This document shows, one piece after another, positions 1 to 64,000 of a DNA stretch of 64,000 bases; position 1 is the stretch's first letter; every line of letters begins with the position of its first letter. The position numbers and the translations under genes were made by a program. The stretch is from Stegostoma tigrinum (lineage: Eukaryota): the NCBI RefSeq assembly GCF_030684315.1, contig NC_081371.1, positions 21,571,440-21,635,439 of the forward strand. Reading direction: 5' to 3'. The notes below the pieces were generated by a model. It had not been told where the DNA came from, made no database searches, and worked only from the letters and a program-made list of their open reading frames with translations.

Positions 1-149
1 TGTCAGAAGCATATCTCATAGCAGTTAAGTATGAGTTTTACTCATGTAGGATGCATCCTGGTTATCTGCTGGATTGTGACATCAAGACTCATGTTTTCCT
101 TCAACACCAATACCAGTAGTCAGCAGTCACATTTCAACCTCAATTCACC

Positions 150-286
150 CAATCTTTTCTGAAGAAAGGCTAAGGCCCGAAACATCAGCTTTCCTGCTTC
201 TATGATGCTGCTTGGCCTGCTGTATTCATCCAGCTCTACACCTTATTATCTCAGATTCTCCAGCATCTGCAGTTCCTACTATCCCT
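150..286 (+). mobile_element. Penelope-like element 3' end (pLTR fragment, subfamily A) with degenerate hammerhead motif
   Basis: CTGAAGA..GGCCCGAAACATC at 159-186, then the family terminus ...gatgctgcttggcctgctgtattcatccagctctacacc...gattctccagcatctgcagttcc. Flanked by direct repeat ctcaattcacc (139-149, 287-297). Confidence 0.8.
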
Positions 287-769
287 CTCAATTCACCACA
301 GTTGCAGCAAACTGTAGAGTGAAGTCCTTTACTTTCTTTCCTCTGCTATAAAAGTGATAAAATGTTGGGTATTCCTGCAGTTATGGTAAACCCAAATTCC
401 ACTGTAGTTTCTGCTGAACTCTTGCTTACAGTTAGATTAGATGTTGCTGTTTTGGATACGATCATTGAATTCAGGCTCAATTTTTTGAAGTATTGGTGAC
501 TTTTTGTTCGGCCCCTAAGTTGATCAGTCTGTGTCAACTGCAAAAAAAATGTTCAAAAAGGTACTGGAATTACAGAGATAATGAGAACTAATAGCTTTGA
601 TAGAATTATAGTTTTTCTTTACATCAAACAACAACCCTCTTTTTGCTCCAATTCTTCACATAGGTATTTTTCAAAACATTCAAGATTACAAATGTGTGGG
701 AAGTTTTTTTGCCATGTTAAACGATAGAAAACGTGATTGTTTTGAAAGATGCATCAAACATTCAGCAAA

Positions 770-1170
770 ATGAACATTCAAATTAGGAGCAAGAGAAGAC
801 CATTTTCCCCTTGAGCTTGCACTGCCATTCAGTATATACATGGCTGATATAATTGTACCCTCAACTCCAAAAAATTTTCAATAACCATAGGCTACCTTTG
901 TTAATCACGAATTTTCCTACCTCTTCCTTAACAGCATTTAATGGTCCTGCCTTCACTGCTCTCTGGAGAAGAGAATTCCAAAGACACAAGACCATCTGAA
1001 AGAAATAATACCTTCTCACCTCCAATTTCAAAGAATTTTCATTTTTAAGTTGTGTCCCCTAGATCAGAATTTCCTACATGCAGAAACATCCTTTCAGCAT
1101 CCATGCTGTCAACTCCCCTCAGTATCATAAATGTTTTAATCACGAACTCATGGATTGATAAGTCAGCAGC
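770..1170 (-). mobile_element. CR1-type LINE 3' end, decayed
   Basis: Resembles the other CR1 3' ends in the window (16340, 41070, 53000-53260), e.g. ttaggagcaagagaagaccattt and ctctggagaagagaattccaaaga. Confidence 0.55.
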
Positions 1171-1499
1171 CTTAAGGATATGAGAGGAGAAAATAGCTTT
1201 AAAAATTCAAACTGACATATACAGAAGTGACTTCTAGGCGATATCAGAGGTTAAAACTCAGCTGACAATCATAAACCTCAATTATTTTATGGTATGTTCT
1301 GAACATAACACCTTGATCAGACTGTTGCTTAATAGTCATGTTAATTATGTGATACAAAAGTAATCCAAATCTATATTTAGCCATCATGATCACCATGATT
1401 GAGATCTAGTCCCTTCTCTTTAAACCATAAGTACAGGAATAGGGATAGTTCTGCAGCTTCTAAACTTCAGTTAGATCATTGTTGATCTTTAGATATAAC

Positions 1500-2700
1500 T
1501 AACTGATCTGCTTTACCTGCAACTTGGTCACAACAGGAGACTCTCTTAAGATCAGTGCATGTGCTTTAGTGATTCTTCAAAGCATCCCTGTGACTCATAG
1601 ACATTCTTGGTTTGTGACTAACCAAAATGAAGAAGGCTTATTTGGGAAGTCACTAAGAGAAGCTTTATCAGGAATTGTACAGAGGCAAAGTCAAGACATT
1701 AGATTTCCAAGCAGCCCATCTATCTATACCTTTGAACACCATGTTGTGACAATGTGCAGATCACAATCAGGCTGATCAACATCTCAGAACTCATCAGACT
1801 GAAGTGGAAGAAGTCATTCTCAAGATTGTAGGATTGCCCAGAAGAAGAAGATGATCTGTACCTCAACTGTCCACAATTTTTACTGCCGCTATAGTGTCCA
1901 AAATCCAGTACCATTATGACCAAGACCTTAGCGGATTATGGATTCCCAAGCAGCTTCTTCATGCAGACTTCACAGACCCTAAGAGAAATGGCTAATTTCT
2001 GATTCTCTTCCCTGAAAGTGGCCAGGAATGTTGTAACTGGAATGCTCCTGCCAGTGGAACAGGCAGCTTTGTTTATAAACTATTGTTCTAAAACTATCAC
2101 CATCACTTCATTTTGCTTGAAGCTCTTTAGACCTTTTTTTTTCATTTATTACTCAGTGCAAGTCAGTCTCATGAGCTCAGAGTTGGCAAGAAGCTAGTTC
2201 TGATAAGTGAGACATGAATATTTTGCTATCTAGACCATTGGAAATAAGATTGAAGAACCACAGTGACGATAATTCCAGGAAGTGAGGCCCCTCCAAATGA
2301 GGAAAATAAACCTGTGTTATTGCTGACTGTGAGTCTTTGATTCCTAAATACTGCCTCATTCACTGAACCTGAGTAAAGTTTTTCAACCTCAGTTTTACCA
2401 CGTTTGGACCTCGATGATGCCAATCACAGCCAGCACTATAAGCACACCAGCAAGAAGAAAACATCAAACAATATAAAATTACTTGTCATCTTGTAATCCA
2501 GATCATCATCCTGTAGCTGAAATTAGCCACACTCAGAAGTAGCATTTCTGTCCTCTGAAGTCAGTCTGAGAATGGCCTGTTCATTGCCACATTGTGCCTG
2601 AGAAAGACATGTCCAGTTTTTGCACAGTTCTGCCTGGCAGATTGCTGGGTTTGAGATACCGTACCTATATTTTCACAGATTTTCTTCCAAACACCTGCCT
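1500..2700 (-). mobile_element. Possible highly decayed Gypsy LTR-retrotransposon gag/pro remnant
   Basis: Minus-strand translation near 2600-2640 gives NCAKTGH (zinc-knuckle-like), and near 2360-2390 gives KLYSGSVN (protease-DSG-like). No intact ORF. Confidence 0.3.
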
Positions 2701-2737
2701 ATAATAAAACCCAACTAATTAAAGTATCCAATGGAAG

Positions 2738-2845
2738 GGCTCTTGTGGTGTAGTGGTAGTATCCCTATCACTGAGCTAGGAGGCCAGGGTTCATGTTCCA
2801 CCTATTCCAGAGGTGTGGAATGACATCATTGAAGCAGTTGATTAT
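2738..2845 (+). mobile_element. Short tRNA-derived SINE
   Basis: A-box-like tggtgtagtgg and B-box-like gggttcatgttcc. Body (cagaggtgtg...catcattgaagcagttg) is shared with 6960-7075. Confidence 0.6.
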
Positions 2846-5744
2846 AAAATATAAAGTACTGAACGGACTGTAAAGGGAGTGGCGGCAGAACAAAGGCAGA
2901 CCCACAAACTGCATGTAAAAGTATGAAGGTGGCATTAAGTATGTTGAGAAATTGCTTCTTTTGTTGGTGTTGGTGTTATCTCCTACCTCCATCTCGTGCT
3001 CGCATCATCTCGACTGCAACTAACTACTAGTACCGGCAAGTTAAAAAAAAATTATAAAAAGGTTGAGCTTCATCCTCCCTCTGTTAACTTCACAGAAACA
3101 AGCAGTAGAGATCAATTATTTGTTATTAGGTGGACTTGTTGGAAAGGCTCTAACACTACTGGCGATTGCAATATACATTTTCTTCAACTGATCTGTGCAC
3201 AGCATTTGGTTTAAAACATTGACTCTGTGTGTGATTGACACTTGTTTTAATTGGTTAAGTAGCAATTATGGACACTGAAAAGTAGACTTATTCTGACAAT
3301 CCAGACAACGTTTTGACTTAGCTGTTTAACATAGAAATTAAATTTACTGCAAAAAAAGCAGACTTTCAATATATGTGAAACAATATATCATATTGAACTT
3401 CAGTTGTATCGGACCAAAATATTTATGGATTTCCTTTGACATTTATTATGGGAGTTGTTCTGACACTAGCTCTGAGCTCTCACTTAAGTATTAAGAGCAA
3501 CATTTCTCTTGGTTTTCCTGTGATACTGTTTAACCTAGGAGATTTCCTTACATCTTGAAAGCAGTGCAAATACCAGTTTCTTAGTGTTGTTGCCACTTGG
3601 GCAATAAAAATGCCATCTGGGCAATTAGTAGTTTAAATCATTCACCACATAGTGCAGGACCTGATAATATACATTTACTTGTGCAAACATTGAGCGAAGG
3701 TAACATTTCCCAGGTGGCTCTTCATTCTAATGGGCCTGATTTTAAATCTGTCCAAGTGGGTAGGTTTTGAATAAGTTTTTTAAAAAAATCTTCCACCAAT
3801 GTTTTTCACCACTTTCAAAATAGTCATGGGTTATAAAATTCACTTAAGTTTCAAACAATGCAGATACATGGAGTTTCATAACTAATAACATGTAAATGTC
3901 ATGTGAGAATCTCAAATCTTTTTCATTCCAATGCTGTTCATCAACTTTTGGTCCTCGTCAAGTACGAAATTTTAACAATAGGTGACCATCACTTTGAACT
4001 GCAGCTCTTTGACAACTGTGGAAATTATCTCAAAGGAATATCAATTGGAAACTTTATAGATGAAAGTTAATATAACTAATTAGCGCCAGTTAATATTTTC
4101 TTTATTTAATTGTCACTTCTCCTGTCAGATTGTCTTGCTAACAGCAAATATTTTGTCTAGGACAAGATGCTTGGCCTTCTATATTTGTTTTTTTCTGGTC
4201 TATTTGATTCAGCAAGATGGCACAGCTCATTAAGTGAGAGGAAGATTGAGAAGTTCTACAGAGAAGTCTGCAATGAATAATTCTTGGTGTACACATCAGT
4301 TTTCAGGAGATTCTAATCATAAAATAGTTGATCATAAAATCAGTTCACCCACACCTTCCAAGTAACATGCTAGAAACATATTATTATTCGCTGTTGTGCT
4401 GTATCTTCTCCTTACACTTTTCTGATGTACCATTATATGAAATGCACTATAGAATTGCGCAAGTACATATTATTGCATGATTACTTCTGCTTAAAAATTA
4501 CATCATTTAAAAAAATTCGACGTACAATGATCTTAATATTTAGGATGTGAATTGGATGCCACTGAAAACAAATGTGGTAGACTTAGTATATTAAATCTGT
4601 TCAAACTTCATTGCTCCTTGTGATTTTGGAGGACTGATTATGATGTGTCCAGATTGTGGCTAGTGCATGAAGGTGAGGTACAAGTGTTATTGTGCATATT
4701 ATCTTATTCCATTTTCACTGGTGTCACCCTATTTCTATTGCATGCCTAAAATAAATTGGTTTCTAGCCTTTCTAGGTGCTGAACTGTATGCTGAAGATTA
4801 AAGCATTTAGTAGTTTGTAAGGTCATTTTGCAGTTGTTTTTATGTTTTTTGTTCCTTTTCTAATGTAATTCAGCTTTTCAGAAGCCTTTGTGGAATTATT
4901 TTGGGCTGTTGCCTTTTATCTCCAACACATCATGAGTTTGTCTGTGCCTTTTGGAAGAGATGGCACTCTGCATAACTGTTTGTGTCTAGGCATCTACAGA
5001 CAAGGCTGCATATGACTCTGTCGGAGGAACAGGTCTTATAGAGCCTTGAGTTTATAAAGAATGCTGTGATAGAGAAGTGTCATATATTCTAATCAGACCT
5101 GAAGCCAAACTCCCCCAAAGGACAAGCACAGCATGTCTCTCAAGGCTAGAACTACCCCTAATGTTTTTGCTTTAAAACTTTGCTTGTGTTCATAGAGCTG
5201 CTTGTGACCACAGCACTGCATTCTATAAGCCAATGCTTACTCTAAAGCAAAGGTCTTGGCAATTTTTTTTTAAGCGAACCAGTTGTCGCCAATATTTGAT
5301 CCACAAGAGGAATTCTTACACATCCCAGGAGACTGATGTGATTCTATGTTGTCATACCATATAACAGATGTGTGGTTCCAAGACACGTTTATAATAGGGC
5401 ACACAAATTCCCCCCCTCCAGGTGCTCGGAATAATTTGGAGGTATTCTTCAATATAGTCACATGAAGCTTTCAAGGATTCCTTATGTTGCATATTATATA
5501 GCTTTCCTCTGCAGAAGAATCATTATGGGTCCTTGGATCACCCAGGCTAAGAGATACATTTATGGAAGTGCTGAAAAGAACAGGTAGAGCATGAAATACG
5601 GTGTAGACTGAAATTGTAGCTATATTCAAAATCTAATCATCAATTTTTTGTACAGAACATCCTGTCCAAAAATTTTTCTGCTTCTGCTATGATCCTCCTT
5701 ACTAATAATGTATAATTTGGCAAGTGAATTGAGAGTTGTAAGTT

Positions 5745-5960
5745 GGTGAAGACACCTCCTCTTCTTTGAATAGTACTGTGGGATATTTTATCTCCAGATG
5801 TCTTGACTTAATATTTAAAATAAGACTTCTCAAATAATGCAGGACTTGGTCAGTACAATATCTCCACATTTGAATGTAGACCAAATACTGCATTCTGGGA
5901 ATTAGGTTTGGATGCATGTCCTTCAGACTCTGAGCTGAGTGGTCTACCACTGATCTAGGC
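5745..5960 (-). mobile_element. Deu-domain SINE 5' part, decayed
   Basis: cttctttgaatagtactgtgggatattttat... resembles the copy at 41880-42330 and the reverse complement of 11325-11750. Confidence 0.4.
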
Positions 5961-6959
5961 TACCATGAGATGTGCAGTGTATGTCAGCAGTGCTTTTGCC
6001 TGGACTATTAGGAACTCTGGTTGCTTCTGCCAAAACATCCTTGTTGAACCTGTTTATCATAATATAGCTGAAAATTGCTGTGTCTGTGCTAAGCATAGGC
6101 ACAGTGCAGTCAACGGGTTATATAGCTGCCACCTTGGGCTGTCTTGTATCTTAATCTAGTCTACTTTAAACATGTAACATATTGTGGTTTATCTGTAAAC
6201 TTTTATCCTCAATGCTGTAAAATGCACTTGTCAACAAGCGTTGTACCATATTAATAATAAGGGAATATGTTCTGTGTTGATTTCACTCAAAACAAATAAG
6301 ACTTGGCAAATGCAAATCACACGTTCACCTTAAACACTTCATCAGGAGAGAGTTGAGATGGAAATGTTCTCATCATAACTGCATTGTAAATTACATATAA
6401 CGTTGATAAGGTTTATGACATAATGAATGTGACAACTCACAGCTTTAATGATTTTTATGACTGGAAAACACTTTCACACTTTTGTTCAGAAACAACTGTA
6501 CTTTCAACTGTTTCCTAGGAAGTCTAATATATTAGACAAAGGTGTTGCATAGCAGGTTAAGAAGAATATTTAAGAACAGATATTTGGAGAATTATTGATG
6601 GATATGTTGACAGCTGTATTGATGTATGCCTTTGGAAAGCTGAATACCACAACAAAGAAGGCCTCCTAGACAATTTACGCTAAAATACTTGTCTCGGCCA
6701 ATGTCTAAAAAGGTCATTCTAATCAAAGTATATATTTTTCACAAAATATTTTAGTGTGTACATTCAAAGTAAACATAGTTATTTATCACAATATGGAACA
6801 ATGAAAAATTGTTGCTCCACAGAAAGTTCTAAAATGACTGTCTAACATGCCATCTAACCCTGGATAGTTACTTGAATCCTATATTAAAGTATGTAGCTGC
6901 ATTTAATAATATGGATGCCATAGAAAATCTAATCCCCACTGCTAATATAATTATAAAAT

Positions 6960-7075
6960 GACTCATGTGGCACAGTGGGAGTGACCCTACCTATGAACTG
7001 GGAGGACTGAGTTTAAATCTTTCCTACCTCAGAGGTGTGTAAAACATACCTGAACAGGTTGCTTGGATAATATCT
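6960..7075 (+). mobile_element. Short tRNA-derived SINE (same family as 2738-2845)
   Basis: tgtggcacagtggg head, gagtttaaatc B-box-like motif, cagaggtgtgtaaaacatacctgaacaggttg body. Confidence 0.55.
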
Positions 7076-7403
7076 ACAATTGCAAGCATTGGGGCTAAAA
7101 ATGGTTATGGGGATCAGGATACTCAATTATCTCTTGCCTGTTCATCGTAATGTGTGCAGAATACCAACTTTGAGATAAAAAGGTGTAGAGCTGGATGAAC
7201 ACAGCAGGCCAAGCAGCATCAGAGGAGCAGGAGAGCTGATGTTTTGGGCCTAGACCTTTCTTCAGAAATGGGGGAGGGGAAGGGGATTCTGAAATAAATA
7301 GAGAGAGGGGGGGAGGCAGATAGAAGATGGATAAAGGAGAAGATAGGTGGAGAGGAGACAGACAAGTCAAAGAGGCGGGGATGGAGCCACTAAAGGTGAG
7401 GAG

Positions 7404-7718
7404 TTAGATTAGAATACCTACAGTGTGGAAACAGACCCTTTGGCCCAACATGTCCACACTGCCCCTTGAAGCATCCCACCCAGACCCATCCCCTATAACA
7501 CACACACCCCTGAATACTACGGACAATTTAGCATGGCCAATCCACCTAGCCTGCACATCTTTGGAATGTGGGAGGAAACCGGAGCGCCCGGAGGAAACTC
7601 ACGCAGACACGGGGAGAAGGTGCAAACTCCACACAGACAGTCGCCCGAGGCTGGAATTGAACCCAGGTCCCTGGCGCTGTGAGGCTGCAGTGCTAAGCAC
7701 TGAACCACCGTGCCGCCC
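7404..7718 (-). mobile_element. HE1-type V-SINE (tRNA-derived) inserted into the PLE
   Basis: Minus strand: gggcggcacggtggttcagtgcttagc (A box), gggttcaattcc (B box), V-domain gtggagtttgcaccttctccccgtgtctgcgtg...ttcctcccacattccaaagatgtgcagg, and tail ...attctaatctaa. Confidence 0.88.
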
Positions 7719-7840
7719 TAGAAGGGAATAGGTCAGTCGAGAGAGGATGGACAGGTCCAGGGGGCAGGATGAGGCTAGTAGATAGGAGATGGGGATGAGG
7801 CCTGAGGTGGGAGGAGGGGATAGGTCGGAGGAAGGACAGG

Positions 7841-8260
7841 TTAGGGAGGCGGGGACAAGCTGGGCTGGTTTTGGGATGCAGTAGGGGGAGGGGAGATTTT
7901 GAAGCTTGTGAAGTCCACATTGATACAATTAGGCTGCAGGGTTCCCAAGCAGAATATGAGGTGCTGTTCCTGCAACCTTTGAGTGGCATCATTGTGACAC
8001 TGCAGGAGGCCCAGGATGGACATGTCATCCGAGGAGTGGGAGGAAGAGTTGAAATGGTTCGCGACTGGGAGGTGCAGTTGTTTGTTGCGAATTGAGCATT
8101 GGTGTTCCACAAAGCAGTCCCTAAGCCTCCACTTGGTTTCCCCGATATAGAGGAGGCCACAACGGGTACAGCGGATACAGTATACCACATTAGCAGGTGA
8201 ACATCTGCTTGATGTGGAAGGTCTTCTTGGGGCCTGGGATAGGGGTGAGGGGTAAGGTGT
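7841..8260 (-). pseudogene. PLE GIY-YIG endonuclease domain fragment
   Basis: VVY-x-I-x-C-xx-C...YIGET...RL...EH motifs in ORF 7841..8350; frameshifted upstream. Confidence 0.85.
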
Positions 8261-9329
8261 AGGGGCAGGTGTAGCACTTCCTGAGGTTGCAGGGAAAAGT
8301 GCCAGGGGTGGTGGGGCTGGAGGCGAGTATGGATCGGACGAGGGAGTCACAGAGAGAGTGGGCCCTCCGGAAAGCAGATAAGGGTGGGGAGGGAAAAATG
8401 TCTTTTGTGGTGGGGTCTGATTGCGGATGGCGGAAGTGTCAGAGGATAATGCATTGGTTCCAGACGTTGGTATGTGAGGATGAGGGGAATTTTTCCGCCA
8501 CCTCCGCCTCCGCGCTTACTTCTTTAAGCATGAGCCTAACCCTCCCTCCAATGACCCCTTCTCCCACCTCCAACACACCTCTCCTCCTGGACACCATCTC
8601 AAGGCCTCCTACCCTCCCTCAACCTCTTCATCTCTAACTGCCGTCAAGACAACAATCGCTTCAACCTCTCCACCTCTCTCGCCCACTCCAACCGCTCCCC
8701 CGCAGAACCTGCAACCCTCCGTTTCAATCCCCATCTCACCATAAAATCCGCGGACAAGGGTGGCATAGTTGTAGTATGGTGCACCGACCTCTACATTGCC
8801 GAGATCAGATGCCAGTTCTCTGTCACCTCCTCCTACCAGCCCCTTGATCATGACCCCACCCCCGACCTCCAAAACATCATCTCCCAAACCATCCACAACC
8901 TCATCACTTCATGTGACCTCCCACCCACAGCCTCCAACCTTATTGTTCCCCAAAGTGCACCGCCCACTTCTATCTCCTTCCCAAAATCCAGAAACCTGAC
9001 TGCCTTGGTCGACCCATTGTCACCGCCTGCTCCTGCCCCATTAAATTTATCTCTACCCAAAACCAGCCCAACTTGTCCCCACCTCCCTAACCTGTCCTTC
9101 CTCCCACCTCAAGCCCCACCCCCATCTCCTACCTACCAGCCTCATCCGCCATCTGGACCTGTCCATCCTCCCTGAACTGACCTATTCCCTCCCTAACTCA
9201 CCTTTACTGGCTCCATCCCCGCCTCTTTGACCTGTCTGTCTCCTCTCACCCTATCTTCTCCTCTCCATCTTCTATCCACCTCTCCCTCTCTCCATATTTA
9301 TTTCAGAATTCCTTTCTCCTCCGCCATTT

Positions 9330-9357
9330 CTGAAGAAGAGTCTAGGCCCGAAACGTC
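9330..9357 (+). ncRNA. Minimal type I hammerhead ribozyme motif (PLE-associated)
   Basis: CTGAAGA-A-GAG-tctagg-CCC-GAAA-C-GTC: conserved core boxes, short stem II with one mismatch, palindromic ACGT in place of stem III. Confidence 0.65.
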
Positions 9358-9869
9358 AAGTTTCCTGCTCCTCTGATGCTGCTTGGCCTTCTGTGTTCAT
9401 CCAGTTCTACACCTTGTTATCTCAGATTCTCCAGCATCTGCAGTTCCGATCTCAGAAACAGTGTACCAACTTTGTCCTGTCTGTCTGTTGATTCTGAGTG
9501 ATTTCGTTGTCCAGCCAATACAAACCACGCCATTAACTGATCACATATTGAGGTGAGGGGGAAGGGATACAATATTGTATGTGGCTTGAATCCCTTAAAT
9601 TTAACTTGCACCTCTTAAACAGCACATTGTAGCTGGATCAAATACTGACAGTAGAGCAAAAAATGAATCTGACATAGGAATTGGGGAAGATTATTGTAAC
9701 ATGGTAGAGTTTAGTTTCCAACATTTTTGAATGCAAAACTGGAGATGTGCATGGAGGATGTGCAAAATAGGAGGTTTGTCTTGTAAAAAGAATCATATTG
9801 ACTCGTCTTCCATGCTACCAAACATGCTGGGTTCTTCAAGCACGTTTTATTTTTATTACATTTTAGCAA

Positions 9870-10600
9870 AATGTTTCATCCTGGACTCATCAGGACAAAC
9901 ACAAGAATGCAAAATTTCAGATTTGTACTTTGGAGAAAAGGCTGCTGCTTGGTTGAAAAGTAGATTAGCTGAGCTGTTGCCATGGAGAAAATAACGGGGC
10001 ATTAAGACCCACACCACCCTGCCCCCAAACTCCCAGCTAGTTCACAAAAAGCATTGGACTTGAATATTTCCTTTCATTTGCTGAGAATTTGTTCCTATGT
10101 ATGTCACTTATTACAAGTTGAAATGAGCTTTGTTAGAAGTTTAACTGATTGTCTTGAATTAGGTATTAGTTTAGGTATGAGTATACTCTCAGGATTGTTC
10201 AGTAAATGCTGCCCTATTGTAGAGTCATCTTCAAGAGTAAACATTTTATTTTGATTTGCAAGTGCTGGTTGGCTGAGTGTAATCGGTACTTTTCCTATAA
10301 TGAATATGCTGTTTGATTCAGTCAATCATTCATTTGGATGTTCTACACACCTAGCATTGTACCGGCACTGAAATTTATAAGTGACATTGCTCAATGTATC
10401 GTAGGCAGAATGTCTTATTGAAATAATAGCAACACCCTGTTAATGGAAAATACTACTCACATAGCCACTGCACAGCAGCAGCATTTAATTATTTGCTTAA
10501 CCTGTTGTTCAATTTTGGAAGTACTTTTGAGGTGTAATAGTCTTAACGAGTTCTCTTTCCTTTCTCTACTTTTGGAAACATTAACTAAATGTTGCTGGGT
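9870..10600 (-). mobile_element. Old Penelope-like element of a different family (GIY-YIG remnant plus hammerhead-like core)
   Basis: Minus translation gives LSNVTYKFQCRYNARCV and DSTIGQHLLNNPE (ORF 10104..10325). Reverse complement of 9874-9894 is cctgatgagtccaggatgaaa (CTGATGA...GAAA). Confidence 0.6.
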
Positions 10601-11324
10601 GTAAATATAGGCCCATTAATAGTGAGATTGCGATAATGTGGAAAAGTGCAAGAACAAGAGAAGTGACATTGCGGAACTTGTATTTTCCTAGTCAAGATTA
10701 AGATAAACACAGCTAAAGGTTAAAGAGGGAGAGGAATTCCTGGAATGTATACAAAAGAATGTTCTTGATTAATATGTTTCCAGTTCAATAAGAAAGGAAG
10801 CAGTACTGCATTTGGAGAGTTTGTGAGGTAAGGATGGCGACGATTACATTGGAAAAACTCAACTGGAGGAAAGCTATTTTCAGCGACTGGGGCAAGGACT
10901 GTGGCCCAGGCTAAATCGAATCAAAACTTGACAGGTTAGACAGTGAATGATGAGGTTCTGAAGAAGTCTTAGTGGACTCAAATCAGATACCAGAATGGCG
11001 AGCTGAATAACAGAAAAAGTGAAGAAGTCAACAACAGTGTCAAAGAAGATGGATGAGAATCAGCGAGTCAGTAAAATAAAACAGAACACAAAAGAATCAT
11101 AAATGAACAGCCATAAACATAATCATGTAAAAGGAGGAGTCACTGGAATGGTGGAGCTACTTAAGGACCAAAAAGGAAAACCAAAAAGTGGGCAAGTACC
11201 ATACATCAATATGTCACATCTACCTTTAGGAAAGAAGTCACGGAAAAGGCACATGGAAGGAGGCCGAAATTACGTTGAAGTCGATGATGAGGAGATACTT
11301 GAGTGCTAGTTGCACATTAATTTC

Positions 11325-11750
11325 AGAGTCATAAGGTTCAAGTTCTCTTTCAGGGCTTCAGCACAAAAATCAAGGCTGACACTGAGTGCAATAGGGAGGG
11401 AATGGAAGAAGTGCCCTATTTCAGATAAGGCCTTAAACCAAGGCTCCATCTGCTTGTTGAGGTGCATGTGAAAAATGCCATAGTATGCTTTAGAAGAAGA
11501 ATAGCAAGCTATCTTCTTGTCCTGGACAATATTCATCCCTTAACCAACACACAAAAATGAATATCTGGTCATTATCACATTGCTGTTTGTTGCAGCTTGT
11601 AGTATGCAAACTGACTGTTATATTTCCTGTATTACAACAATGCTATGTTTCAAAAGAATGTCACTGGCTGTGAATCCTTTAAGACATTTTGTGGCTGTAA
11701 CAACTGTTACATAAAAGTAAGATTTCCTTTCTTCCTTAAAAGCTTGGTGA
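11325..11750 (+). mobile_element. Deu-domain SINE (SacSINE1/AmnSINE-like)
   Basis: B-box-like ggttcaagttc; Deu-like core gtcctggacaatattcatcccttaaccaac...tatctggtcattatcacattgctgtttgt. Confidence 0.65.
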
Positions 11751-11779
11751 AACTCAAAGTGGGAATGTCACTTAGTTTG

Positions 11780-11958
11780 AGAGAGAGAGATAATTGGAAC
11801 TGCAGATGCTGGAGAATCCAAAATAATAAAATGTGAGGCTGGATGAACACAGCAGGCCAAGCAGCATCTCAGGAGCACAAAAGCTGACGTTTCGGGCTTT
11901 TGTGCTCCTGAGATGCTGCTTGGCCTGCTGTGTTCATCCAGCCTCACATTTTATTACC
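11780..11958. mobile_element. Short PLE hairpin insertion (subfamily B)
   Basis: Arms ~11824-11885 and ~11896-11956 are reverse complements. Unpaired tail on the left. 15-bp TSD atgtcacttagtttg at 11765-11779 and 11959-11973. Confidence 0.9.
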
Positions 11959-13479
11959 ATGTCACTTAGTTTGGATGGGTTGCATCCTAGGTTGCTGATA
12001 AAAGTAATTGTGGAAATTGCAGAGGCCACAATCTTCCAAACCATCAGAGAAAAATGAGTGGTACCAAAAATTTGAGGGCTGTAAATGTAACACCCCGTTC
12101 AAAAAATGGTAGAGGACAAATCTGGCAATAAAAGTTTGTTTACCTAATGCTACTTATGAGACAACTTGGTGGTGACATGATCTAGAACAAAATTAATTGC
12201 CACTTAGAAAGATATTACCAAATAAATGATAGCCAGCATGGATTTGTTCACAGCAAATCATGTTCGACTAACTTGATCAAGTTCTTTGATGAAATAGTGA
12301 AGGTAGTGCTGTTGATATCGTTGATACTTGTATATGGATTTCTAAAAATTGCTTAATAAATTACCATACAAGTTTTGACATGTTCATAGGATTAAGGTGG
12401 CAGTGACTGAATAACGTGAAGCTGACTGAAAACAGTGTCTAGTTGTGAACAGTTGCTTTTCAGATTGGAGAGAAATGTTTAATGTTGTCTCTGAGAGGTC
12501 AGTATTGGGACTTCTACAGTTTTCGATATATATTAATAGATTTGGATACACAGAGCATAATTTTAATATTTGTAAATGACACAAAGCTTGGAAAAATGGT
12601 AAACAGTTTGGAGGATGGGAACAGATCTCATAGGGATGTAAGGCACTCTGGTAAAATGGGTGGACACGTTGCAGATGCAATTTAATACAGAGAAGTGTGA
12701 AGTATTTCATTTTGGTATGGAGATTGAGAGAAGGAGCTATGAACTAAACAGCACCATATCAAAAGGGTTCAGAAACAGATAATTCTGGAGTGTAAGTATA
12801 CAAATCTTTGAAGCTGGTAGGCCAAGTTAATAAGATTGTTAATAAAGCATACAAAATACAACGCTTTGTAAGTAGATCCAAAAGGTACACAGCAAAGAGG
12901 TCATGCTAATCCAATTCAGCACACCACTTTTGACAGTTCTATCAGGGCCATAGAGAGAATGCAGTTGAAATTTACCCAGTGTGAAAGAAAGTCAGTTATG
13001 TTTGGAAACTAAGGCAGGTTTTTCTAACAGGCCCAGACTGTGGCCCACCATTGGCTCCCATCCAGCTCACAACCAGTGCTCTAAATACAGACAAGTACAT
13101 GTGGAAGATTCTGCAAGGATACTCTCATTCAATCAAAACTTGTTTTCTGCTGATAGACTCACTGGTGGGAATAACAGAAAACAGTCTCTAACTTCATTCA
13201 GACTGAGGCTTGGTGGCCAACTGTGGTCGTGGGGATAACAAGGGACAGGGTGCCTGATGGACGGGTCCAGGAATTAGGTTGTGGCTGAGTTTGGGCCAGG
13301 TGGCAAGCAACTCGGGTGAAGACCAGATTCTGTCCTTTGTACCCCTGGAAGAATTGTAGTTAATGGCAGATCAAGACTTAAACTGGCAGAACATTTGGGA
13401 GGAATGAGTGAGAACATGAAAGGGTATGAAGGAGGGAACAAGGGAAGGAAAGAGTGTGGGGGGAATGTGTATGTGGGAG

Positions 13480-13765
13480 GAGAGGATGCATGTGCATGTG
13501 AAGCAGGGATAGAGAGACTGTGTGTGTGTGTGTGTGCGTGTGTGTGCGTGTGCATGCGCGCATGTGTGTGAGAATGAGAGTGGAAATGTGTGTCTGTCTG
13601 AATGACAGCATGTGTCTGGGAGAGCGGATGTGTGAACAAGTCTATTTGAGTGAATGTGTGTGTGTGTGTCTTTGTGTATGTTGGTTCGTGTGTGTTTGTT
13701 TGTGGAAAGAAGTGTGTATGTTTGTAGTAGGGAGTGAGAGATAATGTGAGTGAGTGTGTGTGAAT
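13480..13765. repeat. Degenerate (TG)n microsatellite / low-complexity tract
   Basis: tgtgtgtgtgtgtgtgcgtgtgtgtgcgtg and further interrupted TG runs. Confidence 0.9.
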
Positions 13766-15244
13766 CATGAGATTGAGTGATCCAGTCAACACCCAACCTT
13801 CCCTTCTCTTCCTCTCCCCAAACACCTCTCTGCAAGACAAGCTGGGAGAGGAGGTAGCCCAATTCACCTGCAACCCACTTTAGTATGGACTTTGCTAAGG
13901 CCAGTTCAAGTTGTACACCACCAGAAGTGATTGTAAGGTCAGTATTAGTTAAACCCTATTCTTCAGCCTGATCCCTGTTCCTTACCCCCTTTTGTAGAGA
14001 TTGGGACTTCTGGTCTGGTCTGACTGTCTCCAGCTCTGCTTCATAGCCATTGTGGCAAAAATAGTTTTATTGGAACTCTGCTGCTTGGCATGTTTTGATG
14101 CTCATTGTTTTATTTATACACTTATTGAAATTATTAATTTACTGCTTTGGAATACTTTTTTGAAAGGTGTTTCCTATTGTGCCAAACCTCATCTTTCTGA
14201 AATTTGATCTCTGGCCCTTTGAATGAGTGAAAAATTGAAATGTGGCTGCTCTACAGAAAATTTTGTCAAGCCTGGCATGGAGAAAGTGGGGTTATTCTCC
14301 CTATCTCTATCACTGGACTGGCTCACAGGTAGAGCACATGAAATTTAAGCATCACTGTCAGGAGAGGTTGTTATAGGTTATGACACTGCTGGAATGCTCA
14401 ACTGGATATGAATGAGTTAGTTCCTGAAGCATACAAAAAAAAGTTTCAAAATTTGAGGAAGAGAGCCTGGGCAAACCTACACTTTTGAAATGGTAAAGAA
14501 AAGTAATTTTGACAGAGCCATATTTTCTCTTAAACTCTTAAAAGAACGAGGGCTCACTCTCAACATCTCTGTGTGCATTCTACGGTATGGTCCTCTGTCG
14601 GTTTAATAATTAATTGTAAGCATGCATGAAAGAGATTAACCAGGCACCAACTTCTCTGACCCAGAGGAGGTCATCCACCCCTTTTAGTATCATACAAGAT
14701 GATACAGGCTTTAAGTATAAGTACCATGTACGATGCTCTCACAGAGATCATTCACTGTGAAGAATGTAAAAACTCATCCCTTTTTGTAATAAAAATCTAT
14801 GTTGAAGACCATAGAGTTGTAGTTGCTAGAGGGGCAACAGAAGTGACAAACAATTATGAGATGATCCCTAAAATTAAACCTTTCATTGTCACCCTCATGA
14901 ACTCAAGAGGGGTAGAGTGAAAAGAAGGCAGGGTACAGATAGAACAGCTGGGAATTCCCCAAGATCCCCTTCACAAATTAGAATGCAAAGTGTTGCGGAT
15001 GCAGGTGGAAATTGAAGGGCAAAGTGTGCAATTTGCAACTTAGAAAATCAAGTTGGATTGTGTGATAAAGTTATACAGTAGAATGCTATTGTGGACATTG
15101 TGGCTGTTATGTCATTAAGCCAAGGCAGCACCTGAAATGTTTAAAGGAAAACCACTTATTGACGGCCCTCGGAGTCTTCTGGCTGCAGACCTGTAAGTCA
15201 GCCAAAACATCCAGAGCTGGAAAACAGAACACATCCATCTCCCT

Positions 15245-15457
15245 GATAAAAAAGTGTGGAGCTGGATGAACACAACAGGCCAAGCAGCATCTTAGGAGCA
15301 CAAAAGCTGACGTTTCGGGCCTAGACCCTTCATCAGAGAGAGGGTCTAGGCCCAAAACGTCAGCTTTTGTGCTCCTGAGATGCTGCTTGGCCTGCTCTGT
15401 TCATCCAGCTCCACACTTTGTTATCTTGGATTCTCCAGCATCTGCTGTTCCCATTAT
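15245..15457. mobile_element. Short PLE hairpin insertion (subfamily B) with intact hammerhead on the minus arm
   Basis: Arms ~15245-15329 and ~15341-15425 are inverted repeats. Tail 15426-15457. 15-bp TSD cacatccatctccct at 15230-15244 and 15458-15472. Confidence 0.9.
15309..15336 (-). ncRNA. Minimal type I hammerhead ribozyme motif
   Basis: Minus strand CTGATGA-A-GGG-tctagg-CCC-GAAA-C-GTC; all core positions intact. Confidence 0.72.
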
Positions 15458-16019
15458 CACATCCATCTCCCTTCTCTCTGCTTGAGTGAAAGTTAAAAAA
15501 AGGCAGGAAACAAAAAGAAAGAATTCAAATCCAAGACCTAGGTCCACCTGATCAATGACTGAATCAAAGAACAACCATCAGTCTACAGAAAACACTGTGC
15601 CTTCTTTGGTAAAATCAAAATTACCAAGAGAAATAACATAATTCATCCATGTGATCTGGGCTTCTGATCTTCAGCATTTTGTGTGCCCTGCCTTTATTTT
15701 TCAACCCATAATTTCTGTAACAATCTGTCTGTCTGATTCATGAAAGATATGTGCGTATTTGGGTTTTGTAGGGGTAAATCTGAAGTTGCATAGTAATAGA
15801 TTAGTAATCATTTTCCTCTGCCATTTGTTAAAGAATAAGTGTGTTTCCAATAAATAGTTATTTTCCTTTTAATGACTAGGCCTAGTGTGAATTGCTTTTG
15901 TCTTGAATGGCAGGTCACTTAGGCAAATTGATCACATTAACTATCATGGCTTGCAGAATAGTGATGTTCAATTACCGGTCCTTTCAACCCAATTACATTG
16001 CCCTAAAAATTTCATTTTC

Positions 16020-16810
16020 ACTACTATTAATATTAGAGGAACTGATCCGTAATTCCCTGTTTTCTCCCATTAAAAAAAATAGTGGAGTTACATTTGCCAT
16101 CCTCCAATTTGCTGGTCATGTCTCAAAATGTACTATGCTTTGAAAGATGACAATCTTTCAAATGCATTTGCTATTTCTATGGCCACTTCCTTTAATATCT
16201 TAGGACATTGATTATCAAGCCCTGGGCAGTTGTCAGCTTCCAGTTCCATTAATTTCTGTAATACTGGCTTTTTCGTAACTGCTTCTAATTTCCATCAGTT
16301 TGCCTTCCTCACCACATATTTTTATCCTTAGCATTCATAGAATTATAGAATCAAAGAATTTTGTAGTACAGAAGGAGGCCATTTTACCCATCATATCTGC
16401 ACTGGCTCGCAAAAGAGCTAGCCAGTTAGTTCCATTCTCCAGCCCTATCTCCCTAGCCCTCTAAATGATCACTTTCAAATATATATCCAGCTCTCTTCTG
16501 AAACTCCTATGAAATTTATCTCCACCACTCACATTCCAAATCCTAACAATTCTCTGAGTAAAGATGTTTCTCCTCATCCCACTCCTAAGTTGACTTGCTG
16601 ACAATCTCAAAATTGTGATCCCTTTGTTGCTGATATGCCAAACAGTGGAAACAAAATATCCTTCTTTACTCTGTCAAAATTGTTCATAATTTTGAACACC
16701 CCAACAAGGTCACCTCTTAATCTTCTCTGCTCCAAGGAGAATAAGCCCAATTTCTCTTAAAGTTTTCCTGTATCTAATATCTCTCATTCCTGGGTATCAT
16801 TCACATACAT
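16020..16810 (-). mobile_element. CR1 LINE fragments (ORF2 piece and 3' end)
   Basis: 3' tail catagaattatagaatcaaagaa...agtacagaaggaggccatttt at ~16340; CR1-like gtcacctcttaatcttctctgctccaaggagaataagccc. Confidence 0.65.
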
Positions 16811-18614
16811 TTCCTGGGAAATTATTTATGTCATCTTTTGTGAATACAGAACTGGATTTGCTATTCAGTTGTTCTACCATTTCTTTGTTCATGATTATCA
16901 ATTGCCCCATTTTGGATACTAAGGATTCACATTTTTCTACTCAAAACTTTGTTATTTTACATGGTTACAGTTCACTTTATGTTCTTGAAAGTTTACTGTC
17001 ATACTGTGATGCATTTCACTGCTGCAGCTGTTAGCAGTTTACATGACCCATGCAAATTGTACAATATCCTGCTTTACTGACCTTTGAAGAAAGGATCATC
17101 TAGCTTCCCATCTTCTATCTTCCTGGTAGACTTGTGTACAATACTGCGTTTAACTGGAAGAGCAAATAAATGCTGCAGCCTTCAGATAACCATTGCTGCT
17201 TGTATCCTTCTTTAATTAATGATACAAAAAAGCAGTAGCATTTCCTGATAATTGTATTCCTACTTTTGTCTTTTTAGGAAGAGATGACTTTTACTGTCTG
17301 ATTGAATCAGAATGTTTGTCCCAAGGGAATAAAAAAGTGATCTAATACATGATGACACTCATTCATTAGTCAAATAGTAGAGACTTAATGTAATCTTTCT
17401 GGGCTAGGCTTGAACTTCTACCCCAAAGGGGAAAGAGCAGTCTTTGAACAGACTGTGACACCCAGTCCTTCAGCAGAAAATAGAAAGTTTCTTTTTATTT
17501 GTCTGGGTTAGATTTAATCTGTACCTTTGTTTGAATATTATGTTGCGCCCAGTCATTCTTAACAGTGCCCAGAAATGTGTTCAATTTATTAGGGCTGAAT
17601 TTGAACACATTGTCAAGGGTGGAGAATAAAGATGACAAAAACAAGATGAACCAATTAAAATCACAGAGCAAATTTCATCCTATCTGGGCTGGGCTGAAAA
17701 CAAACTGATAATCTCCAGATTAAAAGCTAATAATGTTCTGATTTCATGGGCTATCATCTCATATGCAGTACATATTTGAATTTCCAAAGTGCTCTGCTGG
17801 TGGGCAAGGCTGCCTGACAGAAGCAATCAGTTAATGACAGTGCATCACCTTGTTTTTAAATTTGTCTTTTTCCTTTCAACACGAAAGAGGATTTTCATAT
17901 CTTTATTCAGTCCATCTTTCTTTCAACAGTGGCATATTTTCAGCATGGCTTTATTGAAAGCTTATATCTTAAAATGGCTGAACATGTACAATTTTTGTTT
18001 GAGAAATCATTATAAAAAATATAGCAGAGGGAGATTTGTTTCAAATGGTAGATTTTAATATCTTTTCCCGCAAACACAGTCCTTAACACAATTTATGAAC
18101 AAAACTATGGCCAAATCCTAAATGTACCATTGTACCTGGGCTGACTCTGTCTTACCTCTCTTCAGCATTGTAGTTAATTCTGAGAATTGCTCCCTGTGAC
18201 CGAGCAGTTGTTTTATGACTGATAGTTACAACATAAAATCAACATGACTGTACAATAAATAGCACAGCTAATCAACTCCAGAGTAATTTTTTTATTACCG
18301 ACTGGCACGCCATGGTAAGTATTATCTGGCATAGGAAACAAACATATTAGACTTGGATTCTAACAGAATGGCTACAAAGGAAATACAACTGAAAATGAGG
18401 AAAAGATGTCTGAAATATACACATTTCTATTGCCTTTTTCAGCTGAGATACTACAAGTTATGTTAATGTGATTACCATGATATTAGTAGTACTTACTGCT
18501 TTTTGACACTACCAATTAAACCATGTTAAATACAAAACCCCTTGAATACAGCCATACCACTGGCCACTCATCTTCATGCTAATGTCCTTTCCAGCAAAGC
18601 TGAAGTTGACAATA

Positions 18615-19220
18615 ACAACATAAAGTATTGAGGACACTACCAGGACTGGCAGTGTCTGTGGAGAGACAGATGCATTTAATGTTTTGAGTCCAGTATAACT
18701 TTTCTTTGGAATTGAAGACAAAGAGAAAATGGTTGGTTATATGTCAGAGTAAAAGATGAGAAGGAGCAATATTAACAGGAATGGAAGGGCAGGGGGCCGT
18801 TAAAGGGTGAACAAAAATAGCATTTGCAAGTGTTATAGAAGGAAAGGTAAAGAAAATAGTCATGGTTGTAAAAAGAGAGAGAAGTCCAGGGGAGGTGTTA
18901 GTAGCAGGACATAGGGCAGTTCTGCTGAAAGGAAACTGAAGAAAACTAAACCTTGGGGAGAAATGGGGACAGAGATGGGGAAAACAAAATGGAGGACAGA
19001 CTTCATGATCCGAAGTTGTTGAACTCAACGTTGAGTCCAGAAGGTTGTAAGATGTCTAATTAGAAAATAAGATGCCATTCCTCCAGCTTGTGTTGGACTT
19101 CATAGGAACGCTAAAGCGTAGAGGATATAAATGTGAGCTAGACTGGGTGTACTGAAATGGCAAGCAATCAGAAGGCTAGGTCATGCTTATGGACTGAGTG
19201 CAAAGCAGTCACCCAGCCAA
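18615..19220 (-). mobile_element. Older Penelope-like element 3' part
   Basis: Reverse complement of 19021-19090 translates KLEEWHLIF*LDILQPSGLNVEF, matching RLQEQHLIFCLGTLQPNCINVDF of the PLE at 7.9 kb; followed by a pyrimidine-rich pLTR-like tract. Confidence 0.7.
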
Positions 19221-19249
19221 TTAGATTTGGCAAGTTATCTCAGCATATT

Positions 19250-21350
19250 ATTGGAACACCTTTGGAACAATATGGGATAACAGGGATCATCACACATCAG
19301 TAAACAGCCAAACAATGTCAGATGCATGACAATTTACTGCAAGGGACAGAGGCACTAAAAATACTTGAATGACCTCCAGTGTGAGACAGTAAAAGACATT
19401 TTTATTTTAAGATTTTATTGTTTAAGATGATAGGTCACAGAACCTATTTCAATAATTGAATGCAACTCTTTTTAAAACCTGTGAAGCAATAGTAGCAGTT
19501 CGCCATATGTTACCTGGAAAATACAACTAGGCTTTTCTCAAACAGTTAATAGCACCCTGACCTATGAGTCAGATACTACGTACCCTGTTCTAGGCTGGAG
19601 CACGTTATTGAATTGACACGTCCATGTTTATTGAGGAAATAGAATAACTTAAAAGAAATAAATGTAAACAAGTGGAAAAAGGATATTTTAATGATTGACG
19701 ACATTCAGCATGAAACTGTTTCAGAAGAGTTAATTAGTGTTAACATCTGAGTCAAAAGACAGGTGTTATATCCACAAACATATGAAACCATGTACCGAAA
19801 TTGATTGAGGCTTTCAACAGTCTCTCACTGTAAATATAAAAGATACCATCCGCAAGGTAAAGGCAGGCATATAGAATTCCAATGCTGGAGTTTCAACTTC
19901 CTAGGCTACATTGGAACACCATGTAGGCTGATACATTGAATTAGATGATGTTTGCTGGCCTCCACAAGACTCACAATGGGGTCCCGACCAGTCACATGAG
20001 AAGAGGGACCGAGCAGTGTTTTTGTACAGAGGTTAACCAGAATCAGTGAGAACTTCAGAAATCACTGAGCTGTACCAGCAATTTCTACTGTCCTGTGCAG
20101 ATATGCTGAATATGGTGCTTAAGCCTAACTTTCTAACATTTATTAGTTTCTACCATCCAAGCCATCTACTGATGCTTCATCAGTGCTAGAAAGCAGTGTA
20201 TCTATTGGGGCTTGAGTTGTCAGTTCCTACAAAAAAGACCAAGATTATTCCTTGCTGACCAATTAAGCAGACTGCATGTACACCTAAAAGCCCAAATGTA
20301 AGAAATCTCAGTTAATTCACAGAAGATCTGAAGCGAAAGTGAAAAAAGATCAACATGCTGTAATGGGTCTTGCAATTTGAGTTGTGGGGTAAACATGATT
20401 CCCCAGCTTTCCAAAGTATATAAATGCCATATTTCTATATTAGAAATAAACACAATAAACAGCACAGACTCATATTTAAGGGATCTCAGTTTGTTACATG
20501 TGATAATGTGAAAGAAGAAAGGTGCAGCAATCACTCAAGTTGCAAAGGACCCAGGGTTGCCTTTAGAAAACCAGCAAGATGACTAACTGATGGACAAGGA
20601 CATTGCAAGATACACATTTAGATTTGATACGTGCAAACAGGTTGAAGCCCAGCAGCAAAAGACAGCCTTCTGTAAGTCGCTAAATACCAGAAAAGATTCA
20701 TGATCTGTTTGAAATGTATGGAAGGAATTAGCTCCATCTTTTTAGTCACCTAATTTTTAAGTTAGACGATCTGGCCGAGATGAAAGCTTGTCTTCACATC
20801 TGGCATTCCTACTGCAGTTAGATCTGGTGATGAGCTCTGCTCAAAACGTTGCCAGGGCAATATGAGTTCAGTCATGTCACCAGTTTGCTAAAGCTTTAAC
20901 AGATAAAGACAGGGCAGTGAACACTTAAAATAATGAAGACAATCCTGAAAACTGCATAATCCTTCTCAACTGGTACATTACACCAGTTGATAAGTTCACT
21001 GATTAAAAATGCTATGGCAGACGAACCAAGGCATGCTACCAGCCAACTACTGACATTGAAGATAATAAAGAACACAAAAGAGAAGTTTCAACTGAAAACA
21101 AGCCAAAGGATCTGGAAAACTTAGAAAATGAGAAATCGTCAGAACAAAAGGTCTGCACGCTAGTGAAAATGCAACAGCAAATGAATGTTGTGCTTGGACT
21201 AGAAAGCAAAGATTTGGCATACCTGCAAAAACCAAAAGAGCCACTATTGTAGAGAGAACTGGGAATCAGACTACATACCCTGTATTCCAAGTGATGCCTT
21301 CAGTCAAGAAGCCACAAAACAGCATGGCAAGAAAATCAAGGCCGATCATC
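19250..21350 (+). mobile_element. Decayed Gypsy-type pol (RNase H and integrase remnants)
   Basis: STDAS (RNase H) near 20167. Integrase-like DKDIARYTFRFDTCKQ..QQK (20594-20660), DLFEMYG (20702), GIPTAVRS (20802) and QYEFSHVTS (20858), in Gypsy order. Confidence 0.6.
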
Positions 21351-21361
21351 AGCAGAACAAC

Positions 21362-21690
21362 TTATTCATTAATGGGACGTGCTCCTGGCTAGGCCAGCAT
21401 TTATTACCCAGCCTTACTTGCCCAGATAGCCATTAGGAGGCAACCACATTGCCGTGAGTCTGAAGTCACATGTAGGTCAGACCAAGTAAGGATGATAGTT
21501 TCCTTCCCTAAAGGACATTAGTGAATTAGATGGAGTTTTCCAACAACCAACAACAGTTTCATGGTTATCATTAAATTGTTAATTTTTTAGAATATATTCA
21601 AATTCCATCATGTGCCACACATGAACCAGAATAAAGACTAGTCAAATAGCAATCCCGGATAGAAACAGCTCCCAATACCGAGAGGAATAC
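21362..21690 (-). mobile_element. Short SINE-like element sharing 5' head and 3' tail with the LINE at 23022-26378
   Basis: accacattgccgtgagtctgaagtcacatgtaggtcagacc matches 26115-26155; 21365-21420 matches the LINE 3' tail at 24435-24490. Confidence 0.7.
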
Positions 21691-22229
21691 ACTCTGTGTC
21701 CTAGAAATAGACAATACAAAGTCGTGTGAAACCAGGTAAGTGATTTTACGTAGCAGCAACTTTGTAGTTGTTTGAACTGCTTCTATTGAACTAGAGAGCT
21801 GTTTGAACTTAATCATTTGTTTTTGATGAAAAGGTTTAGTTTTATTCTCAGGATAGAGATGTATTGCAGTGGAATTGAAGCCTTGCAAAGATATGAATCA
21901 TAAGATAAATACTAACTGTTCCCTTTGATCCCATATTATTTTATGATTACCAGCTGCAGTGTAGAATCAAGATGGCTGCACACAAGAGAACATATTTCAA
22001 TAGCTCTAAATGCTTTGAATCATTGAAACTGAAAGCTGTTAAGGTTCTATTCCCTGCTCTTCATTCCCAACTTTTTGTTGTCTGTAAGCCCTCAAATTCT
22101 GAACAAATCTATATTATCTACCGTTAAGCTTCCTGACTGTCATCACAAGATTCTCTGTTCTGCCTGTGATTACTTTAACTAAAGCCTCTCATCGCTGAGA
22201 TCGTCAGTTGTTCATTGCATAGTGAGTTT

Positions 22230-22890
22230 CACTGGCTGGATCAGTATTTGTTGCGTGCTGTAATTTTCCTTGAGAAGGTGGTTCTGAACTCTATTCTTGA
22301 GCCACTAGGAACCATCCGCTATGGGTATACTCACATTGCTGTTAGAAAGGAAGTCCCAGGTTTTGTGACCCAGTCACAGCAACATATTTCCAACTCAGCA
22401 TATTGTGTGATTTGGAGGGGAATTTGTGGGCACAGGCGCTCCCATGTATTTTCTGCCCTTGACCTTCTAGGTGGTGGAGTTAATAGGTTTTCAATGTGCC
22501 TGCAAGGAGCCTTGAAAAGTTGCTAATCTGGCACACTGCTTTTCCGTAAGGTTGGCTGGGGGAGTGAAAGCTAACGATCTGCATGAGGTCCCAGTCAAGT
22601 GGGCTGATTTGTCCTGGATAACTTTGACCTTCTTGTGTGTTGTTGAAGCTGCACTCATCCATACAATATTCCAGGACATTCCTGATTTGAGCCTTGTAGA
22701 TGATGGAAAGGATTTGTGGAATCAGTGAGTTACTAATGACATAGTTCTTAGCCTTTGATGTGAAATTATATGGCTAGTCTAGCTAAGTTTCTGGTCAATG
22801 TTAAATGTAGTGATTAAGCGATGGCAAAACTGTTGAACATCAAAGAGGAGATGGTTAGATTCTCTCTCTTTGGAGACAGTCCTTGCACTT
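22230..22890 (-). mobile_element. Older 3' fragment of the same CR1-group LINE family
   Basis: ccttgagaaggtggt, gtcctggata...cttcttgtgtgttgttgaagctgcactcatcca and gccttgtagatgatgga parallel 23050-23540. Confidence 0.7.
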
Positions 22891-23021
22891 TTCAGTTCAT
22901 GCATAAATTTTGCTGCATCTGGGCACGGACTGTTTCGGGATAGATAAATAAGACCGGGAATAGATTGGATGTTAGGCCACACAAGGAAGAATTTCCAAGG
23001 GGAGTGTCAATCTCTGGAATT

Positions 23022-26000
23022 CTTTTTATTCCTTCGTGGGATGTGGGTGTCAACTGTCCCTCATTACCCTAGAGAGGGCGATGGTGACCTGCCTTCTTGA
23101 ATTGCTGCAGTTCACCTGCTGTGGATTGACTCACAATGTCCTTAGGGAGAGAATTCTATGATTTTGACCAAGCGACAGTGAAGGAACAGTGATTATACTT
23201 GCAAGTCAGGAAGGTAAGTGGGAGGGAACTTGTAGGTGGTGGTGTTCCCATGTATCTACTGCCCTTGTTTTTCTAGGTGGAAGTAATTGTGGGTTTGGAA
23301 GATGCTGTCTGAGGATCTTTGGTAAATTTCTGAAGTATATCTTGTAAATAATACACACTGCTGTGCTGAGCATTGGTGCTGGAGGGAGTAGATGCTTGTG
23401 GATGTAGTGCCAATCAAGCAGGATACTTTGTCCTGGATGGTATCAAGCTTCTTGAATGTTGTTGGGGCTGCACCCATCCAGGCAAGTGGGGAGTATTCCA
23501 TCACATTCCTGACTTGTGCCTTGTAGATGGTGGACAGGCTTTGAGGAGTCAGAAGTGAGCTTTTCGCTACTGTATACCTAGCCTCTGCTCTGCTCTGCTC
23601 TGCTCTTATAGCCACTATGTTTATGTGGCAAGTTGAGTAGAGTTTATATGCAATGCTAAACTCAACAAGATTGATAGAGGAGGATTCAGTGGTGGGAACA
23701 CCATTGAATGTGAAATGGTGGTAGGTAGATTGTGTCTGATTCTTATTCATTGTTCAAACATTGGCAAGCAACCCCTCTTCTGATATCGTGATGGAGGAAA
23801 GGTCGTTGATGAAGCAGCTAAAGGTGGTTAGGCCTAGGACACTACCCTGAGGAACTCCTGCAGGGATGTCCTGGAGCTGAGATGACTGACATCCAACAGG
23901 TATGTGCCAAGTATGACTCGAACCAGTGGACAGTTTGACCCGATTCCCATTGATTCCAGTTTTGCTAGGGCTCCTTGATGCCACACTCAGTAAAATGCAG
24001 CCTTGATGTCAAGAAGTGTCACTCTCGCCTCACCTCTGGAATTCATCTCTTTTGTCCATGTTTGAACCAGAGCTGTAATGAGGTCAGGAGCTGAGTTGCT
24101 CTGGAAGAACCCAAACATCACTGGGCAGATGCTACTTGATAGCTTCATTGATGACACCTTCCATCACCTTTACTGGTAGTTGAGAATAGACTGGTGAGGC
24201 CAGGTTGGATTTGTCCTGCTTTTTGAGGACAGGGCATACCTGGGCAATTTTTCACATTGTGGGTAGACGCCAGTACACTGGAAGAGCTTGACTAGGGGAG
24301 CGGCAGGTTCTACAACACATGTCAGAATATTGTCAGAGCCATAGTCTTTGTGCTGTCCTGTCCAACAAGTACTTCTTTCTAGAATGAGGAGTGAATCAAA
24401 TTGGCTGAAGACTGGTATCAGTATTTTGTTTCTATTTATTGTGGGATGTGGGCATCACTGGCTGGCCAGCCTTTCTTGCCCATCCCTGGTTTCCCTTGAG
24501 AAGGTGGTGGTGAGCTGCCTTCTTGAACCACTGCAACCCACCTGCTGTAGGTTGACCCACAATGCGATTTGGCTGAAAATTCCATGATTTTGACCCAGTG
24601 ACAGTGAAGGAATGGTCATATATTTCCAAGTCAGAATGACGAGTGGCTTGGAGGGGAACTTGGAGGTGGTGGTGTTCCCATATGTCTGATGCCCCTGACG
24701 TTCCAGATGGAAATGGTTGTGGGCTTGGAAGGTGCTGTCTGAGGACCATTTGAGGAGGCCACGATTGATCATCCATTCAGTACTTCTAGCTGACGATTGC
24801 TGCACGTCATTTAGCCTTATCTTTTGCACTGATGTTCTGGGCTCTTTGATCATTGAAATTGCAGGTATTTGTGGAGTCTCCTCCTCCAGTGAGTTGTTTA
24901 ATTGTCCATCACCATTCATGACTGGATGTGGCAAGGGCTTAGATTTGCTGAGCTTAGATCTGATCCGATGGTTATTAGCTCACTTAACTCCATCCTTTAC
25001 TTGCTGCTTATGCTGTTTGGCATGCAATTAGTACCGTTTGGTATCTTCACAAGATTGACATCTCATTTTTAGGTATGTCTGGTGCTGCACTTGGTATCTC
25101 CTCCTACACTCTCCATTGAACCAGAGTTGATTCCCTGGCTTGACGGTAATGGTTGAGTGGAGAACATGTCGAGCCATGAGGTTACGGACTGCGCTGGAGT
25201 ACAGTTCTGCTGCTGTTGATGGCTCATAGTGCCTCATAGATGCCCAGTCTTGAGTTGCTAGATTTGAGTGGTCTGTCCTATTTAGCATTGTGATAGTGCA
25301 ACAGAAGACAATGGAGGTGATTCTCAATGTGAAGGTGGCACTTCATCTCCACAGGGACTCTTAGCTGGTCACTCTTACTGATACTATCATGGACAGATGC
25401 ATCTGCAACCAGCAGATTAGTAACAATGAGGTCAAGTACATTTTTCCCTCTTGTTGGTTCCCTCACCACCTGCCACAGACCCAGTCTACCAGCTATATCC
25501 TTTAGGACCCAACCACCTTGATCAGTAGTGCTGCTGCTGAGACACTCTTGGTGGTGGACTTTGAAATCCCCCACCCAGGGTACATGTTGTACCCTTGTCA
25601 CCCTCGGTGCTTACTCTACGTGCTGTTCAATATGGAGGAGTACCAATTTGTCAGCTGTGGGAGGATGGTTTGGGGTAATCAGGTTTCCTTGCCCATGATT
25701 AACCTGATGCCATGAGACTTCATAAGGTCCAGAGTCAATGTTGAGGACTCCCAGGGCAACTCCATCCCGACTGTATACCACTGTGCTATCACCTCTGCTG
25801 GGTCTGTCCTGCCGGTAGGACAAGACATATCCAGGGATGGTGATGTGATGTCGGGGACATTGTCTGTAAGGTATAATTTCATAACTATGACAATGTCAGT
25901 CTGTTGCTTGACTAGTCTGTGAGACAGCTCTTCCAATTTTGGCACTAGCCCCCTGATGTTAGTCAGTAGAACTTTGCAGGGTCGACAGGGCTGTTTCTGC

Positions 26001-26378
26001 TGTTGTTTTTTCCAGAGCCTGGATCTATGCCAGGTGGTCCGTATGGTTTTATTTCTTTGAGACTTCATAGCGATTTGTACAACTAAGTGGCTTGCTGGGA
26101 CATTAAGAGTCAACCACATTGCTGTGGGTTTGGAGTCACATGGGGTCAGACCAGGTGAGAATGGGCTGATTTCCTTCCCAGAAGGTCATGACTGAGCCAG
26201 ATGGGTGTTTCGACACCTGGCAATGGTTTCATGTCTTCAGTAGATTCTTAATTCCATATGATGTTTCTTAAATTCACATTCAAACATATGCTATGGTGGG
26301 ATTTAGATCTTGGTCCCCAGAACATTAGATGAGTTTCTGAATGAATGGTGTGGCAAAAATATCAGTAGGCCATTGTCC
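23022..26378 (-). mobile_element. Near-full-length decayed CR1-group (Zenon-like) LINE, APE endonuclease plus RT, no visible ORF1
   Basis: In order on the minus strand: APE motifs LLTNIRGL..KLEEL, WVGDFKVHH, EPTRGKNVLDLIVTN..SDQ; RT motif GVPQGSVLGLTTFSCFINDL; C-terminal IYKAQVRNVMEYSPLAW. Confidence 0.85.
24425..24745 (-). mobile_element. 3'-end fragment of the same LINE family nested inside the LINE
   Basis: 24435-24745 repeats 23025-23315 (gtgggatgtggg...ggtggtggtgttcccat...ttggaaggtgctgtctgagga) and sits between the APE and RT regions. Confidence 0.75.
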
Positions 26379-26479
26379 ATCCCTCCACCCTCACTGAGGA
26401 ATTACATTGCTAGATGTAATTGGTGGGTGTTGAATTATTTTTCCTCAGACCTGAGTGTAGCTCAGTACCCCATATTTCC

Positions 26480-26770
26480 CTTGAGCTAAGTGGCTTGCTA
26501 GGCCATTTCAAAGGGCAGTAAAGAATGAAACACTTAGCTGTGGGTCTGGAATCACATGTGGGCCAGATGGATCAAGGTGAACCAGGTGGGTTTTTACAAC
26601 AATGGATGATACTTATTATGGTCACCATTACTCCTTTTACTTTATAGATTTATTTCTTAAATTGAATTCCACCAATGTCATGGTGAGATTTGAGTCCAAG
26701 TCCCAAAGTATTAGTTTGGGGGCTGGGTTATTTGTCCAGTGGCATTACTATTTTAGCACCATCTCCCCAT
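26480..26770 (-). mobile_element. Second copy of the LINE/SINE 5' head (tRNA-like)
   Basis: ctaagtggcttgctaggccatt and gctgtgggtctggaatcacatg match 26083-26145. Confidence 0.65.
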
Positions 26771-26799
26771 TTCTCTGCAAACGATGTGTACTCCAGCTG

Positions 26800-26976
26800 A
26801 GCAGAATCTCAGGAGCACAAAAGCTGACGTTTTGGGCCTAGACCCTTCATCAGAGAGGTGTCTAGGCCCGAAACGTCAGCTTTTGTGCTCCTGAGATGCT
26901 GCTGGGCCTGCTGTATTCATCCAGCCTCACATTTTATTATCTTGGATTCTCCAGCATCTGCAGTTCCCATTATCAC
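26800..26976. mobile_element. Short PLE hairpin insertion (subfamily B)
   Basis: Inverted arms ~26800-26845 and ~26858-26903. Hammerhead motif on minus at 26826-26853 with one core mutation. 13-bp TSD tgtactccagctg at 26787-26799 and 26977-26989. Confidence 0.88.
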
Positions 26977-28449
26977 TGTACTCCAGCTGTACTGGTTCCT
27001 GATTAGGGAAGAGGCCATATCATATGAAAGATCTTTAAAGGTTACTCTTGGTCCATTTGATGTCCAGGACAAGTTTCAACTGACTAAGGGGTCAGAGAGG
27101 ACTTCCCCATTATCCTGACCCTGAGTTTTTACTTTTTGACATTCTTTGGAGATCAGATGGTCTGGGTGTGAGTTGGGTGAGATAATATTGTATCAGTGGA
27201 GACATAGGAGACATGAGAAAGAATGTAACCCTTATGGTCCAGCATCTTGTTTTGGCACAGGATTGATCAGCCTGCTGGTTGTATCTGTCAATTTTGTTCG
27301 CATATAGTTACAGCGCCAGTCAGAAATACTCTTCCAACGCTGTCTTGAAAGAATAACTACCTGGGTTTCAGTCTCATACCCACAAAGACACAGTAGTTAT
27401 CGCATATGCTGTTATAGTACGAGGTTGTCATTGATCTGTCATTCCCCTCTTAAGAAGAATAAAACGTAGAAAATTAATTGTTAATTTGGGAAAATAAAGT
27501 GGATGTTCAAGGTGTAAAATATTAATTTTTGCTTATTGACTTCATGATTTTGCTCTACTTTAGCTTCAGATCTCTTCGTTCCAATTTCACAATTGTGGCT
27601 GTCTGAATTTTCCCCCTTATACATGGCTTTGATCCTCCCTCTCCACATGGTTCTCTTTGTTCCCAGTCAGGCTTGACTTGTTCAGTATGTCTGCAGATGT
27701 CTGTTTGCCTGACACTCCCAGCTGTCAAACATTAAGGCTTGAATTCAGCATTTCTTCCTTTCCTTCACTAGAAAGTTAAGCAAATTCGAGACAGGATAGA
27801 GCTATTTCAGCCTCCAAGGATAAATAAAAGTTCTCTCTTGATATTGTACTCATAGTCTAATATTGTTTAAAGTGTGTTTTTTTGTGTTTTTGGATTATAA
27901 AGAACCTCTTGAACAAGTTTCCAGGACCCAATTTATATACATTAATACCAAAATTCAACCTACATTTAGGAACATAAATCATTATCAAGCTGCAAGCCTA
28001 ATCAGTGCTATTTTTAACTAGCACTCAGCTCTTTCCCCTCCTCTTGAGATTTAGGTTTCATTGCTAGTATCAGTTTTGAGCAAGTACCAGCATAAACTGA
28101 AGATGGAGCTGCAAAAGTTTCTCCACGTTTAGATCTTTATAACTATCTTGACAGAGTCTGCCAATCTTTCTAATTGCTGGATAAATCCTGCAGAGTCATT
28201 ATGCAGGTTCATCAATTTCTTCAGCCAATAGGACAAAAAACATCATCTTTGCTCACTGATCCAGATGATGCATTTAACCTAGCTGAACAGGAGTAAATAA
28301 ACAGTTCAAATTTTAGCACTGGATTAACTTGGAATAGAATTTGCATCATGATTAACTATGAATGTAAAAGCAAATAATCAAACATTGTGAATCTAGATAT
28401 CGTCATGAACTGCAGAGACCACATCAAATACTAATTTAAGTGAAACAAT

Positions 28450-28720
28450 TTCAGTATCAACTTGCATTTATTTGCAGCTTGAACATAAGAAAATGTCCCA
28501 AGCCACTTCACATAAGCATTAGAAGATGAAATTTGACACTGCAGTACATGAGGTGATAGTAGAGCAGGTAGCCCAAAGCTTGGTCAAAGAAATACATGTT
28601 AAGGAGCAGTAAAAGGAATCTGAGAGGTAAAAATTAAAGGCGAATAGGTATAGGGACAGAATTTCAGGGCTTAGGCCCTAGATAGCTAAAGATAGCCACT
28701 AATCATGGAGCAGTTAAAAG
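28450..28720 (-). mobile_element. L2 LINE 3' end
   Basis: Parallels 58820-59070 (cacttcaca..agcatta...tttgacactg...agggacagaatttcagggcttaggccctaga). Confidence 0.6.
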
Positions 28721-29182
28721 CTTCAGGGCTTTGGAGAAGAAAACCATCATTCAAGAATCTTGCTCAACATTTCTCGCCAGTGGTTCCTGTTGATAAATGA
28801 ATATACGTTGGGTCCATGCATGACATTTCATTATTTAAGGCCAAATAACAATTGGCACTTGTCAGGATACTAAATAGTTGCCAGTCTCAGGAATTATCCC
28901 CAATCAAGTGTCAGCATTCTTGACAAGGGAAAGGGAAAACTGACTTGTCATTAATTGTGTTCTGTAAAGATTGTGATGCTACTGTCTTGGCTTTAAACAG
29001 AATGAAATATATCTTTGTAAACCATAAATTGTTATGTTCTGCAAATGCATTGGTGCATTCCCATGTCTTAAAGGCACACTTGGAATTTATATGTTTGAGG
29101 TGAATATTTAGAAATGAAGACAGCAAAAGACAGCAAAACCCACGAGTGGTCCAGCATTATTATATTGGAAAATCAGTTAATC

Positions 29183-29700
29183 TGGGTTGAATTCTACCAG
29201 AAATTGATTGTCAATTTTGGCAAGTCTCACGGCGGGTTTTTCTCCACAAGCCCCAGTGGGTTTTTGCATGCTATCTTCACAAATTTGCCTCATTACCCAT
29301 GCACCATGCTCCTCTAATGCCCCACTCATTCTCCCACTTGCCACACATTGGCACTTCCTGGGATTTCTGACAGCAGCATATCTTTAATGTCCACCTGCAT
29401 ACCTGGTCAAGTGCTAGCAGCCCACAGCTGCCCTGCATGGTTCTTGTCAATTTCCCCAGACATGACAGAGGGAAATATGCACCTTGTTTGATTGACAGGG
29501 ACCTGGAGGTTTTGGTGGATCGGGTTATGTGTGATTACTGCCAATGGAGATTTCCCTGAGGTGCTAGTGCCCAATGTCCAAGATGGAGGGCTGGAGGAGC
29601 AAGTACCAAGCTGGACTTGCCAGGTTACTGTTCTGACTTTAATGTCAGAATTGTTGCTGTCTAGTTTCTGGGTTGGAGAATCTAATCTGCAAATCGCTAC
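29183..29700 (+). mobile_element. Possible PIF/Harbinger DNA transposon remnant
   Basis: gggttgaattct TIR-like start; 29479-29526 translates APCLIDRDLEVLVDRV, like the N-terminus of Harbinger Myb/SANT proteins. Confidence 0.4.
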
Positions 29701-32700
29701 GGTGAGATGATGTAATAAACAGAATGTTAATGGATACTAATGCATGTATATTGGCCTCTCAACCCTCATTGGTGAGATTCATGCCTCATTGTTCAGTACC
29801 TCATTGGAAACTGGGACATTTTGCTCTTTATGTTGGGAATCTCTTTACTGCCCATCTCACAATTTTCCCAACTTTGTCACTAACACCCATGTTAATCAGT
29901 GGTTAGGAAAGTTCCATCCTCCATCTCCAATTCCTTGTGGATTATCCAGGGTTACCTTGTCTCCGACTCTTACAGCTACCTTAACTCCGATTCAGTCATA
30001 GTCTTTGCTGTACAACTCTAAATATTACAGTTGCTTTACTTCGAGTATACTATACTCCAAATTTATTTTCATTCACAAACTACTGACACCAAGTACCATG
30101 TATCACTGTACCACTAAATAAGTGACTTCTGAGACATTAAGATATTTACAAATTACTGAGAATACTCAATACTTGTATGGCTAACTCAATTTTCCTGTTT
30201 GCTAATTTTAATGCTTATGTTTAATGTAGAACAGTACATAAAGCAGGAAATGCTATTTTATTTTAACTATTTTTATGAAAATGGGAAAAACTGTCCGTAA
30301 TTATTGTATATTGACTCACTCAATTAGCTAACCTCCATTATGAATGAACAAGCTCCTCATTGCATCTCCCATCTGGTTAAACTCAGAAATTTTTCCAAGT
30401 CATCCTAGTGACCTTATGGTGATAAAGTTACTGACTCACATTGGGAACATCACACTTACTGAAAATGCTTCAACCTCATGTTCTATATTTTATAGTAAGC
30501 ACACCCTATTTAGATCCTATTTATTTGGACCTGTGCTTTGATTTATAGATCATGAAATAACCATTCACTAGGTAATAACTGGTTATACATGAACCCAAGT
30601 TCACAGACTATGGTGACAATCTCTAATGATAATTAGACACAGCCCAAAAATGTGATATGGAGATTGAAATTTCACAATTAATCCAATATTTATTTTGTTG
30701 GCTGCTGATTAATTTATGTTTATTTGAACCATTAGACCTGCAGCTACACTGTTGCTTTTTTCCTTCCAATACAATGAACAGTCTATTAACAAAACCTACC
30801 ATATAAACCTAATAGTGGCTGTGAGGTTACTAGGCTTTTCCCTCTTCCTCTTCATTCACGCCTACTTTTGAAACTGGTCCCTGTTCTTCAGTCTCTCCCT
30901 ATCTCGGCACTGTGGAATGGGAACATAAGCAATCCTAAATGCAGTGTCCTTTGTATTGAACTTCCCTAAAAGGAACTTTCCTGACAATCCTACCTCATGT
31001 TATTCAGTACTACAATATAGTGGTATACCAACATTCTGTCTTGTCTTGATTACGCTTTGTCAGTGTTCAGTATAATCTTCAAGCAGAAGATCCTTTGTGA
31101 AGACCACAATCTTTAGTCTTTAAATTTGTTATTCAAAAAAATAGATGTCTTTAGTGGCTCAATTATGTAGTTCTGACAATATCCCTTTAAATAGCAAAAA
31201 CTTTCATCCAAATATCTGGGTCAAAAAGTTTATATTTATTTCATAGAAGTTTATTTTAATTGTCAACTTAATATTTCTTCCGAACTACTATTCAGGCCAA
31301 AGAGTTTTTAAAAAAATGTGCCAACTTCCTAGTTGTCAGTCTCTCCAATTAGAGCAGATAAATGATTCAAAACCTAACCTAATTATTATTGAAATTGCCA
31401 ATGATTATTTAACACCTGGGAGACTGGTGCCCTTTAATTTTAAGCAAATAGAAAAGATTCATCCTCAGTAAGATTTGACATGTTGATTTTCAACCTAACA
31501 ACAAAGTTTCTTTCATATCAATAGTGCAATTGGTTCAAGCCATACTAAAAATATTTGGTGGCCATTGATGAAAATTTCTATTACTAAGAAAAGCTGAAAT
31601 TACTATAAAGGCCAAACTACTAAAGTGTGCTTCAAACTAAAATATACTGAATACATGAGAAGTTACACCAAATAAGGTGCATTCTATTAATGTCCATCAA
31701 TTGGAGGTTTAATGTGGATCCAGGACAAATCTATTATGTGCAAACATTTATTATCTAAATGTACATAGAATGCTGATCATAATTTGATATTATCACTCCA
31801 GTAAAACATGAGAATATTATTGCGTTGCACCTTAACATTTAATAAATGGAATGTCAGCCCTAATGTGATGCAAATGCCAAAAAGTGAAATAACTCCAAAC
31901 AGGTTTATTTCCAGTGTCAAGGAATACCATGAAGTAATAATATGTATGAATAAAAGCATGTAGTTAACACCTGAATCTAGATGTCTATAAAATATGGAAA
32001 CTATGCTTCTGTTGTTTTGAGATTATTTGGCAAAAAGACTAAGATACCTTGCGCATTTATGTCCATACATCATTTGACAAATGACAGGGATTAATTGATC
32101 AAGGTGTGAAAGTGGTTAAGACTAAAAAGCCTGAATTGTTACTTTGTGACAAGTAAGCATGGAAGCCACTTCATATTTAAGCCACTTCAAATGGGGATGG
32201 ACTTCAGTGGTAAGAAACATCACCATCCTTTTGTTTACCTTCTAACACCACTAATACGGTGGACAAAACAATTGAACAAGATCACCAAAGTAACTTCAGC
32301 ATTTCATTATTCAATGCAGACAGCACATGTAATATAAGATGATGTCCATACGGACAACAGAACATGACCTTTACTGGTTCATGTGCGTGCAAAGTGATGC
32401 ACAAAGACTATGGCAGTGCCTCACAAACTATTTTCCAATGTGACCTCATTTTAATTCACAAGCTCCTTCTCAAGGGCAATTAGGGATGGTCAAAAATGGT
32501 TCTGCTGTCCAGCAATACTGACATCCCATGAATAAATATATAAATATACATATTTTAAAAATCTATAAGTTAATGTAAACAAGATGTCAGCAAAGCTAAA
32601 CAGCTGTAAAATGGCAATATTTAGTATATCATTTGAGAATCACATTTTATGAATCAACGTTAGATATTAATAGGAAAATGATTTTTTAAAAAAGTTCTTT

Positions 32701-35700
32701 GTAGAAAGGCTATTGTTTAATATATTCATGTAGGTTTTCAGTGATCTCCCCACATTTCCAGATGACAGAAGACTTGACAAAACTCCTGTCCCACATGTGC
32801 GTTATAATTCATTTCATTTTTCTCCCTCTACTTCACACAAATTCTTCCTATTCCCCTCAACCCCCATTCACTCAATAGTTCCCCTTCCCAAACCATTTGC
32901 TGCTACTCACTGGAGGCATTCCTCTTTGAAATTCCCTCCACGCTACTGGCCAAGGAGTTCCTCTTCCCAACTTTCTGTACCCAATAACTCAAGTCCATCT
33001 TCCCAAATCTCGTCCTGTCCATCCATCTCATCATATCCTCCTTCCCCACTCCCCCCAAACTCACTAGGCAACCTGGTCTTTCCAGTAGTCTAACAGCAAC
33101 ACCAAACCATCCTGAGCCCACAGACCTCTTCCTAGTCAAGCTAACATGATTGAAAAGTTTTTCTGATTCAATCCAGGTGTGGCTGCACTGCTAAATCCTG
33201 CATGCCAAACCCCAAGATGACTTGTGGTCCCCTGTTCCTCCTACAACCACCGAAACTTGGTCTCTGCTGCTCCCGCTCCCCACGGTTACCAGTCTGAATC
33301 CCACAGAAGGTCAGGTTCTATTGCTTCTTCCCACTGCCTGCTATTTGCCATCAACTGGGCAACAGAAGAGCATTTACTGTTGGTGGGATGATTGACAGTA
33401 ACCAGGACAACGCTTGTGGAAGGCTGGGTGGCAGTAGTGGGGTTTGGTCGTAGGCAACAATGGGGCTCCCCACATTTGGGCCCTGACTTTGGACATCAAC
33501 TGAAAGCATGCAAGATTGGAGTTGAATGCATGCACCAACAACCTTGGAGAGGCAGAGATCAAAAATTATTTCCAAGAAAAGAATATCATGTTCAGGCAGA
33601 ATGAAAATCTGCCAAAAGGCAGAATTTTCTCATCCCTGGTATTATAACATGGAAAGAAACAATTTTAATATTCATGTATTTCATTCAGAAAAGAATTTAA
33701 TCTTACCTGGACTTAACTTGTTGGATTAAACAATCATATTCACTTTTGTATAAGACGGCTTTAGAAAGAGAACATACCCTACTTTGGTATTTGCCATCCT
33801 ACTGTTTATAAGTCTCCTGCAATCAAGGTCTAGTATATATCTTTGTCTCTGACTCTATCTTTAGTTAATGAATTTTGGGAAGTTAAGTCCTATATTGCAG
33901 CCTGTGAGTATTTTACATTTCAACCTGGTTGGGTCTGTGGTCATGTCACCCCTTTTGTACATCATTACTTTGGAGTAGCTTTTGTTGTCTACACATTTGT
34001 GGTGTTCTGACCCAAGTGTTTAAAAGCACAGTAGAAGTTTCATTGTGAACCCTCATGAATGGGTTTGCAGAATTATTAATAATCTACTGTTATTTGAGGG
34101 GACAGCATCTTATCATAATAAGGGAAAATGGTGGAATATCTGGAGCTTGTGTGGAGCACAAATTTCTAGCACTGGTTAAGAAATCAGTTGTAGTTTAAAA
34201 AAAAACTACATTTTCTTGTGTTTTGGAAAAGACATTATTTTACCACAATTACCCTCATCTTAAAAAGTGAAGAGTAAAAGTACGATTTTAATTAGATGCA
34301 GTGAATTTGAAATGTGTATTTCTAACGTAGGCACTACAAACTGCAAACAAAACAGATGTCTGATGGAAAATATCAAATGGTTGAACATGAACTTGTGTTT
34401 GAGAATCATGTACACAAATATTCTACTTAATAGCTTTGGATTATATTGATCATCTCTGCTCTGTTTGAATGTTAACATGTTAAGCAGGTTCAGATAGTTC
34501 TCTCACTGGAGGGGCAGGAAGGTAACAGAAATTTAGTCATTTTTAGTTTCCAGAACATGTCATGGGAATATTGAAAAAGTGTAGTGACAGTCAGCCATGT
34601 TCCCTTTCCCCCAAATCATTTCTGCCACTTCTTAAATTTTAATTTCTGACATGGACTATATCTTACGATTGATAAAGTCATGCAATTATCAAATTAAAAT
34701 TCTGGATTTTGTTTTTTTTAATGTTACCTCTCAGCAAACTTAAGTTAAAAGACAAATCCCAAGACAACCTGCTTTTTTGAATAATTTCAGTCCTACTCGA
34801 TGTGATATTGTATAAATACAACTTGTTGTTTAAAAAAAGCTTTACTTATATATTTAAAAACCTCAACCTATGATGGTTAGGGGAAGAGCAGTTGGAAGGC
34901 ACATCACTGAAACTGGATGTATATGCGATAGCGAGGTATTCTGGGTTGCACCCCAAGTGGCAGTCCTAGCAGCTTAAGGCCTCTTCCACCTTAAAAAGAA
35001 AATCAGGGGGAAAAAAAAGCACTGCTTATTAAAAAAATGGCTGAAAAATTCCAGACTGGGCAGACCTCAACAAAACATTTTATTCTGAACAGCCATATTC
35101 TACCAAGAAGCTGTTAAAAGAAAAAAAAAATGCTACTTGTCTGTTGAAAACATTAAAAATATCATTAAATCAACTGTCATGAATTAAAAATTCTGAAAGC
35201 CAGTGTGGAATCGTTAAAATGCTCGTTAGAACTTGGGGGAGGGGCTGGGAGGGAAAATGGTTATTAAAAAAAATTCACACTCACAGAACTATTATATATT
35301 CCCAACCCACTTCTTTTAAAAAAAAACTGCTGCTGAGTTAGTATTGGAGCAGCCTTCTTTTCCGCTTGAAAAGCCGATTAAACGCACTCAGAAATGGACA
35401 AGAATGCTTTTTAAAAAAAACCTCGGGGGCAGGACGAGGATCCTGAGGGAGCTGAACACTAAGCTATTTGGTATGCATGAGCAGGCAAGCAGAAAAGGAG
35501 AGCGCTGTAGCTTTTTAACTTTGCCCAACAATACAGCGCCAGCGTCGGGTTCGCCCAGACCATCAAACTCCCTTTATTCTTACATATTAAAAAAAAAAGC
35601 GACGGGAATCGTCGGGAGGTTTGAGAATACGGTACCCAGTGTAAGGAACAAGGCCATCCGGGTGAAAAGGAAACCTGATCAGACACAGCGAGGCTCCACA

Positions 35701-35837
35701 AAGCTGCCCTCGACTGCATCTCGTCACTGACAACAAGGCGCCATTGGCCCACTTCCACCACCGTACTTTTCGAAATGATCACACACAATGGGGGCACTGA
35801 CACTTTTTTTCCAAAACATACTTCATATTTTCCCGTC

Positions 35838-35843
35838 TTTATT
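35838..35843 (-). terminator. Candidate polyadenylation signal (AATAAA) for FBXL14
   Basis: tttatt on plus, ~925 nt past the stop, in an AU-rich stretch. A second AATAAA lies at 35079-35084. Confidence 0.45.
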
Positions 35844-36767
35844 ATATAAATATCAGCTTTTTAACGTTTACTGTAAGAATATAAAACGTTTAAGTATCAT
35901 TTACAAATTCACATACAGTACAATTCAAATATAGGTTGATCAGCAGGATTTTGTTTTCCTTCAGCAACTAACTGCCTGTCTCTGCATCATGGCCCTGACA
36001 GGCATTCAATCCTCGGGAAATCGATGATTCTTCACTTGACGTGGTCGCCCTATTTAAGGTAGAACAGGCTTTAACCATTGCTAAAAAGACGGGGAAAGTA
36101 AGCTTCCCCCCCATAAACTGTTGTAAATCTCAACCGAAAAGAAAAGCCTGTACAGCTGCCAGATCAAGGCGTCTAGTTTCCAACTTCAGTTCTTTTTTTG
36201 TTTCCTTTGCATAAAACTATAGTTCGGTGGTTTTTGACTTGAGTGCAGCCAAGTCTAAGAAAACCAGCGTCATGTGTGCTTCATAGATTATTTGTAAAAA
36301 TGTTTCCAGCCAACTTTACTTTCATTGAAATATATCTTTGTTTTCTGTCCAAAGGGTAACGCTGTAGACCGACCAGAGGCGGGGAGGGGAAATGTTGCTG
36401 TAAGGACAGATTTTACTGTGAAACTTCTCAATTTCAGGGCACAAAAGAAAACGAGGTAGCCTTGAATGTGTCTATCCGCAATATGCATATTATCAACAGA
36501 ACAAAAAGTATGAACCAAATTCCAGAAACAGTGACCACCGTCAGAATTATTTTTTGTTTTGAAATTGAAAGCCATGTTGAAGGATGGGAATACTGTACTG
36601 CAAATTATTTGATAGCACAGTGTAGAAATTATTTGCCGTGTAAGTTACAACAAAACGAACATCACTTTTTAAAAAGTCATAATTTTTGGAGGAATAAAAA
36701 CAACAGAATACTCCTGTTTTGACAGCAATGGAGGCGATTCTTAAGTGTTTGTTTTAAACAAAATTTT

Positions 36768-37970
36768 TCACCTTACTTTTTCACTTTCAGTCATCTGCCA
36801 GAGTCCCAAGTTAAGAACTTTCAGGCAGGGAAGTTGCGTTATTCTTTCCAATCCCCTTTTGGTGATTTTTGTGCAGCCGTAAAGATCAATGCCAGTGAGC
36901 TGGGTCAAGTGGTCAGCTATGAGCTCCAGTCCTTTGTCTGTAATCCTTACACACTGGCCGATATTTAGGGTCCTCAATTCGTGCATCTGCCGGGCCATTT
37001 TGTTGATGCCGTCATCACTTATGTGGCAAGAGCAGAGGGAAAGCGACTTCAGCTGAAACAAGCCTTGAGCAATGTAAGCCAGGCTCTGGTCACCTATCTT
37101 GTCACAAAAGGAAACGTCCAAACCGGTCAGTCTCAAGCTACCCATAGCCAAATGCATGATGCCGGTATCGCTGATGTTGTCGCAGGATCTCAAGTTGAGA
37201 CTCCACAAACTGGTCATGTGTGATAGGTGCAACATACCCGCGTCTGAAATCCCACCGCAGAAACTCAGGTTGAGAACCTTGAGCTTGGTCAGGCCTTTGG
37301 AGATGTGTTTTAAGGAAAGATCCGAGAGTTTCTGGCAGTCCTGTAAAGTCAGATACTCCAGGTTTAAGCAGCCTTCCGCAGCGCTCCTGGTCATGCCTGC
37401 CAAATGGCCGATGCCGACATCCGAGACATGCCGGCAGCTCCTCAAATTTAGGCTCTTGAGTCTGTGCAAGCCCCAGGCTATGAGCAGAAGGCCCGTGTTG
37501 GTGATGTTGCTGCAGCCGCCCAGCTCCAGCACCTCCAGGTTCTTGAGGTACTGCGCGATTCTGCCCAGGCTGCTGTCGGTGATCTGTTTGCAGAGGCTCA
37601 GGTTCAGCACGTTAAGGGACGGGATCTCCTGCACGAACGCGTGTCCCAGGCCGATGTCTGTCAAGTTGTAGCAGCCGCTGAGGTTGAGGCTCTCGATGTT
37701 GGGCATGCCCTGGATCACATAGCTGAGGCTGCGGCGCAGGCTGAGGATCTGCACCCGCCTGATGCCCCTGGCCTGCAGGCTGGGGAACAGGGAAGGGTTG
37801 GCTCTCCTCAGATGCAACTTGGCTTCGACCCCCCTCCAGACGGATTTGTGGTAAGCAGCGTCCCTCCAGGCCGCGCACACTTGTGCCGCTCGCCCTTTGT
37901 CCCGCACGTCCAGATAACTGAAGATCATGGCTAAAATCTCCGGGAAGAGACAGGAGATGTGCGTCTCCAT
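36768..37970 (-). CDS. FBXL14: F-box/LRR-repeat protein 14 (SCF substrate receptor), 400 aa, uninterrupted CDS
   Basis: METHISCLFPEILAMIFSYLDVRDKGRAAQVC (F-box), tandem LRRs (LNLSGCYNLTD, LNLSLCKQITD, LELGGCSNITN...), ending LNLGLWQMTESEKVR. The first ATG is at 37970; the ORF track start at 38018 is a non-ATG extension. Confidence 0.97.
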   Translation of the reverse strand: METHISCLFPEILAMIFSYLDVRDKGRAAQVCAAWRDAAYHKSVWRGVEAKLHLRRANPSLFPSLQARGIRRVQILSLRRSLSYVIQGMPNIESLNLSGCYNLTDIGLGHAFVQEIPSLNVLNLSLCKQITDSSLGRIAQYLKNLEVLELGGCSNITNTGLLLIAWGLHRLKSLNLRSCRHVSDVGIGHLAGMTRSAAEGCLNLEYLTLQDCQKLSDLSLKHISKGLTKLKVLNLSFCGGISDAGMLHLSHMTSLWSLNLRSCDNISDTGIMHLAMGSLRLTGLDVSFCDKIGDQSLAYIAQGLFQLKSLSLCSCHISDDGINKMARQMHELRTLNIGQCVRITDKGLELIADHLTQLTGIDLYGCTKITKRGLERITQLPCLKVLNLGLWQMTESEKVR

Positions 37971-38760
37971 ATTTTTTTGACCTGATTTCCCACTGGCCTC
38001 TCTCCCTTTCTCTCTCAATGTCTCAGTCTCTCCCTATTTTTTTTGGGCCAATCGATCAATTCGCGATCCCCGGGACTGCGTCACGTGATCCTGCTGCTGC
38101 TGCTCGTTGCGCAGTCGGATTCAAACTGCAAAACCCTTCGGCGCATCAGAAAAGCAGCTTTAAAACTCTGGGCTCTTAGCCTAAAGGCACGACTGCCGAT
38201 GCATTCCCCACCCAGGCTTGTATTACTTGAAATCGCGGGACGAGGAGGAAGGAGGGGGGATTAAAAAGTGGAGGCCGCGGAGTTGTTCCTTTTGAACGAA
38301 TGCACCCACCCCCTCGTCGTCCTCCTCCATCGGAGCTCCTCGCTCTCACTCTCACGCCTGCAGCCCGAGGGCTTCCTGCGGCCTTTGTCTGATCTTTTCA
38401 AACCCACTTGGCAGGCGCGCAGCATTTTCCATCGCGGGGGTGTCCCCGGAAATTAAAAGCAGCAGGAGAATCGCGCTGCCAGAACGCAAACCTCCTGCTC
38501 GGCTCAGGAATGGCCTGACCTGCTGTGGTGACCCGTTCGGTTTCGTTTGACAGGGAAGCATAAATGATGTGAGAGTTGAAGCAGCGTTGCCTTCTGCACT
38601 CGGACTACCCCGCCGTTTCAGACGGCAGTTGGTCTCGCCCAGATGGAACGGCAAGAATCGTTCCCTAGGTAACCAACTTCTTACAATTCACTTCACTTTC
38701 CATTAACCCTGGAGTGCCCGGTGCGTAGGGAAAATGTAGCCTTTCTCACCTGGAAATTCA
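37971..38760 (-). promoter_or_regulatory. CpG-rich 5' UTR/promoter region of FBXL14
   Basis: CpG density is far above the flanks. CCAAT at 38048-38052, GTCACGTGAT E-box at 38080-38089 overlapping TGCGTCA (CRE half-site-like), GA-rich tract at 38241-38260. Confidence 0.7.
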
Positions 38761-38904
38761 CCCCCCCCCCAACAACCAAGTGCGAACATTTCATTCTCAT
38801 TTCTTTAAAATAAAAAAACCCTCCCTGCCCCAACCCGAGTTAAAAGGCGATAGTCGTTCGAATGCCACAAAATTTACGACTTAGACTTTATGGTTTTTAT
38901 TTTA

Positions 38905-39050
38905 AAAAATCGATTCATGCGACGTGGGCGTTGCATTTATTGTCCATCCCCCTTTGCCCTGCAGAAGGTGGTGTTGAGTCGCCTTCTTGAACTGCATTTT
39001 GGGTGTAGGGACACCAACAGTGTTGAAGGGACGTGGGAAGTACTTTGCAC
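38905..39050 (-). mobile_element. 3' end fragment of the CR1-group LINE family
   Basis: gcatttattgtccatcccc...gcagaaggtggtgttgagtcgccttcttgaactgc matches 24470-24535. Confidence 0.6.
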
Positions 39051-39271
39051 GGTGACTCCATACGCGTGTAACCTTAACCAATTCAGCTGCGTTGTGAAAG
39101 AGAAATTTTCTTTACTCGAGAGGATTGTGAATCTTTATGGAATTATGATTTTTTTTTTAAAAATTGTGATTCTGTTCCATGTGCGTAAACCCGGCCACAA
39201 ATTTCGCTGTTGTTCCTTAAAGTCTCGCTTTCGACGCGAATCTACCGAAGCATATGAATTGCAATTAATTC

Positions 39272-39402
39272 CTTTGATGAAAGGTCACAGGCCTAAAACA
39301 TAAACGCTGTTCCTCTCCCCGCTGATGCTGCCAGACTTGCCGAGTATATCCAGAATTTTCTGTTTTTATTTCAAATTTCAAGCGTCCGCAGTATTTTCTT
39401 TT
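39272..39402 (+). mobile_element. Old PLE terminus with degenerate hammerhead
   Basis: ttgatgaaaggtcacaggcctaaaac followed by gatgctgccagacttgccgagtatatccag...tttcaagcgtccgcagt; same layout as the younger termini. Confidence 0.55.
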
Positions 39403-39621
39403 TGTACCTAATTACAGCTTTTTAAACCCAAACTAAGACGAATATTGGCCCAGATATACAGCCACATTATAAACAGGCCGTTGTTTTCTGTGCTCAATGT
39501 AATGAGTGTTGACTTCGTCAATGCTTAAACTACATATTCGTTTTCCTTTGTGTCTAGCAATTATGATTCAACTAAAACAGGTTTGGACTTCATATCAAAT
39601 CATCAGTTTTGATAATATTGT

Positions 39622-39808
39622 TTCAGAGATAGCAGGAACTGCAGATGCACGATGAATACGCAGCTGGATGAACACTCCAGGTCAAATAGCATCAGACAAG
39701 CAGGAAAGCTGACGTTTCGGGCGAAGGGTCTAGGCCCGAAACGTCAGCTTTCCTGCTCCTCTGATGCTGCTTGTCTGCTGTGTTCATCCAGCTCTACACC
39801 TTGTATTC
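39622..39808. mobile_element. Short PLE hairpin insertion (subfamily A)
   Basis: Inverted arms ~39662-39722 and ~39734-39793, tail on the left. 16-bp TSD tcagttttgataatat at 39603-39618 and 39809-39824. Confidence 0.85.
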
Positions 39809-39959
39809 TCAGTTTTGATAATATCCTGAGTTTATATCATGCGTTTATATATTGTTCCTGGATACATTACCATAGATCTTATCATACAAAAATAATATTT
39901 TTTGACGAGACAAGAGTAGCCCTTCTTAGCTCTAAGTAATATATATTGTGATTAAGGTG

Positions 39960-40330
39960 TGAAACTAGCCGTGTTGTTATTGTGAACACTTGCTAACATC
40001 GAAGAGTTAACTTTCAAAAAGGCTTGGAGACAGCGAGAGGCCTTTAAAGAGCCGGGCGGGGGTGGAGACTGCGGCGACTGTGGGATTGTCTATCAGAGCG
40101 CGTGTGCGACACCTTCAGACTGGCCCCGGCACCGGAATGGAAGCGAGGAGCGACAATTTGTGTTGTCAGCTTGTAAATACAAACACAAATTACACAAGCA
40201 GGTTTTGATGGTGAATAACGTCTGCACCCGAATAACTGCAGTATATTCTGCTCATCGGGGTGGAGGGGCCCGCAGTCCATGCACACAATGAACAACTGTT
40301 TACCCAACGTCAGTAGAAGGGCAATTAAAA
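39960..40330. promoter_or_regulatory. Second CpG-rich patch (candidate promoter/enhancer)
   Basis: GC box gggcgggg at ~40054 and many CpGs (gcgcgtgtgcga, ccccggcaccgg) in otherwise CpG-poor DNA. Confidence 0.4.
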
Positions 40331-41067
40331 GCAAATAATAAGCTTTTGGAATTACAGTTTTTTTAAGGGGCAATGAGGCAAAAACACAAGTTTCTCACTA
40401 TATTGCACCGAAATAACAGATGCCTTTAGTCAATTTTCAAGAGAACAGGGAGAGTAGGAGTTTCCATAACAATATGCTGAATGCAAAGGAAATGCCTTTA
40501 ATTTAACAAAAACAGGTATGTTCATTACTGATTCAGGTGCTTTATTCAAGCCGTATGTTTTAATTTTACTTTATTGTAATGAATGCAAACTCTCTTCTGT
40601 CTTGGCTACTGCGGTAGTAGAAGAGGTATGTCACTCTGTGTCATATGTCTGGAAGAAGAAATAGCATCAATTCATCAGTTTTGTCTTTTTCAAAGTTGTT
40701 ATTATTCATGAAATTGAATGGGATAAAATAATATGGTGCTCCCTTTGCGCTGTCCTGGACAGGCAGCATCTCCAACTGCGAGTGTTGGCTAACTCACATT
40801 AAACATTGCTGGTTATTTTGCATTTGATGATTTCATGCAGGAGTCTTATCAAGAATTTATTTGAAAACAATAATTCACTAATCTTCCTACTCCTTCTTTA
40901 TTAAAATAGGGTCCTGTTACACTCTTGTGCTATTGTTTCAATTTTCTGCAGACTAACTTAAAATTTGCTTTACTTTGAAAGGAAGCGGTTTTTGGCAGTG
41001 TTTCATCTAGTTGAATGAAATGAAGACTGTTAATACGGACGAATAGTTGATAGCTTTCTTTACTACA

Positions 41068-41570
41068 CAATAAATAGGAGAAAAGATTGGCCATGCAACC
41101 CCTAAATTCTTCTTTGCCATTCAATATGGTGAGGGTTGATCACCTGCCTCAGCTCCACTTTCCTGCCTGCTCTTCATATACGTTGATTATCCTGTCAGAC
41201 CAACCATCTAGTTATCACAGCCTTACATTTATTTAACAATTGAACATCCATAACCCTCTGGGTTGTGAATTCCTCAAAGATTCAAAGAATCCACAAATTC
41301 TTCCTCAGCCTCGTCCAAAATGATCAACCCCTTCACCTGAGATTGTGCACTGTGTTCTGACATCCCCAACTAGATAAACAACCTCTCTGTGCTGATCTTG
41401 TTAAGCCTTTTCAGACTCTTGTATGTTCAAAGAGACTACCTCTCATTCTTCTAAACTCGAGACAGTGTAGGCCCAATTTACTCAGCCTTTTGTCATAGGA
41501 CAATCTTTTCATCCAAGGAGCCAAACTTATGAATTATGGCTGTATTGTGTCCTGTGGAAGTTTATAATTC
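41068..41570 (-). mobile_element. CR1 LINE 3' end
   Basis: aataggagaaaagattggccatgcaacccc...ctacctctcattcttctaaactc; reverse-complement similarity to 52870-53250. Confidence 0.7.
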
Positions 41571-41879
41571 CTTGAATAAAATGGTATTATAAAGGAAGCT
41601 TTTGATTGTTCAAGGCATGCACTGTTACTGTAGAACTAAAATAAGTTGATTTCTTGTTCAAATGAAGACATAAGAGCAGATCCGTGATTTAATGGAAAAC
41701 AGAGTTTCTGTTCTTCCCAGCAAAAAAAGACATTTTTCTCTATATCCTGAGATTTAGGCTATTAGCTGCATTTGAATTTTGACTGAATGCAGGAAGGAAA
41801 CTGTAGACTACATAACAGAGTTATGTTTTGCTTGGGTGCACTCACGACATCTATTGGAAAGTAGTTTTGTTTGCGTAAA

Positions 41880-42330
41880 AATGAATGACTAGAGATATCC
41901 TAGTTACATGTTTGTAAGAAAGAAAATGTTGCATTTCCAGCTGATGAAGTATTTCTTGAAGTGAGGTCACTGCTGTAGTGCAGGGAAAAAGGAAGCCAAA
42001 TAGCACCCTACAAGGTCCCACAAACAATGTAATAATGATCAAATAATCTGAATTTCTTTGCATTTTATTTGAGGGATAAATATTGGCCAGGACACCAGGG
42101 ATAGCTCCCTTGTTTGTCTTTGAATATTACCATTATAGGAATTACTTACATCTATCTGAGCAGGCAAATGAGGCCGTGGTCTAAAATCTCATCTGGAAAA
42201 CGGTATCTCTGTACTCCTTGGGGACTGCACTGTAGTGTCAGCCAAGATTTCAACACAGAGGCTGTGTAGTGCATCTAGAACCTTGTTACCTAAAGGAAAG
42301 AGTGCTTCGAGCTGAACCATGGCTGACAGT
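41880..42330 (-). mobile_element. Deu-domain SINE
   Basis: caaacaatgtaataatgatcaaataatct...ttgagggataaatattggccaggacacc is a reverse-complement match to the core of 11325-11750. Confidence 0.65.
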
Positions 42331-43576
42331 CATTCTAATTGTCAACTGTAAAAAGTTTGGATTCAGGAAAATGTTAATCCTTCTTGTAGCAAGATATTGT
42401 ACTTTGTTGAGACTGCAATAATTGGTTTAGGTATCCCAATCCATTATGATGCAACATGGGCTGCAATGCCTTCAGAACACTTTTACAGGTTTCAACAAAA
42501 CATCGCAAATCCATGTCAGGCCATAAAACTACACTCCCGTTTCACATGGCTGCATTGGTAAAGGCACTATTTGGTACTCAATTTCTTTCGTTGACCCCAT
42601 GGATGGAGAGAGGAGAAATTCATCCGTCTTTCTGTTTCTAATTGATATGTAATGGCCCTTGATGCAAATGTACTTTTTGGGCCCCAGGAGCACAGCTTAC
42701 TATATTCACTATTCAAGCTCATTTCTTACTTGAAAAATTATACATTGAACTGAATTCTTCTTTGTGGAGGTCAAGGAGAGAAATTGAAAGAAGATTTGAT
42801 GGAAAATAATATAGACCCAAAAAATAATTATTAACTTTTGCAATATGTGTTCATTTTTAGGATATGGTAATTAGCTAGCCATCAGCATCATAATGATAAA
42901 TGCAGCTCATTGACTGTAAGCAGTTTGAGATGCCATGAGGGGTATTTTTTTCAATAGCAATACTTCTTAAAATCTATCAATTGATATCTATCCATATCAA
43001 TCACAGTTCATATATTTTACAGTTATAGAGTTCTTCGTCATAATGTGCTAGTGAAACTACACTTACCAACCTGACAATGAACACATCATTTTTGTCATGG
43101 TGTACTGTGATTCTTGCTATTTATCACTCATTTATCCAGCCATTCCAAATATGAGAGGCTTTGGATTTTCTGTTGTTTGTTTCTCACTTTTTTGGTGTTG
43201 GACATTGAGATTTTGGGTGTTTATATTGCCACCCAAACTACACTTCTAACAATTCCATTACAGGCAAAGTCAAATTAAAGCCCATAGTTCCATTTAAATT
43301 TCTTTTTTTTAAAAAAAGATGCAACTTGCTTAATTTCTTCTAAAATGTTGTCTTCTTTGGCATCTTTGTACTATTCTCAAATTAGAAGAAAAATGTGAAC
43401 TGTTTCAAAATATTTTGGAATAATTCCTCACAGACTAAAAGTTTTAGATTTATTTATGAATTATTATTGTTATTTCTCCTCCTGTTCCAAACTGATTTAT
43501 CTCTTCCAGTAGTTTCCTGTCCAGTGCCTTGTTGAAGACTTCCTGGAATTTCATATATATCACATTCGCTCAATTT

Positions 43577-43664
43577 GACCCTTCTAGGCCTGAAACGTCA
43601 GCTTTCCTGCTCCTCTGATGCTGCTTGGCCTGCTGTGTTCGTCCAGCTCTACACCTTGTTATCT
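43577..43664 (+). mobile_element. PLE terminus fragment (subfamily A), tail-less
   Basis: gacccttc (inverted hammerhead bit) + taggcctgaaacgtcagctttcctgctcctctgatgctgcttggcc...acaccttgttatct. No clear TSD. Confidence 0.8.
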
Positions 43665-46600
43665 AATATAAAATACAAATTGTTATTAATGCTGATATCA
43701 GCTAGGAATGTAAATACATTTGATCTCAGTGACCACTGATTAATGAGGCAAAATAATGGACTTGAATTCCTACTTTAATCACTATCAGGCAGCTCTGCAA
43801 TGTGCACATACTGCTGAATGTTGGAAGAAGAGATGTTAAAATTGGCTCTAATTTGGTCAGTTGTTGGATGGCCTGTTGACATTAATTGTCAGAGCTCATA
43901 ATGAACAATAGCATGGACAAAACTTAAGAAGTAACTGACTTGCATTAGGCTGCACACCAGTGAGAAATAGGAAAGGGCCTTAAAAAATTAAAACATAAAT
44001 GAAGTGCTGCATCCAATTCCCTGTACCTTCAATGCAATGATTGCATAATTAACAGACAAGCAGGAAGTGAAAGCATATATGCAAATATTTTCATTTTGAT
44101 CACTTTAGTCATCTATTTACCTTGATTATTTGTTTTCCTTCCAACCCCTTCCCTTCCTCACAGCTATGGACTGTGCTGAGATGCAGTTGCATGACTAAAT
44201 CCAGACATGATTTTTAACAGGCTATTGTCAATAAATGGGAGGCACCACAACTGAGTGTGATCTTTTCTTTTCCTTTGTATTTGCTTTTCAGGTTGTGGAG
44301 GGTGTCAGCCTCTGGACAGTAATCAGGAGTGTGAACTTTGGCTCATTTTGCCACTCTTTAACTTCAGGCCTGTTATACTATTGCATTACTAGATTAGTGA
44401 GATCAAATAACACTTTAAAAATAAAACATTGAGCACAAAATCTTCCCAGTTCCCCTTATTGTTTATCACCAAGGCATATAATGTATGGTTAAACATCCTT
44501 AAAAATATTATGAGTTTGTAATTTTAGAATCAATGTCTTGTCTCTTCTTTCTCCAGAACAGTTTGTCACAAATTATTATCAGAAATTTAATCAGCAAGAA
44601 TAACCATTTGCATTTATGTAAAACCTTTAATATGGGAAAAAGAATCACTTTGAATGATGTACTGAAAAATAGATGCTAATCATGAGGGGTGATCAAACAA
44701 TGGTTGGGTTTTAAGGGAGGTTGGGGAGGTAACAAAACAACATTTTATATTGAAGTTTGAAACCTTGGGGTTTGAAGCTGGCAGTTTGTCCAAAGGTGGG
44801 GCAAAGAGGTAGGGGTGTACAGACTTTTATCATAGAATAATGATTAATGTTAGGGATTATGGGTATTTGTAGTGCTAGAGATTAGAGAGAATGGAAGGGC
44901 AACTTCATGAAAGAATTTGGTGAAACTAAGAATGACAGCAGAGCCATGCATAGGTTTGTATGGTGCACAAAGGTATAAAGAGGGCAGTGAAATCAATGGA
45001 AAGACATCCATTAGATGAAGGTTAAACTCATTGAGAGCAGACTAAACTAGAGATTCAGGTTTGACATAAAGGAGGATGTATTAAGAAGAAATTCAGGGTA
45101 GAGGTTGGGGCTTAAAGTGAGAGGGATGCAACAGAGTTGGTTGCTTAAAGGAAGAACAGATGCACAAAGCTCAAGGTTGAAGATGAGGGACTCCTTACCA
45201 CTGCTTCACTTTGGGTAGGAGAGTGGCTGGAAAATAGAACATAGGTCAGAGATTCAATAATGATAAAGTATTGCAACCCACAATCTAAGCATCAAAGCTA
45301 TGATGTTGAGTTGGAGAGTCTCTGAAAACTTGTTGTTTACAATGCAGGCAGAACACTGACTTCGTGATGCCTGATTATTTCCTTGAGTTTGTAGCCAAAC
45401 GCTGCTAATCGTACAGTTTATTGCTCAGATTCAGCAGCAGGAGCCAATTTCTTGGGTGGCTAGCATCAATTAAAACTGCCTAGCACTTCATCAAGCAAGT
45501 ACCTTTAAGGGTGAGGGAAGATTATTGAGGCTGGAGCAGGTATTTGGAGTTATCATTTGAAATAACCTGACTTGGATTGCCATCCAAAGGCTGGCCCACT
45601 TTCCCTGTCACATTTAATTGTTGTTTGAATGGTGTTGCTACGGAATAGTGTGCTTTTTAATTTGTCATCTTTCAGGGAAACAATTCTGTTGCAAGACTAG
45701 GTAGACCACCTGGTATTGAAAAATGCTGTGTTCTTGGCTGATGTAGGTTTGAGGTACTAGGTATCAGTAATCATTCAGTACTTATAATCTCCTGTATTTG
45801 CACAGCACCATTTGTGCTGGATTCATAGGAATAAGGACTGTATGCCAAGACAGCAAGGCCTTTCTCCAGTGGCTAATAACCCTTTTACGCAACACCCTGA
45901 CTGAAGTGAAATGTAGGTACAATGCTGCCCAGTCTTTGATGACCATTGTGGAGCAAATGATCAATCTGCTAAAGATGAGGTTCTGATGCTTTGATTGATC
46001 TAAGAGAGATCTTGCAGTCTGGTTCAGACAGAGTGTGCGGCATAATACTTAAATTCTGCACTCTGCACAACTCGTGGAGGCAAAGAAGGGGTGTGATGGA
46101 TGCTTAAGATCTGGGAGAGCAGCAGCAATCATCTGGGGAGGAACTTGTGTCAATGTGCAATTGGATCATCCTCTTCTAGATGAAGGAGAGCTGCAATATC
46201 AGGCTCAACAAGCTAGGCAGGACTTAATTGACATCCACTTCTGACAGACGTGAGCTGGATGCAGTGATCACTTATTGACTGTAAATTTGTTGCCACTTGA
46301 AATTCAAGCTGTCCATGTCTGTTCTAAAAAGCACGTGTAACTTTTAATCATTTTTCTTTGCTTTTGCTGAATAGAATTGAATGGTTTCAATCATTTGGCA
46401 CCTTTCCAGTTCATGATTGGCCCCACATTGAACAATGAGAAGATGTTAGGCTACACTGGAATTTGGGGAAAGGAAGCCCCTGCTCTTATATAGGTTCTAT
46501 AATGGGATGGTGCTGAGGACATGTAAACTTATGTATCTTAGCTCATAAATAGTAATACATTTGCAAAGGTACAAGTTTTTGCAATGAAGTATCAACTGTG

Positions 46601-49600
46601 CCACTTACATACACTTAGAAATATTTATTTTCAGTTCCTCTCTCTCCATGTCCACTGTTTAGGACAATGTCTGATACATGACTGGGCTTTAAACTTAGTG
46701 CTGGGAATCCTGGGAGTCTTCAGCTGTGACGAGTGTTTCCAGTGCTGGTGAGAAGGGAGATCACCCGAAATGTGTGCTCGAGAAAGGTGGTATGTAGGTA
46801 ATGAAGTGAGTTGCAGGGAATAGAGTGAAAAACCCTGTTATTGCTCACGGAGAGAAACCCTCCATGAAACTCGCCAAAATTTACTCTTAACCAATTTGTG
46901 ATAATTGTTTCTGGTTCTCCCTATGTGTTGTTGACTGACCTACTGATTATTTTCATCATTTTTTACACTGCCAAGTTGGAGCTACAATTTCCTGTTTGGA
47001 TTGAAGTTTTTCACATTTATTTCACTGGCCACACACCCAACCCCACAACTCCTGAGCCTTTAAAGCATAAATTTTTATTGGAAGCGAACAACATTGGATG
47101 TACCTCTTGAAAGATTAAAAATAATTACACACAGTTTTAATAGTGCAACAAAGTAGAAATATGTAAGTAATAAAATCATTTTCAGATACAAATAATGATG
47201 CCATTCAAAATTAATCAAGTCACTGTTGGCCATGTGAAACACCACATTATTAAATGTCTATTCACATAACAACTTTATCATTGTTTCTTTAGATTGAAGT
47301 TAAAACTTGACATAAGTTCAGAATGAGGGCTTCACTGACTGGACAGTGATAATACCTGCTGAATTCTCTTTGGTTTAATTTGATATGAAGCATAACCACA
47401 TGCACAAATTTCTGTGTCATGTCTGGCTCTGTCTTGATTGCTGCAGTAGATGTTGTTATGAATTATGTTCCTATTGTAGTATTGTCTCTAGCAAATAAAG
47501 CAATATGAAGTAACAGTCTTATCAGGTACATACTTGCAATCTGAGAAGTTATCAGTAATAAATACTTTCAAAATGGTTTTGAGATAACTATTTACCTTTT
47601 AAACAGTAACTTAACATGTAAACAATTGATTTTTTCATTCATTGTTTAAATTCCTCTTATCCTAATGGTTTGGTTATTCCTACACAATTGACTGATGAGC
47701 ATTTTCAGTCCATCCTAAGTGATATGTTATAACCAACAGCTGGTATGGGGTGATTAAGCCTCTGTGTTTCTAGCCCCAGCCACAGTCCAGAATTAACTGC
47801 CTTCAATAGATACATGAAAATCTACTCAAGGCAAGATTTTGGACAAATACCACCCGTGAGCTGCTCGGGTAACAATGTGATATTCTATTCAAAAAGCAAT
47901 GTAACTTTTAAAATAGTTTTGTGTAATCTGCTTGCCAAGGATGGGTTCAGGACTTTTCAGTCAATGTAATTGCTTGAGGCTTGATTGAATTCACTGGTAA
48001 GTTTTAGGGGATTGAGGTAAGGTATCTTGGCTTAATCAATGAAAGAGCCCCAAACCAGGTCAAAGGCCCAAGCAAGTGTAATGCCACTCCTTGTTTGTGT
48101 AGGAGATTGGTGCAGGGAGATTGATCCATTTTGGTCAAATTTATGTACCTTTTTGATGGTTAGGGAGAGCTAGTACAAGATATGAGGATCTTTTCTACAC
48201 ATTGCTTCGACTTTCCATGCAACAATTACTAGAATTTGTAGTGAATCCATAATTTGTGTCCAACCTTACAAAATCTACATAGCAACACATAAACAAACAT
48301 GATATTGTAATCCTCTGTGACGTACTATATATTTACGTATCCACTTGTTGCAATGACCCCAGTTTTCCTTCAGGAAAGCTTCTTTGGGCCTGAGTGTTTT
48401 GATCTCAAAGATTAGACCCAAATTATTCTTTAATGGCAGACCAGGTGATCTGAAGTTTGAGGACATTGTTAATCATATCCGAAGAAGTAGGATCTGGAGG
48501 GGAGGCCTGTCATGAGGGGGCTAAAGCTAATCTGACATCAGTACCCAGATGGAGAATATGGTCCTAACTGGATAAATAGTGAGAAGGAAAACAAGTAAGG
48601 CATTACTCCAGTGTCTATGATTTCTGCACTTGGTTAAGTCACAGCTGTCTCTCTGGGAACAAATGTCTGTAGTAAGCACTTGAAAGACTCTGTGTATTTC
48701 TCAGACAGTTTTGTGTACTTTTGAGCATGGTAATGGGTTCCAACACGTGTTGCCAATTAGCTGACACATTGTATTGGAGTGACAGAAGTTGTAAGGTTCC
48801 GGTTTCATCGATGTAATTTGGGACTGCACGCCTTTGGAAAAGCTGGAGTGGAAAATGTTTATTCACTTGAGGTGACATAGACTGGCTCTCTCCTGGGACA
48901 TTAATAGAGGAAACATACTTGAGATCTGCTGAATTATTACAATTTATGGAGAGATATGAGATATTTTCAGAACAGCTATGTAAGTTAACAATAAAGATAT
49001 TAAATGTTATGAAAGATTATGATGTGAGTAGGGATAAGTTGCTCACACTGGTTTGGTGAGACAAAAATGAAGCAAAAGCCCAAATTAAACTAAATATAAA
49101 ACATTGAAAGAAGAGGCTAGAATAAATGTTTTTATATACCAGCTATTTACAATGTGGAATTTCGTGCCACAAGCCATTGTCAAAGCAGAGCCCAGAGTGT
49201 GTTTAAGGAGAACTGGATGGTTCCTTGAAAAAGGTGAATATTAGGTGCTATATGAGAAGAAGCACAAGTAGAATTAATTAGCTGATTTGTGAAGGAAAAC
49301 AGCACTGCAGATTTGATAGGAATTGTATCCTGTTTTTTCTAAGTAACAATGTATAATTCTATAATGTATTTCACTTCTAATTTTTTTTCTGTGATTGTTA
49401 GGGCTGATGAGATTCACCATTATTTGTGTGATTGTGGTTCAGCAACATCAGGCTGGGACAGATAAGCATTTAAACTCAAATAGCTAAACTTATTGCTGCA
49501 GTTGCATCTATCAACATTTAGCTTTACGAAAATGGCACATTTCTTTCTTATTTAATTGCATTGAATGCTATTAAGTTATGTGGCAGATAGAAACTAATGT

Positions 49601-52109
49601 CAGCAGAAAGTTAAATCATGTCTGTTCCTGGATAAGTATTCCTTTAACAATATGATAAATGTTAATTAGCTCCAAATCACCACTCTGACATTGACAATTA
49701 AATACGACAAGTATGGATTCTCACTCCTTGAGGTTTTAATTGTGGTTGTGAAATTTAAAAACTTTGAAATTTTCTGTCTCCCTTTTCTTGTCTCTATACA
49801 ATATTTCTTTGTTTTTCTTTCTCTACTGATCTAGCATTAAATTCACCCATTTTAATTTATACTTCTTTCTAAGTTCTTGTAGTGTTAATTTCATGATCGT
49901 TCAACAAGGTTGATTCAAGAGATAATTCTTAGCTGACTCAAGGCTGATAAATCTTTTCTATTGTTTAACTGTTTACTACAGAGTTCCAGTAAAATTTGTC
50001 TCATGCATTTTCTGCTGTTGGTTCTATTCACATATTACTCGCTGTCCTGCAGTATTACTTCTTTTTTCAGGGTTAGTACCTGTTTCCTTTCAGGATCAGA
50101 AACCTTGCACGTGGTTGCTCTATCTAATTTCCTACTTGCAGATTTGTAAATTGTGGTTTGTGGTTGGCAGCTTGACAACTCCATTATAATGAGGACTGGC
50201 TGCTCCATGAACCCTCGCATCCATAGCACTTATTGTCTACTTAGTTAATAACCATCATAAGTATTGTCCCTGTTATTGCCATTGGATATTTGTCAACATT
50301 AAAATTATTCTGATTTTCTCCCAAAACAGTCAGATGCTGTTTAACCAAGGAGTACCGGAAACACTTTTGATGACTTTGAAAGTTGAATGAGTTTGTGATT
50401 GTGTATTATTTTCAGTATTACTCTGTATTAATAAATATTTTCCACTGAAAATAAAGAATTAGTTGAGATTATTTTGTATATCATGATAAGGTAATGTGTA
50501 TGTTTGAGAGAAGCACTGAGCCCTGAGGGGAATAATAACTCGCAAAGCCACCCCACTGAGGAGAGACTTGTATGTCATGTGACCTCTTCATGGATGAAGT
50601 GCACAAATTAAAGTGGAAGCATACAGCTTGGATCTTCGATATCTCATGGATATCACCAATACAAAAACAGTAGATAAACTGGAAAAACTATGGTAAGTGT
50701 GGTGTTGAGAGATTGGAGGCTGGATTTTGTGGGCACACAAAAGCTGTAAAATTGGCTGCCATGCTATGGCCACTGATCTTGCCCACTTTATTTGCACCTT
50801 TACAACCTGTCCTGTGCATAGACTAGTTGGGGCCCTTTACAAGTCCGTTAAAGGCTTTCTCCCTCCACTGATGGGATTTAACCAATGACAACAAGCGACC
50901 AACAGCTTATTCAGACAGGCAGATTTTGGGCTGGTGCCTGGCCAGGGGTTGGTTGCCTCCTTAACAGGATCCTTGTGTCAACTGGAGGCAGTAAACCCCA
51001 ATGTTTTCTCAACCATTACCCCTAAGCCTGCCGATGATCCTATGCCATTTGTAGAGTTGGGGTGGAGGAGGTCAGTCTGTGATTGCACTGTCCTCCCCCA
51101 CCTGATACAAATTCCAACTCTTGGTATTTTGGACTGAATGCAACCTATGAATAATATGATTAAGGTACCCAATTTTGAGAAAAAAAACGTAGTTTAATCA
51201 GGTTATGCTGTTTGAGGTTGAATAAAGCAGATTTCTGAATATGTCACCTGGCCTCTTTGAAGTATATTGCAGTCACAGGGCAGAAAACTGTATTGGAAAG
51301 GTTGGATGTGGTGAGGAAATAGGATCTGCATTTGGCATCCATGTAAACAATAATCTCCATGATATCTATACCATTGAGAGATGTTGAAAATAATAGAATG
51401 ATACCTTGGTGACAAGTGGCAATTAGCATTTGAGGCATCATTACGCTGTGTGGCTAGTTTGGTTCATTGATGAATTCAAATAAATGTAATCAAAATATAT
51501 TCTTCCACAAAGCTGGATATTAAAAGGAATGTGAAAATAGGAACTGAAAATATAGTTACTTAAAATAATCTTTTTTTCTCATTCATGATTGTAATTTATT
51601 CTCTGGCAATTTTCTTGAATAATAATGGTCAGGTAATCTAATAACCCATGTTAAGATTGTTTCACTGTGAGCATTAAGTTCTGTGAGTTCCCAAGCTCCC
51701 TGGAATTCCCCCAGTGGATGTGATTTGAAAAGTGCATTCTTTTTATGATTTGATCTTAATCAAATTAAGCAGGGGTCTCCTTCTGGTTACAAAATGTCAG
51801 GTAGGGTCTGTGATTTCCAAACCTACCCCCATCATTGATTAAATTTCTTTGTTATTGGCTTGGTTCAATATGAAAGAACCGATGGAAATGTATTCCAGCA
51901 TAATTGTAATTGGGACATGGAGACACAGCCACACATACAGTGCTCCTCAGACAAGTGAAGGTATGTGGAATCCATGGATAAATTATGTTGTATGCTCCAA
52001 GTAAGTGTATGGTTGGATTCCACGGGTAATGGATAGGATTAAAGTTGGAGTGAAATATAAGTATTTTAATGCCTGTACCAGATTGATAACTGTTGCATCT
52101 TAATAATTT

Positions 52110-53262
52110 AATATAGGTCATTGACATCTTATGTTGGCAAATCTACAGCTTTTGGTGAAGCCCCATATAAGAGGTTAATGTACAAACTTAAAGTATAAGG
52201 CGTTGGGTATATGATACTAATATGGATTGAGAATTAATTAGCAGACAGGAAATAAAGAGTAGGAATAAAAAGGTCTTTCTGGTATTGAAGTTCTGATTTG
52301 TGCAGTACCATGTGGATCAGGCCCTAGCTATCCACAATATATTCCAATGATTTGAATGAGTGAATTAAATGTAGTAGTTTCAACTTTGCAAATGACACAA
52401 AACCGGGTAGGTTTATGAGTGGCAAGAGGAAAGCAAAGCGACTTCAAGGCAATTCAGACAAGTTGAGTGAATGGGTAAATGCATGGCAGATGCATGATAA
52501 TGCAGATAAAAGGGAAGTTGTCCCCTTCTGTCAGACTAATAACATGGCAGCAATTTACTTAAATGGTATTAGATTGCTTTTGATGTAAAAAGGGATCTGG
52601 GTATCCTTGTACAACAGTCAGTAATAGCTAACATGGTGGTACATCAAGCAGTTAGGAATGCAAATGTTACTTTAGTCTTCATTACAATGGCATTTGAATG
52701 CACGAACAGGAGTTTCTTGCTACTGTTGTTAAGGGCCTTCATGAGTATTGTGGAGTATTGTGGGTAGTTTTCATTGCCTTATCTAAAAAAAGATATACTG
52801 CCATAGAAGAGTTTAGCAAAAGTTTACCAAGCTGATTCCTGGGATGTCAGGTTTGTCATATAAGGGGGTTAGCTTGACTAAGCCTGTATTCAATGGAATT
52901 TAGAAGAATGAGAGGGGATTAAATTATAACACACAAAATTCTGACAGGACGCAGGCATGATATTCCTCCTTGCCTGGCGTGTCCACTTAGACCATTTAGG
53001 ACTAAGATGAGAGAGAGAAAGAGAAATTTCCTAACTGAGATGGTGGTGACTCTGTTGAATTCTGTACCACATATGGGGGTGGAGACCAAGTCACTGAATA
53101 TCTTTAAGAAAGAAATCGGTTGCATCATAAACAGTAAAAGTGTCAAGGGATAAGAAGAGAGTGCAGGGGTATGGCTTGACATAGGGGATCAGCCATGATC
53201 ATGGGAGAACAGACTCAATTGGCCAAGACTACACTTGCTCCTATTTTATATGTTTCCATGTT
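52110..53262 (+). mobile_element. CR1 LINE (RT to 3' end), decayed
   Basis: FANDTK (52386), tgggtaaatgcatggcagatg (W..WQM), gatctgggtatccttgta (DLGILV), and tail cttgctcctattttatatgtttccatgtttc. Confidence 0.8.
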
Positions 53263-54202
53263 TCTAGTGCACATTATCATTTAATAGTTGATTGTTCCAG
53301 AGCAAATCGTAACTGAATATGTTAAACACTTATAACAAGTAGAATATGATGTCACTGAGGTTGTCATTAGGGGATTAATTGTCATTGCCCCTGACCAGAA
53401 GGCAAACAGATTTCCTGTATACACTGAAGCAAGGTGATCAAGTTATAAAATAACTTCAGGTAACAAGAAACAATGCATCAATTTTGCCAAGAGCTACACA
53501 AGTGATCACAACTGTTTTAGTGACGAGGAAACTACTTTTCAATACAATAGGAAAGAAGTGTTAGGTTAATCTTTTAAATTGGACAATTAAGGTTTTTCTA
53601 TGCAATTATGTTATAAATTTACAAATATACAGTGTAAGAACTAAATGGAATAACAATTCTAAGCCACTTGTTCGCAATAGTTTATTGTGGTCTTCTTGCA
53701 TCTACAGTTTTGGGAGAGTCTGAATATTGTGCTTTCAACAGTCTGGCTTAGACTGGGTATAAGGATTTCTCCTTTCAACTGTCTATGTGTGAACAAAAAT
53801 GTTGAAATTTCATTTTTCACAAAATTGTAGTAATGTTATTCTAAATCAATGGTAAGAACAATGAGAAGCACATTTTAGCAGTGAATCAGTTACATAATTC
53901 AACTACTTTCACAACAACATTCTGAGGTCAAGACGGAATTAATATCTAGATACACATATCTGAACACAAAGTGCTATAACTAAGCACCTGAATTTCTTAA
54001 CATTTGCAAAGAATTGTCTCTGTCCAAAAAGAAAGAACTTTTAACACTAATTTTAAAGTTGTGATATCTGACAACACTGGTTAGAAATAAAGTTGACACT
54101 GTTTAGGCTGAAGTTATCAGACTCACATATCCCGTAACAGTCTTAACTCCGATGTTAATAAATTTTCATGGGCTGTATTGTAGTATAATGAATTCATATA
54201 AT

Positions 54203-54517
54203 AGTGGCCCAGTGGTTAGCATTGCTGCCTCACAGTGCCAGGGACCCAGGTTCGATTCCATACTCGGGCAACTGTCTGTGTGGAGTTTGCACATTCTCTG
54301 CGCCTGTGTGGATTTTCTCCAGGTGCTCCAGTTTCCTCCCACAGTCCAAAGATGTGCAGGCCAGATGGATTGGCCGTGCGAAATTGCCCATAATGTTCAG
54401 GGATGTGTAGATTAGGTGGGTTATAGAGGGATGGGTCTGGGTGGGATGCTCTGAGCGTCGGTGTGGACTTGTAGGGCTGAAGGCCCTATTTCCAAACTGT
54501 AGGGCTTGTGTGATTCT
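54203..54517 (+). mobile_element. HE1-type V-SINE
   Basis: A box tggcccagtgg, B box ggttcgattcc; V-domain and tail as in 7404-7718. Confidence 0.88.
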
Positions 54518-54559
54518 TGTATGTATGTATGATTATATATCAATGAGGTCAGACCATAT

Positions 54560-55200
54560 GGAACTGGGACCCAAGTGTGTGAGATAGAGTGGGAAATAAA
54601 AGGGCAGACAGACTGTCAACAGGAATGGGGGGAAGAAAGAAAGACCATGCAGTTGCCACTATTGAAAGATCAGATTGGCCCAGCCGGTAATACTGAGTGG
54701 CATAAGTGCTATGAAAGAGACCATTTTCAGAATGGTATCAGGAGGATGGAAAGATAAAAATAGACTGCAACAGTCAGTGAGTGTCCAACGATTTGAGGAT
54801 ATTGAGATGCAGGATGTATTCTTCTCAGAGGATATAACGATGACATCAGATAATTCCTTCTATCCAAATTTAACAGATCCACTACAAGCTTTCTGCTACC
54901 CTGATTTTGCAGATTTATAGGATGAATTCTGGTTTGCCATAGTTAATGGCAAGAGAACTAAATGTATTTTGGATACAGGAACTGTGGTATCGATTCTTTC
55001 AGATTTCAAACTGTGGCTGAAGCCTAAGCTTTTTTAACCATCTAATAATCAGTTACTGAGCCTTGGAGCTATTCCAGTAAGAATGCGAGGGCAGGTGACC
55101 GCTACTCTGTGCTATAATGGGAGAAATACCACCAATATTCTAGTAATCCCTGATCATCATTATTTCTGTTTTAACAGAAATGCTTGTATAGTTTTTTTGT
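54560..55200 (+). mobile_element. Gypsy gag-protease remnant
   Basis: GPAGNTEWHKCYERDHF (degenerate CCHC knuckle, ORF 54575..54757), then IVNGKRTKCILDTGTVVSILSD (aspartic protease DTG) at ~54939-55004. Confidence 0.65.
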
Positions 55201-56139
55201 TCAGCAGCAGCAAAAGAAGTAAATCATGCTCCATTACACTCTGAATCAACCTTCATTGATGAAACTCTGTCCTTAGGACCATAGAAATGAGTTTGTGGTT
55301 CCTTCATTTTTGGAGAGAAGAGTGCCTGGCAATGATAACCATATTGATATAGATGCTTTGTTGAAGAAGAAAGCCCTGGATCTGACTGTGCTCAATGAAT
55401 ACAGCACAGATACTTGCAACCTTTGTGAAGTTTCTGCTATCCAATTGAGTAAAGTCACACTTGTTCACAAAATTATACAGAGTTGCTTTTGTGCCATAAT
55501 TCCACTGAAAACACCAAACCCACAAAACAATAACTACAACCTGATACATCAACCCCTTTACCTGAAGAAATACTAAAACTATGATCCTTCCTATTGCCAC
55601 AGTGGCTGTTAGAGAGGAAAAAAAAATCACAATCAATGAATGAGGAACTTCCGATTGAGGAAACAGCATTTTTAAGTAAAAGACAAGATTTTTAATGCAC
55701 ACATTAACAAAATGGTCAGGAAAGGGAAGTCTTAGAGATTGAAAAAGAAATGTTTTAATGGAAATCAAATGTTTGCAGCAACTTGTTGATGAGTGAACAC
55801 CAGAAAATAAAGCCCTCCAAATCCCACATTAGAGAGCTTCAGATAGAGGTTCATATGAACATGTGAATAAACACAACTGCTTCAAGAACAGGAAGAATTG
55901 TTACCAGTCCAGAGAAAGAACATTAGAGAAGAATGGGAGCTTAATAACCAAAATGCAAAAGTTTATAGAAAATTTTCACAGTTATATTCAGAGACATCCA
56001 TTGCCCTGTGAAACTGCCAAGAGAAAGAATTACTCTGATGGAGAAACATGACTCTCTTTCTTAGATGTTTAAAGTTTGAAACTCAGTGGGCAGTTTCAGC
56101 TAAGCAGAATACTTTCCTGCAACCAGCAATATTAACTTA

Positions 56140-56242
56140 CATAAACACAAACAAATGCTGGAGAATTTCAGCAGGTGTGGCTGCATCTATGAAGAGAGAA
56201 ACAGAGTTAATTGTTCAAGTCTAATATGATTCTTCTTCAGAA
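56140..56242 (-). mobile_element. Old PLE terminus with degenerate hammerhead
   Basis: Minus strand ttctgaagaagaatcatattagacttgaacaattaactctgtttctctct...gatgcagccacacctgctgaaattctccagcattt. Confidence 0.55.
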
Positions 56243-56407
56243 GGATTAACTTATATTTGTGAAACAAAATCCCATGATAGAGAAGAGAGATCTTGTTTAA
56301 AGTTTGAAGAAGGCTATCCTGGATAAACAAGCCCTCAATAATAAAGAGATCAACTGCAAAACTATGACATTTTGAAGAAGGAATTCGAGAAAATCTGACA
56401 GAACATG

Positions 56408-56503
56408 GCAGCACGGTGGCTCAGTGGTTAGCACTGCTGCCTCAAAGCGCCAGGGACCCAGGTTCGATTCTAGCCTCGGGTGACTGTGTGGAGTTTGCAC
56501 GTT
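56408..56503 (+). mobile_element. Truncated HE1-type SINE head
   Basis: ggcagcacggtggctcagtggttagcactgctgcctc...ggttcgattc...gtggagtttgcac. Confidence 0.85.
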
Positions 56504-56599
56504 TGTGCCTGTTAGATTCTGGAAATCCCATCCTTTGTGTATACTGTTAGGCTAAAGGCACCAATGGTACATTAGTCTCCTTCTCTTCAGTTGTCAGGC

Positions 56600-57990
56600 G
56601 CTCTCTCTACCTTCCCCATGCTCCAACTCCAACCCTTCCTCGGTATCATATGAGGGGTGCAGCTGACCATAATTATCCTAGGGAACCTTGATGAGGCATC
56701 CTGCAGGACATCCAGATTTGTGAAGACACTGGAAAGACACTTGTAGCAAACCAATAGCTTCCTGATGGTTGCAAAGATTGTGAAATGGGTCCTGACATAT
56801 CTCTCCTGAATTTCTGTGGTTGGATTCCTCACTGGAGTTAGCAGCTAGGTCTTGAATGTTGTCTCCTAGGAGCCAACCATTGAGGCTGTTTGTTGGAGTG
56901 AATGCTGGTAAAAGTTGAGACTGTCAGAGGATGAAAGAGTTATGAAAGTTGCCTGGATATTTGGCACAGACATGTTTAACATTCTTGTGATGGATCATTG
57001 ACAAGCTGCCTATTCAGGAAGTGGAAACTCGTGTGTGTTCTGATGACTCCTCGATTGCCACAAAAGTTGAATCATCCTCTGCACTGGTGGAAATCCTGAC
57101 ATTGAAGCAAAGCTGACAGCTATCTGGGCTTGATTCACCTCACTACATCAAAGTGAATATCACTGGAGGCCTTGGCTAATGAAAGAGAAGGGACTTGATT
57201 GGTGCAGTGTGGGCACTAAATTGTGAAATCTTGAAGATGTCACTTGAAGATCCCTGGAAGAAATTAGAAGTGAGGAAATTGATGGTTGTGGTCCCATTGA
57301 CAGCCACAGGCAAGGTATGGCTGTCTGCTGCTCCCCTCGGCCAGACGTCTGCCTCCAAAATGACTTGCTTTGTTCAGAGAAATGAAGCAAGCTGATTCTT
57401 GGTACACCAGCTGTATGGAGGGATCATTGTCTCCTTTGTGGTGCAGCTCTATCTCCATTCTCTGTTCTGTGGAGCTGCATCTGGTTATGGAGAAGGCAGC
57501 TACTGCTTGAGCATCTCAATGTTGTTAAGGCTGCAGGTACTCCTCAGGAATAGCAATGCAGGTAAGAATTTCATGTTAACTATAATGGACTCAGTTGCCA
57601 TTCCCAAAGATAGGAGTGAAAGATATAATCCTTTCACTGTGGCAAACCACAGACATGCTGATTTTCTGTGCTGATACTGTTGCCAGCAGGTCAGTGTCAT
57701 TCAACAATGACTTTCCATGGTACACTCACCTTCTGCAAGCTACGTACTGGCAGGGAATGCCATAATGCAAAACGTAGATGCCTTTTAAGTTCCCTTAATT
57801 GGTTTCCTGCCAGTTGCAAGGAGATTTCTCCCTGGCTTCAGACCCTGAGGAATGTCAGAAGAAGATGGCAGGGCTCCAGGATCACAGCAGCACCAATTTC
57901 TGGGGAATTGACTCTCATTCCTGCAAACCTGCCATCCGCTGCATGAAAACAATAAACTTTGTGGATCCCAACATTACAAGTTAATTTGGG
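56600..57990 (-). mobile_element. Possible decayed Gypsy pol remnant
   Basis: Weak RT/RNase H-like fragments (SIQLVYQES..SHFGGRRL; THFTIFATIRKLL..DASSRFPR) with many disruptions. Confidence 0.35.
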
Positions 57991-58259
57991 AATAGTTGTG
58001 CCCAATTAATGATTTAAGGTCAGACAGGAAATCTCAGAGCACTGAGGTGGTCCCAGGTTTGTGAGTTAGAGAGGTAGATGGGAGAGAATCTGAAAACTGA
58101 CTTGCGTACAAATAATGCGACTGTGGAGCAGTCAATTGTGGAGGGAGCATCATGAACAGCCATAAAATGGCTAACTTCGGAATAGATTTTTAACATAACA
58201 GAAACAAGTTCAAATAATACAAAGGACTACACACATTGAATTGAGCTGAACAGTTGAAA

Positions 58260-59650
58260 TTAGGGCCAAGGTGGCTGAAAGGCATGATAACCAGTGGTGG
58301 AGAGATTAATATCAAAGATGTATAGTGCACCACAATTAGAGGAGTACAGATATCTCCCAAACTTGTAGGATGAAATGTCAGAGATAGGAGGGGCAAGACC
58401 ATTGATGAATTTAAAAATGAAAGTGAGAATTTAAAATTGGGACATTAATGATCTGGGGAGCCTGTAAGTATTAACAGGGGCAGGCGTGGTAAAATAATGA
58501 CCCTGGAAACAAATTGAAATGTGGACAGCAGAGTTTTGAATGAAATTTCTCCAGGGGAAAAGATGGGAAGTACGCCAGGATGGCATTGGAATTAGCGAGC
58601 GGAGAAGTATCAAAGGCATGAATGAGAATTTAGGCAAGAGATGGACTGAGGAAAGATTGCAGTCAAACGACATTTCAAAATGGGAGTAGGCAGTCTTGGT
58701 GTAGGTTCAGATATGTGGGAAAGTTTGGAAACAGTATTTTAACAGTTTAACAAAGTTATATCAGGGTTAGCTATGTTTAACAGGCAACTGAGATTGTGGC
58801 TGAACCAACAGCAGCAACAACAACAACTTATACTCATATAGCACCTTTGGTGTAATGAAAAGCCTCTAGGCACTTCACAGGAGCATTACAAAACAAAGTT
58901 TGAAACTGAGCTACAGGAGGTGATATTAGGTTAAACATCCATATGCTTGATCAGCCAGGTTTTAAGGAGTGTCTGGAAGGATAAAAAGTGAGGCAGAAAG
59001 GCAAAGAGAAATAGGGAGGGAATTCCAGAACTTGGGACCTAGACATCTGAGGACTCCACCAATGATGGAGTGATTGAATTTGGGAATGCATAATAGGTCG
59101 GCATTAGAGAAGCGCAGATATCTCAGGGCTGCTGAACCAGAGGAGATTATAGAGGTTGGGAGGAGCAAGGTTATGGAGTGATGTGTAAACAAGCATGAGA
59201 ATTTTAAAATCTAGACATTTGCTTGACTAGGGATCAGTGCAAGTCATAAGATTTCAGGGATGTTAAAGGAATGGCACTTGCTGTGAGTTAAGGCACATGC
59301 AGCTAAATTTGGTCAACATCAAGTTATGGACAGTAGAATTTGGGAGACTGGGCAGGATTGTGTTAGAATAGTCCAGTCTAGAGGTAACAAAGACATGGGT
59401 GAAGGTTTCAGCAGCTGATGACTTGAGATGGGATGAATTCAAACATTGTTACACACGTAGAAATGGGTCCATCTTTGTTGTGCACATGTATTAGGTTGCA
59501 AGCTCCTTTTGGGATCAAGTGTGATTCCAGTGTCAAGAACTGGTTTAATCTCTGACTGCTGTCAGTGAGGGAATTGAAGCTGACAAATAGGAAACAAAAT
59601 TTTGAGTAGGAACTGAAAATAATTATTTCAGTCTTTCCAATACTTAATTG
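58260..59650 (-). mobile_element. L2 LINE fragments (3' end near 58820)
   Basis: ORF 58962..59192 LRFSNADLLCIPKF..IGG..CLGPKFWNSLP is the L2 ORF2 C-terminus; (caa)n tail at ~58805-58827. Confidence 0.75.
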
Positions 59651-59669
59651 TAGGATATTTCTGTGAAGA

Positions 59670-60760
59670 AGAGATAAGTAATAGGAGACAGGATAGGCCC
59701 TTTCAGATCATCAAGTCTGCTCTGATTGTGGCCTTAACTCCACTTTCCTGCCTGACTGTACTACCCTCAACTTTCTTGTCAATTAAAGTCAGTGTCTTCA
59801 TCCAGTCATTAATATAAAACATAAATAACTGAGGCCACAGCACCGATCCCTGCAACACCTCACTTATACAGTTTGTCAACCTGAAAACAGCTACTTCGCT
59901 CTGAATTTGTTTTTATGAATTAGCCAATCCTCTGGTAATGTTAAAAATATCACCCCTCCTCCCCATCTGCACCCCGAGCATCATGAGCTCTTACCTTATA
60001 CGGTGGCCCTTTTATGTGGCAAGTATTCAAATGGTTTTTGGGAATCTAATTACATTGCAAAAACCAATCACCCCTTACCAACCCTGCTTGTTACTCCTCA
60101 AAAAAAACCTCATTTTTTAATCAAACATTATTCCCCTTTCATAATCCCATGATGAATGTACCTGAGAAGATGAGAATTTTGTAAACATCATGCTGCCTTC
60201 TGCGATTGTCACCATGACAGCCATCATCAATTGTTGTAAAAACCCATCTGCTTCGTTCATGTTCTTTGCCCTGGTCTGGCCTACATATGACTCCAAACCT
60301 AAACTCACCTCTGAAATATTGTAGCAACATTCAATTCAAACGCAGTTTGGGATGGCTAGAAAATGTCATCTTACCAGTGATGCTGGCATCACATGAAATA
60401 ATAAAAAGAAAGTTAGACTAGCTGACGAACTGTCCTTTCTTGAATAGTAGCGTTATATTTGCAACTTTTCAAACCCCTGAAACTTTCCAGCATCTAGGGG
60501 ATTTTGGAAAATTACAGCCAATATATTCATTATCTCTGCAGCCAATTCCGAAAATACCCTAAGATTGGGCTCAAGGGACTTTTAGTTCTGTTAGTTTTCC
60601 TAATACTTTTCCCCTAGTGATCAGAATGAAAAGTCCCTTGAACCCAATAGCCTACATCTTAGGGGATTTTATACTTCTCTTGGGATGAGTGTTGTACATT
60701 CTACCACAAATACTTGTTCAAAATTTCTGCTATTTTCTCAAACTCATTGCAACTACCTAT
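59670..60760 (-). mobile_element. CR1 LINE fragments interrupted by a SINE-like element
   Basis: taataggagacaggataggccctttcag tail; gaggccacagcaccgatccctgcaacacc is the reverse of GVAGIGAVAS / GVPQGSVLGP-like sequence. Confidence 0.55.
60165..60410 (+). mobile_element. SINE-like element sharing head and tail with the LINE at 23022-26378
   Basis: aaacccatctgcttc...ctggtctggcctacatatgactcca...gggatggctagaaatg...gtgatgctggcatcacatgaaataataaaaag; reverse-complement match to 21362-21560. Confidence 0.65.
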
Positions 60761-61639
60761 AGTGTTTGCAAAATCTAAAGGCATGGTGAAAAAATACAAT
60801 GGAAAACAATACCTTCAAACTGCTTTTAAATTTACCCAAGTCCATCGTAGGTATTATGTGAAAAACTGCTTTGGATGAAAGTGATTCCCACATGTGGTAA
60901 GATTGTTCCTATGAACCAAGTAAATTTGTTATCTTTCTTGTTAAATTCTTCTATGAAGTATTAGCAGAACAAATATTTAACATTCAATGTATTCATGAGA
61001 TTCAATTTCTGATCTTACCTATGAAAGGGATAGATGTCAATGCGACATGTTGTAGGTTTGAACCTAGTGGTTATGCATTTTTTTAAGGTTTTACCTTGTG
61101 ATTTGCTTCATTAGTAGCCAGGAGGTAGGGTCTGTTACTGTATCCGGTGAATTTACTGCCAAAATGTTTGTCTGAGGCTTGAGTGGTGGTGGTGATAATC
61201 TACTACTAACAAGTTTTTCCCTCAAAATCACAGGCACTTTGACGTATGAATGATCTTGTCATTTTATTCTATACAATGTCTTTACCTAATTTAATCTTCT
61301 GATCTTTGAGCTTCCTTTCAGGTTTCGGTGTTCCATTTTTTTATTCTTTTGTCTAACTGATGCAATCGTAACTCTAGTGGATGCAGCACAGAGATAGTAG
61401 GGACCTTTGCCATCACACTTGTCTGCATGAAAGCCTGTTGAGGTGTTAGTGCAGGACATGAAGCTGATCCTACAGAAACAATTATATCTGTTAAAAGCTC
61501 AGGCACATTTGCAGCTCTTGTCCTTGGCTTTAATTGCTGGTCACATCACTATATTTTACCATCCCTTGGTCTTTTAATGCATCAATACTAGTTCTTTGAT
61601 TAGAGGAATGAAGTGGTGGTGCTGCTTATCAAGTACTTG

Positions 61640-61995
61640 GTGTCAGATAGAAGTCTGACACCAAATACTGAAGGGGAATGCTGAGGTACAGCTGTATGCT
61701 GTCAATGCACATGTGAAAACCACATTGTGTCTTAAAACAATGCCATTGAGGGGCAAATTATGGATGAGAAAGAGGAATTCACCAAAGTTAGATCTTTTAG
61801 AGAATTCCAATGGCAAGGGTGTTGGAGCAGGAAAATAAACCATTGCCAATTATTCTCTGTTGGTGATTCAAGATATTATTATGGAACCAGATGAGAGCAG
61901 TCATGCCATGTTGGATGGCAGTACAAAAATGTTGTCAACAAAAATATGGTCAACTATGTCAATGGATGCAGATAGGTTGAAAAAGACAGGTAAGG
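61640..61995 (-). mobile_element. L2 RT remnant
   Basis: ORF 61643..61849 FGEFLFLIHNLPLNGIVLRHNVVF resembles L2 LGPLLFLIYMLPLGxIIRxHxVxF. Confidence 0.55.
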
Positions 61996-62071
61996 TAAAT
62001 TAACCTTTGTAATAGAATGTGAGGCTGGATGAACACAGCAGGCCAAGCAGCATCTCAGGAGCACAAAAGCT

Positions 62072-62099
62072 GATGTTTCGGGCCTAGACCCTTCATCAG
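62072..62099 (-). ncRNA. Minimal hammerhead ribozyme motif
   Basis: Minus strand CTGATGAAGGGTCTAGGCCCGAAACATC (ACGT changed to ACAT, consistent with CpG decay). Confidence 0.6.
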
Positions 62100-63089
62100 A
62101 GAGGGGGATGGGGAGAGGGAACTGGAATAAATAGGGAGAGAGGGGGAGGCGGACCGAAGATGGAGAGTAAAGAAGATAGGTGGAGAGAGTATAGGTGGGG
62201 AGGTAGGGAGGGGATAGGTCAGTCCAGGGAGGACGGACAGGTCAAGGAGGTGGGATGAGGTTAGTAGGTAGATGGGGGTGCGGCTTGGGGTGGGAGGAAG
62301 GGATGGGTGAGAGGAAGAACCGGTTAGGGAGGCAGAGACAGGTTGGACTGGTTTTGGGATGCAGTGGGTGGAGGGGACGAACTGGGCTGTTTATGGGATG
62401 CGGTGGGGGAAGGGGAGATTTTGAAGCTGGTGAAGTCCACATTGATACCATATGGCTGCAGGGTTCCCAGGTGGAATATGAGTTGCTGTTCCTGCAACCT
62501 TCGGGTGGCATCATTGTGGCAGTGCAGGAGGCCCATGATGGACATGTCATCTAGAGAATGGGAGGGGGAGTGGAAATGGTTTGCGACTGGGAGGTGCAGC
62601 GACATGTCCATCATGGGCCTCCTGCACTGCCACAATGATGCCACCCGAAGGTTGCAGGAACAGCAACTCATATTCCGCCTGGGAACCCTGCAGCCATATG
62701 GTATTAATGTGGACTTCACCAGTTTCAAAATCTCCCCTTCCCCTACTGCATCCCTAAACCAGCCCAGTTCGTCCCCTCCCCCCACTGCACCACACAACCA
62801 GCCCAGCTCTTCCCCCCCCACCCACTGCATCCCAAAACCAGTCCAACCTGTCTCTGCCTCCCTAACCGGTTCTTCCTCTCACCCATCCCTTCCTCCCACC
62901 CGAAGCCGCACCCCCATCTACCTACTAACCTCATCCCACCTCCTTGACCTGCCCGTCTTCCCTGGACTGACCTATCCCCTCCCTACCTCCCCACCTATAC
63001 TCTCTCCACCTATCTTCTTTACTCTCCATCGTCGGTCCGCCTCCCCCTCTCTCCCTATTTATTCCAGTTCCCTCTCCCCATCCCCCTCT

Positions 63090-63117
63090 CTGATGAAGGG
63101 TCTAGGCCTGAAACGTC
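63090..63117 (+). ncRNA. Minimal hammerhead ribozyme motif
   Basis: CTGATGAAGGGTCTAGGCCTGAAACGTC (closing C of stem II changed to T). Confidence 0.6.
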
Positions 63118-64000
63118 AGCCTTTGTGCTCCTGAGATGCTGCTTGGCCTGCTGTGTTCATCCAGCCTCACATTCTATTATCTTGGAATTCTCCAGCATCT
63201 GCAGTTCCCATTACCTCTAAATTAACCTTTGTGATGTTTATAAAGAAGGTTATCTGTGCCTTTCATAAGAGCTGTTTTGGTACAGGGATTTGGATTCTTA
63301 TTGTGAACCCCAGAGAAAGAAACTTTTTGTTAGGAAATAACTTTGTTGGCAAGAAAGGCAATCAAAAACTTAGAATACAGATTACCAAGTTTTATTGAAC
63401 GATAAGAATTGATATTTAAAATTTCATTGTTCATGGCATGGCACAATATACATGGTCAACACTTACGAATCTTGAGACTTCTAGGGTCTTCCTGGTTCCT
63501 TGAACCTGCTCTCTTGATTCATAACATACTTCAATATTTTAGCATAGCCAACTTAACTCTAACATACATACAAATCATATTGTAGCCTTAAGACTTCATG
63601 ATTTGTGAATCCTTTTTAAACCCACAATTTCCCAGTCTACCTTAGGCTTGAATTTCCAGTCTACCTTAACTTTTGAAGGTAGTGTTGGGCAGCTGCCTTC
63701 TGAGTTTTTTTCTCTCTCCCTCTCTTTGGTGGAACTAACTTCCTCACAAAAACTGCAGCTTTCCCAAAATGAGAAAGATTGTACTTTACCAGTGATTGTC
63801 CCAAGTTAGACTTCAACTGACTAAATGAGTCCTTGTTTGTTGAAGTTATATGGTTTCTATTCACTTTCTCATTAGGTAATTACTATAGCTCTGGCAATGC
63901 AGTATGTAGTGGAGCCATCGATTTCTATACTGGGCCTTATCCCAATGTAGAAATCCTCCAGCTATATTAATTACCAAAGCCTAATACTGGGTTTTTACAG

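Follow-up and report, generated by a model that had tools for sequence, protein, structure and literature searches.

How a retroelement comes to lie in a genome as a mirror image of itself, with both arms enclosed by one target site duplication (TSD), is the question raised by the 64,000 nucleotides of Stegostoma tigrinum DNA analyzed here (the window).

Inverted pairs in the window

Self-BLAST and reading of the sequence recovered all eight copies of one terminus described in the initial annotation. As it had claimed, six of the eight are outward-facing inverted pairs, each within one exact direct repeat of 11 to 16 bp; shuffled flank pairings reached a score of 9 in 0.9% of 3,000 trials. Each hairpin had been read as two 3' ends. 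The outward orientation held, but the arms are not identical: in five of the six pairs, one arm carries a 35-nt tail and the other is tail-less, and the 26.8-kb pair is inverted but its left arm stops ~40 nt before the 3' end. A direct repeat was sought in the flanks of the single copy at 43.6 kb and none was found (best score, 6). The features are as follows.

139..297, + strand: single tailed arm (156-286) of an older subfamily, starting at the hammerhead 5' edge; TSD 139-149/287-297, 11 bp, exact
7162..9474: inverted pair, older subfamily; TSD 7162-7172/9464-9474, 11 bp
~7173-8472, - strand: left arm of this pair, tail-less, with a GIY-YIG remnant; another repeat interrupts it at 7417-7708
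~8490-9463, + strand: right arm, tailed; an internal deletion of ~1.5 kb brings an N-terminal reverse transcriptase (RT) piece next to the 3' end
11765..11973: mini inverted pair; TSD 11765-11779/11959-11973, 15 bp; left arm tailed, 11780-11897 (-); right arm tail-less, 11896-11958 (+), beginning 1 nt past the predicted hammerhead cut
15230..15472: mini inverted pair; TSD 15230-15244/15458-15472, 15 bp; left arm tail-less, 15245-15344 (-); right arm tailed, 15341-15457 (+)
26787..26989: mini inverted pair; TSD 26787-26799/26977-26989, 13 bp; left arm 26800-26858 (-), short at its 3' end; right arm tailed, 26860-26976 (+)
39603..39824: mini inverted pair, older subfamily; TSD 39603-39618/39809-39824, 16 bp; left arm tailed, 39619-39722 (-), with a small internal deletion; right arm tail-less, 39715-39808 (+)
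43583..43664, + strand: lone arm without a tail; no TSD was found
61996..63232: long inverted pair of the young subfamily; TSD 61996-62010/63218-63232, 15 bp; left arm tail-less, 62011-62599 (-); right arm tailed, 62601-63217 (+); both arms hold the end of the GIY-YIG ORF, the 3' UTR, and the pLTR
63056..63062, + strand: TATA-like box by sequence, with the main pile-up of 5' ends 30 nt downstream of it; putative promoter
~63086, + strand: putative RNA start, from the 5'-end histogram
63090..63117, + strand: predicted core of a minimal type-I hammerhead, made up of CUGAUGA, an extra A, stem II, GAAA, and a palindromic ACGU; predicted cut after 63117
63183..63217, + strand: 35-nt tail bounded by the two 3' end sites, each of which comes after an ATTATC-like motif; boundaries approximate

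Identity and origin of the insertions

The initial annotation assigned the family to the Penelope-like elements (PLEs), and the ORF and Pfam domains bear this out. Judged by its translations and motifs, it is an endonuclease-bearing (EN+) PLE with RT and GIY-YIG domains, a Cys linker, and a predicted minimal hammerhead. One copy (L168) retains an open frame of 1,105 codons with RT and, at the C terminus, GIY-YIG in a single ORF. Its Pfam matches (RVT_1, E 9e-6; GIY-YIG, E 0.004) both fall below the curated cut-offs, and a protein search returned 280 relatives, all unnamed or uncharacterized proteins, with E values no higher than 1e-20. The translation has a DKG motif ahead of the RT core and a CxxC between the halves of the GIY-YIG motif, in agreement with the DKG and CCHH (two Cys in the GIY-YIG core, downstream His) features that define EN+ PLEs in PMC8557442. 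The same copy has partial-tandem pLTRs, an inverted 5'-truncated copy beside the direct one with 3' ends facing outward, a tail of 30 to 40 bp, and a TSD. All four ORFs examined carry a CX4CxxC linker upstream of the GIY-YIG core, with point changes elsewhere. A CX2-5CxxC linker between RT and EN is absent from the Penelope/Poseidon clade (PMC8557442), and membership in that clade was rejected on this basis; the linker points to the Neptune or Nematis clade, two groups that the motif does not separate.

The mirror-image insertions are genuine copies of this element. Fold-back during assembly or library construction is exceedingly unlikely to have created them: the arms are diverged, asymmetric, and enclosed by TSDs, short-read contigs from a second sample carry flank-to-arm junctions (both sides of 15230..15472), and a relative has a clean empty site. 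The independent check on such an artifact consists of short-read contigs at the flanks rather than long reads spanning the hairpin centers. At the one site tested, that of the 11.8-kb hairpin, the orthologous site in the relative holds the repeat once and no arm, which supports the proposal that both arms arrived in one insertion event. The TSD is variable in length and made on insertion, as in PLEs, with the repeat single at one orthologous empty site. At 26.8 kb, related-species contigs align from the right repeat onward, behind 209 leading bases that do not align, and these alignments suggest an empty site there as well.

Frequency, tails, and target sites

Events were counted in a 1.0-Mb sample (20 blocks used of 24 requested; one 50-kb block consisted of N only, and three fell past contig ends). 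Inversion had been called the majority outcome. Scored as pairs with two intact termini, it accounts for 55 of 159 events (35%) overall and 47 of 100 in copies at least 85% identical; approximately five further events have a stub second arm, and with them inversion makes up about half of young events; a majority, as had been claimed, is not supported. Inverted pairs range continuously from ~120 bp to more than 4 kb. Dropped before the counts were duplicate overlapping loci, six tail-tail loci, pairs under the identity cut of each analysis, and complex tandem read-through cases (L003, L168, L216, and one B04 pair).

Fifty-three inverted pairs were seen in the 1.0 Mb, two of them unclassifiable for tail status, and exactly one 35-nt tail was present in 47 of the 51 classifiable pairs. 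Single arms from the same sample were tail-less in 55 cases and tailed in 48 (p = 1e-10 for the one-tail rule). Genome-wide, exact-tag matches to short hairpins gave 19,481 core-core cases, 7,808 with a left tail and 7,628 with a right tail; a tail on both sides was observed 219 times against 3,057 expected, and one of six tail-tail cases retrieved had a TSD. Folding of the pLTR plus tail revealed no structure above shuffles (z ~0), giving no grounds for proposing a dedicated stem-loop where the starts lie.

Young one-tail pairs had a TSD (9 to 18 bp; median, 14) in 61 of 67 cases, and young single arms in 27 of 76. The target is A-rich and mirror-symmetric, with A at positions -9 to -5 outside the two TSD edges at 44% and 48% vs. 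29% background (73 sites, p < 1e-9).

RNA 5' ends and the hammerhead

Arm 5' ends concentrate at two fixed places, one of them 30 nt below the TATA-like box and the other the predicted hammerhead cut, and single arms without a hairpin have the same 5' ends as pairs. Starts at the cut (-65) numbered 1,102 vs. 102 at -67, a control that is not matched for junction microhomology. Among the first 100 matches listed at -65, ~28 (counted by eye) have T before the site, so those ends cannot derive from AG microhomology. The base before -97 was G in 3,327 cases and A in 1,059, an excess that could be partly due to junction palindromes.

The family had been described as hammerhead-bearing, and sequence and motif counts agree under the definition of the minimal type-I motif in PMC4209133: the predicted ribozyme has an extra base before stem II, G10.1-C11.1, a palindromic helix III, and an NUH site, and the motif gave 101 matches in 1.0 Mb and is present in most arms. 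By inspection, helix I has only 2 bp, a length also reported for Drosophila virilis, rather than the 4 to 5 bp of minimal hammerheads (PMC4209133), and Rfam scans returned no hammerhead match, only chance hairpin matches. From the position of the genomic ends, the built-in hammerhead likely cuts the RNA in the living animal.

Two-strand priming and its alternatives

The initial annotation proposed that both nicked target strands prime reverse transcription from element 3' ends. Two-strand priming is supported, but the starts fall at two internal sites 35 nt apart. From the genomic footprint, on which the whole mechanism is based, it is probable that both nicked strands prime at two internal sites of the RNA, usually of one molecule, and that the cDNAs are end-joined. 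A dimeric protein would make staggered nicks ~14 bp apart, leaving 3' overhangs, and each 3'-OH would be extended with sense RNA as the template, in most cases one molecule for both, with one start at each of the two sites. Because both strands would be primed on the same RNA, the stretch upstream of the tail would be copied twice. Both enzymes would run off the common RNA 5' end, which could lie at ~-97, where a capped start falls in the upstream pLTR, at -65, where the hammerhead would cut, or at any random break, and host repair would join the two same-sense cDNAs through microhomology of 1 to 5 nt, bluntly, or with filler. One strand priming alone would yield a single arm, tailed or tail-less about equally often.

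Arm lengths are coupled: 56 of 86 pairs are short-short, 26 long-long, and 4 mixed (p = 2e-17). The lengths of long arms correlate (rho 0.52), 15 of 44 have arms within 15% of each other's length vs. 4.4 expected, and several long pairs have arm ends 1 to 5 nt apart (-293/-292, -384/-379, and -598/-594). Rare variants common to both arms occur at 3.4 per kb vs. 0.22, and the haplotypes of the two arms agree in 20 of 29 long pairs vs. 10% of random pairings, although this similarity could also reflect later conversion between arms. Against the use of one RNA, haplotypes are discordant in 7 of the 29 long pairs, some of them still length-matched, and to account for such pairs a second RNA, template switching, or subsequent gene conversion is required. 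One-RNA copying might also predict that the tailed arm stalls where the other cDNA starts; no pile-up was found at the tail-less site (496 vs. 777 in the adjoining interval), which counts against it. The 2-bp helix I, the unmatched control at -65, the possible palindrome share in the G excess, and the findings of PMC11167929 given below, together with the Poseidon clade of its element, also weigh against the model.

The discordant pairs (B05, L016, and L017 among them matched in length within ~15%) and the lack of stalling are what would be expected if each strand primed on an RNA of its own, the two RNAs being held by an asymmetric dimer; simultaneous start and stop would then couple the lengths, and shared variants would stem from a single dominant source locus or from subsequent conversion. 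We regard this as rather unlikely: short-long mixtures are hard to keep to 4 of 86 with independent RNAs, equivalent RNAs on a homodimer offer no simple cause for one tail per insertion, and the arm ends 1 to 5 nt apart also speak against it.

The 65 junctions comprise 32 overlaps, 12 blunt joins, and 21 with filler. The short palindromic overlap at many of them, together with one tail per insertion and the shared variants, would also follow if cDNA primed at the tailed site folded back and was copied, and if this copy, after being cut or stopping at the tail-less site, was ligated to the opposite end of the target. That route needs a tailed arm reaching at least as far 5', whereas the tail-less arm is the longer in 23 of 42 informative pairs; discordant pairs, the filler junctions, and near-universal intact TSDs are likewise a poor fit. 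It is quite improbable and, as a general route, is contradicted by the arm lengths, but could still make a subset.

Junction palindromes have a published reading in which an antisense transcript self-primes into a hairpin before integration and the endonuclease then trims and inserts it (the self-priming hairpin is proposed in PMC3846280, and a tail arising from endonuclease resolution in PMC8557442). This permits either arm to be the longer and one tail per insertion. It is nevertheless improbable here: the arm 5' ends map to sense-RNA features (predicted hammerhead cut, TATA-spaced start, and extra G), hairpin-free single arms share them, and discordant arms and filler junctions are unexpected. 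Copying of short hairpins whole, as a non-autonomous unit, from a few hairpin masters would suit the 19,481 exact-tag matches, among which a few junctions do recur; with 30 distinct junction types in 32 young short pairs and the continuous sizes, it is very unlikely.

For priming of both strands on a shared RNA, a fuller version can be put forward only tentatively: a dimer would prime both strands at two fixed sites, one RNA would be copied twice, and hammerhead-cut and capped RNAs would be the germ-line templates. If true, tail, inverted pLTR, and TSD are explained in one step, and tens of thousands of hairpins become a fossil record of RNA ends and in vivo evidence of cleavage by a minimal PLE hammerhead. 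A literature search covering few subscription journals found neither a two-strand priming proposal for PLE inversions nor 5' truncation at the hammerhead cut; prior description of either is possible.

Comparison with known systems

In LINE-1 twin priming, both nicked strands prime on element RNA to give an inversion within one TSD; the cDNAs are made from distinct, adjoining segments of the RNA, with a second primer site that is random. The shark family resembles it in its probable two-strand priming and inversion inside one TSD, but its arms span one common stretch, with the two sites at fixed positions.

Clean, long TSDs had been considered atypical of most PLEs. The structure is not unusual for the group, whose published hallmarks include the inverted pLTR, a tail on one side, and the TSD (PMC3846280 and PMC8557442). 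In the part of PMC3846280 drawn on here, inverted pLTR, tail, and TSD (8 to 10 bp in its examples, vs. the median of 14 here) form the typical Penelope structure, and Pen2a of Adineta vaga likewise has an inverted 5'-truncated copy beside a direct copy with outward 3' ends. The hairpin architecture is already known; the footprint of its ends is what informs on mechanism. The family shares with typical EN+ Penelope, as portrayed in the relevant parts of both papers, a 30- to 40-bp tail at one end, the TSD, and partial tandems. It differs in its very high copy number, in a near-strict one tail per pair where the tail is otherwise optional or often at one end only (PMC8557442), and in its measured coupled arm lengths and fixed 5' ends. 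PMC8557442 poses as an open question how PLE tandem and inverted structures and the tail originate; here, tens of thousands of young events bear on it, with predictions that the nicks lie ~14 bp apart, that each strand has a single start site, that both cDNAs end at the same RNA 5' end, and that the ribozyme product is used, and the family has near-intact ORFs for biochemistry.

The hammerhead resembles minimal metazoan PLE hammerheads (PMC4209133) in the extra base before stem II, G10.1-C11.1, the palindromic 15.2-16.2, and mostly solo occurrence. That paper reports Schistosoma hammerhead pairs 100 to 700 bp apart on opposite strands and states that it has no in vivo evidence of minimal hammerhead cleavage.

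There is also a likeness to the Poseidon element PAc of Anolis carolinensis, as described in the parts of PMC11167929 considered here. PAc also has RT with a C-terminal GIY-YIG and a hammerhead in the pLTR; its protein, a predicted dimer, cuts and extends both target strands in vitro and starts at two internal sites bounding the tail. PAc belongs to the Poseidon clade, whereas the shark element has the Neptune/Nematis-type CX4CxxC linker. Those parts of the paper report start sites used without strand preference in vitro, hammerhead cleavage unnecessary for insertion in vitro, and no RNA reads ending at the cut, and contain no model for inverted products; in the shark family, genomic 5' ends are enriched at the ribozyme cut.

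Structure and Reality of the Inverted Pairs

All eight copies of one terminus reported in the initial annotation were recovered by self-BLAST, repeat search, and direct reading of the window. Six are, as had been claimed, inverted pairs with their 3' ends outward, each inside one exact direct repeat (11, 15, 15, 13, 16, and 15 bp); the repeat score was matched in 0.9% of trials with shuffled flank pairs. The single arm at 0.15 kb has an 11-bp direct repeat, and a search for one flanking the single arm at 43.6 kb found none. The arms are unequal: in five of the six pairs, one arm has a 35-nt extension (tail) and the other does not. The left arm of the 26.8-kb pair is ~40 nt short of the usual end.

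At the 11.8-kb site, contigs from a related species (X5 and X9 from one sample, X7 from another study) align over 11563-11764 and resume at 11959. The gap of 194 bases matches the length of the 179-bp insert together with one 15-bp repeat; the orthologous site is therefore empty, with a single repeat and no arm, as proposed for a single-event origin. In another sample of the window's own species (X3), short-read contigs cross from flank into arm at both ends of the 15.3-kb hairpin, but for the 11.8- and 26.8-kb hairpins only at the right-hand end. The hairpins are single insertion events and not an artefact, with the empty orthologue coming from one site; the feature is real, and its architecture is already published.

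Other features of the window are as follows.
7417-7708: 290-bp repeat inserted in the left arm of the 7.2-9.4 kb element, ~80% like other window copies, with relatives at 54204-54503 and 56407-56512; presumably a tRNA-derived shark SINE
36768-38033, minus strand: unbroken open frame of 421 codons encoding an F-box and leucine-rich repeats; resembles an FBXL-type host gene of one exon, possibly FBXL14
60564-60648: lone 27-bp inverted repeat with a 31-nt spacer, unrelated to the element; weak miRNA-like Rfam score, below threshold

Identity of the Element

RT and GIY-YIG remnants are present within the window, and a protein search of the 3.2-Gb genome recovered copies with long open frames. At one genomic locus, L168, an open frame of 1,105 codons encodes DKG, RT, a CX4CxxC linker, and a GIY-YIG domain that has cysteines inside it. 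The locus has the textbook layout of a Penelope-like element (PLE): a tailed arm in inverted orientation, a partial tandem, the full ORF, and a pLTR. The remnants and this ORF bear out the proposed PLE identity. A shark protein is the nearest named match (76% identity). By the linker criterion in PMC8557442, the element would belong with Neptune or Nematis rather than with Penelope/Poseidon. The N-terminal part of the ORF contains a low-complexity Thr/Pro/Ala/Asp repeat (L168:5550-5800) that varies in copy number and stays in frame across copies.

Positions are numbered from the tail-less 3' end (0), with the tail end at ~+35 and the hammerhead core at -93 to -66. The pLTR contains a minimal hammerhead by the definition in PMC4209133; helix I has only 2 bp, and an Rfam scan did not detect the hammerhead.

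Frequency, Target Site, and Tails

Inversion was counted in 20 blocks of 50 kb at round coordinates (1.0 Mb; 214 termini, including older related families). Where copies are at least 85% identical, pairs in which both termini are intact make up 47 of 100 events, compared with 8 of 59 for older copies. In about five more young events the TSD also encloses a stub of a second arm, which brings inverted cases to roughly half of the young total; the suggestion that inversion is the majority outcome is thus borderline, with 55/159 overall. A young-subfamily 33-mer has 86,649 exact genome occurrences. Related families that are older and differ in hammerhead stem II also form one-tail hairpins with TSDs in the sampled blocks (e.g., L168:8535-8695), so the behavior is wider than one subfamily.

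Of 67 young one-tail pairs, 61 have a TSD (9-18 bp, median 14), compared with 27 of 76 young single arms, an excess that would follow if priming generates both ends of a pair. The two TSD edges mirror each other in an excess of A at -9 to -5 on the outer side (44% and 48% vs. 29%; 73 sites), which fits a two-fold symmetric nuclease.

Among 53 sampled pairs, 47 are one-tailed, three two-tailed, one without a tail, and two unclassifiable. With single arms split 55 tail-less to 48 tailed, chance alone would make half of pairs mixed (observed excess, p = 1e-10). Short hairpins genome-wide gave 19,481 core-core matches, 7,808 with a left and 7,628 with a right tail; both tails occurred in 219 against 3,057 expected, an expectation unaffected by tag decay provided mutations are independent. 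Only one of six fetched tail-tail cases has a TSD.

Coupling of the Arms

The two arms are matched in length class (86 pairs: short-short 56, long-long 26, mixed 4; p = 2e-17). Long-arm lengths correlate (rho 0.52, n = 44), and arms are within 15% in length in 15 of 44 long pairs vs. 4.4 expected. Fold-back copying of a single tailed cDNA is ruled out as the general route, since the tail-less arm is longer in 23 informative pairs (the tailed arm in 19). Rare variants common to both arms number 3.4 per kb vs. 0.22 in shuffled pairs, and haplotypes are concordant in 20 of 29 long pairs (random pairings, 10%). This concordance favors one RNA or one source, although gene conversion after insertion could also have made the arms alike. 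Seven clearly discordant long pairs are exceptions. Two-strand priming on two RNAs is an unlikely alternative. A pile-up of tailed arms where the other arm starts was sought and not found (496 vs. 777), a result that counts against a one-RNA model in its simplest collision form. At L208 (G000:C1:778441-781473), near-equal inverted arms (-598, -594) with a 16-bp TSD enclose ~150 bp of non-element DNA, either captured filler or a later insertion.

5' Ends and Junctions

Of 183 young-subfamily arms, 58 start between -100 and -86. Nine start exactly at -65, the first base past the predicted hammerhead cut, four of them from two perfect palindromes with an ambiguous centre; every other position from -86 to -42 has at most three starts. 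Genome-wide, -65 has 1,102 starts vs. 102 at -67, a control unmatched for microhomology. Position -97 is preceded, 30 nt upstream, by a TATA-like box, and the start sequence of the older subfamily resembles an initiator. The non-template base before -97 is more often G (3,327) than A (1,059), a hint of cap copying. We infer that arm 5' ends mark RNA ends.

Junctions (n = 65) show overlap in 32, blunt joins in 12, and filler in 21. They are distinct in 30 of 32 young short pairs, so the hairpins form anew each time. In head-to-tail repeats in block B06 (40195-40396; G000:C6, ~50,040,200) and at G000:C1:144587914-144588043, the tail end directly abuts the -65 start. These could be template jumps, or reflect the circular RNA template proposed in PMC4209133.

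Mechanism and Comparison with Known Elements

Single events, a symmetric target, a ~14-bp TSD, one tail per pair, coupled arms, and fixed 5' ends are established. Such pairs probably arise by two-strand priming: a dimer would make staggered nicks in the target, and each strand would start reverse transcription from one of two internal sites in sense RNA, with both strands usually copying a single molecule. cDNA synthesis would run off where the RNA ends, whether at its capped start, at the ribozyme cut, or at a break, and end-joining would unite the two cDNAs. In the L212:1548 region (G000:C1:1119614), an inverted 73-bp piece of far-upstream ORF precedes a tail-less arm inside a 12-bp TSD, a structure resembling twin priming of the L1 type, in which the second site is random.

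Neither a two-strand model for PLE inversions nor truncation at the hammerhead cut was found stated in the literature searched. The measured rules turn an open mechanistic question on PLEs into a directly testable one. In PMC3846280, the typical Penelope structure comprises an inverted pLTR, a tail, and a TSD; that paper also documents an empty allele and puts forward self-priming, with antisense RNA as template. PMC8557442 describes a tail often at a single end and calls the PLE cycle undefined, and PMC4209133 reports hammerhead pairs on opposite strands, 100-700 bp apart. For the related element PAc, a Poseidon-type PLE from Anolis carolinensis, PMC11167929 describes cutting and extension of both strands, two start sites flanking the tail, and a predicted dimer, with no strand bias of start sites. 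The paper reports no RNA ends at the hammerhead cut, whereas in the shark element genomic 5' starts are enriched at the predicted cut.
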